In this document: positions 1 to 64,000 of the stretch, in pieces | Layout of the letters: the number at the start of each line of letters is the position of its first letter | Position numbering within the stretch: position 1 is the stretch's first letter | Assembly: GCA_964594415.1 (NCBI GenBank) | Contig: CAZQLQ010000001.1 | Coordinates: 28,850-92,849 of the forward strand | Reading direction: 5' to 3' | DNA length: 64,000 bases | From: an uncultured Candidatus Saccharibacteria bacterium | Lineage (GTDB): Bacteria; Patescibacteriota; CPR2; UBA1875; CAIMLA01 | Position numbers and translations under genes: made by a program | The notes under the pieces: model-generated | What the model saw: only the letters and a program-made list of their open reading frames with translations | What the model was told of the DNA's origin: nothing | Databases searched by the model: none

Positions 1-1
1 T

Positions 2-415
2 GGGGACATAGATCCGTCGCTTATATTTTATTTGATGGAAGAAATGAATATTTCTGCTGAAGAAGTAACAGCGCTTCTTAATAAGAAAAGTGGTTTGCTT
101 GGCATCTCTGGAATTAGCAATGATATTCGTCCTATCGAAGAAGCAGCTGAAAAAGGCGACAAAAGAGCACAGCTCGCGCTTGATATGTTTATCTATGCGG
201 TAAAAAAATTTATGGGATCTTTTATATTCATTATGGGGGGAGTGGATGCAATTATCTTTACTGCCGGTATAGGTGAGAACGATCCTTATGTAAGAGCGGA
301 AGTTACAAGTGATTTAGAATTTTTGAAGGAAAAACCTGAGATTATGGTAATTCCTACAAACGAAGAATTGATGATTGCTGTTCTTACTAATGAAGTAATA
401 ACAACAGCTAAATAA
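2..415 (+). CDS. ackA: acetate kinase, C-terminal part (5' end lies outside the window)
   Basis: The frame is open from base 2: [41 protein letters not shown] matches the C-terminal ASKHA fold and conserved motifs of acetate/propionate kinases. Confidence 0.8.
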
Positions 416-419
416 TATT

Positions 420-800
420 GCCCGAGTAGTAACAAGAGTTACTAAGTCATAGCCATCCCGAGATTGTCGAGGGATCTCTTTTGGGCCTAGATCCTTCGAA
501 TCGCTTAGTTTCCTCAGGATGACAATACTATCGTTCGAGGCGAAGCCGAGAACTATCTTGTAACTTCTCGCTTTGCTCGAAGAATAATTTTTCGTGTCAT
601 CCCTGATGCCAAACCAGTAATTATATAAAGACGTCATTCTGACCGACGATTCCGATGAGCTCGTGTCGGACTCCGTCGGAGAGCTTGTCGAAGAATCTAG
701 ATTCCCGTGTCAAGCACGAGAATGACGATAGGCAGAGACCCTTCGAATCGCTTCGCTCCCTTAGCATGACAGATATTTTGTATGGATTCCTGGAATGATG
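420..800. repeat. non-coding island of GC-rich hairpin repeats (gtcattctg..gtcgaagaatct family), MITE/REP-like
   Basis: 634-698 is ~85% identical to 41249-41314. 530-590 shares 'tcgaggcgaagccgagaact..cttgtaacttctc' with 41557-41621. 'ttgtcgagggatctc' recurs at 460-478 and 41298-41316. No credible ORF; the 314..637 minus-strand ORF is spurious. Confidence 0.6.
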
Positions 801-872
801 CGCCTTTCTTTACTTCTATTATCAGTTGTGATATAAAGTTGAAGATTTTCTTGCGGATGCTCATTAAAAATT

Positions 873-1337
873 TTGATTGGAGGACGAGATATGCTTAATG
901 CCGAAGAATTAAGACTTTTTGCCGATAGCTTTCCCGCCTATGCAGAAATTGTTCTGAAGCCAATTGTTTTGTTAACAGAGATCGACCTTTCTCTATCAAC
1001 AGTAGTGCGGAATATCATTGGGTATATGATGGAAGACGGCTTGTTTTCCTATAGGCACTTAGAGAAGAATGAAGAATTAAGAGAAGAAGTCAAAATAGCA
1101 ATTTTGATTATGTTGGATTCAACAGAAAACAAAAACATAGTTAATATTTCCTTCCGACAGAAACCTGGTTTTGATTTCAAGATGTTTCCAACATATATAT
1201 CTGGATTAAACTTAAAAATTATTATTCATGGGGTAATCGTTCAGTCGTTTATAACAAAGGAATCTTGTGAAGGTTATCTGCATCTTACTAGTCCAGAGAC
1301 CCTACATGATTTAATTGTTTCTGCCGACAATTTATAA
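873..1337 (+). CDS. hypothetical protein
   Basis: A 154-aa ORF with an upstream GGAGG-like RBS. No recognisable motifs. Confidence 0.45.
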   Translation: MIGGRDMLNAEELRLFADSFPAYAEIVLKPIVLLTEIDLSLSTVVRNIIGYMMEDGLFSYRHLEKNEELREEVKIAILIMLDSTENKNIVNISFRQKPGFDFKMFPTYISGLNLKIIIHGVIVQSFITKESCEGYLHLTSPETLHDLIVSADNL

Positions 1338-1363
1338 AGATTTGCTAAGGAGGATGAAAGGAA

Positions 1364-1735
1364 ATGTTTTTATTTTTAAAAATGAGAAATGGAGAAACTG
1401 AGATTCTAAATCCTGATTCAGCAGACAAAGCTTTCTCTGCTCTGGGGATCACGCCTAAAGATTTACTTGGAGAGAAGAACAGCTATATGAATGACTTTTT
1501 AAAGAAATATCGTGAAATAGAGATTCTGAAGCGATCTGAAAAGCTGATGGAAGAACTAAGAGAGGCGGAGGAGCTCCAAAAAGCATATCATTCTTTTAAT
1601 AAGCAACCCGCCCCTAACCGTTCTAATTGTCACAGCTCTCATTCCTCTTCCGCTTTTTGTGGTGGCGGAGGTGGCGGTGGCGGTGGTGGCGGTGGCGGCG
1701 GCGGCGGCGGCGGAGGTGGCGGTGGCCAGCGGTAA
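1364..1735 (+). CDS. hypothetical protein with a C-terminal poly-glycine tract (22 Gly)
   Basis: The ORF is preceded by aaggagg. Its C-terminus is encoded by a (GGN)22 microsatellite at 1661-1726. Confidence 0.4.
   Translation: MFLFLKMRNGETEILNPDSADKAFSALGITPKDLLGEKNSYMNDFLKKYREIEILKRSEKLMEELREAEELQKAYHSFNKQPAPNRSNCHSSHSSSAFCGGGGGGGGGGGGGGGGGGGGGGQR
1661..1726 (+). repeat. (GGY/GGA)22 trinucleotide microsatellite encoding poly-Gly
   Basis: 66 nt of ggt/ggc/gga repeats in an otherwise AT-rich genome. Confidence 0.9.
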
Positions 1736-1756
1736 CCCTCAGTAAAATTTTAATGC

Positions 1757-1788
1757 AAGCCCTATTTGTCTGTAATAGGGCTTTTTTC
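1757..1788. terminator. bidirectional rho-independent terminator between convergent genes
   Basis: The hairpin agccctat..atagggct is followed by a T-run (cttttttctattttttt). Confidence 0.6.
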
Positions 1789-2997
1789 TATTTTTTTATG
1801 TTCTAGAACCAATATCTCACGCCCTACGAATTGGTCAGGACGAGCGTATGTCAAATTCCCTCTGCCCGGTAATGCTATTTTTACTGAGGCCGGGAGGGGT
1901 CTGATTCTTAAAAAGCCCAATTCCTCAATTCTGTCCATGATAGGCAGATAAAAATATTCTTTGTCAACAATAAAGAATGGAATAGCCAGAACTATACGAC
2001 CATTTTCCGAAAGCATTTCTTTGAAGTTTTTTAGAACTTCAATGTAAAATTCTGCTAAATTTTTTGTGTCGTTTATCGCTTTTTCGCGGTCTCTTTTTAT
2101 TGGTTCTCCGAGGTACCCCTCGGCAACGATTCCGTCAGATTTTACCAACTTTTTTGGGGTCAAAATGTCGCTAGTGAACAAGTTTTCTAATGGAAAATTG
2201 TCTGAACTAAAATTTTGAACAAACCATCTTAAATTTTGCTCAGAATCGGTAATAAAATCAGGATTTAAATCGCTTCCAAAGACATTTTTGTAACCTAAAA
2301 ACAGTGCCTCTTGGAGGACGGTTCCGCTCCCGCAAAACGGGTCATAAATCACACCTTCTTTTGGGGTTTCGGAAAGATTGATCATTATCTGGGCAAGTTT
2401 TGGGGGAAGCATTCCATTCCTGTCATTTCGTCTTGGTCTGCCGAAATCTCTTTTGGAATAAGATTTATAGTCTTGGACTGAAATAGTTTTTCCGACGATG
2501 AAGTTTTCTTTTCCTTCAACTAAAATTATTTCAAAACCGGTTTCAAGCAATTTATTTTCATTCACTATAACGCTAGAAAGTCCTAATTGTTTCCCTGTAA
2601 CAAACCGCGCCCTGAAATTATTATTTAATAGATATTCCTTCAAGTCGATTCCTAGCTGGAAAATAAAATTTTTAGAAATATTACCATATCCAGAAATCCC
2701 AAAGTTGACCCTTTTTTCCTTTCTAGTTCCTTTAAAATTATCGGTAACAAGACTAAAAAGGTCGCTTTCGTTTGCGTTTAGATTTAATACGGAGAACAAT
2801 TTGATGGTTCCCCCTAAGGTATTTATATCAAAGTCATTAATTTCGCTTCCGTATGAGGAAACGATTAGTATGTTTCCGCTTTGAAAAACTACCTCAAATT
2901 CAATATAAAATCTGCGTAGAGCAGAGTTTATCTCGGCTATACTAATGGCGATATCTTTCCCAAGAACAAAGCCTAAATAGTTTTTTCCATCATTCAT
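1762..2997 (-). CDS. THUMP-domain class I SAM-dependent RNA (m2G-type) methyltransferase
   Basis: A DPFCGSGT SAM-binding motif follows an N-terminal THUMP-like domain, as in RlmL/Trm14/TrmN-family RNA methyltransferases. 411 aa. Confidence 0.7.
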   Translation of the reverse strand: MNDGKNYLGFVLGKDIAISIAEINSALRRFYIEFEVVFQSGNILIVSSYGSEINDFDINTLGGTIKLFSVLNLNANESDLFSLVTDNFKGTRKEKRVNFGISGYGNISKNFIFQLGIDLKEYLLNNNFRARFVTGKQLGLSSVIVNENKLLETGFEIILVEGKENFIVGKTISVQDYKSYSKRDFGRPRRNDRNGMLPPKLAQIMINLSETPKEGVIYDPFCGSGTVLQEALFLGYKNVFGSDLNPDFITDSEQNLRWFVQNFSSDNFPLENLFTSDILTPKKLVKSDGIVAEGYLGEPIKRDREKAINDTKNLAEFYIEVLKNFKEMLSENGRIVLAIPFFIVDKEYFYLPIMDRIEELGFLRIRPLPASVKIALPGRGNLTYARPDQFVGREILVLEHKKIEKSPITDK

Positions 2998-3043
2998 ATC
3001 GGGAATTATAGCAAAACTAATGAAAAATTACGAGTAAAAGAGA

Positions 3044-3072
3044 TTGAAAATCTCGCACAAATAAGTTATAAT
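3044..3072 (+). promoter_or_regulatory. consensus sigma70-like promoter (TTGAAA-17bp-TATAAT) oriented toward the tRNA pair
   Basis: ttgaaa at 3044-3049, a 17-nt spacer, and tataat at 3067-3072. Confidence 0.35.
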
Positions 3073-3237
3073 CTAATAGCTTTGTGAATCTATAAGTCGA
3101 GCTTAATTTATAAGAGAATGACTGTCTTATTCGCAACAAGTGTTCCTAAATCATAGATCTTTAAGAAGGAAGAAGTCGCGTAAAGGTAAAATAAACCGTA
3201 ATAGCTACTTGTCCGGCCTGGAAGCGGATTTGGACGA

Positions 3238-3313
3238 GCGCTCGTAGCTCAGGGGATAGAGCAGTAGCCTTCTAAGCTATTGGCCGGAGGTTCGAATCCT
3301 CCCGAGCGCGCCA
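3238..3313 (+). tRNA. tRNA-Arg (anticodon TCT)
   Basis: A 76-nt cloverleaf: acceptor GCGCTCG/CGAGCGC, D-arm GCTC-AGGGGATA-GAGC, anticodon loop CTTCTAA, T-arm GGAGG-TTCGAAT-CCTCC, and an encoded CCA. Confidence 0.9.
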
Positions 3314-3470
3314 CGTCGCAATTTGCTGGCAGGTTGCGCAGATTAGCCGAAGGCTAACTGCTTCACCTTTTCACTATTGCTCCTTTTCCGAAAAAATTAA
3401 AAATTTTTTCGGCGAGAGAACGGTAAATAAGCAAATTTTTTGGAAACAAAAAAATTCGCGAAATATTCGC

Positions 3471-3546
3471 GGGCCTGTAGCTCAGTCGGTAGAGCAATTG
3501 CCTCTTAAGCAACTGGTCGTGGGTTCGAGTCCCACCAGGCCCTCCA
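3471..3546 (+). tRNA. tRNA-Lys (anticodon CTT)
   Basis: A 76-nt cloverleaf: acceptor GGGCCTG/CAGGCCC, anticodon loop CTCTTAA, T-arm GTGGG-TTCGAGT-CCCAC, and an encoded CCA. Confidence 0.88.
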
Positions 3547-3611
3547 TTCTTCGCACATTAATTTGGTATAAATAAAAAGAAGAATGTCCTGAGCGTAGTC
3601 GAAGGACAAGT

Positions 3612-3643
3612 AAGCTTTGTAAGCAAAGCTGTTTTATTTTTTT
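3612..3643 (+). terminator. rho-independent terminator after the tRNA pair
   Basis: The hairpin agctttg-taag-caaagct is followed by gttttattttttt. Confidence 0.55.
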
Positions 3644-3768
3644 CGTATTTATTCCGTGGTCAACAAAATCAGATAAATTTTGTCGATAATAATAAAGAAG
3701 TCCACACTTGAAAATCTAAAAGTTATGTTATTATACATTGAGAATAAAAATAAATTAGGAGATAAATT

Positions 3769-4287
3769 ATGTCAGAAGAAACAAAGACACCACAAGAATC
3801 AAGAGATATTACGACAATTCTAATTGTTGCAGCCATCATTATTTTGGCTTGTATTATCGGTTTTGCATGGAATAAATCAAATAAGGACGAAGAAGCGAAT
3901 GCAAATACCACCACTACGACTATTGTAGAGACAGCAAAAGATGCAGGCGCAATGGGATCAAATGAAATCAGCATAACATCCGATAACTTTTCTGAGAAAG
4001 TAGAGAAGTCAGATAAGCTTGTTGTTGTTGATATGTTTATGCCTTCCTGTCCGCATTGCAAAGATTACGCTCCTAACTTTACAGCTGTCGCCGATGAATA
4101 TTCTGGAAAAGCAGTCGTATTTGGCAAAATGGATCTTTCGGTAGCTTCTAATAATAAATTTGCAAATGATATGGGGATTAACAGTGTTCCAACAACTTTG
4201 ATCTACAAAGATGGCAGTCAAGTGTCAAAAATGGTTGGGTCAAAAACCCCTGATGAGCTAAAGGCAGAGATTGGTAAATATCTTTAA
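3769..4287 (+). CDS. membrane-anchored thioredoxin-family protein (CPHC active site)
   Basis: An N-terminal TM helix, a Thr-rich linker, then a thioredoxin fold with FMPSCPHCKDYAP. Confidence 0.7.
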   Translation: MSEETKTPQESRDITTILIVAAIIILACIIGFAWNKSNKDEEANANTTTTTIVETAKDAGAMGSNEISITSDNFSEKVEKSDKLVVVDMFMPSCPHCKDYAPNFTAVADEYSGKAVVFGKMDLSVASNNKFANDMGINSVPTTLIYKDGSQVSKMVGSKTPDELKAEIGKYL

Positions 4288-4289
4288 TT

Positions 4290-4322
4290 GAAAAAAGCGC
4301 CCCTTGCGGGGCGCTTTTAGAT
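4290..4322. terminator. bidirectional rho-independent terminator
   Basis: aaaaaagcgcccc-ttgc-ggggcgctttt lies between convergent genes. Confidence 0.7.
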
Positions 4323-4331
4323 TTTTTATAA

Positions 4332-4721
4332 TTATTTTTGTTTTTTCTCGTAATAATCGAGAAGTTCTTTTACTCTAACTGCGACTTCGAGCGGGGTAAG
4401 TTCGGACTTGATCAGATACTCTGTTGCCCCCAGTTTATATATCTGTTCTGCGGTTTTTTCATCTGCAAGGTTGGTAAGAACAATTACTAAAAGTTCACTT
4501 AGCTCAGGATCTTGCTTCACCTGCCTTAGTACTTCAAAACCATCAACCAGTGGCATCATTATATCGAGTAGTAAGACATCGGGTTGAATCCTTTTTATTT
4601 CGTCTAATGCGCTTTGACCATCCTCTACCGAGAAAACTTCAAACCCCTCCAATCCAAATTTTAGTTTATACATATCTAGAAGTTGGATATCATCTTCAGC
4701 TATCAATATCTTTGTTGCCAT
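4332..4721 (-). CDS. stand-alone response regulator receiver domain (CheY-like)
   Basis: AEDD, LLDIMMP (phospho-acceptor Asp), conserved T and K positions. No output domain; 129 aa. Confidence 0.8.
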   Translation of the reverse strand: MATKILIAEDDIQLLDMYKLKFGLEGFEVFSVEDGQSALDEIKRIQPDVLLLDIMMPLVDGFEVLRQVKQDPELSELLVIVLTNLADEKTAEQIYKLGATEYLIKSELTPLEVAVRVKELLDYYEKKQK

Positions 4722-4816
4722 TGTTTCATTTTCCTCTTTTTATTATAATAATTCTATCTCAATTTAGCCGAATTACCAAGCTTTTATAAATTAAACTTTA
4801 ATTATAAGGGTCAAAT

Positions 4817-6565
4817 ATGTCAAGCTCAGAAAAGGTTTTTTCCCCAAAGAATATTTTTGAATTGTTCTTGAATAGCGCGGAAAAATATCATAAGAAGGAA
4901 GCGCTTCGATATAAGACAGGACATTATTATGAACATTTGAGATACGAAGACTTAAAGAATGAGGTAATTTCCTTAGCAGTATCTTTAAGAAAAATGGGGC
5001 TTAAAAAAGGAGACAGGGTAATCTTGTTTTCTGAGAATAGGCCAGAATGGGTAATTTGTGATTTAGCATTTGCAGCAATCGGAGTAGTAAACGTTCCTGT
5101 TCATGTCGTTCTCTCGGTGCCTCAGTTTGTAGATATAATTAATGAAATAGAGCCGAAGGTTTTGTTTTTCTCTGGAAACAGTTCCTTGGAAAAAATCTTA
5201 GAGGCTTATAAACTGATAAACAGAATTCCTTGTACGATCTCCTATGAAAAGATTAGTTCTGAAAGAATTAGCAATTTAATCTTCTTTAAAGAGCTTATTT
5301 CGCATAAACCTTCAAAAAAAGAGGAACTGTCAGTAATAGAGCATTCTGGAGAGGTAGGGCCTACTGATCTTATTAGTATTACTTACACTTCGGGGTCTAC
5401 CGGACATCCGAAAGGCGTTAAGCTAACCCACGGGAACATAATTGAAAATATTAAATCAATAATGGATTCCTATCAAGATGATATAAAGCCAGAGGATAGG
5501 CTCTTTTCCGTTTTGCCATTGTCGCACATATTTGAAAGGACTGCGGGATATTATGTGCCATTTTGTTATGGTGCGAGTATATCTTATTGTATTGATTTAA
5601 CTGACTTTTCAAATGAGATTAAAGATATTAGGCCTACTATAATTCTTGCTGTTCCGAGACTTTTTGAAAAAATGTATGATCAAATATTAATGAAGGCAGA
5701 AGCAAATATTCTTTCAAAAATTTTATTTCGATATGCTATTTACGTTAGAACTAAAAATAGAAACAGGGTTCTTGTTGATGCGTTTGACAAATTGGTTTTT
5801 AGCAAAATTAGAAAAAACTTGGGTGGAGAGATTAGATTTTTTGTTTCAGGTGGCGCACCACTCTCACAAGAATTAGCTGAGTTTTTTGAAAAAGTAGGTC
5901 TAATTATTTTAGAAGGGTATGGACTCACTGAAACATCTCCGGTCATAGCTAGTACCAGACTAAGAGATTACCGTTTCGGGACTGTGGGCCCTGTTGTTTC
6001 GGGAGTAGATATTAGTTTCGGTAGAAACAGCGAGATCTTTGTTAAAGGGCCAAATGTATTTAGTGGATATATAAATGAAGATGATAATAAGACTTGCTTT
6101 GTTGACGGCTGGTTTAGAACAGGAGATCTTGGGCATCTCGATAGGGGAGGATGCCTAGTAATTACTGGGAGAAGGAAGGAAATGATCGTTCTTTCTACAG
6201 GGAAAAAGGTAATACCAACGACAGTAGAGGATGCCCTCGAGGATAGTGTTTATATAGAACAAGCATTTGTCTGGGGGGAAGGAAAGAAACATATTTGTGC
6301 TTTAATCGTCCCTAATTTTGAGGCGCTAAGTAGTAAGTTTAAAAAACCTACACACGAGTTAGTAGGGAATAAGGCCGTAAACTCTCTTGTCGCACTTGAA
6401 GTAAAAGAAAGAACCAAGGACTTGGCTTCTTACGAAAAAGTTAACAAGTTTGAGGTTATCAGTAATCCCTTTACCATTGATAACGGTGAACTTACTCCCA
6501 CAATGAAGCTAAGAAGGCACGTAATATATAAAAGATACAGTGACCTGATCGAAGAAATGTATTAG
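4817..6565 (+). CDS. AMP-dependent synthetase / long-chain fatty acid--CoA ligase
   Basis: The YTSGSTGHPKGV AMP-binding motif and 582 aa overall architecture match FadD-like ligases. Confidence 0.8.
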   Translation: MSSSEKVFSPKNIFELFLNSAEKYHKKEALRYKTGHYYEHLRYEDLKNEVISLAVSLRKMGLKKGDRVILFSENRPEWVICDLAFAAIGVVNVPVHVVLSVPQFVDIINEIEPKVLFFSGNSSLEKILEAYKLINRIPCTISYEKISSERISNLIFFKELISHKPSKKEELSVIEHSGEVGPTDLISITYTSGSTGHPKGVKLTHGNIIENIKSIMDSYQDDIKPEDRLFSVLPLSHIFERTAGYYVPFCYGASISYCIDLTDFSNEIKDIRPTIILAVPRLFEKMYDQILMKAEANILSKILFRYAIYVRTKNRNRVLVDAFDKLVFSKIRKNLGGEIRFFVSGGAPLSQELAEFFEKVGLIILEGYGLTETSPVIASTRLRDYRFGTVGPVVSGVDISFGRNSEIFVKGPNVFSGYINEDDNKTCFVDGWFRTGDLGHLDRGGCLVITGRRKEMIVLSTGKKVIPTTVEDALEDSVYIEQAFVWGEGKKHICALIVPNFEALSSKFKKPTHELVGNKAVNSLVALEVKERTKDLASYEKVNKFEVISNPFTIDNGELTPTMKLRRHVIYKRYSDLIEEMY

Positions 6566-6577
6566 AATTGGTTTATT

Positions 6578-7459
6578 ATGGAAAATGCTATAGAAGTAAA
6601 AAAGTTAAAGAAAACATTTGGCAAAGTTATTGCCGTGGAAGATGTTTCTTTTGAGATAAAAGAAGCCGAGATTTTTGGTTTTTTAGGACCTAATGGGGCG
6701 GGCAAAACAACAACAATACGCTGTATTATGGATTTTATAAGACCAACTGAAGGAGAAATTTTAATAAACGGGATTGATGCGCAGAAGAATTCCGTAAAAG
6801 CCAAAGAGATAATCGGTTATCTTTCTGGCAACGTAAGACTATACGGCAGTTGGACAGGAAGAGATCATATAGACTTTATTGAAAGCATTCGAGGAAAATC
6901 AAAAAATGTTAATGAGCTCATTAAAAAACTCGATTTTAATCCAAATGTGAAATTTCATAATCTATCAAGCGGTAACAAGCAGAAGTTGGGACTGATTATA
7001 GCTCTTATGTCAGATCCGAAAATCTTAATAATGGACGAACCTACGGTAGGTCTCGACCCCTTGCTTCAAAATACGATTTATGAGATATTGCTCGATCTGA
7101 AGAAAGAGGGCGTAACTATACTTATCTCTTCTCATAATCTCAGTGAAGTTGAAAAGCTTTGTGACAAGGTAGGTATTATAAAACAGGGTAGGATGGTCGC
7201 GGTCGAACCCATAAATGAACTTGGCGAGAAGAAATTACATAGGGTAGAAGTAACGTTTGAGAGTAAATTTGAAGCCCCGGATTTTAATATTCAGGGGATT
7301 GAGAGAATTGATGAAATAAAAGATGGTCTGAGTTTCACTGTCAGCGGTGACATAAACCCACTAATTAAAAAATTAGCCGGTTACAAGCTGCAAGACATCC
7401 AAATTTCTCATGCAAGCCTAGAAGACGTATTCTTGAAATTTTACGGGAGGGAGAAATAA
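6578..7459 (+). CDS. ABC transporter ATP-binding protein
   Basis: Walker A GPNGAGKTT, signature LSSGNKQK, Walker B ILIMDEPTVGLD. Confidence 0.85.
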   Translation: MENAIEVKKLKKTFGKVIAVEDVSFEIKEAEIFGFLGPNGAGKTTTIRCIMDFIRPTEGEILINGIDAQKNSVKAKEIIGYLSGNVRLYGSWTGRDHIDFIESIRGKSKNVNELIKKLDFNPNVKFHNLSSGNKQKLGLIIALMSDPKILIMDEPTVGLDPLLQNTIYEILLDLKKEGVTILISSHNLSEVEKLCDKVGIIKQGRMVAVEPINELGEKKLHRVEVTFESKFEAPDFNIQGIERIDEIKDGLSFTVSGDINPLIKKLAGYKLQDIQISHASLEDVFLKFYGREK

Positions 7460-8268
7460 TGTTAGGTATTTTTTTTCGTTCTCTCAAAAATAATCGAAAC
7501 CAATTGGTTATTTATAGTTTGGCAAGCATAGCTTTTCTAGAGATTTATATCGCGATGTTTCCTATGATGAAAAGTCAAACAGAACAGTTGACGGAACTCC
7601 TTAAGATGTATCCGGAGTCTTTCATGAAGGCTTTTGGGTTTGATACGAGTCAGCTTCTGTTTGATAAAATAGGGGCTTTTTTGGCTACGGAGCAATTTAC
7701 CTTTATGTGGCCAATAATGGCTATTCTATTTCTGGTCTCTTATTCAAATTCTTGTATAGCGGGAGAAGTAGACAAAGGGACGATGGAAATGATTCTTTCA
7801 CAACCGGTATCCAGAATAAAGATCTTTATAGTCCGTTATTTGGCTGGACTAACAAACTTTTTAATATTTACGTTTGTATCTGTATTTGCAGTTGTTCCTT
7901 TGACTCTAATGCATGGAATTGAATTTGATATAAAAAGTTTAACCATATTTTTTTTAGAAGCATTTTTATTTGGTTTAGCGATTTATAGCTTGTCAATGTT
8001 TAGCTCTTCAATGTTCTCCGATAAAGGCAAGGCAAGTCTAGTTACTTCTGGAGTTCTTATAATAATGTACGTTGCAAATATAGTGGCGGGATTAAAAGAT
8101 AGCTTTTCTGATCTAAAGTATTTCTCATTTTTCCACTATTACAACCCTTCTTCAGCTCTTGTAAAAAATACTATTCCCGATTGGACTGTTCTAGTGTTTT
8201 TGGGATTTTCGTTAGTAATGTTTATATCTGCAATATTTTGGTTCAATAAGAGGGATATAGCGGTTTAA
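7459..8268 (+). CDS. ABC-2 family transporter permease
   Basis: A 6-TM hydrophobic 269-aa protein. Its start overlaps the stop of the ATPase gene. Confidence 0.65.
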   Translation: MLGIFFRSLKNNRNQLVIYSLASIAFLEIYIAMFPMMKSQTEQLTELLKMYPESFMKAFGFDTSQLLFDKIGAFLATEQFTFMWPIMAILFLVSYSNSCIAGEVDKGTMEMILSQPVSRIKIFIVRYLAGLTNFLIFTFVSVFAVVPLTLMHGIEFDIKSLTIFFLEAFLFGLAIYSLSMFSSSMFSDKGKASLVTSGVLIIMYVANIVAGLKDSFSDLKYFSFFHYYNPSSALVKNTIPDWTVLVFLGFSLVMFISAIFWFNKRDIAV

Positions 8269-8276
8269 ATCCTGAA

Positions 8277-9068
8277 ATGAAAAAGTATTTTAGAAAAATT
8301 GAAAAAGTTAAAGTCGGAAAAAATCATGGTAAGAAGATTTTTTTTGCCGAATTAATTAAAAATCCTCATAAAAATATTTCAAATGAAAAACGAACAGAAC
8401 TTTTAAAGGAAGTTCAATTCTTATCAAAAAAAGGTTGGGGCGATTTCGATAATCTTTATCTTAAAAAAGGAATTCTAAAATCATTTTTACTTTGTTTGTT
8501 ACGAGATGAGAACAATAGTTTAGTTGGAATGACGGCTATTAAAAAAAATAAAATATTTAATCGTGATGTTTATTCGATCGGTTTGTCTGTCGTTGATCCA
8601 GATTTTAGAGGTCTAGACCTATTAACTAGAATGGCTGTTATATTAATAAAGCGCATATTTATGGAGAGTGTTTTTAGGGGTAATTTTACAATTGAAGTTA
8701 TCTTCATTACTCCAAATATTCGTACAATGGGAGCGATTGCAAGAGAGGCGGATTTCATTTATCCAAATCCGTATGATTTTAATGAAAAAAAACAAAGTAT
8801 AGATGAGGCTGATGAAGAAACCTGGAAAACAGTAAAAGAATACCTTAGAGTTACGAAAGAAGAATATAGAAGGCTAGATAGGGAGGGTTGTGTAATGGAG
8901 GGGTTTTATGATACCAGGCCGCATTTGATTGTTAAAGAAAATGAGCATTTAGATAAAAAGTTGAATAGTTTTGGAAGGAAATATCTTTATTCTTCACCGG
9001 GTAAGGAGATCGTAGTCAGAGCCAAGATTGGCTTAGGGGCTTTGATCAGAAATGTTACTAGCCTTTGA
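8277..9068 (+). CDS. hypothetical protein (possible acyltransferase-like fold; uncertain)
   Basis: A 263-aa ORF with no confident motif. It lies between the ABC exporter and the ThiF-like gene. Confidence 0.4.
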   Translation: MKKYFRKIEKVKVGKNHGKKIFFAELIKNPHKNISNEKRTELLKEVQFLSKKGWGDFDNLYLKKGILKSFLLCLLRDENNSLVGMTAIKKNKIFNRDVYSIGLSVVDPDFRGLDLLTRMAVILIKRIFMESVFRGNFTIEVIFITPNIRTMGAIAREADFIYPNPYDFNEKKQSIDEADEETWKTVKEYLRVTKEEYRRLDREGCVMEGFYDTRPHLIVKENEHLDKKLNSFGRKYLYSSPGKEIVVRAKIGLGALIRNVTSL

Positions 9069-9095
9069 AAAATAAGGTAAAATCTAGGATTTTGT

Positions 9096-9416
9096 ATGTT
9101 TAAAAATATTAAGACAAAATATAATAGTATTCCTGAGAAATATGGTGTAAGCCCCGTAACATTTATGGTTTTATATATAGGAACATCCCCATTGTTCTTA
9201 TATTTTTTGTACCTAGTTATTAAGCATCACAAAAACACTGAAGCTTTTTTAATATATCTAATGGTTGATTTAGTAATTTTTGTTTTACCATTTATATATG
9301 TTTTGTTCTTTGGAAAAAATTTTCCGAAGAAATTCTATCCTGTTTTTTGGATAATATTTACCCTAATTATAATAATATCATTTAGGGAAATATGGCCATT
9401 GTTATTAAATCGATAA
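9096..9416 (+). CDS. small integral membrane protein (3 predicted TM helices)
   Basis: 106 aa, very hydrophobic. It lies immediately upstream of the ThiF-like gene. Confidence 0.45.
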   Translation: MFKNIKTKYNSIPEKYGVSPVTFMVLYIGTSPLFLYFLYLVIKHHKNTEAFLIYLMVDLVIFVLPFIYVLFFGKNFPKKFYPVFWIIFTLIIIISFREIWPLLLNR

Positions 9417-9433
9417 AACTATAATATGTATAT

Positions 9434-10210
9434 ATGAAATACGAGGAATTGTTTCAGAGAAATATTGGAATATTTACCCAAAAAGAACAAGAAGTCTTGA
9501 GAAATTCCACTGTTACTATTGCAGGGGTTGGTGGCGTTGGAGGAATTGTTCTTGAAAGACTTGTGCGTTTGGGCGTAGAGAATTTTATTATCGGGGATCC
9601 TGAGAAATTTGAGGCGAATAATTTCAATAGGCAGATGTATTCCAATATTGAGACTATCGGATTGAATAAGGCGAGAGTTTTGGCTCGGGAAGTAAAGAAA
9701 ATAAATCCTAATGTTAAAATAAAATGCTTTGAAAATGGCATAAATAGGGAAAATGTTGAGGAGTTTGTTCAGTCTGACATAATAATAGATGCAATAGAAT
9801 ATAATTTACCATACCTTCTGTTTCTTCTTCATAAAGCCGCAAGAGAGAGAAATAAAATGGTATTAGCTGCTCAGGCGATAGGATTTGGCGCTACACTGTT
9901 TGTTTTTAGTAAGGATTCGATCGCATTTGAGGACTACATAGGATTAAAAAATGCTAATGTTATGACCCCGGAAAAAATAAATAATTATAAAATTCCTATA
10001 AAAAAGTTTTGTCCTATAATGCCAAAGTATGTTTCAAAAACATTAGCGCTAAAGGTTTTTTTGAGAAAAACATATATTCCTAGTTGTAGCTTGGGTGTGA
10101 TGGCAGCTGCTTCTTTGTTGGAAATTGTAGTTATTAAACAGTTGTTAGAAAGAGAAAAAATTAGATTGACGCCTAAGTACTATTTTTTAGATTTTTATAA
10201 CGATTTGTAG
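9434..10210 (+). CDS. ThiF/MoeB/HesA-family E1-like adenylyltransferase
   Basis: A TIAGVGGVGG nucleotide-binding loop and a Rossmann E1-like fold; 258 aa. No C-terminal rhodanese or CxxC domains. Confidence 0.75.
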   Translation: MKYEELFQRNIGIFTQKEQEVLRNSTVTIAGVGGVGGIVLERLVRLGVENFIIGDPEKFEANNFNRQMYSNIETIGLNKARVLAREVKKINPNVKIKCFENGINRENVEEFVQSDIIIDAIEYNLPYLLFLLHKAARERNKMVLAAQAIGFGATLFVFSKDSIAFEDYIGLKNANVMTPEKINNYKIPIKKFCPIMPKYVSKTLALKVFLRKTYIPSCSLGVMAAASLLEIVVIKQLLEREKIRLTPKYYFLDFYNDL

Positions 10211-10213
10211 AGG

Positions 10214-12895
10214 GTGATAATGGAGGGTATTTATTTAACAGTTTTTGTTAGTTTGATAAACTTTATTCTAGGAATAATTATTTACATTCGGAACAGAAAG
10301 TCACCGGTAAATGTTTCTTTTGCTCTAACTGTTTTTTCTATAGTTTGTTGGACGATTTTTAATCATTTTGCTAATCAGCAAAACGATATGGCATTGCTTC
10401 TTACACGATTAACTATTATTTCTGGGCATTTAATAGCGTTTTTCTTATTCTTTTTCTTAAGGTCTTTTTTTAATTATAAGTTTAAAGAAGTAATTATATA
10501 TGGGGTGGAACTTTTGACTGCTACTAGTATTCTTCTTTCGATAACGCCGTTTTATGCTGAAGGGGTCAAATACATCCCAACTGGAACCGGAGTAACTTAT
10601 GGACCATTGATTATGGGATATTTTCTTACACTTTCGTTACTGATTATACTCAACGTCTTTGTTTTAGTGAAAGGTTACGTTTTGGCCGAGGGAACCTTGA
10701 GGAGTCAAGCCAAGTTTGTATTATTTGGAATAATATTGAGTTTATTTTTTGCAACCATAACTAACCTTTTAATACCGGTTATTTACAAGAGTCAACAATA
10801 TTCTCAGCTAGGTCCAGTATTCACAGTCTTCTTTGTTAGTTTTATTTTTTATGCCATTATAAAACATAGGCTCATGGATATTCGTTTAGTCGTTGCGAGG
10901 TCGTTATCTTATGCAGCACTACTGCTTATATTAGCTGTGTTTTACGCTACGGGCATTCTTGGCCTAGAGAGAATTATTTTCCCGAACTCCTCTGGCAGTA
11001 TCTCTATATATCAAGCTGCTTTTAGAATATCACTTACTGCTATAATTGCCTTCAGCTTTCAGCCGATAAAAAATTGGGTAACGGAAAGAACTGATAGAAT
11101 ATTTTTTAAGGGTCAATATAATTCTGAAGAGCTTTTGTCTGTTCTCTCACATGTTTTGAGTTCATCGATAGTTTTGATAGAACTTATCTACAAGGTTACA
11201 GATATTCTAATCAAAGAAATGCGAGTATCTCGTAGCATGTTTGTTCTTTTGGAAAACGAAAATAAGATATATACAACGCAGCTGAATGGTTATAAAAAAT
11301 CGATAAAAATAGAACCGAAGGATGTTTATATTTTAGCAAATCAACCAATGTTGATACTTAGTGAGCTTGAATATAATTCAAGAATCAAGAGCATTCTTGA
11401 TAAATACGATGGGGAGCTCTCTCTTCCACTAAAAACCGACAAAGGGCTCTTGGGAGTGTGGATTCTGGGGGAGAAAAACTCTGGAGAATCATATAGTCAG
11501 CAAGACTATCAGATTTTAGAAATATTAATACCAGAAATCGCAGTTGCTATAGAAAACGCAAAAGCTTACGAAGAAATCAGCGCTTTCAACAAGACGCTTA
11601 AGCAGGAAATCGAACATGCTACTCATAAACTAGAAATCCAGAATAGCGAGTTGATAAAAACGGGTCGTCAGCTTGAGGATCTGGTTAACTTTCTACCTGA
11701 TGCTACCTTTGCTATCGATACCAAAGGATGCGTAATTATCTGGAACAAGATGATGGAAGAGCTGACAGGCACTACTGCAGAGTCGATAATCGGCAAGGGT
11801 AATCGTAGATTTGCACATAGCTTTGGCTACAAAAAAGAGCTAACTCTTGCTGAACAGATATTACAGGGGAGCTTAGTAAAAAATGATCATTATAGAAGTA
11901 TAAGGAGAGAGGGAGACTCATTGTACGCTGAAGTTTATTTTTCTAACCTTAATGGCAACAAGGCATTCTTGGGAGCGAAGGCAGCTCCTTTGTATGATCA
12001 GGATCGAAATGTAGTTGGCGCAATAGAATCTCTGCGCGATATCTCGGAGATAAAAAAAGTCGAAAAAATACTTAGAAAGAGCAACGAGGAGTTACGTAAG
12101 ATCGATCTGGCAAAAGATGACTTTATCTCTATGGCCTCACATCAGCTTAGGACCCCAATTACTGCCATAAAAGGGTATCTTTCTATGCTTATTGAAGGCG
12201 ATGCCGGAGAGGTTAAGATTAGTCAATATGATTTTATTTTGGAAGCATATAGGGCCAGCAATCGCATGACCGGTCTAGTAAATGATCTTTTGAATGTTTC
12301 ACGAATGGAGGCTGGTAGATTCTTTCTAGAAGTAAATGAGGTTGATATTGACTCTATCATCCAAGAAGAGATGAAACAGCTTGAGGGAACAATAAGGGAG
12401 AAGGGGCTTTACTTTAGATACAAAAAGGGGAAAAATGTTCCCTCCGTTTCTGCTGACAAAACTAAGATACGGCAAGTTATAATGAATTTTATTGACAACT
12501 CGGTTTACTATACTAGAAAAGGTGGAATTACAGTTGAACTATATAAAGAGGGTGACGGCGTAGTTTTTATGGTTTCGGATACGGGAATAGGCGTTCCAAA
12601 AAATCAGCAATCCGGATTGTTTCAGAAATTCTATCGTGCCGATAACGCGAAGAATACACGTCCTGATGGAACCGGTCTCGGATTATTTCTAGCGAAAAAA
12701 GTTATTGAGAGCCATAGCGGTAAGATAATATTCAAATCTACTGAGGGGGTTGGATCAACGTTTGGATTTAAGATACCAATAAAGAATATGGCGAAAAAGT
12801 TTTCGGTAGTTATGCCAGAAGTTTCAAGCTTAGGAACAGCTATCTCTCAGGAGGCAACAAGGCAAAATTCTGATTTGGTAAAAAAGGAAAATTGA
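10214..12895 (+). CDS. multi-TM sensor histidine kinase with a PAS domain
   Basis: An N-terminal ~7-TM region, then a PAS segment (FAIDTKGCVIIWNKMMEELTG), then HisKA DDFISMASHQLRTPITAIKGY, then an HATPase_c G-box. Confidence 0.85.
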   Translation: MIMEGIYLTVFVSLINFILGIIIYIRNRKSPVNVSFALTVFSIVCWTIFNHFANQQNDMALLLTRLTIISGHLIAFFLFFFLRSFFNYKFKEVIIYGVELLTATSILLSITPFYAEGVKYIPTGTGVTYGPLIMGYFLTLSLLIILNVFVLVKGYVLAEGTLRSQAKFVLFGIILSLFFATITNLLIPVIYKSQQYSQLGPVFTVFFVSFIFYAIIKHRLMDIRLVVARSLSYAALLLILAVFYATGILGLERIIFPNSSGSISIYQAAFRISLTAIIAFSFQPIKNWVTERTDRIFFKGQYNSEELLSVLSHVLSSSIVLIELIYKVTDILIKEMRVSRSMFVLLENENKIYTTQLNGYKKSIKIEPKDVYILANQPMLILSELEYNSRIKSILDKYDGELSLPLKTDKGLLGVWILGEKNSGESYSQQDYQILEILIPEIAVAIENAKAYEEISAFNKTLKQEIEHATHKLEIQNSELIKTGRQLEDLVNFLPDATFAIDTKGCVIIWNKMMEELTGTTAESIIGKGNRRFAHSFGYKKELTLAEQILQGSLVKNDHYRSIRREGDSLYAEVYFSNLNGNKAFLGAKAAPLYDQDRNVVGAIESLRDISEIKKVEKILRKSNEELRKIDLAKDDFISMASHQLRTPITAIKGYLSMLIEGDAGEVKISQYDFILEAYRASNRMTGLVNDLLNVSRMEAGRFFLEVNEVDIDSIIQEEMKQLEGTIREKGLYFRYKKGKNVPSVSADKTKIRQVIMNFIDNSVYYTRKGGITVELYKEGDGVVFMVSDTGIGVPKNQQSGLFQKFYRADNAKNTRPDGTGLGLFLAKKVIESHSGKIIFKSTEGVGSTFGFKIPIKNMAKKFSVVMPEVSSLGTAISQEATRQNSDLVKKEN

Positions 12896-12933
12896 AATAA
12901 AATAATTAAAACAACAAAGCGGAGGGTTAAACA

Positions 12934-14139
12934 ATGAAAAAGTTAAGGATATATGAAGCGATTACTTTATGTTTAATTGTAATAGCTGGTATAATGGTGG
13001 CTTTCGGATACACAATGGCTAGCGATAGTGGATCGTCTTCACAGGGCTCGGCTATTTATACTTCTGAATATATAGAAACACTAAATGAGCCGTATATTAT
13101 TAGTCCTACTACGGGTTCAACAATCTATGGGGAACAGCTAAATGTAAAGATTTATGCACCAAACTCACTTACGGGTAGTGGCCATAGTCAGATTTTTAAT
13201 ATAATCAACTCTAGTACGCTTACGCCGATGCTCACTAGAGAAGAACAACTAGAAAAAAATGAATATGGTGTAATAATCTTTCCAACGATAGGGCTAGCAA
13301 ATTTCCCTGATGGTGCTTATTCTCTCAGAGTTGAGCTTTCTTATCCTGACCCATATAACACTACAATTCTTATTTCTAGAAATGTCGAGCTGGATTTTAT
13401 GGTTTCTCATACAACAATTTCTACAAGTACTACAACCACTACGAAGAATATTGATACTAACACCAGTAACACAACTGTAACCACTAGAAGTACTGCTGTT
13501 TTGGCGCCGAAGCCGACCACTACAACGACAACAAAGCCCCCTATTTCTATAGTTGATGAGCAGCTTAAGGCGACTAACAATAGTAACTCCGAATATATAG
13601 GTCTTAGCATTAAAGAGGTTCAGGGCATCTTAATTAAGCAGGAAGAAGAGAAAAAACTCCCTCAGGAACTTAGGGTAGCTCCAGAAGTTACAGTTCTTAA
13701 AACTACTAATGCAGAGGTCAATATGGTAGACGATACAAAGGGAACCGTAAAATTAACAGGTAAGGCAGAGCCGAACCAATTAGTTTATTTATATATATTC
13801 TCTGAACCCATAGTAGTTTCTGTCCAGACAGACGGTAACGGAGATTGGGAATACAATTTGGATAAGGAGCTTGCGACGGGTGAACATAAAGTATATGTTG
13901 CTGTAAAGAACGATGATAGCACAGTAAAAGCTAAAAGTTCAGCATTCAGTTTTATTATTGGTCAAGCAATCGCTGCCTCTCCAACACAAAATCAAAACGC
14001 AGCTAATGCAAATAGTGCGAACTATCTCTATTACTACATTATGTTTGCTGTTTCTATTGTTACGTTAATTGTCTCAATGATTTTCTTTGTATTAACTAAG
14101 AAGAAAATAAAACAGCATGCACTTCAACTTCAAGGTTAA
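12934..14139 (+). CDS. Thr-rich surface protein with N- and C-terminal TM anchors
   Basis: An N-terminal TM, poly-Thr linkers (TTTTTK), and a C-terminal hydrophobic helix followed by KKKIK. Confidence 0.5.
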   Translation: MKKLRIYEAITLCLIVIAGIMVAFGYTMASDSGSSSQGSAIYTSEYIETLNEPYIISPTTGSTIYGEQLNVKIYAPNSLTGSGHSQIFNIINSSTLTPMLTREEQLEKNEYGVIIFPTIGLANFPDGAYSLRVELSYPDPYNTTILISRNVELDFMVSHTTISTSTTTTTKNIDTNTSNTTVTTRSTAVLAPKPTTTTTTKPPISIVDEQLKATNNSNSEYIGLSIKEVQGILIKQEEEKKLPQELRVAPEVTVLKTTNAEVNMVDDTKGTVKLTGKAEPNQLVYLYIFSEPIVVSVQTDGNGDWEYNLDKELATGEHKVYVAVKNDDSTVKAKSSAFSFIIGQAIAASPTQNQNAANANSANYLYYYIMFAVSIVTLIVSMIFFVLTKKKIKQHALQLQG

Positions 14140-15490
14140 CTCAGAATTCCTTACAGACTACAAACAGCTGATTTTTAGTATTGTAATCATCATGCTAATC
14201 CCGGCTCTGATTGTATTTAATACTTATTATATTGTTACCAAAATGCAGGAAAATATGGATGTTGAACTTCGTGATAAGGCGATAATGGCAGCACAAGGAT
14301 TGAATGTATCTCTTATTAACAATCTTGAAGATAAAGAAGAAATCAAATCTAAAATTGATGAATATTCTAAATTAACTGATAATATCAAAAAAATTACAGT
14401 AATACAGAAAGAAAACGATGATTTTAGTGTTTTAACAAACCTTGGGACCGAAGCTGAGGTTATTGACGATGATGTAATGAACTACTTAAGCTGGGTTGGC
14501 TCGAACCCAATTGCGAGCTTGGTAGTGTCGGATGATGACCAGGTTGTTGGAGATAAGCAGATATTTAAAGGAGAGAGGTTTTGGTCTGTAACTTTACCTC
14601 TTAAGGACAGTGAGGGCAATAAAGTCTATTTGGCAAATATTTGGGTTTCTCTAGCCGATGTAGATTCTCTAATGTCGCAAACAGTTATGGATGCAGGGAT
14701 TATCTTAGCTATATCGATAATGGTGATATTACTATTAGTTGCAAGCAATGGACAACTTTTTAAGTATTCAATTCTTTTCCAGAAACTAAAAGAGGTTGAT
14801 CAGATGAAGGACGACTTTATTTCAATTGCCTCTCACGAGCTTAGGACGCCCCTAACGGCCATAAAAGGCTATATTTCGCTAATTGAAGATGATGAAAAGA
14901 AACATAATCTTACGAAAGATCAAAGAAACAGAATGATGAACGGAATCTCAACGAGTGCGCAAAGGCTGAATGATCTAGTTTCTGATATATTAGATGTTTC
15001 GAGGATCGAACAGGACAGAGTTAAGATTGAAATGGAAAAATGTGGAATAATTGAGATCGCTCAAAAGGTAACCAATCAATTGAGTCTTCAGGCAAAAGAT
15101 AAGAAGCTTAGGTTAGTAGAAAAGTACCCTAAAAAAGAGGTTTATTCAAACTTGGATAAGACCAAGCTAGAGCAGATACTTATTAATTTGATAGGAAACT
15201 CGATAAAATATACCCTTCAAGGGGAGATAGAAGTAAGTATTACCTCGGATGCCGTTAATAATATTATAAACATTAGAGATACGGGTATTGGGATGAACGA
15301 AGATGAAAGAAAGAAGCTGTTTACAAAGTTTTATCGTGTTCAAAGTGAGGAAACTAGAGAGGTAGTTGGTACGGGTCTTGGGCTTTGGATTACAAAACAG
15401 CTTGTCGAAACTATGGGCGGAAAAATTACCGTCGATAGTATAAAAAATGTAGGAACTCAATTTACCGTAATATTCCCAATCTATAAATAA
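14117..15490 (+). CDS. sensor histidine kinase (periplasmic sensor domain between two TMs)
   Basis: HisKA DDFISIASHELRTPLTAIKGY and an HATPase_c (DTGIGM..GTGLGL). Confidence 0.85.
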   Translation: MHFNFKVNSEFLTDYKQLIFSIVIIMLIPALIVFNTYYIVTKMQENMDVELRDKAIMAAQGLNVSLINNLEDKEEIKSKIDEYSKLTDNIKKITVIQKENDDFSVLTNLGTEAEVIDDDVMNYLSWVGSNPIASLVVSDDDQVVGDKQIFKGERFWSVTLPLKDSEGNKVYLANIWVSLADVDSLMSQTVMDAGIILAISIMVILLLVASNGQLFKYSILFQKLKEVDQMKDDFISIASHELRTPLTAIKGYISLIEDDEKKHNLTKDQRNRMMNGISTSAQRLNDLVSDILDVSRIEQDRVKIEMEKCGIIEIAQKVTNQLSLQAKDKKLRLVEKYPKKEVYSNLDKTKLEQILINLIGNSIKYTLQGEIEVSITSDAVNNIINIRDTGIGMNEDERKKLFTKFYRVQSEETREVVGTGLGLWITKQLVETMGGKITVDSIKNVGTQFTVIFPIYK

Positions 15491-15560
15491 AAAAAGCAGG
15501 TCTCTTGATCTGCTTACGGGTTTTCAAAATTTTCCCTGATATAATCAGGGTTCAATTGTA

Positions 15561-15974
15561 TTAAGACTCTCTTCTGTCAATCAAATCTCCTCTCGACTTC
15601 TTGACGAGGTCTGGGTAACTAACTGTCATTAGCTCAAAAAAAGTTGCTTCATCAGTTACTTCATTCAGATAATTTACTATTTCCTCTAAAACTTTTTCGG
15701 ACAGGCTGCGTTCTGAGTCCAGATACAGGTTGATCTGGCAAGTAATTGCTAGAGATAGCTCCGGAAATGTAATTTCCGAAAGTGGGATTATGGCGTAGAT
15801 TCTTTTTTCTAGATTTTTACTGGCTATCACAGTATTGCAATAGACAACGGCGGCGCTTTCGGTAATTTCTATTATTGGAGTTCTTCCTGAAAAAACTTTC
15901 GAAGAAAGTTTATTTAGAAAAAAAATTGCATAACCGACTTTTTTTTCCTGTAGAAGATTATCCATTTTAAGCAC
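15561..15974 (-). CDS. hypothetical small cytoplasmic protein
   Basis: 137 aa. It overlaps the upstream gene by 8 nt, consistent with an operon. Confidence 0.45.
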   Translation of the reverse strand: MLKMDNLLQEKKVGYAIFFLNKLSSKVFSGRTPIIEITESAAVVYCNTVIASKNLEKRIYAIIPLSEITFPELSLAITCQINLYLDSERSLSEKVLEEIVNYLNEVTDEATFFELMTVSYPDLVKKSRGDLIDRRES

Positions 15975-16365
15975 ATCCCTTCGTTCTTGTTAGACTCTCA
16001 ATGTCTAATAAATTGATGACAAAGGTTTTCCCAATATCTTTCTTAACAGCAGCAGCGACGACTTTTAATATTTTTTCGTCCTGGATTAAGCCATCTTTTA
16101 GGTAGACGTTTGTCTTGAATCGCTCCGAGTGGTTTGTTCTTATATAAGTAGTGGAATCAAGCTGAATAATTGCGATAATTTTTTTTGAAAAAAAATTTCC
16201 GACTACTCCGTCTTTGTAGAGAATATAACAGTCGCCACTAAGTTTTATTAACGGGCTTTTTCCGGGGGATATTATATTATACAGATTCGTCAAAATGCTG
16301 CGTGCAGCGCTTTCCGCCATTATCTTTCCGAGTGCGTCTAGCATCCAATTCAACTCCTTTCGCAA
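15967..16365 (-). CDS. hypothetical small cytoplasmic protein (possible roadblock/LC7-like; weak)
   Basis: 132 aa, paired with the 15561-15974 ORF. Confidence 0.4.
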   Translation of the reverse strand: MRKELNWMLDALGKIMAESAARSILTNLYNIISPGKSPLIKLSGDCYILYKDGVVGNFFSKKIIAIIQLDSTTYIRTNHSERFKTNVYLKDGLIQDEKILKVVAAAVKKDIGKTFVINLLDIESLTRTKGCA

Positions 16366-16445
16366 TTAAGTTGTCAAGATTACAAAATTTTAGTTTGTGG
16401 GTGGATTATAGCTTATTTTAGGTAAAATTTCAATCTAAATATGTA

Positions 16446-17186
16446 TCAGCGAACATCTTTTATAGTAACGAATAAGGCAAACCTGACAAAGACAACAAAA
16501 AACAGGGAATAAAGGGATAGCGCATAGCTATAGCTCGCAATAGGATTTGCTCTGTGCAGAATGTTTATTGACTCAGTATATATCACCTCGCAAGCACCTG
16601 CACCACTGTCCGTTCTTTCCGTACTGGTATTCCAGGTAAAATATTTTTTTGAACCATCAGTTTTTGTAGCTATTACGTTAACCAACCTTCCTTTTATCTG
16701 TACTTCGTCTCCTATGTTAATAGCTTTTTCTGCCTTAAAAACTGAATCATCGCTTATGAGAAGGTGATTGTTTGATAGCTGATTAGGATAAAAAGAGGCG
16801 TTTTGTGAGTAATGGTAAAAACAAAATCTTTGGTCTTGCTTGAACTTGATGCTCGACAAATATGTTTTCTCTTTTACGTTATTCCCCCAGACTATGCATA
16901 AGTCATAAGGAACTGATTTGTCTATGCCCTTACTCCCAAGAGTATTGTAATTCTTTTTGCTTACTACTATTCCAGTAACGGTGTAATCATAAAGAGGAGT
17001 TGCCTTGTATTCAAATCCATCGCCAGTGAAATCAATCTCGTTGTTTGATTTTACTTCAGTTTGAATAGGATCGTTATATGTAGCTTCTGTAACATTGTTT
17101 ACTTGGGCTAATTTCCCTTTATAAAAATAGCTAATAATAAAAATTATTATTAGTATATAAGTTAATATGCTTAGAACTTTTTTCAT
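16446..17186 (-). CDS. hypothetical membrane protein (N- and C-terminal TM helices)
   Basis: 246 aa, immediately downstream of the pilin gene. Confidence 0.5.
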   Translation of the reverse strand: MKKVLSILTYILIIIFIISYFYKGKLAQVNNVTEATYNDPIQTEVKSNNEIDFTGDGFEYKATPLYDYTVTGIVVSKKNYNTLGSKGIDKSVPYDLCIVWGNNVKEKTYLSSIKFKQDQRFCFYHYSQNASFYPNQLSNNHLLISDDSVFKAEKAINIGDEVQIKGRLVNVIATKTDGSKKYFTWNTSTERTDSGAGACEVIYTESINILHRANPIASYSYALSLYSLFFVVFVRFALFVTIKDVR

Positions 17187-17206
17187 CTAATAAGGGCAGT
17201 TTAGCG

Positions 17207-17626
17207 CTAATGGCTCATGTCAATCTTTTCTATCTCTGTTGTGCACGTGTAATCAGCTATATGCAGGATATAGCCTCCATTTGTAAATTCAATATATCCT
17301 CCGCCAGTAACGTCATGCCCGTTCATTTGCTTGCCATTGCATTCAGGAGTTGCTGGTAGTTGATGATTATTCAATATAGAGGAAACTAAACATGCGCATG
17401 CAAAGTCCACATAGGTGCCAATAATAGCGGTAGGCTTATATGTATGGTTTCTTGAATAATGTGAAATAAGCGCATCTTCAAGTGTGGCAGCATTTGATCT
17501 ATGGACTGTTTCTGTTGCAGTTCTTTTTGTTGTTTTTATTGCCGCCAATATCAGAGTAGCAATAACCGAAACAATTGCCATTACAATTATTAATTCGATT
17601 ATGCTAAACCCTCTTTTCGTTCTCAT
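17207..17626 (-). CDS. type IV pilin / pseudopilin (prepilin N-terminal cleavage-methylation motif)
   Basis: MRTKRG|FSIIELIIVMAIV has Gly at -1 and Glu at +5, followed by a hydrophobic helix. The C-terminal region is Cys-rich. Confidence 0.75.
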   Translation of the reverse strand: MRTKRGFSIIELIIVMAIVSVIATLILAAIKTTKRTATETVHRSNAATLEDALISHYSRNHTYKPTAIIGTYVDFACACLVSSILNNHQLPATPECNGKQMNGHDVTGGGYIEFTNGGYILHIADYTCTTEIEKIDMSH

Positions 17627-17783
17627 AGGTAAATTATATATTATTTAGAAAATAATCAAATTCTTTTATTGAGTAATGTCTTACATTGAGATTATCATAT
17701 GTATTCTTCGCAATGTTGCTTGGCTCGTTCAGTTTTCGTTTAAGTCAACATTCTCAGTGCTAGTCTCAACTATATTAGGTGAT

Positions 17784-18707
17784 TTATATCAAATTGAAGC
17801 TTTCTGCCATTTCGCTGTCATATCCGGTTATTATATTAGGATCGGAGTTTGGCTTCCAAAAATTAACAGATTGACCGATGCTCCATGTATAAATCTGACT
17901 TCTTTCTTGAGAATATAAAAACATGGTTACGCCACCTAGAAAACATGCCGGTTTCCCCTCGGTTTCTTCGTTCCATTCGGGATCCGCTCCAATTATTATT
18001 CTTTCTAAATCAGTATTAAAAGTATCTTTTTGAATTATTTTACAACCCGAGTTAACGGATGAAAGAAAATCATTTATATCATTATCATTTTTTGCATTTG
18101 CTGTCATGACATGCCAACCTCCTCCGGCTATCTTGTCGTAAGCGTTTATAACCTTTTTGCATCCAGAAAAGTAACTTTTATAGCCATTTTCTTCCGAGCC
18201 TTCTCGTGATTCGCCAGTAAGCTCGTACTTATATTCAAAATCAATAATAAAGTCTCCGTTGTCTTCAAAAACTTTTACAGGGACTTCTTCGCCAAAATAT
18301 CTGTAAGAATGATCATTGTCTCTATCATTCCATCTGCAAGATCCGTCATGGGAAACAGCTTTTTTAGGGATTTTAATCGATATCCCTAAATCATAATTTT
18401 TATATAAATTCCACGTATCATCAATTGAAATTAATTCCGAGTTGGCTCTTTTGATATCAAGAGAATCATTCTCCGGTTGTAATGTAGTTTCATTCTCTTC
18501 TTTAACTATTATTTCATTTTGTTCCAAGATTGTATCGATTTGTTTTTGAAGAAATTTTATCTGTGTATCCATTATATACCAGACACTACCGCTAACTGTT
18601 CCTGTAGTGAGCAGAAAAAGAACTAAAATAATAGCTAGTCTTCTCAAATCGATATTTTTTATTTGTTTTTTTATTGAGTCTAAAAAATTCGTTACAATTT
18701 GCTTCAT
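17784..18707 (-). CDS. hypothetical membrane-anchored protein (signal anchor plus extracytoplasmic domain)
   Basis: 307 aa. It is the first gene of the minus-strand pilin cluster. Confidence 0.5.
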   Translation of the reverse strand: MKQIVTNFLDSIKKQIKNIDLRRLAIILVLFLLTTGTVSGSVWYIMDTQIKFLQKQIDTILEQNEIIVKEENETTLQPENDSLDIKRANSELISIDDTWNLYKNYDLGISIKIPKKAVSHDGSCRWNDRDNDHSYRYFGEEVPVKVFEDNGDFIIDFEYKYELTGESREGSEENGYKSYFSGCKKVINAYDKIAGGGWHVMTANAKNDNDINDFLSSVNSGCKIIQKDTFNTDLERIIIGADPEWNEETEGKPACFLGGVTMFLYSQERSQIYTWSIGQSVNFWKPNSDPNIITGYDSEMAESFNLI

Positions 18708-18835
18708 TAGTAAAATAATAATATAAATTATTATTTTATGTAATTAAAAATTTATAAGCCGTATTAAAAATTATTTAGTATTTAGTTAACCTCTCGATTT
18801 CATCACCATCCAAATATGTAAGCGAAAGATAACGT

Positions 18836-19168
18836 TTAAAGTTTTTGAATTAGGTCAAACCAGATAACTTTCACAGTAGTCGAAGGTCCGACATCTGTTT
18901 GATAATATTTGCTGTAAGTTTTGTACATTTCTTCATTCGATTCAAATGTCTCGTGTCCCAACTTGTCTTGTGCGTCCAAATCCACAAAAGATTTTTCAAT
19001 CACTTTTGTTATTTGTGCGTTAGCGAAGTGCCTTAGCGTTATGAACTCCCTTAACTCAATAACATCGCCTACGGTTAAATTTTTATCGTCGAAAAGCCGC
19101 CAGGTTGAATTTTTTTCACCTGAGAGAACTAATGGTATTAAGTAGCTGCGAAATTTAACTATTTTCAT
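18836..19168 (-). CDS. ASCH-domain (PUA-like) protein
   Basis: MKIVKFRSYLIPLVLSGEKNSTWRLFDD..GDVIEL is typical of the ASCH/YqfB-like fold. The longer track ORF reaching 19456 overlaps tRNA-like repeats, so I trimmed it to the internal ATG at 19166-19168. Confidence 0.6.
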   Translation of the reverse strand: MKIVKFRSYLIPLVLSGEKNSTWRLFDDKNLTVGDVIELREFITLRHFANAQITKVIEKSFVDLDAQDKLGHETFESNEEMYKTYSKYYQTDVGPSTTVKVIWFDLIQKL

Positions 19169-19240
19169 TATTCTCAAATAGTAACAGAAAATTATTATAT
19201 AGAAAAATATAATTAGTTCTGTACTTTTTAGAACGGTTAA

Positions 19241-19470
19241 GTCGTGGGAGTAGCGGCAAGCCGCTATCACCGTTATCAAATTAACTTCTTTTAATATCAC
19301 TTTTTTATTTTTGCTTTTATCTAACTTGTTATTTATGTTCACGACTGGGGTTCTAAGCCCCGGATCTACAGAAACAAAAACTCCACCGAAGTGGAGTCCT
19401 TGTTTCTGGCAGTCCCAAGGGGAGTCGCTGGCTTGCCAACTTCTCACCGCTATCAAATCAACTTAACTAT
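19241..19470 (-). repeat. decayed tandem copies of the tRNA-Glu 3' end plus its terminator module
   Basis: 19416-19436 is identical to tRNA-Glu 3' positions 19596-19616 (tggcagtcccaaggggagtcg). It is followed, in minus sense, by the hairpin GGACTCCAC-TTCG-GTGGAGT-TTTTTGTTT. A more degraded copy lies near 19241-19290 (..gatagcggcttgccgctactcccacgac). Confidence 0.6.
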
Positions 19471-19595
19471 GCTAATTTCTTGATTGTGCTATCTATTTTA
19501 CGTGTAAAAACATGCTATTTCTGTTCACTACAGGGGTTCGCCATCCCCTGAAACTAAAAAGACCGCGATCTACGCAAGGTATATCTCGGCCTTTT

Positions 19596-19670
19596 TGGCA
19601 GTCCCAAGGGGAGTCGAACCCCTGTTACCAGGATGAAAACCTGGCGTCCTAACCACTAGACGATGGGACC
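19596..19670 (-). tRNA. tRNA-Glu (anticodon TTC)
   Basis: The reverse complement folds as a 75-nt cloverleaf: GGTCCCA..anticodon loop TTTTCAT..T-arm AGGGG-TTCGACT-CCCCT..TGGGACT-G-CCA. Confidence 0.88.
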
Positions 19671-19796
19671 ATAATTTAATAGGATTTATTAACTTGAAAA
19701 TTATAGCAGATTTAGTTGTTAATTTCAATATTTTACTTTCGTTATAACTTTGAAAAAATCCTTTAATTTTTTTTTGGTAAAGCATAAAATTAATAG

Positions 19797-21764
19797 ATGA
19801 GGAGGATGTCTATGGGAGAAGAACAAAATGAAGTTCTGGTAAAGCTGAATTTAATATCTGATAGATTGGATTCTCTTGAAGGGCGGATTTCTTTGCTAGA
19901 AAAGGATAGTAATGGCAAGGTTAACGAACCTATACCTCAAAATGAATTGGCTATGAATTCATCAAATGGTGAAAAATTGGAGAGCCATAAAAAGCAGAAT
20001 AGCATTCTTGATAGGCAAATAAGCGCTGGCGGGTGTATATCAATGATAGCTGCCATAATTTTGGTTCCGATGTTTTTATCGTCTTATACCCTAAGAGGCC
20101 TAGCTCTGCCGGTATTATTAATTTTAGGTTATCTTGTTTTTAAAGATTTAAAGTCGCAAGGCTCTTTTAAAACGACCCAAAAAATAGCATCTTACGAGCC
20201 AGATAGGGTTGAGAGAGAGGTTGCTATTGACAGTCAAAAACCAAAGGAAAGCTTCGAAGTTCAGCTTGGACAACATTTCTTTAGTAAATTAGGGATTGTG
20301 GCTCTAGTAATAGGTATAGCTTTATTCTTAATTTATTCGCTTCAATATTTTGAAGCAATGGGAAAGGTTTGTCTTGGTTATCTCTCTTCATTAGTCTTGA
20401 TCACCTTTGGCTATTTTCTTGAAAAAAAATATTCAAGATACGGACAACTACTTTTAGGAGGGGGTGTAGCTGTTACGTATTTTACAACTTATGCTGCACA
20501 TTTTTTCCCAGTTACAAAAATTATAAATAACCAAACCACTGCTCTTGGACTACTTACGTTAATTAGCTTGTCTTATTTGCTCTATATGTTGCGTTACAAA
20601 TCAGAAATAATGGCAGGGATTGCTCTGCTTTTAGTTTTCTTAACTGCAAATCTTGGAGATATAAAATCTTTCTCATTGGTAATGTTAATGATTTTTCTGA
20701 CTGTTGCAGTGATTATTTCTTCGGTTAAGAAATGGAAATTTAATTTGCTTCTTTCATTGGTACTAAACTACTTAACTGTTTTTAGGTGGATTGTTGACTC
20801 AAGCGGATATCCCATTCCCATAGACCAGTTTACTTTTATCCTGTCAATCATTACCATAAGCTACTCGCTATTTTCTCTCGGGGTTTATTTTGTTTATTCC
20901 TCTAGTGAAGGCGTTGAAGCAGAAAACGAAAAAGAAAGTACAGAAGTCATTGCTTTTACGATAATCAACTCAGTTATTTATTACGGATTTTTAGCTGCTA
21001 TATTTGATGCAAACTATCTAGAAGTAAACCAGCCTTTGATGTTATCTTTTAGTATTTTAAATATAGTACTTGCCTTTTTGTCGAGGTTTTTCAATATGAA
21101 GAAAAGTTCTGCAAAGGCATATTTAGGCATTGCAACCGTTTCAATGTTCGTATATATTTCTCTTGCGTTTTCTGATTTGAATTTAGTAGTTGGTTGGTTG
21201 TCTCTTGGAATGATTTACATGATATACGGGTTAATACTAGGGACGATACGTACCAGAGCCGTTGGAATGTTCATCATTGTGGCTTCATTTGTCGCTTTAG
21301 TTATTTCATTTTGGAATATCGAAGAAACCATTTTTAGGCTTACCTTGTTCGGCTTTGCAGCTCTTTTTGAAATATTAAGTCTTTTATTCTTGAATGCTAA
21401 ATTAAAAAATAGTGCCGGGGACTCCACCCTATATGACAGTTACTTACAAAATATTTTAGCAAGTTCTTCTGTTGTATCATTAGCTCTTATACCATGTTAC
21501 TTGGAATCTAAAGAATTTCTTACATTGTATTGGGGTATAATAGCCTTTGTTGTTGCTATTTTGGGTTTTGTATTCAATGATAAAACTTTTAGAAGATCCG
21601 GCTTGATTTTGTTGCTAATTACGGTTTTGAGATTGTTTGTAGTAGATTTGTCTAGTATGGATCCAATATTGAAAATAATTTCATTTTTAGTTTTGGGAGT
21701 AATCTTACTGGCTATTTCATTTGGATATACTAAGTATAAAGACGAAATAAGGAGATACTTATGA
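19797..21764 (+). CDS. large polytopic membrane protein with an N-terminal coiled coil (DUF2339-like?)
   Basis: 655 aa with more than 15 predicted TM helices. No catalytic motifs. Confidence 0.5.
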   Translation: MRRMSMGEEQNEVLVKLNLISDRLDSLEGRISLLEKDSNGKVNEPIPQNELAMNSSNGEKLESHKKQNSILDRQISAGGCISMIAAIILVPMFLSSYTLRGLALPVLLILGYLVFKDLKSQGSFKTTQKIASYEPDRVEREVAIDSQKPKESFEVQLGQHFFSKLGIVALVIGIALFLIYSLQYFEAMGKVCLGYLSSLVLITFGYFLEKKYSRYGQLLLGGGVAVTYFTTYAAHFFPVTKIINNQTTALGLLTLISLSYLLYMLRYKSEIMAGIALLLVFLTANLGDIKSFSLVMLMIFLTVAVIISSVKKWKFNLLLSLVLNYLTVFRWIVDSSGYPIPIDQFTFILSIITISYSLFSLGVYFVYSSSEGVEAENEKESTEVIAFTIINSVIYYGFLAAIFDANYLEVNQPLMLSFSILNIVLAFLSRFFNMKKSSAKAYLGIATVSMFVYISLAFSDLNLVVGWLSLGMIYMIYGLILGTIRTRAVGMFIIVASFVALVISFWNIEETIFRLTLFGFAALFEILSLLFLNAKLKNSAGDSTLYDSYLQNILASSSVVSLALIPCYLESKEFLTLYWGIIAFVVAILGFVFNDKTFRRSGLILLLITVLRLFVVDLSSMDPILKIISFLVLGVILLAISFGYTKYKDEIRRYL

Positions 21765-22477
21765 CCCTAAAGTTTAGATTGTATTTGGGCGCAGTATTTT
21801 TATTGATAATATTTTTTGTTTGGTTTGCTTTTTTGTTTTGGCTCTCTCCTAAGTTTTTTCAGGAAAGAAAAGTGAATTATGGTAGGAAAACAACCACTAC
21901 GATTAATTCACACGAAGCCGAAGCCATTGCCGCAACAAGAGTATCAAAATCAACCACTACCACAACCCGGCCAATTACTAGAAATAATGCAGATTTTAAG
22001 ACTGGATCCTTGGTATTAAATGTTGATGATTCAAGTATTCTTCTTGTTAATATAGACGAAGAATATGATCATTCGGATTGGTTTAAAGATTTTGACCTCT
22101 CAGATAACTCTAGTCTTAAGTTTGAAAAGAATGATATTATAAACTTTGAAACTAATTCATTGGGAGAGATTGTGGAAGCAGCAGAGATAACAAGGCCTTT
22201 TTCTTGTACTGGCAAGGTTACAGCGATTGACTACAAAAGCAAAGACATCCCTTTTTTAACAGTTTCGAAGGTCTATTGTAAACAATCAATAGGAGTAACA
22301 AGTATAGCGGCATTATTTGTTCCAGTGGAAACTCTTTCTCCATTGGGAAAGGACAAGAGCGTGTATAAGCTTCCCGATTATACAGGCTCCTGGATTAATT
22401 TCTTGGTAATCAAAGGGAAAATGAAACAAAATTTAACAAATAATTTTTATGCAATATATATAGAGGAGGAACAATGA
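21761..22477 (+). CDS. hypothetical membrane-anchored protein with a Thr-rich linker
   Basis: An ATGA start/stop overlap with the upstream gene; an N-terminal TM helix. Confidence 0.5.
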
Positions 22478-23469
22478 AAGTTGCTATAAACGGTTTTGGA
22501 CGGATTGGCCGACAAGTATTTAAAATCTTAATGGAAAAATACCCGGAAGCAGAAATTGTTGCGGTTAATGATTTGACTGATGTTGAAACTTTGGCGCATC
22601 TTTTAAAGTTTGATTCCAACTATGGAGTCTGGGGGGCTAAAATTACACCCGAAGATGGGGGTGTGGATATTGATGGTAAAAAAGTCAGGGTTTTCTCCGA
22701 AAAAGATCCTATGAATTTACCCTGGGGGGAGCTCGGCGTTGATGTCGTGATTGAATCCACAGGTTTTTTTACTGACGGAGAGAAAGCCAGAGCCCACCTT
22801 GAAAGCGGTGCCAAGAAAGTTCTTATATCTGCTCCTGCAAAGAATCACGATATTACGGTCGTTTTGGGTGTGAATGAGGACAAGTATGACAAAGAGAAGC
22901 ATGATATAGTTTCTAATGCCTCTTGTACAACAAATGGCCTGGCGCCCATAGTCAAAGTACTTGTGGATAACTTTGGTATTAAGGCTGGTCTTATGACTAC
23001 GATACATTCTTACACTAATGATCAGAGAATATTAGATTTACCCCATGAAGATTTACGTAGAGCTCGCGCAGCAGCAGTAAATATTATTCCTACATCTACA
23101 GGGGCTGCAAAAGCCCTCAAGGAAGTTATACCAGAGGTTGATGGAAAATTAGACGGAATTGCTTTAAGGGTGCCGACTCCGACAGTTTCCGTAACGGATT
23201 TGACCGTAGAGCTTGAAAGAGAAACTAGCATTGAAGAGATTAATGAAAAGATGTGGGACGCAGCAAAGAATCGGATGAAAGGCTATCTTTTTGTCGCCAC
23301 TGACCCCCTTGTTTCTATGGATTATAGAGGGAATGAATACTCTGCTATCTACGATAGCCTTCTTACAAAGAATATAGGTGGTAACTTTTTTAAGATTGTT
23401 GGTTGGTACGACAATGAGTGGGGTTATAGCTGTCGACTCGCCGAATTGGCAGTCTACATTAGTAAATAA
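22474..23469 (+). CDS. gap: glyceraldehyde-3-phosphate dehydrogenase
   Basis: [16 protein letters not shown]-binding motif and the SNASCTTN catalytic Cys motif. Confidence 0.95.
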
Positions 23470-23482
23470 CATTGGAGTTTGT

Positions 23483-24652
23483 GTGAAAAAGATACAAGAG
23501 CTAGCAGGGAAATTAGACGGGAAAAAAGTATTGGTACGCGTAGACTATAATGTTCCTGTCGAAGATGGTGTAGTAAAAGACACTGAGCGAATAGAGGCAA
23601 GCTTAAAGACAATAAACTTCCTTTTGGCAAATGGTGCAGCTGTTATTTTATGTTCACATTTAGGCCGTCCAGAGGGAAAAAAGGACTTGAAGTTTTCACT
23701 TGAGCAAATAGTCGGTACGCTCGAGAAGTTGAGTAACAAAAGTGTTCGATTTGTCGAAAATTGCATCGGAGAAGCACATTCGAAAATTATCTCTGAAATT
23801 AAAAGTGGCGAGATCGCAATTTTAGAAAATGTTCGATTTTACGCAGAGGAAGAGGAGAACGGCGAAGAGTTTTCAAAAAAACTAGCCGAAGGTCTTGACC
23901 TTTATGTGAATGATGCGTTTTCCGCTTCGCACAGAAAACATTCTTCTATTGTGGGAGTAACACAGTTTTTGGAAGGGTATGCTGGGTTTTCGCTTCAAAA
24001 CGAAATAGAACATCTTTCAGCTCTTCTTACTGAGCCAAAGAGGCCTTTTGTGATGATATCAGGCGGAGCGAAAGTGTCAGATAAGATAGGTATATTAGAG
24101 AATTTGATCACAAAAGTTGATACGATACTGATTGGTGGCGGGATGGCGAATACTTTTATTTCTTCGGAAGGCATTGAAATTGGGAAATCACTTGTTGAAC
24201 AAGAATTTGTTGTGGAGGCGGGTAATATTTTAGAAAAGGCAAGAGAAAACAATGTCCAGATAATCCTTCCTTTTGACGTAATCGCATGCAAAGAAGTGAA
24301 TAGCTCAGACAAGGGTGAGGTTAAGGGCATAACTGACATAGAGGAAGACGACATTATTGCAGACATTGGGCCCAAAACAATGCAATTATTTGAAGAGGAA
24401 ATACTAAAAGCAAAAACAGTGTTTTGGAATGGACCTCTGGGGATAACAGAACATAGCCAGTTTGCCTTCGGAACAATTAAAATTGGCGAGGCCGTAGCTG
24501 GATCTGGTGCCTTCAGCATTATAGGAGGTGGTGATACTATTACGGCGCTTCCAGACGAGATGGAGAAGAATTTCACCTTTGTTTCTATGGCCGGGGGCGC
24601 TTCCTTGGAATTTCTTGAGGGGAAAAGTCTGCCAGGCATCGAAGTCTTATAA
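23483..24652 (+). CDS. pgk: phosphoglycerate kinase
   Basis: A GTG start 6 nt after GGAG: (M)KKIQELAGKLDGKKVLVRVDYNVP. A conserved PGK core. Confidence 0.9.
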   Translation: MKKIQELAGKLDGKKVLVRVDYNVPVEDGVVKDTERIEASLKTINFLLANGAAVILCSHLGRPEGKKDLKFSLEQIVGTLEKLSNKSVRFVENCIGEAHSKIISEIKSGEIAILENVRFYAEEEENGEEFSKKLAEGLDLYVNDAFSASHRKHSSIVGVTQFLEGYAGFSLQNEIEHLSALLTEPKRPFVMISGGAKVSDKIGILENLITKVDTILIGGGMANTFISSEGIEIGKSLVEQEFVVEAGNILEKARENNVQIILPFDVIACKEVNSSDKGEVKGITDIEEDDIIADIGPKTMQLFEEEILKAKTVFWNGPLGITEHSQFAFGTIKIGEAVAGSGAFSIIGGGDTITALPDEMEKNFTFVSMAGGASLEFLEGKSLPGIEVL

Positions 24653-24702
24653 CAGAATTTTACTTTTTGAGTTATAATGAAATAAGCTTTGGAGGGTAAG
24701 TA

Positions 24703-25482
24703 ATGAATAAAAAGATAGTTATTGGTAATTGGAAAATGCATCTCACTGTTCCTGAGGGGACTGTTTTGATTGAAAAGCTAAAAAACGAACTTACCAAGAT
24801 CTCTAAAACAGAAGTGGTTGTTGTCCCTGGGTTTTTAAATATTTATCCTGCTAGTATCGAACTGAAGGATTCAAAAATTAAATTGGGTGCGCAAAATTTA
24901 TTTTACGAAGGAGTGGGCGAATATACAGGAGAGGTTTCTCCGTCTCAACTCGCTCATTTTGTAGAATATGTAATTGTGGGGCACTCTGAAAGACGTAGGC
25001 ATTTTGGCGAAACTGATAAAGTAATTGCAAGAAAAGTAGAGGCGGCTATATCTCATGGAATAATCCCAGTCATATGTGTTGGTGAAACGTTGCATGAATA
25101 TGAGGATGGAATGTCGAAAACTGTTGTTATGAACCAGCTGGAAGCGGCTATTTCGCATTTAACTGATGAAGAGATAGCGGGTTCTGTCATCGCTTACGAA
25201 CCAGTGTGGGCGATCGGCACAGGCCGGGTTTGTTCACATTTGGATGCAGAAAAAATGACAGAGAGTATCAGAAATCTAATAAAAGCACTTTATGGCGAAA
25301 ATGCTTCGGAGAGGGTCAGAATTGTTTATGGCGGAAGCATAGACAGCGAATGCGTAAAAGAATTTGCCGAGTCAAAGAATATAGACGGGGTTTTGGTAGG
25401 AGGCGATAGTCTAAATAGTACTGATTTTGCAAAAGTCGTCGAGATGTTTGAGGATTCATTATTAAAAGGAGCTAAAAGATAA
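24703..25482 (+). CDS. tpiA: triose-phosphate isomerase
   Basis: IVIGNWKMH, the catalytic His in VIVGHSERR, and AYEPVWAIGTG. Confidence 0.95.
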   Translation: MNKKIVIGNWKMHLTVPEGTVLIEKLKNELTKISKTEVVVVPGFLNIYPASIELKDSKIKLGAQNLFYEGVGEYTGEVSPSQLAHFVEYVIVGHSERRRHFGETDKVIARKVEAAISHGIIPVICVGETLHEYEDGMSKTVVMNQLEAAISHLTDEEIAGSVIAYEPVWAIGTGRVCSHLDAEKMTESIRNLIKALYGENASERVRIVYGGSIDSECVKEFAESKNIDGVLVGGDSLNSTDFAKVVEMFEDSLLKGAKR

Positions 25483-26330
25483 TGCTTGTAACAACCAAAG
25501 AACTTTATTTGGATGCAAAACAAAATGGTTATGCTGTAGGCGCTTTCAATGTCTCTTCTCTCGAGGCGATAAAAGCAGTTCTTTCTGCAGCATCTAATAT
25601 GGATACGAATGTGGTGGTTGAGACAAGCGAAAATGAAATGAACTATCTTGAGCCAGAAATAGTCTTTGCGATAGTTGAAACACTTGCTAGAAAATTACCC
25701 ATCAAGGTCGGTTTGCATCTTGATCATGGCAAAAGTATCGAAGTAGTTAAGAGAGCTATTGATGCTGGATATACTTCAGTCCATATCGATGGATCAAGCT
25801 TGAGCTATGAAGAAAATGCTAAAATTACAAAAGAAGTTGTAGATTATGCTCATGATAAGGGAGTTACCGTCGAAGGAGAGATCGGCCATGTGCCTGGTTC
25901 TAGTATTAATCACGGGGAACAATCAGAGATCAATAACAGTTTACTAACAAATGTAGAAGAGGCAAAAAAATTTGTTGATGAAACGGGCATTGATATTCTG
26001 GCCGTATCTATAGGAAACATACATGGTGTATATACAAACATACCCATTCTTGATTTTGAAAGACTAAAATTGCTTAATGAGATAGGGGTACCGATGTCAT
26101 TGCACGGAGGATCAGGAATCCCAGGGGACCAAGTTCGTAGAGCGATATCTCTTGGTATAACAAAAGTTAATGTAAACACTGAGCTGAGAATAGCCTTCAC
26201 TAAGACTATGAGAAAAGAGTTGTGTGACAATTCATACAAAATGGTTCCTTACGAATATCTACCAGAGGTTATAGAGAGTGTCAAAAAGACAGTCCTTGAA
26301 AAATTAAATTTATTTAAAACGGAGGGGTAA
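25482..26330 (+). CDS. fba: class II fructose-bisphosphate aldolase
   Basis: LHLDHG and HGGSG metal-binding motifs; 282 aa. Confidence 0.9.
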   Translation: MLVTTKELYLDAKQNGYAVGAFNVSSLEAIKAVLSAASNMDTNVVVETSENEMNYLEPEIVFAIVETLARKLPIKVGLHLDHGKSIEVVKRAIDAGYTSVHIDGSSLSYEENAKITKEVVDYAHDKGVTVEGEIGHVPGSSINHGEQSEINNSLLTNVEEAKKFVDETGIDILAVSIGNIHGVYTNIPILDFERLKLLNEIGVPMSLHGGSGIPGDQVRRAISLGITKVNVNTELRIAFTKTMRKELCDNSYKMVPYEYLPEVIESVKKTVLEKLNLFKTEG

Positions 26331-26331
26331 A

Positions 26332-26895
26332 ATGGCAAGAACAAAAACAAACAAGGGAAATGCAAAATCAAAAGCTGCAAGCAGCCAGTTAATTAAAGGA
26401 TTTAGTATAAAAAACGCTATTGAAGTAGGTATCCTAGTATACTTAAGCACTCTATTCATTTCTGTTGTTATTTTCTTGATTATGGAGCTATTAATCTCAG
26501 ATTTTACTAATATTACAGTGCTAATCTCTCAAAATATCAGTGAGAGGGTTTATTATGTTTATCAAATGGGGATTGTTTACGGTTTGAGTTCTTTTATATC
26601 CTTGTTCTTATACGCAACGGTTTCCTGGTACGAGGAAAAAAGGTTTCTAAAGAATTTAAATTCTACGAAAAATGTAATGATCGATGGACTTATATTCTTT
26701 AGTATATTTATAATTCTAGACTTTTTATTGGGTTTTATATTAGTACCGATGCCGCTTGACTGGTCCGAATCTGTCAACATTTCTGTTAAAAGTATTTGTA
26801 ATAACTATTTTGGAGGAATAATTTACTGGATATTAGCGATTTTTGTAGCTATCCTACCTTCAATTATTTATATATTTAAAAAACAAAGTAAATAG
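26332..26895 (+). CDS. hypothetical integral membrane protein
   Basis: 187 aa with ~5 TM helices, inserted between fba and pps. Confidence 0.45.
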   Translation: MARTKTNKGNAKSKAASSQLIKGFSIKNAIEVGILVYLSTLFISVVIFLIMELLISDFTNITVLISQNISERVYYVYQMGIVYGLSSFISLFLYATVSWYEEKRFLKNLNSTKNVMIDGLIFFSIFIILDFLLGFILVPMPLDWSESVNISVKSICNNYFGGIIYWILAIFVAILPSIIYIFKKQSK

Positions 26896-26909
26896 GAGAG
26901 ACTAGTTCT

Positions 26910-29303
26910 ATGAGCAAGGATATTGTTTGGTTTAGTGATGTAGGCAAGGAGGATGGTGCAATTGTTGGTGGAAAAGGAGCCAATCTAGGGGAGCTGACTA
27001 AAAGTGGGTTTCCGGTACCACCAGGTTTTATCATTACCGCTGATGCATACTTTGATTATATAAAAACGACCGGACTTGATGCAAAAATAGGTATTTTGTT
27101 AGAAGGGTTTGATAAGGAAGACTCAAAGGATCTTCAAGATCGTGCGGAAAAGACTCAACAGCTTATAAAGTCAGAGCCACTGCCTGAAATGTTAGCTCAA
27201 GAAATTCTTTCTTCCTATAAAAAGTTAGCAGAAGAAACAAACACCGATGTTGATCATCTATATGTTGCTGTTCGTTCAAGTGCAACTGCAGAAGATTTGG
27301 CTGGAGCTTCTTTTGCTGGCCAGCAGGCAACCTATCTGAATATTATTGGTGAAAAAGCTCTCTTGCAGGCCGTGCTTGACTGCTGGGCTTCTTTATTCGA
27401 GGCCAGGGCAATTTATTATCGTGCAGAACAAGGTTTTGGGCAACTAGATGTAGGAATTGCGGTTCCTGTTCAAAAAATGGTCAACTCAGAAGCAGCGGGC
27501 GTGATGTTTACAATAGACCCGACAAACAACGATCTAGAGCACATATCAATTGAAGCTGCTTATGGACTTGGAGAAGTGGTTGTCTTGGGGGCAATTACGC
27601 CGGATCGCTACTTGGTTGATAAAAAAACATTAGAGATCAGCTCTAGGGAGATACATAAGCAGGAATGGATGCTTACTAGGGATTCTGGCTCAAGCGATAC
27701 GGATGACTTATCAGATTTACAGAAAGCAAGTATTCCTGTACCCGGTGATTATCAGCAGGCACAAAAGATTAGCGACGCTCAAATATTGGAGCTTGCGAAA
27801 ATTGCTCTTAAGATCGAAGAACATTATGGCGCCCCTCAGGACACAGAATGGGCGATGGAAAAAGGAAAGATCTATATGGTTCAAAGCCGACCGGTAACAA
27901 CTTTAGGCGAACAAGATAATGGAGATATTGCAAAGGATGAACAAGTAGAATCAACCGGAGAAAAGAAAGTAATTATAAAAGGTTCGGCTGCGTCTACAGG
28001 TATGGCTTATGGGCCAGTAAGAATTATTCACAGTCCTACGGAAATAGACAAGATTCTCGAGGGCGACGTTCTTGTTACCGAGATGACTACGCCCGATTAT
28101 GTTCCTGCTATGAAAAGGGCGGCTGCAATAGTAACCGATGCGGGCGGGCGCACGTGTCATGCAGCAATTGTTTCTAGAGAGCTTGGTATTCCTTGCGTCG
28201 TAGGAACTGAAGTGGCAACTACGCAACTAACAGATGGGCAGGTAATAACAGTTGACGGGAAAAACGGGTTGGTATATGAGGGAAAGATTGAGGCTAAAAA
28301 AACCGAAGTGCCAAAAGAGGGAAGTACTGTTATCCAGGCTTCTGCACCTGTAACTGCAACAAAAATATACGTAAACCTAGGTGAGCCAGAGCTAGCAGAA
28401 AAGGTTTCGGCAATGAATGTTGATGGCGTGGGTCTGTTAAGAGCCGAATTTATCATTATGGAGTCTATTGGAGAACATCCCAAAAAGATGATCAAGGAAG
28501 GACGCCAAGAGGAGTATGTAGCTAAATTAGCCGAAGGACTCGAGACTTTTGCAAGGGCTTTTCATCCAAGAAATGTAGTTTATAGAGCAACTGACTTCAA
28601 AACAAATGAATACCGCGGACTAAAGGGCGGGGAGGAGTTTGAACCCGAGGAGGACAATCCAATGATAGGTTACAGGGGGTGTTTTCGCTACCTGAAGGAT
28701 CCTGAAGAGTTTGCTCTTGAGCTGGAAGCCATAAAGAGAGTAAGAAAAAGCTTTAATAATCTTCAATTAATGATACCTTTCGTCAGAAGAACAGACGAGT
28801 TTGCAAAGGTTAAGAAAATCGTTGAAGACTCGGGGCTAAATAAAGAGACGGATCCTGACTTCAAACTTTGGATAATGGTTGAGGTTCCATCTGCGGTCAT
28901 CGAGATCGATAAATATTGTGAGATGGGAATTGATGGAGTTTCAATCGGTTCGAATGATCTTACCCAGTTAACTTTAGGGCTTGATAGGGATTCAAGCATT
29001 GTAGCCGAGCTTTTTGACGAGAGGTACCCCGCAGTGCAATGGATGATAAAAAGAACCGTTGAGGTTTGTTCTCAGTATGGAGTAACCTGTTCGATTTGTG
29101 GACAAGCGCCAAGCGTTTATCCTGAGGTTGCGCAGAAAATGGTGGAATATGGAGCAACATCTATTTCGGTTAACCCTGATGTAATTGATAGCACTAGAAA
29201 TCTTATTGCTGCTGTCGAGGAAAAAATATTGCTTACCGAGCTTAGTAAAATGAAAAAAGAAATCTTTGAATTAGAAAAGAAACTTAATCTAGATAAAGAA
29301 TAA
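26910..29303 (+). CDS. ppsA: phosphoenolpyruvate synthase (pyruvate, water dikinase)
   Basis: 797 aa. The PEP-utilising phosphohistidine motif GGRTCHAAIVSRELGIPCVVG, an N-terminal ATP-grasp and a C-terminal PEP-binding TIM barrel. Confidence 0.85.
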   Translation: MSKDIVWFSDVGKEDGAIVGGKGANLGELTKSGFPVPPGFIITADAYFDYIKTTGLDAKIGILLEGFDKEDSKDLQDRAEKTQQLIKSEPLPEMLAQEILSSYKKLAEETNTDVDHLYVAVRSSATAEDLAGASFAGQQATYLNIIGEKALLQAVLDCWASLFEARAIYYRAEQGFGQLDVGIAVPVQKMVNSEAAGVMFTIDPTNNDLEHISIEAAYGLGEVVVLGAITPDRYLVDKKTLEISSREIHKQEWMLTRDSGSSDTDDLSDLQKASIPVPGDYQQAQKISDAQILELAKIALKIEEHYGAPQDTEWAMEKGKIYMVQSRPVTTLGEQDNGDIAKDEQVESTGEKKVIIKGSAASTGMAYGPVRIIHSPTEIDKILEGDVLVTEMTTPDYVPAMKRAAAIVTDAGGRTCHAAIVSRELGIPCVVGTEVATTQLTDGQVITVDGKNGLVYEGKIEAKKTEVPKEGSTVIQASAPVTATKIYVNLGEPELAEKVSAMNVDGVGLLRAEFIIMESIGEHPKKMIKEGRQEEYVAKLAEGLETFARAFHPRNVVYRATDFKTNEYRGLKGGEEFEPEEDNPMIGYRGCFRYLKDPEEFALELEAIKRVRKSFNNLQLMIPFVRRTDEFAKVKKIVEDSGLNKETDPDFKLWIMVEVPSAVIEIDKYCEMGIDGVSIGSNDLTQLTLGLDRDSSIVAELFDERYPAVQWMIKRTVEVCSQYGVTCSICGQAPSVYPEVAQKMVEYGATSISVNPDVIDSTRNLIAAVEEKILLTELSKMKKEIFELEKKLNLDKE

Positions 29304-29318
29304 AGCTAGGGGGATTAA

Positions 29319-30491
29319 TTGCTTTGTCCAAAATGTAAAAAAGAGATTGTTTTAGCTGGAAACCGGTATGTGTGTACCGATTGTGGTATTGAAATCCCTG
29401 AAAGTGAGGTACTGGCTAGTGATAATGGCCTTCCTGATCTTGATGGCAATGGTCGGTTGATCGACATTATAAGTGACGATGTCAAAAAAAGTTCTAGTGG
29501 AGCTGACATCTCGCAATCATATGGCGCCCAGGGGGCAGCTTCCTCGTCATCGACGTCAATAAATGGTCCTAAGAATTCTAGTGGTACGCCTAGATCGATG
29601 GACGGTATTATCAAAAATAATACTGTAACACAATCTAGTCAGAATTCTTACCAAAATAGCTCTGATTTTGAAGGAAATATTAATAAGAATAGTACTCCGC
29701 TGAGCAATAAAGGTACTCAAAAAGTTCTCTCTACCCAAAAAGATAATTCCGTTACTCATCTAGAAGAAATGACGCCGCCAATGGATCCTTTTAGCTCAGC
29801 AGAAGGCACTAAAAAAACTGATTCCGATATTTTTAGGAATCCTATCTTTGATGAGAAAATCCCTATTCAGGAAGACAGAAAAAAGAATATAGATACGGAA
29901 GTTAAGACAACTAATAAATATCTAGTAATCGTTATTTTCGGAATAATCTTAGTAGGCGGGCTTATCTTTGGGGGAGTATATTCTTACTATACGCTTTCAA
30001 AAAAAGTATCCGCGGATAAATTGGTAACAACCACTACTATTCCCGAATGGACAGAATATAGCGATCCTGCAGATAAATTTGTATTAACATTACCGGGAGA
30101 CCCTGTGGTATCGCAAAATGATATTGCTTTATCTGGTACAACAATAAGTTCTAGCTATGTTACCTCTGCGGTTAGCGATGTGCAATATATTCTTCAATAT
30201 TCCACTCTACCAGACAATTTTGTGGTAACAAGCTTAAACGAGTTCTATCAGGGGATACTTATTGGAATGTTGGGTGATAGTGCGGGAGAAATAGTCAGTA
30301 ATAAAGAGGCGCAATTCTTAGAAAACAAGGGATGTGAGTTTCTCGTAAAAATAGGGGATAACTATTCAAGCGGGAAAATGGTTTTGATTAATAAAGAACT
30401 TTATGTAATATTGGTAATTTCAAAGACAGATGCTCCAAGTGATTATGACAAGTTTATTAATTCTTTTGAACTAAAACATAAGGAAGTCTGA
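29319..30491 (+). CDS. hypothetical membrane protein with an N-terminal zinc-ribbon (CPKC..CTDC)
   Basis: A Cys4 ribbon, a Ser-rich disordered region, one TM helix and a C-terminal extracytoplasmic domain. Confidence 0.5.
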   Translation: MLCPKCKKEIVLAGNRYVCTDCGIEIPESEVLASDNGLPDLDGNGRLIDIISDDVKKSSSGADISQSYGAQGAASSSSTSINGPKNSSGTPRSMDGIIKNNTVTQSSQNSYQNSSDFEGNINKNSTPLSNKGTQKVLSTQKDNSVTHLEEMTPPMDPFSSAEGTKKTDSDIFRNPIFDEKIPIQEDRKKNIDTEVKTTNKYLVIVIFGIILVGGLIFGGVYSYYTLSKKVSADKLVTTTTIPEWTEYSDPADKFVLTLPGDPVVSQNDIALSGTTISSSYVTSAVSDVQYILQYSTLPDNFVVTSLNEFYQGILIGMLGDSAGEIVSNKEAQFLENKGCEFLVKIGDNYSSGKMVLINKELYVILVISKTDAPSDYDKFINSFELKHKEV

Positions 30492-31783
30492 TGAAAATAA
30501 CTGACGTTAAGGCTATACAAATACTTGATTCAAGGGGCAACCCTACGATCAAAGCTTACGTAAGTGTTGGCGGTGTTTGGGGGGAGTTTGCAGCTCCTAG
30601 CGGAGCTTCTACCGGTATACATGAAGCGCTTGAGTTAAGGGACGGCAAAAAAAAATATAACGGTCTCGGTGTAGAAAGAGCGATAGCTAATATTGTCGGA
30701 CCAATAAAAGAGGCTGTCGTTGGCCTTGAAGTTACAAACCAAAGAACATTAGATAACGTTTTAATCAAGCTCGATGGCACTGAAAATAAGGGTAATTTGG
30801 GGGCAAATGCAATTCTTGCGGTTTCGGGCGCTGCGACTAGAGCGGCGACAAATGCTTTGAATATTCCTCTTTATCAATATTTATATTCTATTTATGAGAA
30901 CGATGGAATTTGGCGAGATAGTAGAGAAGTTTCAAAGGAAAAGTATATTTTGCCAGAGATGTATTTTAATATAATAAACGGTGGTAAACACGCTGAAAAT
31001 AATATCGATATTCAGGAATCAATGATTGTCCCTCATGCAAAAACGATTGCTGATAGAGTCCGGATTGCCAGTGAGGTATACAGCTCTCTAAGAAATTTGT
31101 TAAAGGGAATGAGTCTCCAAACAGGGCTTGGTGATGAGGGGGGATTTGCTCCAAATCTTGATTCAAACACAAAAGCCATAGAGATTATTTTGGAAGCTAT
31201 TGAAAAAGCTGGCTATAGAAAAGGCGAGGATGTTTCAATCGCTCTGGATATCGCAGCATCGGAAATATACGAAGACAGCAAGGATAAAAAATATATTTTA
31301 GCTAGTGAAAATGTGGCACTTTCCTCATTACAGCTTACTAGTTGGTACAAGGAGCTTATCTCAAAGTATCCAATTATTTCTATAGAAGATGGACTTGCAG
31401 AGGATGATTGGGAAGGGTGGAAGCTTATGACCGAACGGATAGGCGATAAGATTCAGCTCGTAGGTGACGATCTCTTTGTTACCAATGTATCCAGGATAAG
31501 AGAGGGACTTGATCATGGAGTTGCAAATGCTGTACTAATTAAAATTAATCAAGTCGGAACAATTACGGAAACTCTTGATGCGATTAGATTGGCAACCCAA
31601 AATGGTTATAAAGCGATGATTTCGCATAGGAGCGGAGAAACTCCCGATTCTTTTATAGCGGATCTTGTAGTTGCTACGGGTGTCGCTCAAATGAAAGCTG
31701 GCGCACCAGCAAGAGGAGAAAGAACAGCAAAGTATAATCGTCTGATTGAAATAGAAAATGAAATTCTAGAAAATACAAAATAG
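30491..31783 (+). CDS. eno: enolase (phosphopyruvate hydratase)
   Basis: MKITDVKAIQILDSRGNPTI and conserved enolase metal/substrate motifs. Confidence 0.95.
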   Translation: MKITDVKAIQILDSRGNPTIKAYVSVGGVWGEFAAPSGASTGIHEALELRDGKKKYNGLGVERAIANIVGPIKEAVVGLEVTNQRTLDNVLIKLDGTENKGNLGANAILAVSGAATRAATNALNIPLYQYLYSIYENDGIWRDSREVSKEKYILPEMYFNIINGGKHAENNIDIQESMIVPHAKTIADRVRIASEVYSSLRNLLKGMSLQTGLGDEGGFAPNLDSNTKAIEIILEAIEKAGYRKGEDVSIALDIAASEIYEDSKDKKYILASENVALSSLQLTSWYKELISKYPIISIEDGLAEDDWEGWKLMTERIGDKIQLVGDDLFVTNVSRIREGLDHGVANAVLIKINQVGTITETLDAIRLATQNGYKAMISHRSGETPDSFIADLVVATGVAQMKAGAPARGERTAKYNRLIEIENEILENTK

Positions 31784-31821
31784 ACCGATTTGTGTATAAA
31801 TTAAATGGGAACTAATCTTTA

Positions 31822-33357
31822 ATGAACAGAAATGTTTTGCTTATTATTTTGGATGGCTGGGGTATAGCTCCTGCAAGCGAAAGCAACGCTATTTCGCTTT
31901 CAAATTTACCTAACTATAATTTGTATTGGAAAAAGTATCCGCATATCGAGCTTGCGGCGTCGGGGATTGCTGTCGGCCTGCCAGAAGGACAAATTGGCAA
32001 CTCTGAAGTTGGGCATTCAAATATCGGCGCTGGCAGAGTAATTCTTGAGGATCTTCCAAGGATTAATAGGGCTATTGATAACAAGTCCTTCTTTAAAAAC
32101 AAAGCACTTGTAGACGCCTGTGAGTATGCAAAAAGAACTAAAAATTCTCTTCATTTAATAGGGCTTGTTAGCCCTGGTGGCGTTCATTCGCATCAAAATC
32201 ATCTTTATGCCCTTCTTGAGCTAGCAAAAAAAGTGGGGGTCGAGAGTGTGTTCATACATGTAATAACCGACGGTAGGGATGTTGATCCAAAGAGTGCCCT
32301 AAGGTATGTCGTCCAGTTAGAGTCAAAGATTAAAAGAATCGGAGTCGGGGAAATTGCAACTGTTTGCGGCAGATATTATATGATGGATAGGGATAATAGG
32401 TGGAATAGGGTAGAAAAAGCTTATGGAATGTTGGTTATGGGAGAAGCGAAAGAGGCCCCATCTGCTAAAATAGCAATTAATGATTCTTACAAAAAAAATA
32501 TTACTGACGAATTTATTGAGCCTGTAATCATAAAAAAAGAGGGGTTGATTAAGGACAAAGACGCCGTCATTTTCTTTAATATAAGATCGGATAGACCAAG
32601 GGAGATCACTAAAGCACTAATCCAGAAGAAGTTTGACAGTTTTGTTAGAAGAAAGATTTTTGATAATCTGTATTTTGTGTCAATGACCGAATATGAAAAG
32701 GACCTCCCGGTAAAGGCAGTAGCCTTTGAGCCGCAAATAATAAAAAATTGCCTTGCGGAAGTATTGTCAAATAACGGTCTTACGCAGCTTCATATTGCAG
32801 AAACAGAAAAGTATGCGCATGTTACTTTTTTCTTCAACGGAGGGAGCGAGAAGCCGTTTCCTCATGAAAAAAGGGTTTTAGTCCCTTCTCCAAAAGTCGC
32901 TACTTATGATCTTGCTCCCGAGATGAACGCAAAAGGTGTTTGTGAAGGGATTCTTAATAATATAGGTCGCTACAATTTTATAGTTGCTAATTTTGCAAAT
33001 GCAGATATGGTAGGGCATACGGGGAATGTAGAAGCGGTTGTAAGATCTTGTGAAAAAGTTGATGAATGCCTGGGGAAAATTGTGAAAATGGCAGAGAAAT
33101 TTAATTACGAAACTTTAATTATTGCCGACCATGGTAATGCGGAAAAGATGAAAACAGACGATGGCGAGCCTCATACGGCACATACTACAAACAAGGTGCC
33201 ATTTATCTATATTGGAAACAGATATAAAATAAAAGAGGTGATAGAGCCAAAGCTTGGAAATGTCGCACCAACTATTCTTGAATTGATGTCCGTGAAAAAG
33301 CCAAAGGAGATGACAGAGAGCTCAATTCTAGATAAAATAAAATCAGGAGAGAAATAA
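31822..33357 (+). CDS. gpmI: 2,3-bisphosphoglycerate-independent phosphoglycerate mutase
   Basis: LLIILDGWG, the SDRPREIT-type motif and the ADHGNAE metal-binding motif; 511 aa. Confidence 0.9.
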   Translation: MNRNVLLIILDGWGIAPASESNAISLSNLPNYNLYWKKYPHIELAASGIAVGLPEGQIGNSEVGHSNIGAGRVILEDLPRINRAIDNKSFFKNKALVDACEYAKRTKNSLHLIGLVSPGGVHSHQNHLYALLELAKKVGVESVFIHVITDGRDVDPKSALRYVVQLESKIKRIGVGEIATVCGRYYMMDRDNRWNRVEKAYGMLVMGEAKEAPSAKIAINDSYKKNITDEFIEPVIIKKEGLIKDKDAVIFFNIRSDRPREITKALIQKKFDSFVRRKIFDNLYFVSMTEYEKDLPVKAVAFEPQIIKNCLAEVLSNNGLTQLHIAETEKYAHVTFFFNGGSEKPFPHEKRVLVPSPKVATYDLAPEMNAKGVCEGILNNIGRYNFIVANFANADMVGHTGNVEAVVRSCEKVDECLGKIVKMAEKFNYETLIIADHGNAEKMKTDDGEPHTAHTTNKVPFIYIGNRYKIKEVIEPKLGNVAPTILELMSVKKPKEMTESSILDKIKSGEK

Positions 33358-33360
33358 TTT

Positions 33361-34341
33361 ATGCTAGATGTGATTACTATAGGCAGTGTATCTAGAGACG
33401 TCTTTTTCTTGACGAGAGAAGGAAGGGTAATAGATGATACAGTAATACCGGGAAAAAAATTTTTAGCATTTGAATATGGCTCTAAAATCATTCCTGAAAA
33501 TTCATTATTTACATATGGCGGTGCAGGTGCGAACACGGCAATTTCATTTTCGCTATTAGGACTTAAGACAGCGACAGTAGTAAATATAGGTTCTGAGGGG
33601 ACAGGAGACTTGGTTCTTGGTGATCTCAAGAAAGCTGGAGTTAATTGTAAGTTTGTGAATAGGGATAAAAACAACCATACCGCTCTCTCGATAATCATAG
33701 ATGTTCCGGGTGAAGATCATATAATGTTTTTACATAGGGGATCGAACGACTATATCAATATAAAAAATTGGAAAAAGCTAAAATCTAAGTGGATATATCT
33801 TTCTTCGCTTACCGGCGAGTCAACTGCTCTTATCCCCAAAATTTTTACTTTGAAAAAAGAAAAAGGGATTAAGATAGCTTGGAACCCAGGCAGTGAACAG
33901 TTATCGCTTGGATATAGCGGTCTGGCTGATTTTCTCTCACAAACAGACGTGCTGATATTGAATAGAAATGAAGCAACCAAACTGGCTCTTTCGAAAGACG
34001 GAAACGTTGACTTTTGCGACGAAAAGAGCTTGCTCAGGACGCTTTATGAGATGACTGGCGGGATTGTGGTTATAACTGATGGGCACAAGGGATCGTATGC
34101 TATTGATGGAAAGAATGAATACTTTGAGCCAATCAAAAAGGTAGAAGTTCTTGAAACTACTGGTGCCGGAGATGCTTTTGGGTCTACTTTTGTGACTGGC
34201 ATGATAAGGGGCTTTGATGTAAGGCAATGCATGGAGATGGCTTCTTTTAATTCGGCAAACGTAATAAGATTTATTGGCGCACAGGCTGGATTGATGACAA
34301 TACGGAGTCTAAGTGCTAAAATGAAAAAAGGCGGAAATTAG
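33361..34341 (+). CDS. PfkB-family carbohydrate kinase (ribokinase-like)
   Basis: The TTGAGDAFGSTFVTG anion-hole/GAGD motif; 326 aa. Confidence 0.8.
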   Translation: MLDVITIGSVSRDVFFLTREGRVIDDTVIPGKKFLAFEYGSKIIPENSLFTYGGAGANTAISFSLLGLKTATVVNIGSEGTGDLVLGDLKKAGVNCKFVNRDKNNHTALSIIIDVPGEDHIMFLHRGSNDYINIKNWKKLKSKWIYLSSLTGESTALIPKIFTLKKEKGIKIAWNPGSEQLSLGYSGLADFLSQTDVLILNRNEATKLALSKDGNVDFCDEKSLLRTLYEMTGGIVVITDGHKGSYAIDGKNEYFEPIKKVEVLETTGAGDAFGSTFVTGMIRGFDVRQCMEMASFNSANVIRFIGAQAGLMTIRSLSAKMKKGGN

Positions 34342-34378
34342 TTATTAGCAAGAATTTTTTTACAACCTTGGGAGGGAG

Positions 34379-34879
34379 ATGAATAAAACAATAATTTTAA
34401 TTTTAAGTTTAGTAATGACCCTTTTGGTTATTGGCTCCGGTATTGGACTTATGTCATACCGACAATCTAAATACAAGGAAGAAAATAAAATCGTTCAGGC
34501 TAAAATAGATGAAAAACAAATGGAGTTGGACGCGATAAAGAAAGAAGTGGATGCAAACGGTTACAGACCATCTGATGTTGTAAATAATTTCTTCGATGAG
34601 CTAAATAGAAACGATGAGGATGCGGCGAGCTTATACCTGTCAAGCCAATACAACGTTGTTTTTGCCACGAAGTCACTTGATTTCGATTTTAAAACAGATC
34701 AACCTTTGCTTATGGAGACTAACACTTCAATCTCTGACGAAGATGCGATTGTAAACGTGAGCTTTGCCGTTAAGGGGAGCTCGGAATATGAAATTAGATT
34801 TTTTTATATTATAAAAGAAGATAATGTTTGGAAAATATCAAAAATCAAAAAAACAAGTGGGGTTCAGGAAGATGTATAA
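34379..34879 (+). CDS. hypothetical secreted/anchored protein (NTF2-like?)
   Basis: An N-terminal TM/signal region; 166 aa. Confidence 0.45.
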   Translation: MNKTIILILSLVMTLLVIGSGIGLMSYRQSKYKEENKIVQAKIDEKQMELDAIKKEVDANGYRPSDVVNNFFDELNRNDEDAASLYLSSQYNVVFATKSLDFDFKTDQPLLMETNTSISDEDAIVNVSFAVKGSSEYEIRFFYIIKEDNVWKISKIKKTSGVQEDV

Positions 34880-35690
34880 AGCTAGAAAGCCAATATCTTC
34901 AAATAACCGTTTGAAGTCAATTCTTGGTGTAGTGCTAGTGCTTGCGATTTTGCTGATTTGCTTTGGGGCCTTGAAGTTAAGCAGTCTTAAACCTGCCAAC
35001 GGACAAAAGGTAGAGGTCAATATCGAAACTGGCGATCGCCCATTAAAAACAAATACGATTCTATACATTAATGCAGAAAACGGGTTGAGTTTAAGAAAAG
35101 ATCACAGTTCTGATTCTGAAAGACTGACAATTATCCCGAATAAGACAAGAGTCGAATCAACGGAAGAGCTTGATGGCTGGTACAAAATTACTTACAATGG
35201 AACAGAGGGTTGGATTTCCAAGGAATATACTACACTCACTGCACCACCTGAGGATCCAACAAAAGAATGGTCATATTATCTTGATACCAATAATGGGTTT
35301 AAAATCAAATACCCTAAGGGATGGAAATACCAAAATTACGGGTCAAACAATAACACGAAGGCCATATCGTTAATTGCCTTTAGTAATCAGGACCTGCCTT
35401 CTACATTACCCGAGGGAAGTGATTTTCTTGCTCCGGTTACATTGACGGTTTCTAGCTCAACATTCGAAGAGATAAACACTGCGCTATCATCTATTGATGG
35501 GGCTACAAAAGAAGACCTGAATGTCGGTTCTATAGCTGGAAAGAAGTATACATACATATCGGTAATTTCAAATACGCAAATGACAACGATCGTTTTTGAT
35601 ATAAACGGGAAAACAGTAGTCCTAAGTGAGCCCGGCGGCTACTTAGAAGATCTGCAAAAAATGGTATCAACACTTACTTTAGGAGCATAA
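34872..35690 (+). CDS. membrane-anchored SH3b-domain surface protein
   Basis: I chose the internal ATG at 34872, which overlaps the upstream stop by 8 nt. An N-terminal TM helix is followed by an SH3_3-like segment (GLSLRKDHSSDSERLTIIP..GWYKITYNGTEGWIS). The C-terminal domain is paralogous to the 55094 gene. Confidence 0.55.
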   Translation: MYKARKPISSNNRLKSILGVVLVLAILLICFGALKLSSLKPANGQKVEVNIETGDRPLKTNTILYINAENGLSLRKDHSSDSERLTIIPNKTRVESTEELDGWYKITYNGTEGWISKEYTTLTAPPEDPTKEWSYYLDTNNGFKIKYPKGWKYQNYGSNNNTKAISLIAFSNQDLPSTLPEGSDFLAPVTLTVSSSTFEEINTALSSIDGATKEDLNVGSIAGKKYTYISVISNTQMTTIVFDINGKTVVLSEPGGYLEDLQKMVSTLTLGA

Positions 35691-35691
35691 A

Positions 35692-36528
35692 ATGGTCGAT
35701 ACGATTAATCCAAATGCACAAACACCGGAACCGCCTTCAGAAGGGGGCGATCTTAATCAAACTTCAAATACGGCCTCGACGCCTACTTCTTCTGGAGCAG
35801 GATTTTATAACGGGTTTGATAGACCAGATAGTACGCGAATCAACTTAGCGGGCGATAATCCGGGAAAAGTAGAGAGGATTGGAAATGACGAATATGACAG
35901 ATTGGCGAATCAGAAACTAGTAGGAAGCGTCCCGCCTGAAAAGGATTTTGACAACGGGGAAAATCTATCAAATCTGGATCCAAAGCTACAAGAGATAAAA
36001 ATTGAACCAAAACCTGAGTCGAAGTTCAACGAATTACCGCCGAAAGACATTTTAGAAAAAGAAGATGATGCGAATGGCGTAACGAATCCGGCTAGCGTTG
36101 GGTCCCAAGCTCCTCATTTTGCTCCGGTTGAACCTAAAGAACCGATGACTCCTTCGGTAAAGATAAACGAGAAGGAGCCTTTGAACGTAAAAGCTATTTT
36201 GATGATTCTCTTTGGAGGAATAGCTGTTGCAGCAATAGTCGGGTTTCTAAGCTATTATTTTTCAGGGTTGTATTATGACAAGAAGATTGATGAACAAGAG
36301 AAAAAACTTTCGGAAATTGAAGAACAGATTAATACGCTAAATCAGGGGCCAGCTCCTCTTACTCCTTCTACGACGTCTACAACCGTTCCTTCTTCAACTA
36401 CTACCACAATTCCTTCGGCAACGACGACTACGAAGCAAATAGTTGTTCCATCGACTACAACGACAACCACTACAACCACAACAAAGGCTATAACACCGGC
36501 TACAACGATTCCAGGCGGACTCGGTTAA
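35692..36528 (+). CDS. hypothetical bitopic membrane protein with a coiled coil and a poly-Thr tail
   Basis: A central TM helix (AILMILFGGIAVAAIVGFL), then a coiled coil, then a TTTTTTTTTT tract. Confidence 0.5.
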   Translation: MVDTINPNAQTPEPPSEGGDLNQTSNTASTPTSSGAGFYNGFDRPDSTRINLAGDNPGKVERIGNDEYDRLANQKLVGSVPPEKDFDNGENLSNLDPKLQEIKIEPKPESKFNELPPKDILEKEDDANGVTNPASVGSQAPHFAPVEPKEPMTPSVKINEKEPLNVKAILMILFGGIAVAAIVGFLSYYFSGLYYDKKIDEQEKKLSEIEEQINTLNQGPAPLTPSTTSTTVPSSTTTTIPSATTTTKQIVVPSTTTTTTTTTTKAITPATTIPGGLG

Positions 36529-36546
36529 TCAAGATAGGAGGATATT

Positions 36547-38622
36547 TTGCTCAACAGAGATTTTCTTAACCCAAAATCTGTGGCTATAATTGGTGCTTCT
36601 TCAAACCCAGAGAAGATTGGATTTAATCTTGTAAAGAATATCATCGATGGAGGATACAAAGGAAGAATTTATCCCGTTAATCCAAATGAGGATAATATTT
36701 TAGGCCATAAGGTCTATCCTAGTGTTGGTGGAATTATCGATGAAATCAGTCTTGCTGTTATCGTAGTTCCTGCAAAAATTGTTGCGGAAGTGATTTTGGA
36801 ATGCGGGAAAAAGAAAGTTAAAAATGTAATAATAATTTCTGCTGGATTTGGAGAAGCAGGTGAAGAGGGAATAAGTCGGCAAACAGAAATCATCAATATT
36901 GCAGAAGAATATGATATCCAAATACTGGGACCGAATTGTCTCGGTATTATTGATCCAACATATTCCCTCAATGCTTCTTTTGCGAAAAAAATGCCTAAAA
37001 AAGGGAATATTGCTGTATTATCCCAAAGCGGAGCTACCTGTACTGCTATTTTGGATTGGGCAGAAAAAGAGGGAGTAGGATTTTCTCATTTTATTAGCTT
37101 GGGGAATAAAGCTAGTTTAAACGAAAACGAGTTCATAGAATATCTGGCGAGCGACAAAGAGACGAAGGTGGTTGTTGGCTATCTTGAGTCGATCAGTGAT
37201 GGAAAACGCTTTTTAGAACTTGCTAAAAGACTAACGAGCAGAAAGCCATTCATATTACTAAAATCAGGAAGAAGTGCAAGAGGACAAAAAGCAGCAAGTT
37301 CCCACACAGGGGCTATTGCTTCCGACGATATCATTCTTGATTTAGCTTTTGAAGAAGCGGGAATAATAAGGGCGGATTCACTGGAAGATATTTTTGAATG
37401 GGCAACGATTTTTTCTACCATGGAGCTTCCAAAGAACAAGGAAGTCTTGATAATTACTAATGCTGGTGGACCAGCAGTAATGGCAACTGATGCAATGGAG
37501 GAGAATAAGAATATCTTTTTTTATAATCTTTCTGAAAGACAGAGAAATGCACTTGAGCGAGTATTGCCTTTGGGCTCTAGTATTTCAAATCCGCTTGATA
37601 TATTAGGAGATGCAGATAGTAAAAGGTTCAAAGCTGTCTTGCCGATATTAAACGAAGGCAATTCATCGGGAATGGATATAATAATTTTAACGCCGCAAAC
37701 AAGCACGGATGCCGAAAACATAGCAAAAATTATTGTTGAAGAAGGGATGGGAAAAGCAATAGTGGTGCTTCTGGGCGGTAAGAGTTTTGAAAAAGCTGAA
37801 ATTGTTTTAGCCGAAGGGAACGTTCCGACTTTTCTTTATCCTGATAGAGCAGTTCGTGCGGTTGACAAGCTTATTTTATACGCATCTAACCTTAATAAGA
37901 ATCAGGAAAAAAATAATTTTTCTCCAAGTGGCAAAGAAATGGCAGAGAAAATAGTAGGGCTTAATACAAATCTTAATGATATAGAGATTTCTGAACTTAT
38001 GAAGGCTTACGATATTCCAGTTTTAGTGCCTAGAATAGCAAATACTTGTGAAGAAGCTCAATGCTTTGCTAAAGAAATCGGGTATCCGGTTGTTCTCAAA
38101 ATAGCATCTCCAGATATTTTGCATAAGACTGATGCCGGCGGTGTAGAATTGAATATTAGCGATCCGGAAACGTTAGAAAGGAAGTTCAAAAAAATACTTC
38201 TTAGCGTTAAACATTATGATCCAAGCGCCAAAATTATGGGAGTTTCTGTTTCTAAGATGGTGGAGCCAGGAATCGAAGTTGCGATCGGCGCGAAAAGAGA
38301 TCCTGTTTTCGGGCCAGTTGTTATGTTTGGTCTCGGAGGTATTTATATTGAGATTCTCAAAGATTTTAAATTAGGACTTGCTCCTTTGAGTATCGAGAAA
38401 GCAATAGATATGATTAAAGGGATCAGATCTTTCAAGTTGCTTGACGGCTTCAGAGGTGGAGAGAGATATGACATCTTGCCAATAGCCAGGATTATCTCTT
38501 CACTTTCTATTATGATGACAGACTTTGACCAAATTATGGAAATAGATATTAACCCTCTTCGAATTGAAGAAACCAGCAAGACGATTTACGGTCTAGACGC
38601 AAAAGTTATTTTCAAAAAGTGA
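36547..38622 (+). CDS. acetyl-CoA synthetase (ADP-forming), fused alpha/beta
   Basis: A TTG start after AGGAGGA. An N-terminal CoA-binding domain (VAIIGAS), then a succinyl-CoA-synthetase-like flavodoxin domain, then a C-terminal ATP-grasp domain; 691 aa. Confidence 0.85.
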   Translation: MLNRDFLNPKSVAIIGASSNPEKIGFNLVKNIIDGGYKGRIYPVNPNEDNILGHKVYPSVGGIIDEISLAVIVVPAKIVAEVILECGKKKVKNVIIISAGFGEAGEEGISRQTEIINIAEEYDIQILGPNCLGIIDPTYSLNASFAKKMPKKGNIAVLSQSGATCTAILDWAEKEGVGFSHFISLGNKASLNENEFIEYLASDKETKVVVGYLESISDGKRFLELAKRLTSRKPFILLKSGRSARGQKAASSHTGAIASDDIILDLAFEEAGIIRADSLEDIFEWATIFSTMELPKNKEVLIITNAGGPAVMATDAMEENKNIFFYNLSERQRNALERVLPLGSSISNPLDILGDADSKRFKAVLPILNEGNSSGMDIIILTPQTSTDAENIAKIIVEEGMGKAIVVLLGGKSFEKAEIVLAEGNVPTFLYPDRAVRAVDKLILYASNLNKNQEKNNFSPSGKEMAEKIVGLNTNLNDIEISELMKAYDIPVLVPRIANTCEEAQCFAKEIGYPVVLKIASPDILHKTDAGGVELNISDPETLERKFKKILLSVKHYDPSAKIMGVSVSKMVEPGIEVAIGAKRDPVFGPVVMFGLGGIYIEILKDFKLGLAPLSIEKAIDMIKGIRSFKLLDGFRGGERYDILPIARIISSLSIMMTDFDQIMEIDINPLRIEETSKTIYGLDAKVIFKK

Positions 38623-38657
38623 TAATTCGATTAATATTATAATATTGAGGAGGGTTC

Positions 38658-39713
38658 TTGGGGGCTAATAAAAGTAATAGATTGTTACTAACAGGTAATG
38701 AAGTAGTTCTTAGGGCGGCGCTGGTTGCAGGTGCTAATTTTTTTGCTGGCTATCCAATTACGCCAACAACGGAGGTTTTGAGCGGGTGGGCAAAAGAAGC
38801 GGTTAAAAATAAAAACCTAGGTTTCCTACAGACAGAGGATGAAACAGCGGCTGGAATGGCGGTTATTGGTGCAGTATTGGCCGGAAAAAAGGCTTGGACT
38901 ACAACAGCTGGCATAGGACACGTTTTAATGCAGGATCCCTTATCTCTAGCCGAATCGCAGAGAATACCGTTTGTAGCGTATATAGGACAGCGTGGAGGGC
39001 CTTCCACAGGGACTGTTTTATTTTCTCAACAAGAGTTAACTTTGGCACGTTTTGGTGGTAATGGGGAGGGACTTAGGATAGTGTATGCGCCTTCCAATTT
39101 GCAAGAATTATATCTTCTTACACAAAAAGCTTTTAATGCAGCGTGGAAGTATAGATTCCCAACAATTATTCTTGGGGACGGCTATCTTTCCAAAACGCAA
39201 AGCGAAGTAAATGTAGAGGAGAAATTGTCTCAAGTTCAAGCTACCCCAATAGTCTTAAATGGTCCTGTAAAAAATATGCGCAATTGTTTTTCAAGAGAGG
39301 ATGAACTAGCTGACTATCTAAAGGTATTATTTAACGATTTTGCTATTGCTAGCAAAGAATTGGTTGAGTCAGAATCTTACGAAACAGCTGACGCCGAAAT
39401 TGTTGTTTTCGCGTGGGGCACAGTAGGATATGCTGCCAAAATTGCTGTCAGAAACCTAAGAAAAGAAGGGGTCAAGGCAGGTTTGTTTAGACCTATTACA
39501 ATGCGACCGTTTGATGCAGAAAATGCTATTAAATCAGTAGAAAAAGCTAAATTCGTATTGATCGTAGAATCAAGCGCCGGTCATTTTGGTAGGATTGTCA
39601 GAGAAACGCTTGCTCAATCAACCGATGCGACATTTAAAAGGTTCTATAAGCCCGTTGAAGGAATTACAACTGAAGAAATTGAAATAAAGACAAAAGAGGT
39701 TATAAATGCTTGA
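38658..39713 (+). CDS. porA: 2-oxoacid (pyruvate/ketoisovalerate):ferredoxin oxidoreductase, alpha subunit
   Basis: The transketolase-like Pyr domain and POR alpha family architecture; 351 aa. Confidence 0.8.
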   Translation: MGANKSNRLLLTGNEVVLRAALVAGANFFAGYPITPTTEVLSGWAKEAVKNKNLGFLQTEDETAAGMAVIGAVLAGKKAWTTTAGIGHVLMQDPLSLAESQRIPFVAYIGQRGGPSTGTVLFSQQELTLARFGGNGEGLRIVYAPSNLQELYLLTQKAFNAAWKYRFPTIILGDGYLSKTQSEVNVEEKLSQVQATPIVLNGPVKNMRNCFSREDELADYLKVLFNDFAIASKELVESESYETADAEIVVFAWGTVGYAAKIAVRNLRKEGVKAGLFRPITMRPFDAENAIKSVEKAKFVLIVESSAGHFGRIVRETLAQSTDATFKRFYKPVEGITTEEIEIKTKEVINA

Positions 39714-40422
39714 ACCAAGGATGCCAAAAAGCTTAAAAGTTGATTCTAAACCGAGTAACTTTTGTCCTGGTTGCGGTTATGGCTTAACTTTGAAAATTTT
39801 AGGCGAAGTAATCGATGAAATGGAAATCGCTACAAAGACTTTTATTGGTTTGGACATTGGTTGCAATCTTTTGGCTTGGGATTATTTTGACATAGATACC
39901 TTTCAGACTCATCATGGCAGGGTGACACCACTGCTCTCGGGCTATAAAAGAGCTGAAAAAGATAGTATCTCCTTGGGTATCGCTGGTGATGGCGGGCTTT
40001 ATTCTATCGGCCTTCAAAGCTTGTTACACGCTGCCCACAGAAACGAGCCAATTACAATCATTGGAGTTAACAATACTCTTTATGGTATGACAGGAGGTCA
40101 GGCTGCACCTACTACAATGCCTGGAGAAGTAACCGATACGACGCCGGGCGGAGAGTTTACCAATGAAAAACCAATTTTCGGACCTGAATTAGTGAAGGAA
40201 GTTGCTCATGAACATGCATATCTTGCAAGAGCAACCGTTTTAAACTTGCCGGGGCTTAAAATGATGATGAAAAAAGCAATTGAAGCTCAGATCAAAGGTA
40301 ATTTTGCACTTGTCGAAGTAATTTCGATGTGTCCTACCAACTGGAAAACAAATGCCGCAGAAACAATAGAGTTTGCTCGAAAAATGAGCGAGACCTTCAA
40401 AACAGGGGTAATAAATGAATAG
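39706..40422 (+). CDS. porB: 2-oxoacid:ferredoxin oxidoreductase, beta (TPP-binding) subunit
   Basis: The CPGCGY..GxDIGC TPP/Fe-S motifs (CPGCGYG, IGLDIGCN). Confidence 0.8.
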   Translation: MLEPRMPKSLKVDSKPSNFCPGCGYGLTLKILGEVIDEMEIATKTFIGLDIGCNLLAWDYFDIDTFQTHHGRVTPLLSGYKRAEKDSISLGIAGDGGLYSIGLQSLLHAAHRNEPITIIGVNNTLYGMTGGQAAPTTMPGEVTDTTPGGEFTNEKPIFGPELVKEVAHEHAYLARATVLNLPGLKMMMKKAIEAQIKGNFALVEVISMCPTNWKTNAAETIEFARKMSETFKTGVINE

Positions 40423-40984
40423 AAATAATTTTAGAATTTTAATCGCAGGTGAAGGTGGGCAAGGTGTTCAGCGTATTGCTCATGCTTTTACTCACGCAGC
40501 CTTTAATGCAAATTTGCACGTTACTTATATGCCCAATTATGGAGTTGAGCAGAGGGGCGGAGTTTCTTTGGGATTCCTTCAATACGGAGAAGAGGAGATC
40601 GGATTTCCGAAATTTTCTACTGCTGATATCCTGGTTGTTATGTGCTCTAGGGCGGTCCAGAGAACAAAACAATACATCGGAGACGACACGATTTATATTT
40701 ACGATGACGGACTTATTAAGAGCTCGGAAATTTCCGATATTACAGCTCAAAAGATCGCCATCTCAGCAACGAAAATTGCAAATGAGAAATTGACTCCCAA
40801 AACATTCAATATGATTTTGGCTGGAGCGCTTTTGTCCGAAACAGTTGGTTTGAATCTGAAGGGCATAGAGGAAGCGCTCGAAGTTGATTTTAAGGATAAG
40901 TATGTTCAGAAACCGGAAATGCGAAGTTTTAATAAAAGGGCGCTAGAATTAGGATATAAACTAGCAAAAGATGCCTACAAATAA
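40415..40984 (+). CDS. porG: 2-oxoacid:ferredoxin oxidoreductase, gamma subunit
   Basis: 189 aa with the POR gamma fold (ILIAGEGGQGVQ). Confidence 0.75.
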   Translation: MNRNNFRILIAGEGGQGVQRIAHAFTHAAFNANLHVTYMPNYGVEQRGGVSLGFLQYGEEEIGFPKFSTADILVVMCSRAVQRTKQYIGDDTIYIYDDGLIKSSEISDITAQKIAISATKIANEKLTPKTFNMILAGALLSETVGLNLKGIEEALEVDFKDKYVQKPEMRSFNKRALELGYKLAKDAYK

Positions 40985-40990
40985 GAGGAA

Positions 40991-41233
40991 TTGAGTATGA
41001 ATAGAGAACCAAAAAAATTTGAAGAAAAAGGTAAAAAGTGGACTCAATTTCCTGAGTATTGCAAAAGTTGTGGGCTTTGTAAGGAAGTATGTCCAGTGAA
41101 ATGCCTTGATTGGGATGATAAAGTCTTGGGACACTTTGGACAACCATCGATTAAATGTGACATTTCTAAGTGTATTCAGTGTAAAAAATGCGAAAATATT
41201 TGCCCTGATATGGCAATAAGAGTAAAGGACTAA
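40991..41233 (+). CDS. porD: 2-oxoacid:ferredoxin oxidoreductase delta subunit (2x[4Fe-4S] ferredoxin)
   Basis: CKSCGLCKEVCP and CIQCKKCENICP cluster motifs; 80 aa. Confidence 0.8.
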   Translation: MSMNREPKKFEEKGKKWTQFPEYCKSCGLCKEVCPVKCLDWDDKVLGHFGQPSIKCDISKCIQCKKCENICPDMAIRVKD

Positions 41234-41239
41234 AAAAGT

Positions 41240-41760
41240 AAATTTTCTGTCATTCTGTCCGACGACTCCAATGAGTTCGTGTCGGACTCCGTTGGAGGAC
41301 TTGTCGAGGGATCTCATTTCTATTACTTTCTCCTTGATGAGAAAGTAATCAAAGAATCAAGAAAAACTGAACTCCTTTTTAAAAAGATTATTCTTTTTTC
41401 GATATATTATAAGGTTTTCCTAGAAAGAATAACTTTTTAAAATAGTCGGTCCTCGGGACGAACAGTTTTTCAAGGGGTTTATTGTTCGAACGAATGTGAA
41501 AACTACCAGGAAAGAGAACTTCCCACTTCGTTCGAAGAATATTGTCCGAATGCAATGAGAACTGTCTTGTAACTTCTCACTCTGTTCGAAGAATATTGTT
41601 CGAGGCGAAGCCGAGAACTACTTTTTTGTCTGTCTTTTTGTCATCCTCGCCTCCCTGTCATTCTGAGCGAAGTCGAAGAATCTCAACCACTTGTCATCCT
41701 CGCGAACGCGGGGATCTATTATCCTCCTTATCACTTTCTCTTGAAATAAAGTAGCGCAAA
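41240..41760. repeat. GC-rich hairpin repeat island, same family as 420-800
   Basis: 41249-41314 is ~85% identical to 634-698. It contains hairpin units gtcattctgagcgaagtcgaagaatctc and gtcATCCTCGCGaaCGCGGGGATct. The 70-aa ORF at 41542-41754 is probably spurious. Confidence 0.6.
41358..41469 (+). repeat. 112-bp direct repeat, copy 1 (pairs with 41764-41875)
   Basis: Identical to copy 2 except for one mismatch (aact vs acct). Confidence 0.85.
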
Positions 41761-41763
41761 GTT

Positions 41764-41875
41764 CAAGAAAAACTGAACTCCTTTTTAAAAAGATTATTCT
41801 TTTTTCGATATATTATAAGGTTTTCCTAGAAAGAATACCTTTTTAAAATAGTCGGTCCTCGGGACGAACAGTTTT
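41764..41875 (+). repeat. 112-bp direct repeat, copy 2
   Basis: See copy 1. The two copies bracket the hairpin-repeat island. Confidence 0.85.
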
Positions 41876-41949
41876 CCGGGGGAATTTTTCAAAATAAATT
41901 TAATTTCGTACACTATATTAATGACTAATTTGGCGTTATAATACTTGTT

Positions 41950-44106
41950 GTGAAAAATGTTTTAGAAGGACTAAACGAACAGCAGAGGGAAGCAGTTCTG
42001 GCCACAGAGGGGCCAGTTTTGATTTTGGCTGGTGCGGGAAGTGGAAAGACAAAGGCGCTTACACATAGAATTGCATATTTGATTTTAGAAAAAAGCGTCT
42101 TACCGCAAAATATTCTTGCAGTTACTTTCACAAATAAAGCAGCTAAAGAGATGTCAAGCAGGGTGGCTGCACTTATCGGTGCGAATTTTAATGTAAATAA
42201 TTATAAAGACTTTGGTATGCCAAGCGTCTTGCCGACAATGGGAACTTTTCATTCTATTTGCGCGAAAATCATGCGCGAAGATGGTCATTACTTAGGCTAT
42301 AAGAGAAGCTTTGCGATTTATGACGAGTCTGACAGTCAGTCAGCGATTAAACAAGCTATTCGGAGTATGTCTGCAGAAGACAACAAGATCTCGGTCCAGA
42401 CTATTAAATCATTTATTTCGGGAGCGAAGAATGAACTCATGGATTCTGACAAATATGCGTCCATGGCAACTGGTTATGTGCAAGAATTTGTGGCACAAGT
42501 ATACCCTAAGTATCAAGAAATATTGAAGAGAAACAATGCTCTAGATTTTGACGACCTGCTAATGCAAACGATCATTCTCTTTATGAAGTTTCCGGAGGTT
42601 TTGAGAAAATATCAATTGATTTGGAGATATATACACATCGACGAATATCAGGACACAAATCATGCACAATATATGTTTGCAAAGCTACTTGCAAAAGAGC
42701 ATAAAAATCTTTGCGTCGTCGGTGATGACTGGCAGTCCATTTATAGTTGGCGCGGAGCAAATTTTCGGAATATTTTAGACTTTGAGCGTGATTATCCAAA
42801 TGCTAAACTTGTCAAGCTAGAACAAAATTATCGTTCCACAAAAGTTATTTTAGATGCTGCACATCAAATAATTTCAAAAAATGAAAATAGAAGCGAAAAG
42901 AAACTTTGGACTGGAAACGAAACAGGATACCCGATAGTTCTAATCGATGCTTTGAATGAACAAGACGAGGGCAGATATATTATTAGAGAAACCGAAAGAT
43001 TAATACGCGAAGAAAATTATCGGTTAAATGATATTGTTATTTTATACAGGACTAATGCACAATCACGAGCAATAGAGGCAGAGCTTCTCAAGTTCAATGT
43101 GCCTTATCGTATTGTCGGCGGGTTTAGATTTTATGAACGCAAAGAAATCAAGGATATGATAGCATACCTCAGAGTTGTGAATTCTGATGATGACTGGGTG
43201 GCTTTTGAGCGTATTATTAATATTCCACCTCGGGGTATCGGTGCTGTTAGTCTAAAAAAACTTATTGATTTCGGCAGAGAAAATAATTTAACTATTTCTG
43301 AAACTCTCGAAAGAGTTAACGAACTTTCCTTAGGTTCCAAGATTATTATCGCGTTAAGCGATTTCGCTCGTACCTTAGAAGTTTTACGAAAATCGAGGAA
43401 AGTCGAAACCTTACCGGAATTAATCGAGCTAACTATTAAGAAGAGCGGATACGAGGCATTTTTAGATGACGGTAATATTACGAATGCGGAGCGCATAGAA
43501 AATTTGAAAGAATTGCTTTCGGTAGCGGCTGAATATGTTTCAAACTATGGAGATTCAAATTTGGAAAACTTCTTGGAGGAGATATCTCTTGTCGCTGACA
43601 TAGATAACTGGAATCCGACAGAAGAGGCAATTACTCTGATGACCCTTCATGCAGCAAAAGGACTTGAATTTAGGGCGGTATTTTTGATTGGCATGGAGGA
43701 GAATCTTTTCCCACACGCAAATTCATCTTTTGATCCTATGCAGTTAGAAGAAGAAAGAAGACTTTGCTATGTAGGTTTTACCAGAGCAAAAGAACGGCTG
43801 TATCTTACTCTCGCTAATAGCAGGCTACTTTACGGGAGAACTCAGTCGAATTCTCCTAGCAGGTTTCTTGCGGACATACCAGCTGGGATTATTACCGGTT
43901 ATGAGTCACTATTTAAGAAAGATGTAAATGATGTACCGGAAGAAGCGATTAGCGGTTATTTTAATTCCGGTGATCTTGTTTCGCATAAGGAATTTGGCAA
44001 GGGCAAGGTAACTGCGATTGACGGAGATGAAATTACTGTAATTTTTGAGAATTATGGAACTAAATGGCTCTCACTTTCTTATGCAAAATTGAAAAAAGTT
44101 AAGTAG
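41950..44106 (+). CDS. pcrA: ATP-dependent DNA helicase PcrA/UvrD family
   Basis: Walker A ILAGAGSGKT and the UvrD helicase motifs; 718 aa. Confidence 0.9.
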   Translation: MKNVLEGLNEQQREAVLATEGPVLILAGAGSGKTKALTHRIAYLILEKSVLPQNILAVTFTNKAAKEMSSRVAALIGANFNVNNYKDFGMPSVLPTMGTFHSICAKIMREDGHYLGYKRSFAIYDESDSQSAIKQAIRSMSAEDNKISVQTIKSFISGAKNELMDSDKYASMATGYVQEFVAQVYPKYQEILKRNNALDFDDLLMQTIILFMKFPEVLRKYQLIWRYIHIDEYQDTNHAQYMFAKLLAKEHKNLCVVGDDWQSIYSWRGANFRNILDFERDYPNAKLVKLEQNYRSTKVILDAAHQIISKNENRSEKKLWTGNETGYPIVLIDALNEQDEGRYIIRETERLIREENYRLNDIVILYRTNAQSRAIEAELLKFNVPYRIVGGFRFYERKEIKDMIAYLRVVNSDDDWVAFERIINIPPRGIGAVSLKKLIDFGRENNLTISETLERVNELSLGSKIIIALSDFARTLEVLRKSRKVETLPELIELTIKKSGYEAFLDDGNITNAERIENLKELLSVAAEYVSNYGDSNLENFLEEISLVADIDNWNPTEEAITLMTLHAAKGLEFRAVFLIGMEENLFPHANSSFDPMQLEEERRLCYVGFTRAKERLYLTLANSRLLYGRTQSNSPSRFLADIPAGIITGYESLFKKDVNDVPEEAISGYFNSGDLVSHKEFGKGKVTAIDGDEITVIFENYGTKWLSLSYAKLKKVK

Positions 44107-44187
44107 GCTTTTTTCTTTACGTAGGGATAATAGATTGTTATTATCTATATTAGGTATTAGATTTTTAAAACCTTGGAGGGCAAAGGG

Positions 44188-47100
44188 TTGTTTGGATATA
44201 AATTTAATAATTTATATATAAATGCTTGTTCTAATATAAAAAATTATAAAGTTACAAAAAAGCTTGAATATCTTACGGTATTTATATTAGTTCTTAGTAT
44301 GCTTAGCTTTCAAGCATACTCATCAACAGAACTCAGGAAATATTTATTTGGTGCTGGGAATGCATTTGCTGGTATTGAAAACGTTAGCGTTGATGTTGGT
44401 GAGGAAGATACGTGCGTAGTGAGAAGTGATGGCACGGTTTGGTGTTGGGGCTGGAACATGTATGAGAACCGCCTAGGAATACCTACTGTCGAAGGGATGT
44501 TTACTAAAGACGCACTTACACCAATTCAAGTAGTGGGTCCTGGAGGTATTGGATATCTAAATAACGTCAAGACGGTAGAAATAGGAGAAGGCCATACTTG
44601 TGCTTTGAAGAATGATGGTACTGTCTGGTGTTGGGGATATAACTATGAGGGAGAACTCGGTGATAATATGAACGAAGAATATAGTCGGACGCCTGTGCAG
44701 GTTATGGGTGCCGGTGGGGTAGGATTCTTAAGTGATATTGTTGAGATAACTATAGGTTCCGATGCTTTCTCTACTTGTGCTTTGAAGAATGATGGTACTG
44801 TCTGGTGTTGGGGATATAACTGGGCTGGTGAGCTTGGAAACGGTTTGGCTGACGTTCAAAGTAATGTTCCTATCCAGGTTGTCGGTCAGGGTGGTTTGGG
44901 GTATCTAACTAATGTGCGTTCAATATCGATGGGAGAAAATACCACTTGCGCAGCAAAAAACGACGGTACCGTATGGTGTTGGGGTAGTAATTTCGGGGGC
45001 GAACTAGGAAATGGGACGGAAAGTGTTGACAGCTATACCCCGATACAGGTAGTTGGAGTTGGGGGTACGGGGTATTTGCAAAACATCAAGTCAGTCGCGC
45101 TAGATTTTTACTCTTGTGCTTTATCGAACGAAAACACGGTTTTTTGCTGGGGTTATGGTAGTGACGGCGAATTGGGGAATGGACAAAATGTTGATAGTTA
45201 TTCGCCAGTTCAAGTTCTCGGAGTAGGCGGCGACGGATATCTGACGGACGTAAAGAAAATTGGGGTCGGGCAAGGTTTTGCATGTGCTTTGAAAAATGAT
45301 GGAACAGTGAATTGCTGGGGTAGTAATTGGTTTGGAGACGGAGCGCTAGGGGATGGTACTTCAAATGACAGTAATACCCCAGTACAGGTAAAAGACCATA
45401 GCGGTAGCGGAAGTCTTACCGGAATTACTGATTTAGATGTTGGATTTGGAGGTGTTGCGTCAATTAGTAACGATGGGCGGATTTATTTGTGGGGTGATTA
45501 TACTCTTGGTAATGGTACTTGGAACACATCCTTATTGCCAACCGCGGTTTTGTATCAAGGTGAAATTACTAGCTACTTAGATAATGTAATATCTCTTAAC
45601 GTTGGCTCTAATCTTCAGTCTTGTGTAATCAAATCGGATGGTTCATTGTTATGTTGGGGCGTATCTCAATCTATTCTAGAGTCCATTTATCCGAAGAAAA
45701 TTCCAGGCCCTAACGGACTTGGATACATGGATAGTGTGAGATCGGTTGATTGGGGAAACGAACATAGTTGTGCGGTCAAAACTGATGGAACCGTATGGTG
45801 TTGGGGAACGAATGCCTATGGCCAACTAGGAGATGAAAGCTACTCGGATAGTTATACACCCGTCCAAGTGGTAGGCGTTGGAGGAACAGGTTATCTAACC
45901 GATGTAGAAACTGTAACAACTGGACGACGATTTTCTTGTGCGCTTAAAACTGATGGTACGGTTTACTGTTGGGGATGGGGGTATAGAGGTATACTAGGTA
46001 ATAATTCTACAAATAACTCAAATACACCCGTCCAGGTGGTAGGCGTTGGAGGAACAGGTTATCTGACTAATATACTTGATGTTGATACTTTTTGGTTACA
46101 TACTTGCGCAATTAGCTCAAGTGGTAGTGCATATTGTTGGGGTGACAACGCGAATTCCAAGCTAGGAGGAACTGCTAGTGCCTACAGCTCTACGCCAGTG
46201 CAAGTTTATGGTACAGGCGGTGTTGGATATCTTGGCAATATTGATAAAATCGATACCATGGTTTCTAGCTCATGTGCTACATTGAGCGATGGAACCGTTT
46301 GGTGTTGGGGATACAATGGAGGAGGTCAGTTAGGGGACAATACGACTGCTCAACGGGATTATCCAGTTCAGGTTCATGGGGTGAATAACCTAGGTTATTT
46401 GCAGAACGTTCAAGAAACTAGCGGAGGCTGGAATCATAACTGTGCACTTACATTTGACGGACTTGTATATTGTTGGGGAAGAAATCAGGAAGGAGAGCTA
46501 GGTATAAATACTATTATTAATAGCCTTACGCCAGTGCAGGTATTGGGAAATAATGGCGTTGGAGTCTTGGAAAATATTATTGAGATTTCTTCAGGATATG
46601 ATTATTCATGTGCTCTTAATAATAATGGATATGTTTATTGTTGGGGTGGTAATGACGACTACGCTCTTGGAATTGGTTGGAGCCTAGATAAGTTGGTGCC
46701 TGTACGAGTTGCTTCTGAAATAGAGATTTGCGAATTTAGTGCTCTAGGGAGCTCTCTTTGTGCAGATAGCGGATCGTCACCGCCAACCACTATCCCTCCC
46801 ACCACCACTCCTCCTACTCCAACTACAACCAAACCAAAATCATCTCCTCTAACTCCTTTTCAACCCGTAGACGAGAATATCGCAGACGAAACTACACCTA
46901 CAACCAGTACCACAACCACGACAACCAGAGAAGAAACAGCAGAAAAGTCAAACTCTTCTTCGGAGAGCGATTCAGATAATAATAATCATGACGGATTCTT
47001 TAAAACCATTAAATCCTATGTCGTAGCTTTTCTTTCTACCTCATCCGATGCAATAGCTAAAGTAAACTACAAGATAACCTCATACTTCACTTCTTCAAAG

Positions 47101-48414
47101 GGTCTTGGTAACTTTTTGGGGATGGTTCCTCCTGCCCTAGCCAGAGTGTTCCCTTGGCTACTTTTCGCCCTCCTTATCTATCTTATCCGCAGATTAATCA
47201 AACAAACCAAGGAAGAAGGTAAGAACGCTCAAGAGATGATAAAGCTTATCGATCTCGAGAAAGCTATCGGAGTCCAGAAAGAAAACTTCGTCAGATTATC
47301 TTCTCATTACCTAAGAACCCCGTTAACAATCATCTCTACTGGCATTGATCTTATGTTTACCCTGGATAAAGTTGAGAAAGAAAAGCAAACCGACCTCTCA
47401 AACGCCCTTAAAGACCTAAATACCAAAGTAGAGGAGATCTTTTCTGATATATCCTCTAATAGATATCTAAACGAGATAACTATTCCAGATATTAAAGAGG
47501 AGAAGATCAAGATTTATGCCTCTCCTTACTTATGGCTACCGATCATCCTAATCGGAGGTATCTCCCTTCTTACCAACTACTTGTTTATCAATATCGCCAA
47601 GATTGATCTCTACACTATTAATCTTATGACCGAAGTAGCTGCCTTTCTCGTTCTTGCTCAGCTTTTCTTTTCTAACTTCAGGAAACGCCAAACCCAAAGG
47701 ATCAAGAATCAAAAATATGAGAAAGAGCTTAAGCTTCAGAAAGTCATCGATGATGCTAGAAATACCTTCATGGAGCAAGTTGCAAGGGATGTTAATGCAA
47801 AAATGATTCCGTTAGAAACCGTCCTTCCTTCGGTAGGTCAAACAGAACACAAGACTGAGATATACAAAGGCCTCTCCGACCTAAAGCAGATGATCTACAA
47901 ATTCACGCTGATTAGCAGTATCAAATCCGAAGGAGCCCTTATTAAACCGAGAGAAATTGACCTATACCGAACAGTCAACGATTATATCAAGGCTAGGCAA
48001 GAAGATATAAAGGCAAAGGGGATTAAGGTTAAACTTTCTAAATCGGACACAATCATAATAACTGACAAAGATAAGTTCTTGTTCATTATCTTCAGTATCA
48101 TCGATAACGCTATCAAGTTTTCTAAAGACAAAGGAAGCATCATTATCAACTGGGAGACAGTAGATAATCGAACTACCATAACCGTGGAAGACGACGGAAT
48201 TGGAATGACTGAAGAAGCCAAAGACCTTCTCTTTAAGCCTTTCGTTAGGGGAACATCTACCCTTAGATTTGATTATGAAGGCATGGGTACTAACCTTTAT
48301 ATCGCCAAACAGATAGCCAATTATTTAAACGGAGATATTTCCCTAGAATCAGAGATAGATAAAGGAACGAAGGTGAGTGTGGTTTCTTGTAGTTATGGTT
48401 ATAGGGTTGATTGA
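44188..48414 (+). CDS. giant sensor histidine kinase with an extracytoplasmic RCC1-repeat beta-propeller array
   Basis: A TTG start 7 nt after GGAGGG, by analogy with the paralog. A signal anchor is followed by more than 13 RCC1-like blades (GTVWCWGxNxxGELGxG...TPVQV), then a Thr/Pro linker, then TM helices. The C-terminus carries HisKA-like SSHYLRTPLTII and HATPase_c EDDGIGM..GMGTNLYIAKQI. Confidence 0.75.
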   Translation: MFGYKFNNLYINACSNIKNYKVTKKLEYLTVFILVLSMLSFQAYSSTELRKYLFGAGNAFAGIENVSVDVGEEDTCVVRSDGTVWCWGWNMYENRLGIPTVEGMFTKDALTPIQVVGPGGIGYLNNVKTVEIGEGHTCALKNDGTVWCWGYNYEGELGDNMNEEYSRTPVQVMGAGGVGFLSDIVEITIGSDAFSTCALKNDGTVWCWGYNWAGELGNGLADVQSNVPIQVVGQGGLGYLTNVRSISMGENTTCAAKNDGTVWCWGSNFGGELGNGTESVDSYTPIQVVGVGGTGYLQNIKSVALDFYSCALSNENTVFCWGYGSDGELGNGQNVDSYSPVQVLGVGGDGYLTDVKKIGVGQGFACALKNDGTVNCWGSNWFGDGALGDGTSNDSNTPVQVKDHSGSGSLTGITDLDVGFGGVASISNDGRIYLWGDYTLGNGTWNTSLLPTAVLYQGEITSYLDNVISLNVGSNLQSCVIKSDGSLLCWGVSQSILESIYPKKIPGPNGLGYMDSVRSVDWGNEHSCAVKTDGTVWCWGTNAYGQLGDESYSDSYTPVQVVGVGGTGYLTDVETVTTGRRFSCALKTDGTVYCWGWGYRGILGNNSTNNSNTPVQVVGVGGTGYLTNILDVDTFWLHTCAISSSGSAYCWGDNANSKLGGTASAYSSTPVQVYGTGGVGYLGNIDKIDTMVSSSCATLSDGTVWCWGYNGGGQLGDNTTAQRDYPVQVHGVNNLGYLQNVQETSGGWNHNCALTFDGLVYCWGRNQEGELGINTIINSLTPVQVLGNNGVGVLENIIEISSGYDYSCALNNNGYVYCWGGNDDYALGIGWSLDKLVPVRVASEIEICEFSALGSSLCADSGSSPPTTIPPTTTPPTPTTTKPKSSPLTPFQPVDENIADETTPTTSTTTTTTREETAEKSNSSSESDSDNNNHDGFFKTIKSYVVAFLSTSSDAIAKVNYKITSYFTSSKGLGNFLGMVPPALARVFPWLLFALLIYLIRRLIKQTKEEGKNAQEMIKLIDLEKAIGVQKENFVRLSSHYLRTPLTIISTGIDLMFTLDKVEKEKQTDLSNALKDLNTKVEEIFSDISSNRYLNEITIPDIKEEKIKIYASPYLWLPIILIGGISLLTNYLFINIAKIDLYTINLMTEVAAFLVLAQLFFSNFRKRQTQRIKNQKYEKELKLQKVIDDARNTFMEQVARDVNAKMIPLETVLPSVGQTEHKTEIYKGLSDLKQMIYKFTLISSIKSEGALIKPREIDLYRTVNDYIKARQEDIKAKGIKVKLSKSDTIIITDKDKFLFIIFSIIDNAIKFSKDKGSIIINWETVDNRTTITVEDDGIGMTEEAKDLLFKPFVRGTSTLRFDYEGMGTNLYIAKQIANYLNGDISLESEIDKGTKVSVVSCSYGYRVD
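46811..48385 (+). repeat. 1575-bp block nucleotide-identical to 61523-63097 (linker, TM and kinase module of both RCC1 kinases)
   Basis: Identical protein translations are seen on three independent frames (track ORFs 47307/47548/47982 equal 62019/62260/62694). The offset is constant at 14712 bp. Identity breaks after 'gtgagtgtggttt'. Confidence 0.85.
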
Positions 48415-48466
48415 CAAAGAACAAAAACGAATCTACAATATTTTTGTCAAAGAGATTTTAATTTAG

Positions 48467-49669
48467 ATGAATATACTACTAAATACGAGGGACCTGTTAA
48501 ACGGGATTTTTGGACGTAAGAATTTCCAGTTCACTTTTTATTTATTGGCCTTTTTTATTATGATACTTGGTGCTAAAGGTGCATATAGCGACAGTTTTGT
48601 CGCTGTTGTTAATACTCCTGTAATTATTAAATATGACGATAAAAAAATTGATTTCGTATCAACGCAAAATACAGTAGGGGGTGCTATCCGTCAAAGCGGG
48701 ATAATATTTGGGGAGTACGATATTACCGAACCGCCCGTTGAATCAATTTTAACTGGAAAGAAAACTGAAATTAGGGTTATTCGAGCCGTACCAGTTCTCA
48801 TATCCGATAACAATCAGGAGCACATTGCTTATTCGGCATATTCTGAACCTAGCGAAATTTTAAAACAGTTGGATATTAATTTTTATCCAGAAGACAAAAT
48901 TTCTGCAGAGTTAATCCTTGATCCTGCTGAGTATAATGCAGCTGGTCAACTCCTTATTATTAAAAGAGCCCCCTCATACAAAGTAAATGTTGATGATGAA
49001 ACTAAGACTATTCGTAGTTGGGGTGGTACTATAGGAGATGTTTTATCTGATGGCCAAATATCTCTTGGCCAGAGGGACATCATCGAGCCTACGACAGAAT
49101 TAAGTTCATATAATATTTTAGAAATAAATATAACAAGGGTCAACACGGCAGACGTATGGGAAGAAAATATAATACCCTTCAGCACTATAACACAAAAAGA
49201 CTATAACATGTTCGAAGGACAAACCAGGATAACTCAAGAAGGAGTGAACGGTTCAAAAAAAGAGTTGATACATATTGTTTACCATAACGGCGTTGAAGTG
49301 GATAGAAGTGTAGTCTCTTCAGAGACAATCTCTTCGCCGACTACAGAAATTGTTATAAAGGGAGTGAAGCCCTATAATGCTGGGATGTGGTGGGATACGA
49401 TTGTTGCAGCAAGTAATATATATGGTGTTGATCCCTCTAAAATGTATAAAGTTATGATTTGTGAAAGCCATGGAAATCCCAATGCAGGGACATATTACAA
49501 AGGGTTATATCAATATTCCGCGAGTACGTGGGCAGGTGCTAGTAGCTTGTATCCTGGAGGAGTATATGCGGGAGCCGCGATTACTGACGGAACGGCTCAG
49601 ATATACGTAACAGCATGGAAAGTATCAAAGCAAGGCTGGAGTGCTTGGCCAACCTGTGGGTATATGTAG
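48467..49669 (+). CDS. RpfB-like protein (DUF348, G5, and Rpf/transglycosylase-like domain)
   Basis: An N-terminal TM, a DUF348-like segment, a G5-like segment, and a C-terminal ICESHGNPNAGTYYKGLYQYSASTWAGA. The last matches the Rpf signature CESGGNW..YYGGLQFS.STW. Confidence 0.6.
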   Translation: MNILLNTRDLLNGIFGRKNFQFTFYLLAFFIMILGAKGAYSDSFVAVVNTPVIIKYDDKKIDFVSTQNTVGGAIRQSGIIFGEYDITEPPVESILTGKKTEIRVIRAVPVLISDNNQEHIAYSAYSEPSEILKQLDINFYPEDKISAELILDPAEYNAAGQLLIIKRAPSYKVNVDDETKTIRSWGGTIGDVLSDGQISLGQRDIIEPTTELSSYNILEINITRVNTADVWEENIIPFSTITQKDYNMFEGQTRITQEGVNGSKKELIHIVYHNGVEVDRSVVSSETISSPTTEIVIKGVKPYNAGMWWDTIVAASNIYGVDPSKMYKVMICESHGNPNAGTYYKGLYQYSASTWAGASSLYPGGVYAGAAITDGTAQIYVTAWKVSKQGWSAWPTCGYM

Positions 49670-49726
49670 ATTCATATTCAAAAAAAGTGCTTATTCAAGT
49701 ATAATTAGGCCCGAAAGGGTTATTTT

Positions 49727-50560
49727 ATGGATCTAACTGATATTACAGATATCAAAAAAACGCTTAAGGCATTTGGAGTCCACAGTAGAAAAGAGCTTGG
49801 CCAGCATTTCTTAATTGATAGTACGGCACTTTCTAATATTATAGAAGCAGCGGACATCAGAAATGATGATACCATACTTGAGATTGGACCAGGGATGGGT
49901 ATTTTAACAAGAGAACTTTGTAGAAGAGCAAAAAGAGTCGTAGCTGTTGAATTAGATGAAGCAATGGTAGGGATAGTAAAGACGACTTGTATCAGGTATT
50001 CAAACCTAGAAGTAAAAAACCAGGATATAATGAAATATAATCCTTCAGATTTAGGCAGATACAAACTGGTTGCCAATCTCCCGTACTACATTACCTCGAT
50101 GGTTATAAGGCGTTTTTTGGAAACCGAGAACAAACCTGAAGAAATGGTAATACTTGTTCAAAAAGAAGTTGCAGAGAGGATATGTGCCAAGCCCTCAAGA
50201 ATGAGTATTCTTGCAGTTTCGGTACAATTTTATGGAGAGCCGACTATAATAGCAAAAGTTCCGCACTCCTCATTTTTCCCAACACCAGGTGTAGATTCTG
50301 CAATTCTCAAGATCAGGCTCTATACTAAGCCACTCTTTCCTAGCGTTGAGCCTGATATTTTTTTTCGAATTGTTAAGGCAGGCTTTAGCGAGAAGAGGAA
50401 GCAGCTAATAAACTCAATTTCTGGGGGGCTAAACATTAGCAGGGATTTTACCGAGAAGCTTCTGTCCGAAGCAGGAATAGATATGATGGCCAGAGCAGAA
50501 TCGCTTTCTATGATTGATTGGCACAATCTTTACAAGGTTTATATGCGAAATAAAGTTTAA
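49727..50560 (+). CDS. rsmA: 16S rRNA (adenine1518/1519-N6)-dimethyltransferase
   Basis: The KELGQHFLID start motif and GPGMGILT SAM motif. Confidence 0.9.
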   Translation: MDLTDITDIKKTLKAFGVHSRKELGQHFLIDSTALSNIIEAADIRNDDTILEIGPGMGILTRELCRRAKRVVAVELDEAMVGIVKTTCIRYSNLEVKNQDIMKYNPSDLGRYKLVANLPYYITSMVIRRFLETENKPEEMVILVQKEVAERICAKPSRMSILAVSVQFYGEPTIIAKVPHSSFFPTPGVDSAILKIRLYTKPLFPSVEPDIFFRIVKAGFSEKRKQLINSISGGLNISRDFTEKLLSEAGIDMMARAESLSMIDWHNLYKVYMRNKV

Positions 50561-50577
50561 TATTTAGGAAAAGGATT

Positions 50578-50850
50578 ATGAAAAGATACAAGATACAAGT
50601 TTTTGGTGACGTTCAGGGTGTTTTCTATCGTCATATAATATCTGATAAGGCCAAGCAATTAAATTTAAATGGTTGGTGCAGAAACGAGCCAGATGGGAGT
50701 GTTTTTATAATCATAGAAAGTGACAATGAAGCGAAAATGAAGAATTTTTTAAAAGCTTGTAAAAAAGGATCACCTCTTTCAAATATAGAGCGTGTTGATA
50801 TGGAAGAGGAGGATTACCTGGAAGACCTAGAAGGTTTTGAAGTCAGATGA
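50578..50850 (+). CDS. acyP: acylphosphatase
   Basis: The VQGVFYR and GWCRN motifs; 90 aa. Confidence 0.85.
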   Translation: MKRYKIQVFGDVQGVFYRHIISDKAKQLNLNGWCRNEPDGSVFIIIESDNEAKMKNFLKACKKGSPLSNIERVDMEEEDYLEDLEGFEVR

Positions 50851-51512
50851 AGGGGTCTTTATATATTGTTTCTACGCCTATTGGAAATTTGGGCGATATA
50901 ACCTTGAGGGCAGTCGAAACCTTCAAGAAAGTCGATTTGATAGCATGTGAAGATACGAGACATTCACTTGGTCTACTTAACCATCTTGAAATAAAAAAGC
51001 CGCTAATAAGTTTTCACCAGTTTTCCGGAATTTCTAAGGTTGAAAAACTACTAGAGTTATTGAATGAAGGAAAGAGTATTGCATTGATTTCAGATGCAGG
51101 AACGCCAGGCGTGAGTGATCCGGGGGAGCAAATTATTAAGGCTGCTATTAATGAAAATATTAATGTAATTCCGGTACCGGGAGTCTCGGCTGCAATTACG
51201 GCTCTTTCTGTTTCTGGAATTGATACAAGTGAATTTATTTTTATCGGTTTTTTGCCGCATAAAAAAGGTAGACAGACAAAGCTTAAAGAATTAGCTCTCG
51301 AAAAGCGAACAATTATTTTGTACGAATCGCCGTTTAGAGTCAAAAAAATGTTGAATGAATTATTAGAATTTTTCGGTGACAGGAAGGTTTGTGTATCAAG
51401 AGAGCTTACGAAAAAATTTGAGGAAACGCTGCGCGGAAAGATTTCTGAGGTTTTACCACAAATAAAAGAAAAAGGCGAATTTGTAGTTGTTGTAGAGGCC
51501 AGAAATGATTAA
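50847..51512 (+). CDS. rsmI: 16S rRNA (cytidine1402-2'-O)-methyltransferase
   Basis: LYIVSTPIGNLGDITLRA and the tetrapyrrole-methylase fold. Confidence 0.85.
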   Translation: MKGSLYIVSTPIGNLGDITLRAVETFKKVDLIACEDTRHSLGLLNHLEIKKPLISFHQFSGISKVEKLLELLNEGKSIALISDAGTPGVSDPGEQIIKAAINENINVIPVPGVSAAITALSVSGIDTSEFIFIGFLPHKKGRQTKLKELALEKRTIILYESPFRVKKMLNELLEFFGDRKVCVSRELTKKFEETLRGKISEVLPQIKEKGEFVVVVEARND

Positions 51513-51588
51513 GGTGCGGGAATACTATTTAAGACTCCCGAACAATTCCAAAATGATTTAAAATCTATACTAGACGAGGAGAATAATC

Positions 51589-53061
51589 ATGCAGAATAAA
51601 TATTTTTATGTAACAACCCCAATATATTATGTGAATGCGGCACCGCATTTAGGCAGTGCCTATACGACTATAGCTGCAGACGTTTTGGCTAGGCATTATC
51701 GATCTAAATACGGAAAAGAAAATGTTTTTTTTATGACTGGAACTGACGAACATGGAGCAAAAATACAGGAAATAGCCGAAAAAGCAGGCAAGTCACCCAA
51801 AGAGTTTACGGACGAAATCTCGGAAGAATTTAAGAAAGCCTGGAAAAACTTGAATATTAATTACGATTATTTTATTCGCACCACTGATAAGCATCACGAA
51901 GATGCTGTTGCAAAGATTACTCAACAACTTTATGATCAAGGCGATATTTACAAAGGAAATTACCAGGCGCTTTATTGCGTAGGTTGTGAGCAGTATAAGA
52001 CCAAATCAGAGCTTGTTGACGGCAAAATTTGTCCTGACCATAACCGCGAATGTGAAATTCACGAAGAAGAGGCGTATCTTTTCAAGCTTTCGAAATATGA
52101 GGATCGGCTTAAAGAGTTGATAGAAAAAGACGAGATCTTGATTCGTCCCGAAACACGTAAGAACGAGATTCTTTCGTTTATTCGAGGTGGTCTTGAAGAT
52201 GTTGCGGTTTCTAGGAAAAAGGAAAATGTATCATGGGGAGTTGATCTTCCTTTTGACAAAAATCATACGGTCTATGTTTGGATAGATGCGTTCTTAAATT
52301 ATCTTACGGGCTTGGGTTGGCCAGAAGACACTGCAAAATCTGATAATTTTTGGCCGGCAGATGTTCAATTGATGGCAAAGGATATAATTCGCGTACATTC
52401 GACAATTTGGCAGGCGATGCTTCTAGCTCTCGGATTGCCTACGTCTAAACAGCTTTTTGTCCACGGTTATTTTACGGTAAATGGCAAGAAGATGAGTAAA
52501 ACTCTCGGCAACGTACTCGAACCAAATGCCCTTGTTGAAAAATTTGGTGCAGATGCGGTTCGATATGCAGTTCTAAGAGAATTCCCATTCGGAACAGATG
52601 GCGATGTTTCGGAAGAAAAAATCGCGGATAGATATAACTATGATTTAGCGAATGGGGTCGGAAATTTATTGCAGAGGACAATTGTTTTAGTTAATAAATT
52701 TAATATTCCAGTAACAAATAAAAAGATGGAGCTTGTAGGGAACGATGTGGGGGGTACTTGGAAACACAAAGATGAAATTAACAATATGATAGAAAATCTT
52801 GATTTCTCCAATGCTCTTTTTGATATCTGGACGTATTATATAAAACCAGCTAATGAGCTAATGGAAACCGAAAAACCATGGGAGTTGGCAAAGACTGACA
52901 TAGAAGGGGCAACGAAGGTTCTTGATTATTGTATGAAAAATCTAAATACTATTTCTGAGTTGATTGCACCATTTATGCCAGATACTTCAGAGAAAATGAA
53001 AAAACAGTTAGAAACATTAGTGCCTGAGCCATTATTTCCAAGATTACAAAAGGAGGAGTAA
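51589..53061 (+). CDS. metG: methionine--tRNA ligase (short form)
   Basis: A HIGH-like HLGSAYT motif, the KMSKT motif (KMSKTLGN), and Zn-knuckle Cys residues. Confidence 0.9.
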   Translation: MQNKYFYVTTPIYYVNAAPHLGSAYTTIAADVLARHYRSKYGKENVFFMTGTDEHGAKIQEIAEKAGKSPKEFTDEISEEFKKAWKNLNINYDYFIRTTDKHHEDAVAKITQQLYDQGDIYKGNYQALYCVGCEQYKTKSELVDGKICPDHNRECEIHEEEAYLFKLSKYEDRLKELIEKDEILIRPETRKNEILSFIRGGLEDVAVSRKKENVSWGVDLPFDKNHTVYVWIDAFLNYLTGLGWPEDTAKSDNFWPADVQLMAKDIIRVHSTIWQAMLLALGLPTSKQLFVHGYFTVNGKKMSKTLGNVLEPNALVEKFGADAVRYAVLREFPFGTDGDVSEEKIADRYNYDLANGVGNLLQRTIVLVNKFNIPVTNKKMELVGNDVGGTWKHKDEINNMIENLDFSNALFDIWTYYIKPANELMETEKPWELAKTDIEGATKVLDYCMKNLNTISELIAPFMPDTSEKMKKQLETLVPEPLFPRLQKEE

Positions 53062-53065
53062 ATAT

Positions 53066-54262
53066 ATGTTGTTGGGCGAACATCAAGATACGCATCACCA
53101 TCTTTTTAGAATTAGATTCACAGAGCTAAACGAAATTTACACAGTAATGAGCTTGCGTTCATTTGCGCTCTCGATGATAGGTATTTTCGTCCCTATTTAT
53201 CTTTTCAGTAACGGTTACGGACTTAGGCAGATTTTTGCTTTCTATCTATCACTCTATTTTATAGAATTTTTATTTGAGTACTTTTCGGCACGCTTAATTA
53301 TAAAATTTGGTCCGTTACACGTGGTCGCGTTCAGCTTTCCGTTCTTGATTACTTACTATTGGCTCCTAAAAACCTTAAATGTATATCATTGGCCATTGTT
53401 CATAATTGTGTTTAGTTGCGCAATTACTCTTAGTTTTTTCTGGCAAGCCTATCATTATGATTTTTCAAAAACAAAACATAGTAATAAAGCTACTAGTGAT
53501 GTGAGCAGGTTATATATAATATTAGCGATCCTGGGAACAGTCGGGCCTTTAGTTGGTGGTTTTGTAGCAACGAGCTATGGTATTTCTACCTTATTTACTA
53601 TTGTTATCACGATTCTCTTAGTTGCGATTATTCCTTTACTCAATTCGGATCAGAGTCATAAACAAACTAAGTTCAATTTAAAGAAAATTAAAATAAAAAA
53701 CATCAAAAGGGATCTTATTTCTTATGCTGGGAACGGAATGGAAGGAGCTACAGCGGCAGTAGTTTGGCCGATTTTTGTTTTTTTGATTGTGGGAAGCTAT
53801 CAAAAAGTAGGTATCGTTACTTCTGCAGCGTTAATTCTTACTGTTATTATTACTTACACCGTTGGGAAAAAAGCAGATATGAGCAATCGTCATAAGTATA
53901 TCAGGATAGGAAGTACGCTGAATGGAATTGTTTATTTTTTACAAACGCTAGCTAGTACAATTGTTCATGTTTTCGTTTTCAATCTTTTGGGCAGTATAGT
54001 CGGGTCTATTAAGGCTGCGCCGTATACTTCCGAATATTATTTACACGCAGATGAAACAAGCAGATCTGAGTATGTTTTTCTAATGGAATCAGTCATTGAT
54101 ATTTCAAGGGTTTTATATTTTGCTATTCTTTTTTCCTTGACTTTTGTTTTTCCTGAACAAAAAACCATTTTAATTATTGGCTTAATCCTAGGTGGTTTTG
54201 GCGCTTTCCTTTTAGGTTTAATGCCTCCTGCGAATAGCGAGAAAAAAAATGAAGCTAATTGA
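53066..54262 (+). CDS. polytopic membrane protein, possible MFS-type transporter
   Basis: About 11 TM helices; 398 aa. Its stop overlaps the tatD start. Confidence 0.5.
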   Translation: MLLGEHQDTHHHLFRIRFTELNEIYTVMSLRSFALSMIGIFVPIYLFSNGYGLRQIFAFYLSLYFIEFLFEYFSARLIIKFGPLHVVAFSFPFLITYYWLLKTLNVYHWPLFIIVFSCAITLSFFWQAYHYDFSKTKHSNKATSDVSRLYIILAILGTVGPLVGGFVATSYGISTLFTIVITILLVAIIPLLNSDQSHKQTKFNLKKIKIKNIKRDLISYAGNGMEGATAAVVWPIFVFLIVGSYQKVGIVTSAALILTVIITYTVGKKADMSNRHKYIRIGSTLNGIVYFLQTLASTIVHVFVFNLLGSIVGSIKAAPYTSEYYLHADETSRSEYVFLMESVIDISRVLYFAILFSLTFVFPEQKTILIIGLILGGFGAFLLGLMPPANSEKKNEAN

Positions 54263-55049
54263 TTCCCACGCTCATCTAGATTTCTCTGATTTCACAGAGG
54301 ATTTGGATTTGGTTATCAATAGGGCTAGAGATCTTGGGATTGAGAAAATAATAAATATTGGTGCCGATCTTGAGCGGAGCAAGAAGTCAATCCAAATTGC
54401 AGATAAATACGAAAACATTTGGGCAACAATCGGTATTCATCCGGAGGAAGCTCATAAAATAAAAATTGATGATTCACTAGTTGGTCTTGAAAAAATGCTA
54501 GAAACTTCAAATAAAGTGGTTGCGATTGGCGAGTGCGGATTAGATTACTTCTGGTCTGAGAAAAAAGATGAGAACAACAATATAAAGAATCTTCAAAAAA
54601 GATTATTTGAAGGCCATTTGGAATTGGCCTCGAAGCGTAATTTGCCTGTTGTTATTCATATTAGAAATGGTGGGGATGATTCTGCGGCAGAAGAAGCATA
54701 CGATATCCTGTCTTTGAGTAATGTACATAGCGGAGTTGTACATTGTTTTACGTTGAGTAGTGATTGGGCAAAAAAGTTTATAAATTTGGGTTTTTACATT
54801 GGTTTTACAGGAATTATTACTTATAAGAATACTGATTCCATAAAAAACGCTGCTAGTCAGTTGCCGATAAGCAAAATATTAATTGAGACAGATTGTCCTT
54901 TTCTGGCCCCACAGGCTTTTAGGGGCAAGAGAAATGAGCCAGCTTATGTCGTTGAAGTGGCAAAAAAAATTGCTGAAATAAAAGATATTAGCCTAGAAGA
55001 GGTTGGTGAGGCAACTTCAAAAAATGCTGAGGATTTATTTGATATTTAA
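54249..55049 (+). CDS. tatD: TatD-family metal-dependent hydrolase/DNase
   Basis: The IDSHAHLDF metal-binding start motif; 266 aa. Confidence 0.85.
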   Translation: MKLIDSHAHLDFSDFTEDLDLVINRARDLGIEKIINIGADLERSKKSIQIADKYENIWATIGIHPEEAHKIKIDDSLVGLEKMLETSNKVVAIGECGLDYFWSEKKDENNNIKNLQKRLFEGHLELASKRNLPVVIHIRNGGDDSAAEEAYDILSLSNVHSGVVHCFTLSSDWAKKFINLGFYIGFTGIITYKNTDSIKNAASQLPISKILIETDCPFLAPQAFRGKRNEPAYVVEVAKKIAEIKDISLEEVGEATSKNAEDLFDI

Positions 55050-55093
55050 TAGTTGTTTTTTATCGTTTATAATTTAGAAAATGGGGGATAACT

Positions 55094-55927
55094 ATGGATG
55101 AAAGAAAAGGGGAAACTATTGAGCAGATAATGCGCAGGGATGAATCTGAAGAATTAAGAAAAATTAATAAGGTTAAGGCAAAAAAAGGGCTTTCGGGTAT
55201 TTGGGTTTCAATTATTTCTGTTGCTATAACTCTAGCTGTTGTTGCAGGCGGCTATTTCGGTTGGCAGTATTATGGCAAGCAAAAGGGAGATGTTTCCGCA
55301 ACAACAACTACTACTACTTCTACTACAATCGATATAGAATCTTCAACGACTACTACGACAAAAGTATCCGAAACGAACAGCATTATCTATGTTAATACAA
55401 CGGACGGTTTGCGTTTAAGAGCTACCGCCTCAACTTCTGCTGAAATATTAGAAACAATGCCTTTTGGTGCGAAGTTAACTTTAGCCGAAACTAGCGGCGA
55501 ATGGTCAAAGGTTACTCATGGCAGTAAAACAGGTTGGTGTATGACGGCTTATACTTCAAAGACAAATCCTCTTATTTTTAACAATACTGACTATGGATTT
55601 CGTCTAACTTTCCCGGAATCTTGGTATAGTGTTGATCTAACCAAAAGAACAACTGTAGATTCTGGCGCGACTGCATATTTTGATGCGTTTTTATCCACGA
55701 GCGATACTACTTGGGATTCTGGCTTGGGAAAATCATCTATGTTTGTAATTGGGATTTACACAAAAACACAGTGGGCGGTGGTTTCGGCGGGGGAAATTAA
55801 GCCTGGACTTCTTGGGGAGGGATCTAATTATGTTTATACATATTCTCCTTCGCAAGCTACGCCTAGTGATTTAATGAGTAAAAGAGATGATATAAATAAT
55901 ATTGTTAAAACATTTGAGGTATTGTAA
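55094..55927 (+). CDS. membrane-anchored SH3b-domain surface protein (paralog of the 34872 gene)
   Basis: A TM helix, a poly-Thr linker, an SH3b-like segment (GLRLRATASTSAEILE..GEWSKVTHGSKTGWC), then a DYGFRLTFPESW domain comparable to NGFKIKYPKGW. Confidence 0.55.
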   Translation: MDERKGETIEQIMRRDESEELRKINKVKAKKGLSGIWVSIISVAITLAVVAGGYFGWQYYGKQKGDVSATTTTTTSTTIDIESSTTTTTKVSETNSIIYVNTTDGLRLRATASTSAEILETMPFGAKLTLAETSGEWSKVTHGSKTGWCMTAYTSKTNPLIFNNTDYGFRLTFPESWYSVDLTKRTTVDSGATAYFDAFLSTSDTTWDSGLGKSSMFVIGIYTKTQWAVVSAGEIKPGLLGEGSNYVYTYSPSQATPSDLMSKRDDINNIVKTFEVL

Positions 55928-56125
55928 ATGAGTAAAATTGATCTTGAAACTCTAGAAAAAGAAGTAACAACTTGCGAGTCGCTATCAAAGAATAGTGAGT
56001 GTAAGTGGGGAAAATGCAAGGACTGCGGTGTGGTTCCGTTACTCTATAAATTGGGTATAGACAGATTATTGGAAGAACCTGAAGATATTTTAGAGGCGAA
56101 AAGACGGCATCTAACTGATATATAA
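55928..56125 (+). CDS. small Cys-rich hypothetical protein
   Basis: 65 aa with a CKWGKCKDCG motif. Uncertain whether it is expressed. Confidence 0.3.
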   Translation: MSKIDLETLEKEVTTCESLSKNSECKWGKCKDCGVVPLLYKLGIDRLLEEPEDILEAKRRHLTDI

Positions 56126-56191
56126 TTCTTGACAAATGTTACCTTAAAAGTTACCCTAGATGTAGGGTAACTTTTTATTTGAGGAAAAAAA

Positions 56192-56419
56192 ATGAAGGAA
56201 AAATTTATAACAACAAATGAGCTTGCCAATGATGCTTCAAAGATTTTGCGTAACTTAAAAAAAGGCGAAGGGACAGTAATCTTAAGGTATTCAGAACCGG
56301 TAGGCGTGCTTATATCTTACGAAGATTATAAGAGGATTGAAAATTTAGAAGTTGAGTTTATTCAAGAATGCAAAACATGTTTGGCCAATACCAAGAGAAT
56401 GAGAAAGGATTTAGAATAA
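56192..56419 (+). CDS. Phd/YefM-like antitoxin-fold protein (orphan)
   Basis: ..GTVILRYSEPVGVLISYEDYKRIENLE resembles the Phd/YefM N-terminal fold. No toxin gene follows. Confidence 0.45.
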   Translation: MKEKFITTNELANDASKILRNLKKGEGTVILRYSEPVGVLISYEDYKRIENLEVEFIQECKTCLANTKRMRKDLE

Positions 56420-57639
56420 TGATTTATATGGATCATGCAGCCACTACGCCAGTCAGTAAAAAGGTTTTTGAGGAAATGGAGCCTTATTTTTCTAAGTTTT
56501 TTGGTAATGCTTCGAGCGTGTATTCTGTAGGCTGTAAAGCAAGAGCAGTTGTAGAAAATTCTCGCGAAAAAATTGCTGGCTTGATTGGTGCTGAAAAACC
56601 GGGAGAAGTTATTTTCACAAGCGGGGCAACTGAAGCAAACAATTTGGCAATAAAAGGTGTAGCTTTTTATGTATCACAAGTCTTGAAGAAAAAACCGCAT
56701 ATCATTATTTCTTCAATTGAACATCATTGTGTTTTGGATACTGCGAAATACCTTGAAAAGTATTTTGGCTTTGAGGTAACATATTTGCCGGTGAATAAAG
56801 AAGGGGTTGTCGACCTAGAATTTTTGAAAAATTCAATAAAAGACAACACGGTAATGGTTTCTGTTATGTACGGGAACAATGAAATGGGGGCAGTAGAACC
56901 GATTGCTGAAATTGGGAATATTGTAAAAGAAGCGAAAGAAAAGAGAAAAGAAGAAGATTCATTGCCAATTATTTTTCATACCGATGCGGTTCAGGCATTT
57001 CAGTACATCGATATCGATGTGAATAAGCTTGGCATAGATATGCTTTCTCTTACAGCTCATAAATTTTATGGCCCTAAAGGCATTGGAATTTTATACGTGA
57101 AGGATGGAGTTAGATTTTTGCCGCAACAGCAAGGGGGTTCTCAAGAGCAGGGACGTAGAGCAGGTACCGAAAATGTTCCCTACATTGTCGGAATGTCTAC
57201 CGCGATGCAGGAAGCTGTGAGAAACCGTAAAAAAAGCACAGAGGAAGTAAAAAAACTTAGAGATTATATGATAAAAAGAATTCTTACAGAGATACCAAAT
57301 GTCGAACTTATTGGGCCAAAAGATGCTGAAAACAGATTGCCGCACATTTCAAATTTTTTATTCAAAGGAGTTGAGGGCGAGTCTATTCTTCTCAATCTGG
57401 ATATATTCAGTATATGTGCGTCATCTGGTTCTGCCTGCACATCCGGATCGTTGGAATCTTCTCACGTGACAAGAGCGATGGGGTATTCTCATATGGAGTC
57501 ACATGGTGCTATCCGTTTCAGCTTTGGTGCTCTTTCCAGCGAAGACGACATAGACAAACTAATGCAGTATTTGCCGAATATCGTAGAAAAATTAAGGGCG
57601 ATGAGCCCGATAAAAGGAGATATATGCCAATCGCAATAA
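56419..57639 (+). CDS. iscS: cysteine desulfurase (IscS/NifS family)
   Basis: The PLP-Lys motif SLTAHKFYGPKG and active-site SSGSACTSGS. I chose the start MIYMDHAATTPV. Confidence 0.9.
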   Translation: MIYMDHAATTPVSKKVFEEMEPYFSKFFGNASSVYSVGCKARAVVENSREKIAGLIGAEKPGEVIFTSGATEANNLAIKGVAFYVSQVLKKKPHIIISSIEHHCVLDTAKYLEKYFGFEVTYLPVNKEGVVDLEFLKNSIKDNTVMVSVMYGNNEMGAVEPIAEIGNIVKEAKEKRKEEDSLPIIFHTDAVQAFQYIDIDVNKLGIDMLSLTAHKFYGPKGIGILYVKDGVRFLPQQQGGSQEQGRRAGTENVPYIVGMSTAMQEAVRNRKKSTEEVKKLRDYMIKRILTEIPNVELIGPKDAENRLPHISNFLFKGVEGESILLNLDIFSICASSGSACTSGSLESSHVTRAMGYSHMESHGAIRFSFGALSSEDDIDKLMQYLPNIVEKLRAMSPIKGDICQSQ

Positions 57640-58235
57640 ATTATAAAATTTGTGACAATTTCTCTGAGTGTCCATGTATAGCAGCTTGCCCTTGCGACGT
57701 GATTTACTATGATGAAATAAAGGGGAAATTAGTAGCCGATAACAGTAAATGCAAGTCTTGCGGCAAATGTGTTGGGGCGTGTGAGATTGGTGCAATTTCA
57801 TTAGCAAAAACCGATGAAGAGCTAACGACAATTTTAAAAGAGATAGAAGACGATCCTAGAAAAGCTTCGGATTTATTTGTCGATAGGTACGGTGCCCAGC
57901 CGATTCTTGAAACATTTTTAATAGAAGAAATAAATTTAGAAAAGAGATTAGACAATACTAATAAATTGGTTGTGGTTGAGCTATTTGACGAAAACTCGAT
58001 CCAATGCCTACTTCACTCAATACCGATAAAAGACTTATTTGACATAGAAGATTATGAGTATTATAGAGTTGAGATAAAGAATAGTGATCTTACAAGCAAA
58101 TATTCAGTAAAAAATTTGCCTTCACTGTTATTCTTTAAAAAGGGGAATCTGTTTGACAAAATTGAGGGATATTATGCCGATACTCAAGTAAATGAGTTTA
58201 AGCAAAAAATTAAAACTATCGTTAAGGAAAGATAA
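57624..58235 (+). CDS. 4Fe-4S ferredoxin-domain protein fused to a thioredoxin-like (no CxxC) domain
   Basis: I chose the internal ATG at 57624. CPCIAACPCD and CKSCGKCVGACE motifs. It sits between iscS and iscU. Confidence 0.5.
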   Translation: MPIAINYKICDNFSECPCIAACPCDVIYYDEIKGKLVADNSKCKSCGKCVGACEIGAISLAKTDEELTTILKEIEDDPRKASDLFVDRYGAQPILETFLIEEINLEKRLDNTNKLVVVELFDENSIQCLLHSIPIKDLFDIEDYEYYRVEIKNSDLTSKYSVKNLPSLLFFKKGNLFDKIEGYYADTQVNEFKQKIKTIVKER

Positions 58236-58624
58236 TGGCTGAATTGTATAACAAAGAAGTGATGGATCATTTTATGAACCCCAGAAATGTGGGTGAGATT
58301 GAAGATGCAAATGGAGTGGGGCAGGTCGGAAATCCGAGATGTGGGGACATTATGAAAATATATATTGATATTGAAAAAGAAGGCGGAAAAGAAATAATTA
58401 AAAATATAAAGTTTCAAACATTTGGCTGCGGTGCGGCGATTGCTACATCAAGTATGATTACTGAACTTGTGAAGGGCAAGTCAATCGAAGAAGCCGAAAA
58501 GGTTACAAATAAAGACGTCGCGAAAGCACTTCATGGGTTGCCACCTGTCAAGATGCACTGCTCAAATCTTGCCGCTTCAGCTCTAAGAAAAGCAATTGAA
58601 GACTATAAGGCCAAAAAGATTTAA
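58235..58624 (+). CDS. iscU: Fe-S cluster assembly scaffold IscU/NifU-like
   Basis: The GNPRCGD, GCGAAIA and HCSNLAA conserved Cys motifs; 129 aa. Confidence 0.9.
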   Translation: MAELYNKEVMDHFMNPRNVGEIEDANGVGQVGNPRCGDIMKIYIDIEKEGGKEIIKNIKFQTFGCGAAIATSSMITELVKGKSIEEAEKVTNKDVAKALHGLPPVKMHCSNLAASALRKAIEDYKAKKI

Positions 58625-58695
58625 TTTCATTTACCTTTTTCTTTGTGATTGCTAATATATATCCTAGTAGAATATGTTTATATTTTGGAGGGTAA

Positions 58696-61600
58696 GTGCT
58701 GTCAATTAAGCCCAGACTGGCTAGTTTATATAAGAAAAAATGTTCTGATATAAAAGATTTTAAAGTTACTAAAAAATTTGAATATTTTGTATTTTTTGCT
58801 TTTTTTATCAGTTTGTTAAGTTCTCAAGCTTATTTACCTGCAATCTTAAAATCTGATCTGCTCAAGATAAAAACTGTTCTTGCTGACGGAACGCCTGTTC
58901 AAGTTTCTGCTGGTAATGGTCATGCCTGCATTGTCAAAAGCGATGGAACTGTCTGGTGTTGGGGGGCAAATTATTATGGACAGTTAGGTGATAGTACGGA
59001 TGAGACTCGACATACCCCCATCCAGGTTGTTGGAGTGGGTGGAATCGGATTTTTGACAGACATCGTTGCTGTAAATGCTGGATGGCAGCACACTTGTGGA
59101 CTTAAAAATGACGGAACTGTTTATTGCTGGGGAGATAATGCGGATGGAGAACTTGGAAACAATGATTATACAGATAGTTATGTTCCTGTTCAGGTACTAG
59201 GAGTTGGCGGAACAGGATTTCTAAATGATATTAAGGCTATCGGAGCCGGGTACAATGACTCTTGTGCACTAACAAACAGTGGCTTGATGTATTGTTGGGG
59301 AGATAATGCGGATGGCCAGTTAGGGGACAATTCAACGACTGGAAGCCCTGTTCCTGTACAGGTGGTAGGTGCCGGAGGCGCAGGATTTCTAAATGATATT
59401 AGTAAGATTGAGCTTGGTCTTGGTCATGCATGTGCGGTTAAGAATGACGGAACGGCTTATTGTTGGGGGGATAGTTATACCCCTTTGGGTGACGGCACTT
59501 CGAATAGTAGTCAAGTCCCTGTACAGGTGGTAGGCGTTGGCGGAGTCGGGTTCTTAAGCAATATAGCAGATATTACTACGGACGACGGTTTTTCGTGCGC
59601 TTTAACAAATGATGGCTATGTATATTGTTGGGGGGATAACGGTGATGGCCAACTTGGAGATGGTAATGGCGGAACTTACGGGGATGAATCACTTACTCCT
59701 GTTCAGGTTCTTGGTGTGGGAGGTGTGGGGCTTCTCTCAAATATTCAGCACATAAGCAATGGAACTATGCATGCCTGTGCATTAGACTCAGGAGGTAATG
59801 TATATTGTTGGGGATGGAAAGAAGAAACTGGCACTAATGACGGTTCCTGGGATCCGCAAACTACACCAATACAGACACATGGCTTAGAAGATGTAGGGTT
59901 TCTATCGGATATCTTTACTTTCGCCGCAGGAGATTATTTTACTGTAGCAATTGATACAGCCGGAACTGTATATAGTTGGGGTGAAAATTATGAAGGGGAT
60001 CTCGGTGATTGGACCGAAGTTGATAGATATGTTCCTGTTAAGGTGGTCTCAAGTGCTTCCTCGGCTGGGTATCTAGATAATGTCGTAGGCGTTGGGACGG
60101 CTGATGATGGATCCTGTATTATTAAGGATGACGGAACAGTTTGGTGCTGGGGGAATGGCGAACCCGTGCCTGTCCAATTGAGGGGACCAGGAGGAGTGGG
60201 TTTCTTTGAGGATGCCGTTTCGATTAGCAAAAGTGCAATGGGTAATCATTTTTGTGTTGTTAAAAGCGACGGAACGGTATGGTGTTGGGGGAGTAACTCA
60301 GATGGACAACTCGGTGATGGTACAACAACAAGTAGCTATGATTATCCTATACAAGTTGTCGGAGAAGGTGGTGTGGGGTATTTGACAGATGTTAAGATGG
60401 TCTCGGGTGCGTATTTCGGTACTTGTGCTCTTAAAAATGATGGTACGGTGTGGTGCTGGGGGTATAATGGCGGCGGTGCATTAGGAAATAACAGCACTAC
60501 TGATGTGTATACTCCGGTGCAAGTACATGGAGTTAATGACGTCGGATTTTTAACTGACATAAAATATATTTCAACTGGCGGATATCACGGCTGTGCAATA
60601 AAAACGGATGATTCTCTATACTGTTGGGGAAGTAATAGTAGCGGTCAACTTGGTGATAATACGACTTTAAATAAATTGACTCCCATCCAAGTCTTAGGAG
60701 CTGGCGGCATTGGTAATCTTACCGATGTCAGAAGCGTGGCGATGGGGTGGCTGCATACATGCGCTTCAAAAAACGACGGTACTGCTTATTGTTGGGGGAG
60801 AAATTATGCGGGTCAAGTCGGCAATGGCGTAATCGGCGGATTCGGTTCTCATGTAGATGCTCCTAGCCAAGTTATAGGAGTAGGAGGGGTAGGATATTTA
60901 ACAGGCGTTGATACGGTAGCAGCATCCAGAGACGGGTCTTATGCTAAGATGCTTGATGATACGGCGTTTTATTGGGGAGGTACCCCTACACAGCGTTCAG
61001 GTGTTGAAGACGAGCAGTATCTTGTTAATGTTGCTGATATTGCAGGAGGTTATTCGCATCTAGTTTCTCTTTTGAATGACGGAACGGTATATTGTACGGG
61101 TTGGGGTAGTGGTAACGGATGGGACAGCGATTCTTTGGTTTGGTCAGGTATTAATGCATGTTATTTCAATGCCTATGGAGACCCAATTTGCTCTAGTGGT
61201 CCGTCTCCTTCACAAAGTGCTGCCAATTCTGTCATTTCAGGCAGTGAAACAGGTAACTTAGTTACGATTACTGTAACAATCCACGATACGGACGATAATC
61301 CATATACTTCAGGTGGTGACACGGTCACAGTCCTCATAACTGGAGCAAATCCATCTACTCCATCAGTAATAGATAATAGTGACGGAACCTATACTGTAAC
61401 TTATACTTCAACAAGTGACGGTACTGACATAGTAACAGCTACTTTAAACGGAGTTGCAATTGGTAATGATACCGATGGGGTAAGTGACGGAGTCTATCAT
61501 TTGAATGTTACTGCTCCTTTTTCTCCTACTCCAACTACAACCAAACCAAAATCATCTCCTCTAACTCCTTTTCAACCCGTAGACGAGAATATCGCAGACG

Positions 61601-63108
61601 AAACTACACCTACAACCAGTACCACAACCACGACAACCAGAGAAGAAACAGCAGAAAAGTCAAACTCTTCTTCGGAGAGCGATTCAGATAATAATAATCA
61701 TGACGGATTCTTTAAAACCATTAAATCCTATGTCGTAGCTTTTCTTTCTACCTCATCCGATGCAATAGCTAAAGTAAACTACAAGATAACCTCATACTTC
61801 ACTTCTTCAAAGGGTCTTGGTAACTTTTTGGGGATGGTTCCTCCTGCCCTAGCCAGAGTGTTCCCTTGGCTACTTTTCGCCCTCCTTATCTATCTTATCC
61901 GCAGATTAATCAAACAAACCAAGGAAGAAGGTAAGAACGCTCAAGAGATGATAAAGCTTATCGATCTCGAGAAAGCTATCGGAGTCCAGAAAGAAAACTT
62001 CGTCAGATTATCTTCTCATTACCTAAGAACCCCGTTAACAATCATCTCTACTGGCATTGATCTTATGTTTACCCTGGATAAAGTTGAGAAAGAAAAGCAA
62101 ACCGACCTCTCAAACGCCCTTAAAGACCTAAATACCAAAGTAGAGGAGATCTTTTCTGATATATCCTCTAATAGATATCTAAACGAGATAACTATTCCAG
62201 ATATTAAAGAGGAGAAGATCAAGATTTATGCCTCTCCTTACTTATGGCTACCGATCATCCTAATCGGAGGTATCTCCCTTCTTACCAACTACTTGTTTAT
62301 CAATATCGCCAAGATTGATCTCTACACTATTAATCTTATGACCGAAGTAGCTGCCTTTCTCGTTCTTGCTCAGCTTTTCTTTTCTAACTTCAGGAAACGC
62401 CAAACCCAAAGGATCAAGAATCAAAAATATGAGAAAGAGCTTAAGCTTCAGAAAGTCATCGATGATGCTAGAAATACCTTCATGGAGCAAGTTGCAAGGG
62501 ATGTTAATGCAAAAATGATTCCGTTAGAAACCGTCCTTCCTTCGGTAGGTCAAACAGAACACAAGACTGAGATATACAAAGGCCTCTCCGACCTAAAGCA
62601 GATGATCTACAAATTCACGCTGATTAGCAGTATCAAATCCGAAGGAGCCCTTATTAAACCGAGAGAAATTGACCTATACCGAACAGTCAACGATTATATC
62701 AAGGCTAGGCAAGAAGATATAAAGGCAAAGGGGATTAAGGTTAAACTTTCTAAATCGGACACAATCATAATAACTGACAAAGATAAGTTCTTGTTCATTA
62801 TCTTCAGTATCATCGATAACGCTATCAAGTTTTCTAAAGACAAAGGAAGCATCATTATCAACTGGGAGACAGTAGATAATCGAACTACCATAACCGTGGA
62901 AGACGACGGAATTGGAATGACTGAAGAAGCCAAAGACCTTCTCTTTAAGCCTTTCGTTAGGGGAACATCTACCCTTAGATTTGATTATGAAGGCATGGGT
63001 ACTAACCTTTATATCGCCAAACAGATAGCCAATTATTTAAACGGAGATATTTCCCTAGAATCAGAGATAGATAAAGGAACGAAGGTGAGTGTGGTTTTAA
63101 ACAAATAA
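58696..63108 (+). CDS. giant sensor histidine kinase with an RCC1-repeat beta-propeller array plus a Big-like domain (paralog of 44188-48414)
   Basis: A GTG start 7 nt after GGAGGG. An RCC1-like repeat array (GTVWCWGxNxxGQLGDG), then an Ig-like segment (TITVTIHDTDDNPYTSGGDTVTV..). The linker/TM/HisKA/HATPase module is identical to the paralog. Confidence 0.75.
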   Translation: MLSIKPRLASLYKKKCSDIKDFKVTKKFEYFVFFAFFISLLSSQAYLPAILKSDLLKIKTVLADGTPVQVSAGNGHACIVKSDGTVWCWGANYYGQLGDSTDETRHTPIQVVGVGGIGFLTDIVAVNAGWQHTCGLKNDGTVYCWGDNADGELGNNDYTDSYVPVQVLGVGGTGFLNDIKAIGAGYNDSCALTNSGLMYCWGDNADGQLGDNSTTGSPVPVQVVGAGGAGFLNDISKIELGLGHACAVKNDGTAYCWGDSYTPLGDGTSNSSQVPVQVVGVGGVGFLSNIADITTDDGFSCALTNDGYVYCWGDNGDGQLGDGNGGTYGDESLTPVQVLGVGGVGLLSNIQHISNGTMHACALDSGGNVYCWGWKEETGTNDGSWDPQTTPIQTHGLEDVGFLSDIFTFAAGDYFTVAIDTAGTVYSWGENYEGDLGDWTEVDRYVPVKVVSSASSAGYLDNVVGVGTADDGSCIIKDDGTVWCWGNGEPVPVQLRGPGGVGFFEDAVSISKSAMGNHFCVVKSDGTVWCWGSNSDGQLGDGTTTSSYDYPIQVVGEGGVGYLTDVKMVSGAYFGTCALKNDGTVWCWGYNGGGALGNNSTTDVYTPVQVHGVNDVGFLTDIKYISTGGYHGCAIKTDDSLYCWGSNSSGQLGDNTTLNKLTPIQVLGAGGIGNLTDVRSVAMGWLHTCASKNDGTAYCWGRNYAGQVGNGVIGGFGSHVDAPSQVIGVGGVGYLTGVDTVAASRDGSYAKMLDDTAFYWGGTPTQRSGVEDEQYLVNVADIAGGYSHLVSLLNDGTVYCTGWGSGNGWDSDSLVWSGINACYFNAYGDPICSSGPSPSQSAANSVISGSETGNLVTITVTIHDTDDNPYTSGGDTVTVLITGANPSTPSVIDNSDGTYTVTYTSTSDGTDIVTATLNGVAIGNDTDGVSDGVYHLNVTAPFSPTPTTTKPKSSPLTPFQPVDENIADETTPTTSTTTTTTREETAEKSNSSSESDSDNNNHDGFFKTIKSYVVAFLSTSSDAIAKVNYKITSYFTSSKGLGNFLGMVPPALARVFPWLLFALLIYLIRRLIKQTKEEGKNAQEMIKLIDLEKAIGVQKENFVRLSSHYLRTPLTIISTGIDLMFTLDKVEKEKQTDLSNALKDLNTKVEEIFSDISSNRYLNEITIPDIKEEKIKIYASPYLWLPIILIGGISLLTNYLFINIAKIDLYTINLMTEVAAFLVLAQLFFSNFRKRQTQRIKNQKYEKELKLQKVIDDARNTFMEQVARDVNAKMIPLETVLPSVGQTEHKTEIYKGLSDLKQMIYKFTLISSIKSEGALIKPREIDLYRTVNDYIKARQEDIKAKGIKVKLSKSDTIIITDKDKFLFIIFSIIDNAIKFSKDKGSIIINWETVDNRTTITVEDDGIGMTEEAKDLLFKPFVRGTSTLRFDYEGMGTNLYIAKQIANYLNGDISLESEIDKGTKVSVVLNK
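61523..63097 (+). repeat. second copy of the 1575-bp identical block
   Basis: See 46811-48385. Confidence 0.85.
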
Positions 63109-63181
63109 TCGGTTGTATCTATTTGTACTAGTCAATTTTTATTAATAACAATTTTTTGTTAAAATATAATCTGGAGGATCA

Positions 63182-64000
63182 ATGAATTCTTTGGATATTA
63201 TAGCAGTGGGCTTTTTGCTATACTTTATGTTTTTGGGCTATTTGAGAGGTTTTATCCGGCAGTCTATTAGTCTTGCGACTTTTTTGATTTCTTTTTTTAT
63301 GTCGATAACTTTTTATTCAAGATTAGGAAGTTTTTTCGCCTTTCAATATGAAATGCCACAAGAGATTGCCAATGTTGTGTCTTTCTTTTTCATTTGGTTT
63401 GCTTTCCAGTTTCTTTTTTTCATACCAGTTGTTATTTTTTACCCCAAGATACCGAAAGAGCTCACGGAGAAGAATTGGAACCGCTGGGGAGGGCTGTTTC
63501 CCGCCTTTGTTAAAGGTGTGGTCTTGTTGCTATTTTTTCTAGGAACGGTAAATATCTTTCCGGTAAGTGGAAACGATTATATCAATGACCTCATGAATGG
63601 TTCTTTTGTAGGAAGGGAATCTCTAAAGACTTCTAAATTTATTGAAAATTATGTTGATGATATTTTTGGGGAAGCGATAAGCGAGGCAGCTAACTTCTTG
63701 GTAGTCAAACAAGAGAATGACGAGTATTACGAACTTGATTTCAAAGTTTCTAGTCCGGGAACCGATGCTGTATCTGAGAATACTATGCTAGAGCTAATTA
63801 ATAGAGAGAGGGTGGCAAATGATCTCACCCCTCTAGTCATGGATGAGTCTCTAAGAAAGGTAGCTCGGGAACAATCCTTGGATATGCTTGTAAGGGGATA
63901 CTTTTCTCACACTAATCCTGAGGGCGAGTCCCCCTTTGATCGAATGGATGAAGCGGGGATTGAGTATATGATTGCAGGTGAGAATTTGGCTTTAGCACCA
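63182..64000 (+). CDS. CvpA-family membrane protein fused to a CAP/SCP (YkwD-like) domain; 3' end lies outside the window
   Basis: The ORF is absent from the track because it has no stop within the window. The N-terminus MNSLDIIAVGFLLYFMFLGYLRGFIRQ resembles CvpA. Later, YFSHTNPEGESPFDRMDEAGIEY..AGENLA resembles the CAP domain. Confidence 0.55.
   Translation, partial: MNSLDIIAVGFLLYFMFLGYLRGFIRQSISLATFLISFFMSITFYSRLGSFFAFQYEMPQEIANVVSFFFIWFAFQFLFFIPVVIFYPKIPKELTEKNWNRWGGLFPAFVKGVVLLLFFLGTVNIFPVSGNDYINDLMNGSFVGRESLKTSKFIENYVDDIFGEAISEAANFLVVKQENDEYYELDFKVSSPGTDAVSENTMLELINRERVANDLTPLVMDESLRKVAREQSLDMLVRGYFSHTNPEGESPFDRMDEAGIEYMIAGENLALAP

Follow-up and report, generated by a model that had tools for sequence, protein, structure and literature searches.

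The central question raised by this locus is how two genes for giant RCC1-propeller sensor histidine kinases, which differ widely in their sensor parts, can carry exactly the same signalling part. In the 64-kb stretch of DNA that was analysed (hereafter the window), positions 46811-48385 in gene 1 and 61523-63097 in gene 2 are identical over 1575 bp at a constant offset of 14712. The base-for-base identity claimed in the original prediction was reproduced by direct realignment (100% DNA identity, 0 mismatches), and a repeat search reports the same pair. A chance origin of this identity is dismissed. We regard it as probable that the repeat is real and goes back to a recent, non-reciprocal copying of the whole transmitter module between two old paralogous RCC1 kinase genes, which provided two sensors with one output.

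The edges of the block are abrupt. In both copies the exact match breaks off at the very next base on either side, 100-bp windows of the flanks at the same offset are 19-35% identical, i.e. at the random level, and no alignable sequence was found in genes 1 and 2 beyond either edge. At the 5' edge the Ig-like domain of gene 2, which lies directly upstream of the junction, faces the linker of gene 1, and at the 3' edge the tails of the two genes are unrelated. It had been stated that the identity stops nine codons before both stop codons; this is correct for gene 1 (SCSYGYRVD) but not for gene 2, of which only three own codons (LNK) remain. The tract is far more alike than the rest of the genes, as in gene conversion, but homology at or past its ends, which could serve as substrate for homologous recombination, is absent.

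Outside of the block, the two genes are old relatives. Both reading frames are uninterrupted; the most likely start codon of gene 1 is TTG, and gene 2 begins with GTG, both with the same GGAGGG ribosome-binding site upstream, and the products P0514 (exact sequence) and P0243 (100% database match) belong to the same 234,769-bp NCBI contig. With Pfam, both genes yield RCC1 arrays and the common block yields HATPase_c (for gene 1 WD40_RLD, RCC1 and HATPase_c); the WD40_RLD scores of 397 and 575 bits exceed the cut-off of 150, and RCC1 and RCC1_2 each match 9-13 stretches. The 12 and 14 blade motifs, spaced by approximately 56 aa, have the sequence characters of propellers, and approximately 14 extracellular RCC1 blades are predicted per protein. 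In gene 1, 12 blades fit the strict motif, which corresponds to roughly two seven-bladed propellers, and the array also forms nucleotide repeat families with a period of approximately 168 nt. The divergence of these N-terminal arrays, already noticed in the original prediction, could be quantified: over 831 aligned codons the identity amounts to 44.5% for protein and 51.9% for DNA, the longest common exact DNA word has 17 nt, and 230 of the 370 identical residues (62%) are encoded by different codons, i.e. synonymous sites look saturated. The leaders share 78% DNA identity over 76 nt and a motif, CS[ND]IK[ND][YF]KVTKK, that is common to these two genes only and was not seen in 20 further proteins with RCC1 repeats or the module, which makes them true paralogues. 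Judged from their sequences, both are paralogous orphan histidine kinases. No response regulator adjoins either kinase gene, the sole receiver in the window being a stand-alone protein (4332-4721, minus strand) 40 kb away, and relatives are likewise orphans.

Table 1. Features of the two kinase genes and the DNA between them (positions in the window).
Feature	Position	Strand	Evidence or remarks
Gene 1, RCC1-propeller sensor histidine kinase, 1408 aa (P0514)	44188-48414	+	ORF/translation, RBS, Pfam, NCBI record
Gene 1 leader and N-terminal hydrophobic anchor or signal sequence	44188-44322	+	carries the leader motif
Gene 1 predicted extracellular RCC1 blade array	44440-46700	+	Pfam RCC1_2 (12 stretches), WD40_RLD (3 stretches); blade motifs
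Block copy 1, transmitter module	46811-48385	+	identity, hydropathy, AF2 helices, HK853 PDB alignment, family conservation
P/T/S-rich linker, copy 1	46813-47112	+	
TM1, copy 1	47131-47202	+	
DHp-A, copy 1	47203-47454	+	His165 codon CAT at 47305-47307
TM2, copy 1	47524-47592	+	
TM3, copy 1	47614-47673	+	
DHp-B (no His), copy 1	47674-47916	+	Arg codon at 47785-47787
HATPase/CA, copy 1	47950-48381	+	
Gene 1 own tail, 9 codons and stop	48386-48414	+	translation
Single-copy housekeeping genes enclosed by the direct repeat	48467-58624	+	Pfam; synteny with relative L089
Gene 2, RCC1-propeller sensor histidine kinase, 1470 aa (P0243)	58696-63108	+	ORF/translation, RBS, Pfam, NCBI record
Gene 2 predicted extracellular RCC1 blade array, 14 blade motifs	58954-61150	+	Pfam, nucleotide repeats, blade motifs
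Ig-like domain (Invasin_D3 / Filamin / Big_1), gene 2 only	61234-61467	+	Pfam; gap in gene 1 alignment
Block copy 2	61523-63097	+	sub-parts as copy 1, shifted +14712
Gene 2 own tail, remainder of 3 codons and stop	63098-63108	+	translation

The block comprises a complete transmitter module, consisting of linker, TM1, DHp-A, a TM2-TM3 hairpin, DHp-B and the ATPase (CA) domain. The latter is recognised by HATPase_c with 70-72 bits (cut-off 26.4) and has the N, G1, F and G2 boxes of class I histidine kinases; the residues D431/N432, D460/G462/G464, F474/F477 and G490/G492 do not vary across the family alignment. The Pfam HisKA match stays below the threshold (17 vs 26.9 bits), and none of the NCBIfam models attains its cut-off. 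The H-box SSHYLRTPLT with His165, a residue that 134 of 140 family representatives retain, aligns to the H-box of HK853 and belongs to a helical hairpin (DHp-A) that the AF2 model places at module residues 131-214, with pLDDT values of approximately 80-90 across the TM, DHp and CA regions. Both DHp-like regions align to HK853, and the best Foldseek matches are class I histidine kinase cores. The hairpin directly N-terminal of the CA domain is not the His-bearing one but DHp-B (288-368), in which Arg325 occupies the His position; this column is variable across the 140 representatives and has no His among its five commonest residues, which cover approximately 81 of the 140. Hydropathy as well as the AF2 model separate DHp-A from DHp-B by the TM2-TM3 hairpin.

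Taken together, in the proposed architecture the extracellular RCC1 blades, in gene 2 supplemented by an Ig-like stalk, would be followed by the roughly 100-residue Pro/Thr/Ser-rich linker, and TM1 would cross the membrane and continue as one helix into a cytoplasmic DHp-A with the phospho-acceptor His165. The TM2-TM3 hairpin would then re-enter the membrane, and the second, His-less hairpin DHp-B would bear the ATP-binding CA domain. Both proteins are putatively active kinases. Compared to class I (HisKA/HK853-type) enzymes, the CA boxes, the H-box pattern S-H-x-L-R-T-P-L-T, the helical hairpins continuing directly from TM helices, and the best sequence and fold matches (cores of HK853, WalK, CpxA, ZraS and CusS) are alike, whereas the position of DHp-A, parted from CA by TM2-TM3 and DHp-B, the low HisKA score and the lack of an adjoining response regulator are different. 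In CheA, a His-less P3 domain lies beside the CA domain and the phospho-acceptor is separate. The module resembles CheA P3, DivL and RetS in that a His-less dimerisation hairpin adjoins CA and the acceptor His sits on a separate element, and DivL and RetS are among its fold matches. Unlike in CheA-type kinases, the acceptor is a HisKA-type H-box instead of an HPt domain and is membrane-tethered on both sides, and beyond the CA domain no sequence relationship was found.

The block also differs from its surroundings in codon usage. Its GC3 amounts to 0.448, compared to a mean of 0.328 (sd 0.030, max 0.406) in the 46 ORFs of this one 64-kb window that served as background, and the bias persists in a Mantel-Haenszel test controlling for amino acids (z = 5.5). 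It consists mostly of T3 to C3 changes with little A3 to G3, i.e. C-ending codons are enriched and G-ending ones normal. Accordingly, NNC/(NNC+NNT) reaches 0.53 in the block compared to 0.267 ± 0.056 (max 0.393) in background genes, and is 0.27 and 0.25 in the N-terminal parts of the two kinase genes themselves. In both genes the composition change point falls at the identity junction: for C-ending codon use it was located at 46768 in gene 1 (support interval 46654-46909, bracketing the junction at 46811) and at 61576 in gene 2 (61528-61702, compared to the junction at 61523). The block is thus a composition island, i.e. a segment of deviant codon usage with boundaries at its ends. In L093 and L091 the homologous modules show no such enrichment over their neighbours, hence the bias is not intrinsic to the module. 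We infer that the module has a history different from the rest of both genes and probably came from another Patescibacterium. Its foreign origin is a possibility, and something other than horizontal transfer could underlie the codon bias. Neither a donor nor a near-identical sequence was found in protein collections or in genome and metagenome scans, where the best outside match of the module has 52-55% protein identity.

These observations bear on the way in which the identity arose. The original prediction had proposed very recent gene conversion or domain swapping; recent copying of a shared output agrees with our results, but classical homology-driven conversion fits poorly, since there is neither homology nor a zone of decaying identity past the edges and since the shift to the codon usage of the island lies at the junction. 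Compared to classical conversion between old paralogous modules, these data agree better with one copy-and-paste event involving a module of foreign composition. We suppose that one complete transmitter module was copied from one RCC1 kinase gene into the other; its direction and mechanism we can only infer, and the event could have been a one-off 'module transplant', either illegitimate or resembling gene conversion.

The strongest competitor, which we nevertheless consider unlikely, is concerted evolution, in which the modules were homogenised by repeated RecA-dependent gene conversion ever since an old duplication, the sensors were left to diverge, and the raised GC3 results from GC-biased conversion. 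It would account for the sharp contrast between saturated N-terminal parts and an identical C-terminal part, for the graded DNA identity along the genes (leader 78%, propellers approximately 52%, module 100%) and for a GC3 raised in the block only, and it is documented for prokaryotic paralogues, though rare (PMC6053082). However, eroded or decaying homology is absent past either edge, the strand-asymmetric bias is not predicted by GC-biased conversion, and the nearest relatives are without both genes at the orthologous loci, which argues against an old stable resident pair there. The dispersed, DNA-identical stretches in unrelated surroundings resemble tufA/tufB and the cases in PMC6053082; unlike there, only a part of each gene is homogenised here, the edges are abrupt without flanking homology and the block has atypical codon usage.

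Still less probable is an assembly or polishing artefact, by which similar but non-identical modules became identical in the consensus or repeat paths were mis-joined. The contig is of metagenome type from an uncultivated Patescibacterium, short-read assemblers struggle with an exact repeat of 1.6 kb, and polishing could in part account for the perfect identity. Polishing may have levelled out differences between two nearly identical copies, but neither the sharp boundaries nor the composition shift at the junction can be made by an assembler, which would at most erase a few differences in a near-identical block. The window is free of N letters, and the different natural tails follow in frame in both ORFs. 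Mis-assembly as source of the repeat itself is unlikely, since all four junctions run into unique DNA, the flanking and intervening housekeeping genes being single-copy and partly syntenic with independent assemblies, and since the ORFs are intact. A sensor swap, in which a whole gene was duplicated recently and one copy then obtained a new sensor region through recombination with a third RCC1 gene elsewhere in the genome, seems very improbable: the blade arrays are internally repetitive and recombinogenic (adjacent blades share up to 89-91% DNA identity), RCC1 surface proteins are many in Patescibacteria and the Ig-like domain occurs in one gene only, but the 78% instead of 100% identical leaders require that the swap took in the 5' end, and the composition island is left wholly unexplained.

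The locus is also informative with regard to the persistence of the repeat. Enclosed by it are genes for an Rpf-like G5/transglycosylase protein, KsgA, TP_methylase, MetRS, MFS, TatD, an SH3 protein, cysteine desulfurase, a Fer4/Trx-like protein and NifU. These are single-copy housekeeping genes whose deletion by recombination between the repeats would probably be lethal, hence the arrangement can persist. The comparison of orthologous loci, which had been suggested as a check, was made with the nearest relatives (UvrD 83% identical): none of them has a kinase gene at either locus, NifU being followed after an 89-bp gap by CvpA/CAP and UvrD directly by MreB.

The split-DHp layout is not restricted to these two genes, but represents an unnamed Patescibacterial family with at least 280 cluster representatives (E < 1e-30). 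Among the 150 best family matches listed, the module is always C-terminal behind varied ectodomains, such as Kelch, PD40, InlB-B-repeat, Big_7, Cys-rich-repeat and Ig arrays or unrecognised giant ones. The early suggestion of a common signalling output fused to different sensors therefore holds family-wide. Domain shuffling and lineage-specific expansion of histidine kinases, with sensor domains swapped on a conserved transmitter, are known phenomena. The present case is similar in combining one transmitter family with many unrelated extracellular domains in orphan kinases; it differs because it was caught at 100% DNA identity within one genome and because the shuffled unit takes in the linker and three TM helices. 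The sensor parts resemble bacterial RCC1 surface proteins (Patescibacteria, Omnitrophota and others), sharing double RCC1 propellers and 41-48% protein identity with many giant secreted or surface proteins. In contrast to these, HATPase_c occurred among the 120 best RCC1 matches only in the window's own protein, hence the RCC1-kinase fusion appears to be rare.

If the proposed copying is correct, the locus provides a dated snapshot of how sensor kinases gain inputs, with output module, linker and membrane helices copied while the sensors stay different, a process usually inferred only from old, diverged families. With identical transmitter modules, the two sensors are expected to phosphorylate one and the same partner, presumably a common response regulator that would integrate two inputs into one output, and the two gene products could form heterodimers. 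A more far-reaching idea, possible but clearly speculative, is that the split-DHp transmitter represents a mobile Patescibacterial output cassette that is passed from genome to genome and becomes fused to giant adhesin-like surface proteins, which would thereby acquire the function of contact or ligand sensors; the two identical copies would be a snapshot of such grafting. If true, ectodomains would be coupled to autophosphorylation in a new way, in that the CA domain would act on a His with membrane anchors on both sides. For genome curation, a streamlined genome with essential genes inside a perfect 1.6-kb direct repeat lends itself to testing how assemblies are validated. The predicted topology, in which a membrane hairpin and a dimerisation hairpin devoid of His lie between the acceptor His and the catalytic domain, is undescribed and would challenge the textbook DHp-CA order. 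Cultivated Patescibacteria live attached to host cells (PMC11623550), and together with the adhesin-like ectodomains (RCC1, Kelch, PD40, InlB repeats, Ig) this makes the kinases candidate host-contact sensors, which may perceive ligands or the host surface. The locus exposes a sizeable unnamed kinase family in uncultivated bacteria with small genomes.

Direct base comparison of 46811-48385 with 61523-63097 aligned 1575 bp without a mismatch at an offset of 14712, as claimed in the original prediction, and a repeat search returned the same pair. In each of two long plus-strand ORFs, here named gene 1 and gene 2, the block is situated in the 3' third; it comprises the final 525 codons that these two RCC1-propeller sensor histidine kinase genes share perfectly. 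The exact match cannot be extended by even one base at either end, and the flanking 100-bp windows at the same offset show 19-35% identity, i.e. the random level; the window contains no N bases. Past the block, gene 1 continues for 9 codons (SCSYGYRVD) and gene 2 for 3 codons (LNK). The proposed end of the identity 9 codons before the stops holds for gene 1, but not for gene 2.

The shared block is a complete transmitter module with two helical hairpins, DHp-A and DHp-B, and an ATPase (CA) domain. Its layout was derived from hydropathy, from an AlphaFold2 model (mean pLDDT 71.7, about 80-90 where the chain is ordered) and from alignments with kinases of known structure. In phmmer searches against the PDB, DHp-B plus CA aligns along the entire DHp-CA core of HK853, DHp-A aligns separately to the HK853 H-box, and Arg325 occupies the DHp-B position equivalent to the His. 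Judged from the sequence, charged residues flank the cytoplasmic ends of the three TM helices, which is consistent with a topology in which the propellers are extracellular, and the two hairpins and the CA domain cytoplasmic.

Coordinates of the two kinase genes and layout of their identical C-terminal module (residue numbers count within the module)
Feature	Position	Strand	Remarks
Gene 1	44188-48414; most likely start TTG 44188	+	GGAGGG upstream; product P0514, 1408 aa
Gene 2	58696-63108; most likely start GTG 58696	+	GGAGGG upstream; product P0243, 1470 aa
Linker	residues 1 to about 100		disordered, rich in Pro/Thr/Ser
TM1	residues 107-130		runs on as one long helix into DHp-A
DHp-A	hairpin to residue 214; window 47203-47454, same at +14712		H-box SSHYLRTPLT with His165
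TM2	residues 238-260
TM3	residues 268-287		runs on into DHp-B
DHp-B	to residue 368; window 47674-47916, same at +14712		second helical hairpin
CA/ATPase domain	residues 380-523

Both proteins are recorded from the same NCBI contig of 234,769 bp; the gene 1 product is grouped under a spurious 52-aa cluster representative (P0515), whose contig (L092) is unrelated. Pfam searches found RCC1, RCC1_2 and RCC1-like-domain matches far over threshold in both genes, and a HATPase_c match together with a sub-threshold HisKA match in their shared part, while an Ig-like domain (Invasin_D3/Filamin/Big_1) occurs in gene 2 only, just upstream of the junction. RCC1 blade motifs recur about every 56 residues, 12 times in gene 1 and 14 times in gene 2. 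The N-terminal parts are colinear over 831 codons with 44.5% protein and 51.9% DNA identity, their longest common exact DNA word has 17 nt, and the downstream flanks of the genes are unrelated. Synonymous sites of the N-terminal parts look saturated, because different codons are used at 230 of the 370 identical residues. The short leader is 78% identical at the DNA level, and both genes carry the leader motif CS[ND]IK[ND][YF]KVTKK followed by a hydrophobic helix, which is missing from 20 other RCC1/module proteins inspected. Such N-terminal divergence combined with a common leader motif marks gene 1 and gene 2 as genuine old paralogues, and a separate, recent cause is needed to explain why their last 525 codons match perfectly. 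No mosaic conversion tracts were found within the RCC1 arrays, where the best local matches (65-88%) are short and fall on blade consensus motifs. A diversity-generating retroelement could be ruled out as source of the N-terminal divergence, which spans 830 codons and all codon positions. Some adjacent RCC1 blades of gene 1 are 89-91% identical at the DNA level (44595-44660 and 44772-44837; 45854-45906 and 46022-46074), which suggests recent blade duplication or intragenic homogenisation.

The module also differs in codon usage. Without its linker it has a GC3 of 0.448, compared to a mean of 0.328 (sd 0.030, maximum 0.406) among the 46 other ORFs of the window, and none of 230 ORF-internal windows of module length reached this value. 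In an amino-acid-stratified test, which excludes amino-acid composition as the source of the bias, 178 G/C-ending codons were observed versus 127.5 expected (z = 5.5). The excess is due to C-ending codons: NNC/(NNC+NNT) amounts to 0.53 in the module, compared to a background of 0.267 ± 0.056 (maximum 0.393), and the N-terminal parts of both kinase genes score 0.27 and 0.25; the purine-ending ratio is normal. Expression level can be excluded as well, since the same transcripts show ordinary values over their 5' two-thirds. Furthermore, in neither of two other genomes does the homologous module show such an enrichment compared with its neighbours; therefore, the codon bias is not a property of the protein family. 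Module-like codon usage occurs in other Patescibacteria, for example on contig L093. The island spans 47113-48384 and 61825-63096, and single-change-point fits placed the shift at 46768 in gene 1 (support 46654-46909) and at 61576 in gene 2 (support 61528-61702). Given the resolution of these fits, both composition change points coincide with the identity junctions.

The window represents chromosomal DNA of a Patescibacterium, with a glycolysis operon, PPDK, 2-oxoacid:ferredoxin oxidoreductase and tRNA genes, and source-named homologues of its UvrD include proteins from the Patescibacteria group, Saccharimonadales and CPR2. A small ORF of less than 95 aa (40998-41234, +) with Cys patterns resembling two 4Fe-4S cluster motifs follows three oxidoreductase subunit genes and, from its sequence and this position, probably encodes the delta subunit. 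The nearest relatives, with UvrD 83% identical, differ at exactly the two kinase loci. On their contig L089, a gap of 89 bp separates NifU from the CvpA/CAP gene downstream, where the window has 4.5 kb including gene 2; on L090, MreB comes directly after UvrD. On both contigs UvrD is situated downstream of an AlaX-like gene and not upstream of the Rpf-KsgA-MetRS block. Since the kinase genes are missing from these loci, both are lineage-specific accessory genes, with gene 1 sitting at a synteny break and gene 2 representing a clean insertion.

Further differences to these relatives were noted. Comparison of 41909-44118, 52771-58617 and 63151-63985 with L089/L090 shows UvrD relocated, the MFS gene 53066-54262 has no counterpart on L089, where the MetRS end runs directly into TatD, and an additional gene for a PhdYeFM antitoxin precedes that for the cysteine desulfurase on L089. 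The approximately 1-kb non-coding stretch upstream of UvrD (40984-41950), which coincides with the synteny break there, is densely filled with short MITE-like sequences that follow the pattern GTCATTCTG...CGAAGAATCTC. Within it, the two copies of a 142-bp direct repeat lie at 41342-41483 and 41748-41889 and are 90% identical. Elements related to these were also seen at 484-771 of the window (86% matches), and, by eye, a similar-looking one after UvrD in L089 at about 12170-12300. The MITE-like elements have no Rfam match; an RNA element was discarded, as Rfam gave three tRNAs only.

Considering the old paralogues, the identical block comprising a whole functional module, its abrupt edges, the change point at the edges and the absence of the genes in the nearest relatives, we favour a recent, non-reciprocal copying event, by which one gene received the entire module of the other. 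The Pro/Thr linker and the C-ending codons of gene 1 reach approximately 40 nt upstream of the junction, which hints weakly at gene 1 as donor. We also favour a history of the module that is distinct from that of the remaining gene parts, possibly a horizontal acquisition. Copying of this sort belongs to a known class of phenomenon, and the repeat is similar to the outcome of interlocus gene conversion known from tuf-type concerted evolution (PMC6053082). It differs in that flanking homology supporting recombination was not found, with neither homology nor decayed similarity past the abrupt edges. The term gene conversion in the original prediction is thus probably too specific, whereas the proposed sharing of modules is true across the family. 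The main biological rival is a long-running concerted evolution with biased conversion, which would explain the contrast between the gene parts and the raised GC3, but leaves the abrupt edges and the bias towards C but not G unexplained. Polishing could have erased a few real differences; mis-assembly as such is unlikely, because neither the boundaries nor the four unique junctions nor the shift in composition can arise as an assembly artefact. A programmed rearrangement such as a shufflon or an invertible sensor switch was rejected, with no inverted repeats and no recombinase among the genes that separate or adjoin the two copies. Single-copy housekeeping genes (Rpf-like protein, KsgA, MetRS, TatD, cysteine desulfurase, NifU) occupy the intervening 13 kb and would be deleted by direct-repeat recombination, which presumably keeps the arrangement stable.

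An exhaustive HMMER search found at least 280 cluster representatives with the module at E < 1e-30. It is C-terminal in the best 150 matches listed, many of which are giant (885-4656 aa). N-terminal scans of ten family proteins returned Kelch propellers with Big_7, PD40, InlB B-repeats, Big_7 alone or nothing recognisable, and Cys-rich 'DVCPNI' repeats occur in about twenty shorter members, one named Saccharimonadales by its source. Among the best 120 RCC1 matches to gene 2, HATPase_c was found only in the window's own protein. In the three neighbourhoods read (L091, L093, L082), the modules belong to orphan kinases amid housekeeping genes. Searches of genome and metagenome contigs gave, among the matches listed, only distant module relatives with at most 33% identity. 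The ends of relatives' contigs were uninformative as a sign of repeat-induced breaks (L082 begins within TM1; L081 has a linker frameshift). On L081 (1-722), the closest outside module homologue (52-55% identical), the ectodomain and module ORFs are out of frame in the linker, which is either a sequencing error, at a contig coverage of 2.7x, or a real frameshift.

His165 is retained in 134 of 140 aligned representatives, in which the His-equivalent position of DHp-B varies, with no His among the five residues most often found there. No NCBIfam model matched the module at cut-off, and Pfam HisKA stayed sub-threshold. The module thus defines an unnamed family with adhesin-like ectodomains (P0363-P0507; at least 280 representatives), in which two DHp-like hairpins are split by a TM hairpin, the membrane-proximal one bearing the acceptor His and the one beside the CA domain lacking it. 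Judged by their CA domain and H-box, the window proteins resemble class I sensor kinases. However, their His-bearing DHp does not abut the CA domain, so that we regard these split-DHp kinases as an architectural novelty within a known kind. Literature searches on RCC1-kinase fusions and on Patescibacterial kinases gave no account of such an architecture.

Two further histidine kinases are encoded in the window (10214-12895 and 14117-15490, both +), one with a HisKA_7TM region and a PAS domain. A cluster of minus-strand ORFs (15561-18707) gave no Pfam match except for one ORF (17207-17626), in which a type IV pilin N-terminal methylation motif was recognised; the cluster possibly represents a pilin or pseudopilin locus. 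The only receiver domain of the window is a stand-alone protein (4332-4721, -), and no DNA-binding response regulator is located beside any kinase in the window. A signal from the propellers, on binding a ligand or touching a surface, would be transmitted via the linker and TM1 straight into DHp-A, where the CA domain, held by DHp-B and the TM2-TM3 hairpin, would phosphorylate His165. The products of gene 1 and gene 2 could also heterodimerise. Because their transmitters are identical, both sensors are predicted to address the same response regulator, and two inputs would be joined to one output.

What the first reader, a model, noticed from the sequence alone, without database searches (positions are those of the whole stretch)
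44188..48414. Unusual domain architecture: extracytoplasmic RCC1-repeat beta-propeller fused to a transmembrane histidine kinase
More than 13 tandem RCC1-like blades (CWGxNxxGELGxG...TPVQV) follow a signal anchor. A Thr/Pro-rich (likely glycosylated) stalk comes next, then TM helices, then a HisKA-like/HATPase_c kinase. RCC1 propellers are typically protein- or ligand-binding scaffolds. As the sensor of a bacterial two-component kinase, with two large paralogs in a small-genome organism, this could be a host- or surface-sensing system. No cognate DNA-binding response regulator is encoded nearby.
Basis: partly seen in the sequence, partly recalled or inferred. Interest (0 to 1): 0.65.

Follow-up and report, generated by a model that had tools for sequence, protein, structure and literature searches.

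The report
RCC1-propeller sensor kinase, duplicated kinase core
A small-genome (candidate-phyla-radiation type) bacterium encodes two membrane receptor kinases that each display a double RCC1 beta-propeller outside the cell. Both use a 100% identical, unusual kinase module whose phosphorylatable histidine sits on a separate helical hairpin, walled off from the ATP-binding domain by a membrane hairpin.

Summary
Window 44188-48414 (+) is one intact 1408-aa gene. It encodes a signal/anchor, 14 RCC1 blades (two 7-bladed propellers), a 73-aa Thr/Ser/Pro stalk and a membrane-embedded histidine-kinase module.

- The order is TM1, then a DHp hairpin with an invariant H-box (SSHYLRTPL, His1040), then a TM2-TM3 hairpin, then a second homologous DHp hairpin that has Arg where the His should be, then an intact HATPase_c domain.
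- This module defines an orphan kinase family with no response regulator nearby. It is found almost only in Saccharibacteria/Patescibacteria.
- In relatives the module is joined to other ectodomains, mostly large: NHL, Kelch or Vgb-lyase propellers, InlB B-repeats, GLUG and Ig domains.
- None of 132 related loci, nor any other protein among the 262 top RCC1 hits, combines RCC1 with a kinase.

The paralog at 58696-63108 shares a 1575-nt, 100% identical 3' module with this gene, while the ectodomains are only 42% identical.

Most likely this is a surface or host-ligand receptor kinase. It is a new variant of the known double-propeller sensor kinases, built on an undescribed duplicated-DHp core. 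The ligand, the partner regulator and kinase activity are all untested.

The parts
44188..48414 (+). Gene A: 1408-aa RCC1-propeller receptor histidine kinase (TTG start, RBS GGAGGG at 44176-44181)
44266..44322 (+). N-terminal signal peptide or signal anchor (KVTKK, then a hydrophobic stretch, then QAYS)
   Evidence: Read from the sequence. No dedicated predictor was run.
44365..45636 (+). RCC1 propeller 1 (blades 1-7)
   Evidence: Pfam RCC1, RCC1_2 and WD40_RLD; blade anchors; AF2 model plus Foldseek
45637..46737 (+). RCC1 propeller 2 (blades 8-14)
   Evidence: The best WD40_RLD stretch covers aa 520-852;
46768..46986 (+). Thr/Ser/Pro-rich low-complexity stalk (aa 861-933)
   Evidence: Composition; AF2 pLDDT below 50 for model residues 801-830
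46987..47130 (+). Extracellular juxtamembrane segment ending in the family motif VPPxxAxxFPW
   Evidence: Family alignment A1
47131..47199 (+). TM1 (outside to inside); in the model it continues as one helix into DHp1
   Evidence: Hydropathy, flanking charges, AF2 helix 24-101
47215..47472 (+). DHp1: a HisKA-like helical hairpin with the H-box FVRLSSHYLRTPLT. His1040 is at nt 47305-47307 and is followed by Tyr.
   Evidence: Pfam HisKA 17.1 bits, below cut-off; alignment to the HK853 H-box; invariant across the family
47524..47676 (+). Membrane hairpin TM2 (47524-47598) and TM3 (47614-47676), with an outer loop of about 5 aa
47695..47937 (+). DHp2: a second DHp hairpin, homologous to the first and lacking His. 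Arg1200 (nt 47785-47787) aligns with His260 of HK853.
   Evidence: phmmer against PDB; hhalign of DHp1 against DHp2, probability 88.8%, E 2.5e-6; the position is never His in 57 sequences
47950..48387 (+). HATPase_c catalytic domain. N box N1307; G1 D1335-x-G-x-G; F box F1349/P1351/F1352; G2 G1365-x-G-x-N-L.
46811..48385 (+). Copy 1 of the 1575-nt exact direct repeat. It spans most of the stalk through the near-complete kinase module.
   Evidence: blastn: 100% identity, 0 mismatches;
61523..63097 (+). Copy 2 of the 1575-nt exact direct repeat, inside paralog B
58696..63108 (+). Paralog B (1470 aa): about 13-14 RCC1 blades, an Ig-like domain (Invasin_D3/Big_1, aa 856-924), then the identical stalk and kinase module
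   Evidence: The protein is identical to P0241, recorded from NCBI on a 234,769-bp contig.
4335..4739 (-). Stand-alone receiver domain, the only response-regulator-like gene in the window. It is a candidate phosphotransfer partner, not a demonstrated one.
   Evidence: phmmer; Pfam Response_reg E 1.5e-21; acidic pocket, Asp, Thr and Lys all present

Best explanation
Gene A, and its paralog B, is a type-I-like membrane receptor kinase of an uncultured Patescibacteria-type bacterium.

**Shown**
- A double 7-bladed RCC1 propeller is held outside the cell on a disordered Thr/Ser/Pro stalk of about 70 aa.
- The protein then crosses the membrane three times.
- The cytoplasmic part is a duplicated kinase core: TM1-DHp1, carrying the only conserved His (His1040 in the invariant motif SHYLRTPLT), and TM3-DHp2, which has no His and carries an intact ATP-binding domain.
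- The module belongs to an orphan kinase family almost confined to Saccharibacteria/Patescibacteria, in which the ectodomain is freely exchanged.

**Inferred**
- The propellers bind a surface ligand, such as a glycan or protein on a host or neighbouring cell or in the matrix.
- A disordered stalk cannot carry a piston or scissor motion. Occupancy is therefore more likely read out by clustering or dimerisation of receptors, or by tension on TM1.
- Either signal would reposition the TM1-DHp1 hairpin relative to the TM3-DHp2-CA unit.
- The ATP-binding domain then phosphorylates His1040. DHp1 and DHp2 may pack into a four-helix bundle within one chain, making a 'single-chain pseudo-dimer'.
- The phosphoryl group then passes to a regulator encoded elsewhere, for example the lone receiver at 4335-4739.
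- Because both paralogs carry the same kinase module to the nucleotide, two different propeller sets feed one output, and the two proteins could heteromerise.

**Confidence split.** About 0.85 that the architecture and family assignment are right. About 0.45 that the signalling mechanism as described is right.
For: **Architecture**
- Pfam RCC1 families at E 1e-86 to 1e-118 and HATPase_c at 3e-19.
- 14 blades.
- AF2 pLDDT 88, with RCC1-like propellers as best structural matches.
- Three TM segments with positive-inside flanks: 5 and 6 Lys/Arg after TM1 and TM3.

**Duplicated DHp core**
- HK853 DHp+CA aligns to DHp2+CA, with His260 falling on Arg1200. The HK853 H-box also aligns separately to aa 1034-1047.
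- The DHp1 and DHp2 profiles are homologous (hhalign probability 88.8%, E 2.5e-6).
- The AF2 model of the module (pLDDT 80, pTM 0.63) shows two long TM-to-DHp helices, each followed by a return helix, and then the CA domain.

**Signs of function**
- The H-box block is the most conserved stretch of the module (mean column conservation 0.87, against about 0.3-0.6 in most other blocks and 0.7 at the F and G2 boxes).
- N1307, D1335, G1337, G1339, F1349/P1351/F1352 and G1365/G1367 are near-invariant.

**Family and modularity**
- 17 database relatives.
- 60 genome loci, nearly all Saccharibacteria, and 63 metagenome loci.
- Ectodomains in relatives are NHL, Kelch or Vgb-lyase propellers, Flg_new, GLUG and Ig domains.
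- Forms without any ectodomain also exist (P0013-P0017).

**Orphan status**
- No receiver lies within about 6 kb in the genome loci of the kinase family.
- Only 2 receivers, both distant, occur in the 63 metagenome loci.

**Context**
- In cultivated Saccharibacteria (TM7x), a 7-bladed RCC1 propeller sits on the type IV pilus minor pilin PilX2 (PMC11623550).
Against: - No ligand, phosphorylation or partner has been shown. Everything downstream of the anatomy is inference.
- The residue after the His is an invariant Tyr, not the Glu/Asp that HisKA kinases use in autophosphorylation (my recollection of Willett & Kirby 2012). The canonical kinase chemistry may therefore not apply.
- Pfam HisKA scores below its cut-off.
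- Invariance of SHYLRTP in the scanned loci is partly built in, because that motif was the search pattern.
- The organism was not identified. The nearest enolases (62-79% identity) are unnamed, and two are labelled only '[bacterium]'.
- The 100% identical 1575-nt repeat in what is probably a metagenome-assembled contig could have been homogenised by assembly or polishing.
Confidence: 0.55

Rival explanations
1. The protein is mainly an adhesin or surface scaffold. The RCC1 propellers attach the cell to a host or matrix. The C-terminal module serves as a membrane anchor that has lost autokinase activity. It would then be a pseudokinase, a phosphatase-only protein, or a docking or phosphotransfer (Hpt-like) unit for other kinases such as the two classical kinases at 10214-12895 and 14117-15490.
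For: - The DHp next to the ATPase has no His.
- The residue after the His is Tyr instead of Glu/Asp, while Thr at +4, the residue linked to phosphatase activity, is kept (the roles of these residues come from my own knowledge).
- No regulator lies nearby in any family locus.
- A disordered stalk is a poor conduit for allosteric signalling.
- Hundreds of related RCC1 surface proteins carry anchors other than kinases, such as T9SS, SLH and fn3.
Against: - All ATP-binding boxes (N, G1, F, G2) are near-invariant across 57 relatives.
- The H-box is the best-conserved stretch of the module. That pattern is typical of a catalytically active kinase, not of a decaying one.
- A simple anchor would not need about 420 conserved cytoplasmic residues.
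Confidence: 0.2
2. The kinase is an intramembrane or complex-dependent sensor. The signal is perceived by the TM1/TM2/TM3 bundle or by a partner membrane protein, as in BceS-type kinases that work with ABC transporters. The ectodomain only localises or tethers the kinase and does not gate it.
For: - Family members with no ectodomain exist and keep the whole TM-DHp-TM-TM-DHp-CA core (P0013-P0017).
- Ectodomains are swapped freely.
- The stalk is disordered.
- In many Saccharibacterial relatives a MacB/FtsX-type ABC transporter sits divergently next to the kinase: the ATPase in 29 loci and the permease in 16.
- BceS is among the structural matches.
Against: - No ABC transporter flanks either window copy. 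The neighbours are PcrA/UvrD and an RpfB-like gene for A, and cysteine desulfurase and a ferredoxin/thioredoxin-like gene for B.
- The ABC adjacency co-occurs with a conserved SerRS neighbour, so it may simply be gene order inherited within a clade.
- Maintaining two 800-aa ectodomains in a small genome argues that they matter for the input.
Confidence: 0.15
3. The feature is an assembly artefact. The two RCC1 genes and the kinase module were joined, or one copy was duplicated or homogenised, by mis-assembly across a repeat in a metagenome bin. At least one RCC1-kinase fusion would then not exist in the cell.
For: - The two genes share 1575 nt at 100% identity with sharp boundaries, while the ectodomains are only 42% identical.
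- The source contig is 234,769 bp and probably comes from a MAG.
- The RCC1 + kinase fusion was found in no other genome or metagenome locus.
Against: - Both genes read in frame through both junctions as single ORFs of 1408 and 1470 aa.
- The 5' junction falls in the stalk, exactly where relatives join their own ectodomains to the same module.
- Neither the module nor any relative has a start of its own without a preceding TM and juxtamembrane motif.
- Both copies sit on one contig with unique housekeeping flanks.
- Even if one copy were collapsed, the other fusion would remain.
Confidence: 0.07

Closest known systems
Double beta-propeller sensor kinases: Bacteroides hybrid two-component systems (BT4663, BT3334) and the Clostridium perfringens orphan kinase ReeS (PMC3762733; Menke et al. 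2010, cited there)
   Same: - Two tandem beta-propellers form an extracytoplasmic sensor N-terminal to a transmembrane histidine kinase.
- The gene does not pair with an adjacent separate regulator.
- The presumed ligands are surface or extracellular glycans.
   Different: - The propellers here are RCC1-type, not Reg_prop with Y_Y_Y.
- There is no fused receiver or AraC output.
- A long disordered stalk separates the sensor from the membrane.
- The kinase core is duplicated: DHp1 with His, a TM hairpin, then DHp2 without His.
Canonical HisKA-type kinases, e.g. Thermotoga maritima HK853 (PDB 2C2A, 3DGE)
   Same: - The ATP-binding boxes are conserved.
- The H-box motif SH-LRTPL is recognisably HisKA-like.
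   Different: - The His is not on the DHp attached to the CA domain. It is on an upstream duplicate, separated by two TM helices.
- The residue after the His is Tyr, not Glu.
- The G2 box is GxGxN/S-L.
- No cognate regulator is adjacent.
Bacterial secreted or surface RCC1-repeat proteins (COG5184 'alpha-tubulin suppressor-like'), including CPR proteins and the TM7x pilin PilX2
   Same: - The ectodomain is 41-45% identical to tandem 14-blade RCC1 proteins from Moranbacteria, Parcubacteria and others.
- The same blade motif is present (CWGxNxxGQLG...PV.V).
   Different: Those proteins end in T9SS, SLH, fn3, Flg_new or pilin modules. Apart from paralog B itself, none of the 262 best hits carries a kinase domain.
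Receptor Ser/Thr kinase PknD of Mycobacterium tuberculosis, with an extracellular NHL beta-propeller (from my own knowledge; not re-read here)
   Same: A single-pass receptor kinase with an extracellular beta-propeller sensor. Relatives of the present kinase module also carry NHL propellers.
   Different: The kinase class differs (Hanks-type against histidine kinase), as do the propeller family and the membrane topology.
Non-canonical histidine kinases: monomeric HWE/HisKA_2 kinases such as EL346 (PDB 4R3A; PMC10359499) and DivL (PDB 4Q20)
   Same: - They are precedents for kinases that depart from the symmetric homodimer or from a His on the CA-proximal DHp.
- Both appear among the structural matches.
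   Different: - EL346 is soluble, has a single DHp-like domain and belongs to a different family.
- DivL replaces the His with Tyr and has no second DHp.
- Neither has a TM hairpin between a His-bearing DHp and a His-less DHp.

Membership tests
RCC1-like beta-propeller (Pfam RCC1 PF00415, RCC1_2 PF13540, WD40_RLD PF25390) | Tandem blades of about 50-60 aa that match the family profiles above the curated thresholds | tested here: met
   RCC1 285 bits (cut-off 21.7), RCC1_2 288.5 bits (cut-off 22), WD40_RLD 397 bits (cut-off 150); 14 blades
RCC1-like beta-propeller (Pfam RCC1 PF00415, RCC1_2 PF13540, WD40_RLD PF25390) | Seven-bladed propeller fold | tested here: met
   The AF2 model (pLDDT 88) has 14 four-stranded blades. 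The best Foldseek matches are UVR8, RPGR-RLD, HERC1/2-RLD and RCC1, with TMt 0.8-0.87, each covering about half of the model. This is a predicted structure, not a solved one.
RCC1-like beta-propeller (Pfam RCC1 PF00415, RCC1_2 PF13540, WD40_RLD PF25390) | Guanine-nucleotide exchange or another defined RCC1 activity | not testable with these tools
   This is not expected for an extracellular bacterial domain. The ligand is unknown.
HisKA-type (class I) sensor histidine kinase | HATPase_c domain with N, G1, F and G2 boxes | tested here: met
   HATPase_c 69.8 bits (cut-off 26.4). N1307, DxGxG 1335-1339, F1349/P1351/F1352 and GxG 1365-1367 are conserved in 55-56 of 57 relatives, except G1339 (52 of 57).
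HisKA-type (class I) sensor histidine kinase | Phospho-acceptor His on the DHp helix directly N-terminal to the catalytic domain | tested here: not met
   His260 of HK853 aligns with Arg1200. This position is never His in 57 family sequences.
HisKA-type (class I) sensor histidine kinase | A HisKA domain with an H-box somewhere in the protein | tested here: inconclusive
   Pfam HisKA scores 17.1 bits against a cut-off of 26.9 at aa 1036-1093. However, FVRLSSHYLRTPLT aligns with the HK853 H-box, and the DHp1 and DHp2 profiles are homologous.
HisKA-type (class I) sensor histidine kinase | Acidic residue (Glu/Asp) immediately after the His, and Thr/Asn at +4 | tested here: not met
   The motif is H-Y-L-R-T. 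Tyr at +1 is invariant and Thr at +4 is present. The roles of these residues come from my own knowledge.
HisKA-type (class I) sensor histidine kinase | Cognate response regulator encoded next to the kinase | tested here: not met
   The only receiver in the window is 40 kb away. No receiver lies within about 6 kb in the genome loci of the kinase family, and only two distant ones occur in the 63 metagenome loci.
HisKA-type (class I) sensor histidine kinase | ATP-dependent autophosphorylation and phosphotransfer | not testable with these tools
   This needs biochemistry.
Bacteroides-type hybrid two-component system / Reg_prop double-propeller sensors | Reg_prop (PF07494) propeller repeats plus a Y_Y_Y domain | tested here: not met
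   Gene A and paralog B give no Reg_prop or Y_Y_Y hit. One relative (L047) has Vgb_lyase and Reg_prop hits.
Bacteroides-type hybrid two-component system / Reg_prop double-propeller sensors | Receiver and AraC DNA-binding output fused in the same protein | tested here: not met
   The protein ends 8 aa after the HATPase_c domain.
Saccharibacteria/Patescibacteria 'SHYLRTP' orphan kinase family (undescribed, defined here) | Juxtamembrane VPPxxAxxFP(W/Y), TM1, SHYLRTPLT H-box hairpin, TM2, TM3, His-less DHp, CA | tested here: met
   The module aligns over its full length with 17 database proteins (E 1e-29 to 1e-140) and with more than 100 loci. The nearest are 53-55% identical.

The most novel reading that the evidence does not exclude
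The C-terminal module is a new kind of histidine-kinase core, a single-chain 'pseudo-dimer'.
- A tandem duplication of the TM-helix-plus-DHp unit lets DHp1 (with His, without CA) and DHp2 (with CA, without His) form the four-helix bundle within one polypeptide.
- Autophosphorylation is therefore obligatorily asymmetric: one His and one ATP site per chain.
- It is gated by the relative movement of TM1 against the TM2/TM3 hairpin.

Patescibacteria would use this core as a universal output socket. Interchangeable, mostly large ectodomains (RCC1, NHL, Kelch, Vgb-lyase, InlB-repeat, GLUG) are plugged into it to read host-cell surfaces. Gene conversion would keep the sockets of paralogs identical.
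Probability: 0.3. Interest if true: 0.75.

Novelty: new variant of a known kind. Interest (0 to 1): 0.55.

Why it matters
Cultivated Patescibacteria live attached to other microbes, and how they sense or choose a host surface is largely unknown. A lineage-specific receiver-less kinase family that displays swappable, mostly large binding domains is an obvious candidate for that sensing.

The RCC1 version is notable because an RCC1 propeller also decorates a Saccharibacterial type IV pilus component (PMC11623550).

The family is also of interest to two-component-system research. The phospho-acceptor hairpin and the ATPase-bearing hairpin are separate, homologous units split by a membrane hairpin. 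That arrangement bears directly on long-standing questions:
- cis versus trans autophosphorylation;
- kinase asymmetry;
- how transmembrane helix movements gate the DHp bundle.

The 1575-nt perfect identity between two otherwise diverged paralogs is a clean example of module-level concerted evolution, provided the assembly is correct.

Tried and rejected
**Searches that gave nothing**
1. Exact look-ups of gene A, MetRS and paralog B in the contig index all returned nothing. Only the cluster table shows paralog B, as an unnamed NCBI protein on a 234,769-bp contig. The source organism could not be named.
2. The enolase homolog search meant to name the taxon gave unnamed relatives at 62-79% identity, two of them labelled only '[bacterium]'. 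It shows that the nearest relatives are uncultured and unclassified, some of them on contigs of 0.72-0.85 Mb.
3. The representative-library search used 7 blades plus the kinase module as query. It was swamped by giant multi-RCC1 proteins. Only paralog B itself matched the kinase part. It therefore cannot exclude rarer RCC1-kinase fusions below the top 150.
4. The afdb50 fold search of the kinase model was unavailable.
5. Literature searches for RCC1 + histidine kinase, for Saccharibacteria two-component systems and for tandem-DHp kinases found nothing on this family.

**Ideas rejected**
6. The PQQ, BNR or WD40 alternatives for the repeats are rejected, because the RCC1 profiles and RCC1-like folds win by a wide margin.
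7. DNA-level tandem repeats were checked. TRF finds none, and blade DNA copies are 61-89% identical. The blades are old protein repeats, not a recent expansion.
8. A conserved functional neighbour was looked for. A MacB-type ABC transporter is adjacent in a Saccharibacterial subclade, but it co-occurs with a syntenic SerRS and is absent from the window. It was not adopted.
9. The idea that recombination between the two direct repeats acts as a switch is rejected. It would delete 14.7 kb of housekeeping genes (KsgA, RsmI, MetRS, TatD and others).

Full report

Yes. The + strand carries one uninterrupted ORF, 44173-48414. A GGAGGG site at 44176-44181 lies 7 nt upstream of TTG 44188.

Pfam assigns the N-terminal 850 aa to the RCC1 families with overwhelming scores: WD40_RLD 1.2e-118, RCC1_2 2.2e-88 in 12 stretches, RCC1 1.8e-86. 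It finds HATPase_c at the C-terminus (3.4e-19). It reports only a sub-threshold HisKA hit at aa 1036-1093 (17.1 bits against a cut-off of 26.9).

A blade-anchor motif (DGTVxCWG) occurs 14 times at a period of about 56 aa. An AlphaFold2 model of aa 46-875, built on a 40-sequence alignment, reaches pLDDT 88 and shows 14 four-stranded blades. Foldseek against the PDB ranks UVR8, the RPGR, HERC1 and HERC2 RCC1-like domains and RCC1 itself first. Each covers about half of the model, with TM-scores normalised to the target of up to 0.87. The ectodomain is therefore two seven-bladed RCC1-type propellers.

Residues 861-933 are 29% Thr, 16% Ser and 16% Pro. Where the model covers this stretch, it is predicted to be disordered.

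**2. The kinase part is not what it first seems.**

Hydropathy finds three membrane segments after the stalk: about 982-1004, 1113-1137 and 1143-1163. The flanks follow the positive-inside rule. There are 5 Lys/Arg just after TM1 and 6 just after TM3, and the TM2-TM3 loop is about 5 residues. This places the propellers outside and both inter-TM soluble segments inside.

A phmmer search of the module against PDB sequences aligns the whole DHp+CA core of Thermotoga HK853 (3DGE/2C2A) to aa about 1170-1400. The phospho-acceptor His260 of HK853 falls on Arg1200 (FMEQVARDV). The HK853 H-box aligns a second time, separately, to aa 1034-1047 (FVRLSSHYLRTPLT), which lies between TM1 and TM2.

Profile-profile comparison of the two regions across 57 family sequences shows that they are homologous hairpins (hhalign probability 88.8%, E 2.5e-6, 66 columns). 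The His of the first sits over the non-His position of the second.

The AF2 model of the module (pLDDT 80, pTM 0.63, 18-sequence alignment) shows, in order:
- one continuous helix from TM1 into DHp1 alpha-1 (model residues 24-101), followed by a return helix;
- TM2;
- one continuous helix from TM3 into DHp2 alpha-1 (183-257), followed by a return helix;
- an alpha/beta CA domain.

**3. It belongs to a lineage-specific family.**

The module retrieves 17 full-length relatives (E 1e-29 to 1e-140) whose only precomputed Pfam domains are HATPase_c and, in a few, HisKA.

In their alignment the string L-x-S-H-Y-L-R-T-P is invariant. The second DHp never has a His, and the N, G1, F and G2 boxes are kept. 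The H-box block is the most conserved part of the module (0.87 mean column conservation). Part of that is built in for the scanned loci, because the motif was the scan pattern.

A scan of one genome per GTDB species found 60 loci, nearly all labelled Candidatus Saccharibacteria, Saccharimonadales or Saccharimonadia, or 'Patescibacteria group'. The best is only 53% identical. A metagenome scan added 63 loci.

The window itself looks like a small fermentative genome. It carries a glycolysis block, PPDK, ADP-forming acetyl-CoA synthetase, POR and an RpfB-like gene. Its enolase has unnamed relatives at 62-79% identity (two labelled only '[bacterium]'), some of them on contigs of 0.72-0.85 Mb. 'Patescibacteria-type' is therefore a reasonable inference but not a demonstrated one.

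**4. The ectodomain is a swappable cassette, and RCC1 is so far unique.**

None of the 132 related loci has RCC1 repeats in or near the kinase gene. Pfam scans of 16 long relatives show other ectodomains:
- NHL propellers with He_PIG or fn3 domains;
- a Vgb-lyase/Reg_prop propeller;
- Kelch propellers with InlB B-repeats;
- GLUG repeats;
- Big_7 Ig domains.

The nearest relatives (53-55% identical) carry InlB B-repeat (Flg_new) domains, with Kelch propellers in one case and no Pfam-assignable ectodomain in two. Some members have no ectodomain at all (P0013-P0017).

Conversely, the RCC1 ectodomain has thousands of homologs (7840 at E<=1e-10). The best 120 are secreted or surface RCC1 proteins of Moranbacteria, Parcubacteria and many other phyla, at 41-45% identity. 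Neither these 120 nor the other top representatives contain a kinase domain. The only exception is P0241, which is paralog B itself.

The RCC1 + histidine-kinase fusion is thus rare or unique in what could be examined. I could not search the whole database for it.

**5. The kinase is orphan throughout the family.**

The window holds one stand-alone receiver (4335-4739, minus strand) with intact acidic pocket, Asp, Thr and Lys. It also holds two classical kinases, at 10214-12895 and 14117-15490. It holds no DNA-binding regulator.

No receiver lies within about 6 kb of the kinase in any genome locus of the family. Only two distant ones occur in the metagenome loci.

**6. The two paralogs share a perfect 3' module.**

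blastn shows that 46811-48385 and 61523-63097 are 100% identical over 1575 nt. The ectodomains are 42% identical at the protein level. The tract starts inside the stalk and ends 9 codons (gene A) or 3 codons (gene B) before the stop.

The simplest reading is recent gene conversion or module replacement, so that two sensor sets feed one output. Homogenisation by assembly or polishing cannot be excluded without reads. However, both genes are in frame across the junctions, and the junction position matches where relatives join their own ectodomains.

**7. Proposed mechanism.**

Shown: an extracellular double RCC1 propeller on a disordered stalk; three TM helices; one conserved His on DHp1; an intact ATP-binding domain on the His-less DHp2; no adjacent regulator.

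Inferred:
- The propellers bind a surface ligand.
- A disordered stalk of about 70 aa cannot transmit a piston or scissor motion, so the signal is more likely receptor clustering or tension acting on TM1.
- This shifts TM1-DHp1 relative to TM3-DHp2-CA and allows phosphorylation of His1040.
- The phosphoryl group then goes to a distant receiver.

The invariant Tyr after the His, where Glu/Asp is usual, is a real caveat for canonical autokinase chemistry. It sustains the rival view that the module is a phosphatase, a phosphotransfer unit or a scaffold.

**8. Comparison with known systems.**

Functionally the closest are the double-propeller sensor kinases: the Bacteroides hybrid two-component systems BT4663 and BT3334, and the C. 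perfringens orphan kinase ReeS (PMC3762733, which cites Menke et al. 2010 for the double propeller). Receptor kinases with propeller ectodomains, such as PknD, are also close (from my own knowledge). It is not a member of the hybrid two-component family, because it has no Reg_prop or Y_Y_Y domain, no receiver and no AraC domain.

It is a HisKA-like kinase by homology, but it fails the defining arrangement of 'His on the CA-proximal DHp'. RCC1 propellers are already known on Saccharibacterial surfaces, for example the PilX2 pilin of TM7x (PMC11623550). I found no paper describing this kinase family or a tandem DHp split by a membrane hairpin. The library is incomplete, so this is absence of evidence only.

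**9. Verdict.**

It is more interesting for its kinase core and its family context than for the RCC1 fusion itself. I rate it a new variant of a known kind, with moderate-to-good interest (0.55). About 0.3 probability attaches to the more novel reading: a single-chain pseudo-dimeric kinase core used by Patescibacteria as a universal socket for host-surface sensors.

Noticed in passing
window 46811-48385 and 61523-63097: A 1575-nt direct repeat, 100% identical, 14.7 kb apart, forms the 3' ends of the two RCC1-kinase genes. The 5' two-thirds of the genes are only 42% identical at the protein level. This indicates gene conversion or module replacement, or homogenisation during assembly.
   Followed up: partly
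window 10214-12895 (+), 12934-14139 (+), 14117-15490 (+): Two further, classical histidine kinases (HisKA_7TM+PAS+HisKA+HATPase_c, and HisKA+HATPase_c) flank a Big_13 Ig-like protein. The window thus has four kinases and only one receiver domain.
   Followed up: partly
window 4335-4739 (-): A stand-alone 128-aa receiver domain (single-domain response regulator) with all phospho-acceptor pocket residues. It is transcribed alone, between a thioredoxin gene and an AMP-binding enzyme gene.
   Followed up: partly
window 41342-41483 / 41748-41889, and 633-698 / 41249-41314: GC-rich intergenic repeats, 142 nt at 90% identity and 66 nt at 86% identity. They produce the 'SERSRRIS'-type spurious ORFs typical of small dispersed repeat elements. 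The first pair lies just upstream of the PcrA/UvrD gene that precedes gene A.
   Followed up: no
window 1364-1735 (+): A 123-aa ORF that ends in an uninterrupted run of 22 glycines.
   Followed up: no
window 48467-49669 (+), promoter-like site at 48411-48439: An RpfB-like resuscitation/muralytic protein (DUF348, G5, transglycosylase) starts 53 nt after gene A. The best sigma-70-like match in the region (11 of 12) overlaps the stop codon of gene A.
   Followed up: no
window 34824-35690 (+) and 55094-55927 (+): Two proteins of about 280 aa, each with a single bacterial SH3_3 domain. They are possibly cell-wall binding proteins and may be paralogs.
   Followed up: no
L005 1390-5143 and about 29 other related loci: In the Saccharibacterial relatives of about 650 aa, a MacB/FtsX-type ABC transporter sits divergently upstream of the kinase (ATPase in 29 loci, permease in 16), together with SerRS in 14 loci. 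This could reflect a BceS-like functional link or plain gene order inherited within a clade.
   Followed up: partly
P0013-P0017; L081, L075, L107-L121: The kinase family ranges from forms of about 420 aa with no ectodomain to proteins of more than 2400 aa that run off the fetched flanks. A subset of near-identical giant genes comes from one series of JGI samples (Ga02478xx).
   Followed up: partly
window 22474-33357, 36547-40984: A contiguous glycolysis block (GAPDH, PGK, TPI, class II aldolase, PPDK, enolase, iPGM, PfkB kinase), followed by ADP-forming acetyl-CoA synthetase and a pyruvate:ferredoxin oxidoreductase. This is the fermentative core typical of small CPR genomes.
   Followed up: no

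Follow-up and report, generated by a model that had tools for sequence, protein, structure and literature searches.

Gene B, in a window of 64,000 nucleotides (the whole stretch of DNA analysed here), is predicted from its sequence and from structural models to encode a transmembrane sensor histidine kinase with an extracellular part of about 1000 residues. A paralogue, gene A, lies 14.7 kb upstream. The two share one plan, in which an N-terminal membrane anchor comes first, 14 RCC1 blades (two seven-bladed propellers) follow, and a linker leads on to the histidine-kinase module. The divergence between them is a step function: the sensor regions are saturated at synonymous sites, whereas the signalling modules are identical over 1575 nt of DNA. 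This identity suggests that, in this lineage, the module was transferred or underwent gene conversion recently.

58696..63108, + strand: gene B (predicted RCC1 double-propeller, Ig-like domain, tandem-DHp sensor histidine kinase), 1470 aa; ORF list, Pfam
44173..48414, + strand: gene A (predicted RCC1 double-propeller sensor kinase, paralogue of B lacking an Ig-like domain); ORF, Pfam, global alignment

Layout of gene B and its ectodomain

Gene B starts at a GTG with GGAGG upstream, and its product is identical to database protein P0121. The true start of gene A is probably the TTG at 44188, 8 nt after a GGAGG at 44175-44179. Residues 1-28 of B form a Lys/Arg-rich, predicted cytoplasmic tail ahead of the anchor, with 9 K/R by charge counts. 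The parts that follow, up to the kinase module, are these:

58786..58848, + strand: N-terminal membrane anchor, aa 31-51; hydropathy, charge counts
58918..60105, + strand: RCC1 propeller 1, blades 1-7, aa 75-470; Pfam WD40_RLD/RCC1/RCC1_2, blade parsing, AlphaFold, Foldseek
60106..61161, + strand: RCC1 propeller 2, blades 8-14, aa 471-822; Pfam, blade parsing, AlphaFold
61162..61221, + strand: Cys-containing loop (C..F.A.G...C) after the last blade; global alignment, tail BLAST
61222..61515, + strand: predicted Ig-like domain (E-set, filamin/invasin-D3 type), aa ~843-940; Pfam, PDB phmmer
61516..61833, + strand: low-complexity Thr/Ser/Pro/acidic extracellular linker, aa 941-1046, ~105 residues; translation

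In B the Pfam profiles RCC1, RCC1_2 and WD40_RLD score 260.9, 335.3 and 574.8 bits against cut-offs of 21.7, 22 and 150, and the scores of A are close to these. The AlphaFold model of the ectodomain contains 14 four-stranded blades, of which blades 13-14 are degenerate, with pLDDT mostly above 90 over the propellers. Foldseek matches the propellers to UVR8, RPGR, HERC2 and RCC1 at E values down to 7.7e-31, the seven-bladed UVR8 being matched at a target TM-score of 0.86-0.90. Repeats over the gathering thresholds and a seven-bladed fold together place the propellers among RCC1 and RCC1-like domains (PF00415, PF13540, PF25390). Their closest sequence relatives are RCC1 proteins of Moranbacteria/Parcubacteria, at 41-47% identity.

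A predicted Ig-like domain in B

Residues ~843-940 of B are predicted from profile matches to form an Ig-like domain of the filamin/invasin-D3 type. Pfam Invasin_D3 (PF09134) covers 61261-61467 with 46.7 bits (gathering cut-off 33), and Filamin (PF00630) scores 32.1 bits (gathering cut-off 26.9); these matches fall on aa 847-924 of B only, with none in A. The segment TITVTIHDTDD...ATLNGV (aa 857-921) lies inside 61261-61467. When the Ig-like segment was compared with the PDB by phmmer, it matched gelation-factor/filamin repeats (1wlh) at E = 3.9e-17 and invasin (1cwv) at E = 0.1. The extra Ig-like domain that the initial annotation had proposed for this paralogue is hence borne out, but its Big-type label is not: Big_1 reaches 20.2 bits, under its cut-off of 34.9, and neither Big_2 nor Big_3 matches B at E <= 0.01.

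In the global alignment of A with B the domain stands out as a clean segment of ~100 aa facing 'SGSSPPTTIPPTTTPP' of A, so that A has a Pro/Thr linker where B has the Ig-like domain. AlphaFold builds seven strands here at a low pLDDT of 30-62, the alignment being without coverage over the segment, and a word-based search found no homologues of the segment with which to deepen it. Because model confidence is low, the Ig assignment rests on the sequence profiles. Ig/fn3-like domains are common between propellers and membrane in related kinases of the module family, so that it is no less plausible that A lost its domain than that B acquired one.

Diverged sensors joined to an identical signalling module

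The sensor regions of A and B are 42-45% identical in amino acids and about 51% identical in nucleotides. Their synonymous sites are saturated (pS 0.78), so that dN/dS between the two is not computable, and neither sensor resembles its counterpart more closely than it does RCC1 proteins from other CPR MAGs. Blade by blade, mean identity is 44.7% for matched and 42.3% for unmatched blades, and the comparison yielded no paralog-specific blade classes. The contrast that the initial annotation drew between GQLGDG and GELGNG repeats comes down to a trend: E-type and Q-type motifs number 5 and 2 in A and 1 and 5 in B, both types occur in both proteins, and the difference is not significant (Fisher p = 0.10). 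The sensors may have diversified for different ligands, as the annotation proposed, but the repeat contrast lends this no significant support.

Extension of exact matches delimits the identical block as follows:

46811..48385, + strand: A copy of the identical 1575-nt block; exact match extension
61523..63097, + strand: B copy of the identical block (linker, TM1, DHp1, TM hairpin, DHp2, ATPase domain); exact match extension

There are 0/1575 DNA differences between the copies, which places a 95% upper bound of 0.19% on their divergence. The edges are abrupt, and homology just beyond either of them is undetectable. Near-identity between paralogues within far more diverged flanks is the tract pattern of interlocus gene conversion, and identity at the DNA level implies recent recombination, not conservation. 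Nor is such identity a rule of the family, because the related contig L016 carries two tandem genes ending in the kinase module whose modules are only 56% identical in DNA. No close relative of the source genome was found in the collections searched, and gene conversion and a one-off module transfer are for this reason inseparable.

The identical module of the initial annotation thus proves stronger than was claimed. That the identity holds at the level of DNA had been missed there, and is the most informative fact about the pair. The two outcomes that the annotation had named as refuting it, no Ig-like hit and uniform divergence, are both contradicted, since an Ig-like match passes the cut-offs of Invasin_D3 and Filamin and the divergence is stepped. 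The idea that modular sensors are joined to one signalling module is thereby supported. Overall, what the annotation observed is partly confirmed and how it read the observation partly supported.

One alternative origin is a one-off capture, in which a second copy of a 1.6-kb linker-kinase segment became attached to an existing RCC1 surface-protein gene that had not previously been a kinase, by illegitimate or microhomology-mediated recombination within the Pro/Thr-coding linker. The absence of detectable homology beyond the block edges agrees with such an event, as do the fact that the two arrays are no more alike than either is to RCC1 surface proteins without a kinase from other CPR MAGs, the finding of a kinase domain in only this protein among the top 120 RCC1 homologues, and the promiscuity with which the module family is joined to many ectodomain types. 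Capture would, however, need two in-frame illegitimate junctions, and it runs against what A and B share outside the module. The leader and anchor (48% over 46 aa, E = 3e-9) are private to the pair, none of the other RCC1 proteins in the comparison having this leader, and the count of 14 blades, their colinearity and the Cys loop after the last blade (42%, E = 3e-5, by tail BLAST of A against B) are also held in common. Because of these shared features, A and B would go back to a single ancestor that was already a full-length RCC1 kinase, and capture is unlikely.

Assembly or polishing could also generate identity, if two modules that are alike without being identical, or only one, were made to look identical by consensus collapse, repeat-aware scaffolding or short-read polishing. 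Short-read assemblers are normally unable to span a perfect 1575-nt direct repeat within one contig, the source record is a metagenome-type contig of 234,769 bp, and the contigs that carry the relatives P0001 and P0002 are very short and break near the module boundary, as expected for repeats that confuse an assembler. Yet both copies are flanked by unique sequence on both sides of a colinear contig, each sensor joins its block in frame, and the two genes end in different in-frame C-terminal tails (…VVSCSYGYRVD versus …VVLNK, each followed by the stop). Moreover, collapse could turn about 98-99% identity into 100%, but would not explain the about 51% identity just outside the block. We judge an artefact to be quite improbable.

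A kinase module with a predicted duplicated phospho-acceptor region

Within the identical block, the kinase module of B comprises the following predicted elements:

61855..61911, + strand: TM1, aa 1054-1072, running on into DHp1 helix 1; hydropathy, AlphaFold helix
61912..62166, + strand: DHp1, helical hairpin with canonical H-box (SSHYLRTPLT); weak Pfam HisKA, family alignment
62017-62019, + strand: CAT codon of the putative phospho-acceptor His1108; H-box in DHp1
62236..62391, + strand: TM2-TM3 hairpin, aa 1181-1232, 12-residue outer loop; hydropathy, positive-inside charges, AlphaFold helices
62392..62637, + strand: DHp2, His-less second helical hairpin immediately preceding the ATPase domain; alignment, Foldseek
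62659..63102, + strand: catalytic ATP-binding domain (CA, HATPase_c) with intact N, G1, F and G2 boxes; Pfam, AlphaFold

The AlphaFold model of the module, a monomer (pLDDT 83.8, pTM 0.73), gives the helix order TM1, DHp1, TM hairpin, DHp2, with one TM1-DHp1 helix (model 11-88, aa 1050-1127) and an ATPase domain of alpha/beta fold. The H-box of a canonical kinase aligns at DHp1, and the DHp-CA of a canonical kinase aligns at DHp2 (E = 4e-17), where R1268 occupies the position of the His and none of 155 family members has a His in that column. Foldseek finds the HK853 DHp-CA core at E = 3e-13. HATPase_c scores 71.6 bits (cut-off 26.4), the protein ending 2 residues past this domain; HisKA (PF00512) reaches 17.0 bits, under its gathering cut-off of 26.9, and all NCBIfam kinase models score under their cut-offs on the module.

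This predicted layout, TM1, His-bearing DHp1, TM hairpin, His-less DHp2 and ATPase domain, defines a large unnamed family with over 10,000 representatives at E ≤ 1e-30, whose putative phospho-acceptor region is unusual and duplicated. The module usually comes with propeller plus Ig-like ectodomains. Neither the 120 best RCC1 homologues nor the 150 best kinase-module homologues include another protein that combines RCC1 with the kinase, and the RCC1 version of the family appears unique to this genome.

A different view of the module takes A and B for episymbiont surface adhesins or receptors, with a pseudokinase or scaffold in the cytoplasm. The DHp that adjoins the ATPase domain is without His, HisKA stays under its cut-off, DivL and RetS, both non-canonical kinases, are among the Foldseek matches, no cognate regulator adjoins A, B or P0004, and the ectodomains resemble adhesin parts. 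Set against this, the canonical H-box His is present in 150/155 members (the position of His1108 is invariant in 8/8) and the N, G1, F and G2 boxes are nearly invariant, being kept in 144-153/155. Conservation of the His and the ATP-binding boxes to this degree is unexpected for a dead enzyme, which is thus disfavoured; the module is predicted to be competent as a kinase, and we hold the pseudokinase view to be very doubtful. A simple old duplication with uniform divergence, whose C-termini would be identical through kinase conservation alone, as ATP-binding domains of kinases are generally conserved, has practically no chance of being correct and was rejected, because the divergence is a step function (no difference in the module, with all synonymous sites and the low-complexity linker included, against saturated synonymous sites in the sensors), and family paralogues elsewhere are only 56% identical in module DNA.

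Predicted output and proposed mechanism

No response regulator adjoins A or B, the sole receiver domain in the window being a stand-alone REC about 40 kb away, and the kinase of gene B is probably an orphan. Since the whole phospho-acceptor/dimerisation region is identical in A and B, the same partner specificity is to be expected of both, and it is a reasonable inference that they feed one output.

We consider the following account, taken as a whole, to be the likely one. In B, as sequence and modelling show, the cytoplasmic tail and anchor lead into the two RCC1 propellers, the Cys loop, the predicted Ig-like domain and the Thr/Ser/Pro-rich linker. TM1 then crosses the membrane straight into DHp1 with His1108, a TM hairpin runs out and back, and the His-less DHp2 and the ATP-binding domain follow. 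Recent recombination, by gene conversion or module transfer, would have made the segment from linker to ATPase domain identical in A and B. Because this segment is identical, the two proteins would present one and the same surface for dimerisation and share their response-regulator specificity; they may heterodimerise, and the extracellular cues that they sense would differ but reach a single downstream partner. By analogy with the BT4663-type sensors of Bacteroides, ligands, probably glycans or host/partner-cell surface proteins, would bind the propeller faces. The same analogy suggests that the Ig-like domain of B may be a membrane-proximal spacer or dimerisation element, setting the geometry by which propeller movements would reach TM1 and DHp1.

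Comparison with known systems

As in the cases of interlocus gene conversion between bacterial paralogues surveyed in PMC6053082, a tract of full identity lies inside otherwise diverged genes. Unlike those cases, only the signalling half of A and B is homogenised, the sensor half having diverged to saturation. In L016, the closest lineage that has a tandem pair of family genes, there is no homogenisation.

The propellers share RCC1 profiles and a seven-bladed fold with the RLDs of RCC1, UVR8, HERC and RPGR and with the 'alpha-tubulin suppressor-like' RCC1 surface proteins of CPR MAGs, but A and B differ from other RLD proteins in having two tandem RLDs fused to a histidine kinase. The module resembles class I HisKA kinases (HK853, EnvZ, WalK, PhoR) in its H-box (His-x-L-R-T-P-L), in its N, G1, F and G2 boxes and in a DHp-CA that superimposes on HK853. 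In contrast to these kinases, the His-bearing DHp1 of A and B is parted from the ATPase domain by the TM hairpin and the His-less DHp2.

Like the BT4663 type (BT4663, BT4673, BT3049), B is predicted to be a transmembrane histidine kinase with two seven-bladed propellers followed by a membrane-proximal all-beta (Ig-like) domain. In BT4663, sugars bind the entry faces of the propellers and the Y_Y_Y domain serves as spacer and dimerisation element (PMC5121618, PMC8534201). The propellers of A and B, however, are built of RCC1 repeats rather than Reg_prop, and the beta-sandwich of B is of the filamin/invasin-D3 type rather than Y_Y_Y; Pfam gives no match to Reg_prop (PF07494) or Y_Y_Y (PF07495) at E <= 0.01. 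B further differs in the ~105-residue low-complexity linker interposed, in being without fused receiver or AraC domains (no Response_reg or HTH match in Pfam), in the tandem DHp and TM hairpin of its kinase module, and in its host, a probable CPR bacterium. The resemblance of B to the BT4663 type is thus best described as a functional analogy, and not as membership.

Two sensor-kinase genes of the same layout

The two RCC1-kinase genes of the window, A and B, lie as follows, with the signalling module that they share:

44173-48414, + strand: gene A, the upstream paralog, an ORF of the same kind as B, 1413 aa as listed
58696-63108, + strand: gene B, 1470 aa, GTG start just 3' of a GGAGG ribosome-binding site
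47143-48390 in A and 61855-63102 in B, + strand: shared module from TM1 to the ATPase (CA) domain, a tandem DHp with a TM hairpin

The listed TTG start of A overlaps a GGAGG Shine-Dalgarno sequence (44175-44179), and an in-frame TTG at 44188, which would give 1408 aa, is the more likely start. Promoter and terminator scans returned no more matches than expected by chance. Both proteins give very strong Pfam matches to RCC1, RCC1_2 and the RCC1-like domain and carry a C-terminal HATPase_c domain, with a HisKA match below threshold. In a global alignment their sensors are colinear throughout, running in the same order from a Lys-rich tail and membrane anchor through 14 RCC1 blades to a Cys-containing loop. 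After this loop A has a short Pro/Thr stretch whereas B has an Ig-like domain of ~100 aa, and both then enter the common C-terminal part.

The initial annotation had assigned an extra Ig-like domain of the Big type to B. Ig-type Pfam matches are indeed confined to B, at aa 847-924, and enclose the segment that had been singled out (aa 857-921). Invasin_D3 (46.7 bits; cut-off 33) and Filamin (32.1 bits; cut-off 26.9) exceed their thresholds, whereas Big_1 does not (20.2 bits; cut-off 34.9). Against PDB sequences the segment best matches the filamin-type rod repeats of the Dictyostelium gelation factor (1wlh, E = 3.9e-17), and invasin only weakly (1cwv, E = 0.1). The predicted Ig-like (E-set) domain is really there, and its profile type is filamin/invasin-D3, not Big_2 or Big_3. 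It is these profile matches that suggest the fold: a word-based homology search with the segment returned no matches, and AlphaFold gave seven strands at a pLDDT of 30-62, low because no homolog covers the segment in the alignment. A search of the window for a donor of the domain found none.

Saturated sensors beside an identical output half

The accompanying claim of an identical signalling module is borne out at the DNA level. A block of 1575 consecutive bases (46811-48385 in A, 61523-63097 in B) contains 0 differences, which places a 95% upper bound of ~0.19% on its divergence. Its edges are abrupt, and similarity vanishes within a few bases of either end. The sensor halves, by comparison, share 42-45% amino-acid and ~51% nucleotide identity, and their proportion of synonymous differences (pS, 0.76-0.79) is at saturation, so that dN/dS between paralogous blades is not estimable.

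A natural comparator suggests that paralogous modules normally diverge. It is a tandem pair on the 281-kb JGI contig Ga0265297_10000110 (L016), from a related organism:

1463-11383: first gene, 3307 aa
11311-21252: second gene, >3314 aa

Both genes encode beta-helix-like repeats and InlB-B-repeat domains, the first also Kelch-like repeats, and each ends in a module of this kinase family. The L016 module is 53% identical to that of A and B. The two L016 modules share 56% DNA identity over a comparable 483 nt. Module identity is hence not a rule of the family, and points to an event in the A/B lineage.

Recent homologous gene conversion, homogenizing all of the sequence in which similarity still allowed recombination, is the most economical explanation. 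The two copies of the block are direct repeats flanking the essential genes rsmA, rsmI, metG, tatD and iscS/nifU, so that reciprocal crossing-over between them would probably be lethal, leaving non-reciprocal events as the survivable ones. Alternatively, a single transfer may have placed the 1.6-kb module on the other gene. An artefact of assembly or polishing is improbable: it could raise near-identity to full identity, but it cannot create the contrast between block and flanks, nor a pair of in-frame junctions whose C-terminal tails differ. The step in divergence from saturated sensor to identical block rules out a simple old duplication.

Sensor divergence itself appears to reach the level of the repeat consensus. 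Position-matched blades are 44.7% identical and unmatched blades 42.3%; the identity matrix carries no positional signal and no foreign blades, which disposes of blade-by-blade orthology and of blade swapping. The contrast between GQLGDG and GELGNG blades, previously read as repeat-type divergence, is a non-significant trend (GELG to GQLG, 5:2 in A versus 1:5 in B; p = 0.10). Compared with each other, the two RCC1 arrays score 645 bits, which is no closer than their match to RCC1 surface proteins from Moranbacteria/Parcubacteria MAGs (631-652 bits). The N-terminal leader and anchor are private to A and B (48% over 46 aa, E = 3e-9), which also have the Cys loop after the blades in common. Our reading is that a complete RCC1 kinase was probably duplicated anciently and that its sensors have since diverged to repeat-consensus level.

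Within A, some neighbouring blades are 89-91% identical in nucleotides over 53-66 nt (44595-44660 versus 44772-44837; 45854-45906 versus 46022-46074), where other blade pairs typically show 60-74%. This suggests recent intragenic duplication or conversion of blades.

A tandem-DHp module with a membrane hairpin

The module is predicted to consist, in B, of the following parts:

aa 1054-1072: TM1, running on into a long helix with the canonical H-box SSHYLRTPLT and His1108
after the H-box helix: a return helix that completes DHp1
aa 1181-1232: TM2-TM3 hairpin with an outer loop of 12 residues
aa ~1233-1314: DHp2, a second helical hairpin continuous with TM3
after DHp2: alpha/beta ATP-binding domain

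Hydropathy and the positive-inside rule agree with the structural model (pLDDT 83.8, pTM 0.73) on this order. The single DHp of a canonical kinase (P0032) aligns at two places in the module. The stronger alignment covers DHp2 and CA (E = 4e-17), with Arg (VARDV) at the His position in B; the weaker falls on DHp1 with its intact H-box (E = 7e-7). DHp2-CA superimposes on the cytoplasmic core of HK853 (3dge, E = 3e-13). As modelled, the arrangement poses the question of an ATPase domain that would phosphorylate a histidine on the far side of a membrane hairpin.

A word-based search with the module returned seven full-length relatives. The rarity this implied was overturned by an exhaustive HMMER search with a module profile, which found 150 or more representatives of 50%-identity clusters at E ≤ 1e-86, nearly all matching as a single contiguous stretch over the module, and 10,767 at E ≤ 1e-30, with lengths from 367 to 4656 aa. 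The module layout was followed in P0001-P0007 and P0241-P0387. Among 155 aligned members the DHp1 histidine is kept in 150 and the H-box proline in 148, no member has His in the DHp2 'His' column (0/155), and there is almost no variation in the N, G1, F and G2 boxes. Since DHp1 keeps its histidine and DHp2 lacks one throughout, the tandem-DHp layout is a conserved trait of a large family.

Neither Pfam nor NCBIfam has a model dedicated to this family: HisKA stays under its cut-off, and the kinase models of NCBIfam all score far below theirs and cover DHp2/CA only. The searchable literature gave nothing specific on a named family or a description of the module, a weak indication. Species-representative genomes yielded ATPase domains at 33% identity only and no close relative of the source genome.

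Ectodomains of the family

Other members carry Kelch propellers with InlB-B-repeat domains (L010, L012, P0003 and, behind a frameshift, P0001), propellers of the Vgb-lyase/Reg_prop type (L021), NHL propellers with fn3 (P0312) or Big_7 Ig domains (P0278, P0287, P0274). P0304 has weak, sub-cut-off matches to WD40-type propellers, and many shorter members have ectodomains of ~200 residues. One or more propellers, one or more beta-sandwich domains, a linker and TM1 thus form a recurring design. B fits this design and A is the version without the beta-sandwich; because the design recurs in the family, loss of the Ig-like domain in A is as plausible as its gain in B.

P0001 is called as a 442-aa kinase with a module 55% identical (L004, positions 1-800 of ENA contig NODE_75361, coverage ~2.7x). 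The frame upstream encodes InlB-B-repeat domains and the linker/TM1; the gene is split within the low-complexity linker, by a frameshift or a sequencing error.

Among the best 120 RCC1 homologs, a kinase domain occurs only in the identical database copy of B itself (P0121), and of the remaining 147 best homologs of the module not one carries RCC1 repeats, the Ig segment of B or its linker. A is missing from that list, probably because it falls within B's cluster at 50% identity. Among the best homologs examined, RCC1 thus appears to be a propeller type unique to A and B.

Output and genomic setting

A and B are both orphan kinases: downstream of A lies an Rpf-like (G5/transglycosylase) gene, downstream of B a membrane/CAP-like ORF. 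P0004, a family member on a long contig, is also an orphan. The window has a single receiver domain, a stand-alone REC (4335-4739, - strand). Specificity-rewiring work on kinases of the HK853/EnvZ type places both the regulator and the dimerization specificity of histidine kinases in the DHp, and paralogous kinases normally diverge there, which insulates their pathways. The identical DHp regions of A and B therefore imply the same partner or partners and permit A/B heterodimers. We infer, with this support, that the two feed one output, as initially proposed: a natural arrangement of two inputs and one output, with possible heterodimers, that sets old sensor divergence beside a DNA-identical specificity region. 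The underlying observation was real and mostly accurate, and its interpretation is partly supported.

Two further histidine kinases, one with a 7TM HisKA_7TM and PAS N terminus and one classical, flank a protein with a weak Big_13 Ig-like match (26.3 bits, just under the 27-bit cut-off) at 10214-12895, 12934-14139 and 14117-15490, bringing the 64-kb window to four kinases and one receiver. A direct repeat of ~142 nt (41342-41483 and 41748-41889; 90% identical over 185 aligned columns) lies in an ORF-poor gap (41240-41950) upstream of a UvrD/PcrA-like gene. It has an almost identical core of ~115 nt and an internal hairpin (RNA fold z = -2.4), has neither an Rfam match nor a convincing ORF, and may be a small repeated intergenic element. 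An IscS/NifS-like ORF (56368-57639) overlaps the next listed ORF (57414-58235) by 226 nt. The latter has Cys-rich ferredoxin-like motifs and, by visual impression, a thioredoxin-like C-terminal part, and its real start is probably further downstream; the overlap is an artefact of mechanical ORF listing, not a real feature.

The window has ~38% G+C and small co-directional genes; its nearest RCC1 relatives carry Moranbacteria/Parcubacteria annotations, and one nearer kinase match is annotated Patescibacteria. The likely origin is CPR/Patescibacteria. Should the source be an episymbiont of the CPR, A and B are candidates for host-surface sensing.

Two points stand out: recombinational homogenization confined to the output half, and a tandem-DHp/TM-hairpin module conserved across a large family. 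It is possible, if on balance doubtful, that the module represents an undescribed histidine-kinase class, in which DHp1 is duplicated and a TM hairpin and a pseudo-DHp lacking His stand between it and the ATPase. Such a class would be widespread and habitually borne on very large propeller/Ig ectodomains (to ~4,600 aa), and could be one of the main receptor types on the surface of small-genome (CPR-like) bacteria; recombination here would keep two receptors on exactly one output, possibly heterodimerizing, as their RCC1 sensors evolve freely.

Comparison with known sensors

The AlphaFold model of the B ectodomain (40-sequence alignment) exceeds a pLDDT of 90 across most of the RCC1 repeats and contains 14 four-stranded blades. 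Foldseek matches it to single seven-bladed RCC1-like domains, UVR8 with target TM-scores of 0.86-0.90 (n = 15; r.m.s.d. 2.6-5.2 Å), and further to RPGR, HERC1/2 and RCC1. With 14 blades and matches to single seven-bladed domains, the sensor of B is best described as two seven-bladed propellers. To our knowledge RCC1 propellers have not been described as kinase sensor domains, and NCBIfam and the literature searched gave no specific description of an RCC1-kinase fusion; an RCC1 double-propeller sensor on a histidine kinase would be unprecedented.

The closest known working model is the BT4663-type sensor of Bacteroides. Its two seven-bladed propellers bind saccharide on their entry faces, an all-beta Y_Y_Y domain after the propellers serves as spacer and dimerizer, and a scissor-like closing is passed on to the TM helices (PMC5121618, PMC8534201). 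The order of parts in B is the same, but its repeat and beta-sandwich families are unrelated to those of BT4663, and B is a functional analogue of that system, not a member of it. It is speculation that A and B bind a glycan or a partner-cell surface protein as ligand. The likeness to the glycan-sensing HTCS of Bacteroides, with two propellers and an Ig-like spacer, suggests convergence on a way to read large surface ligands.
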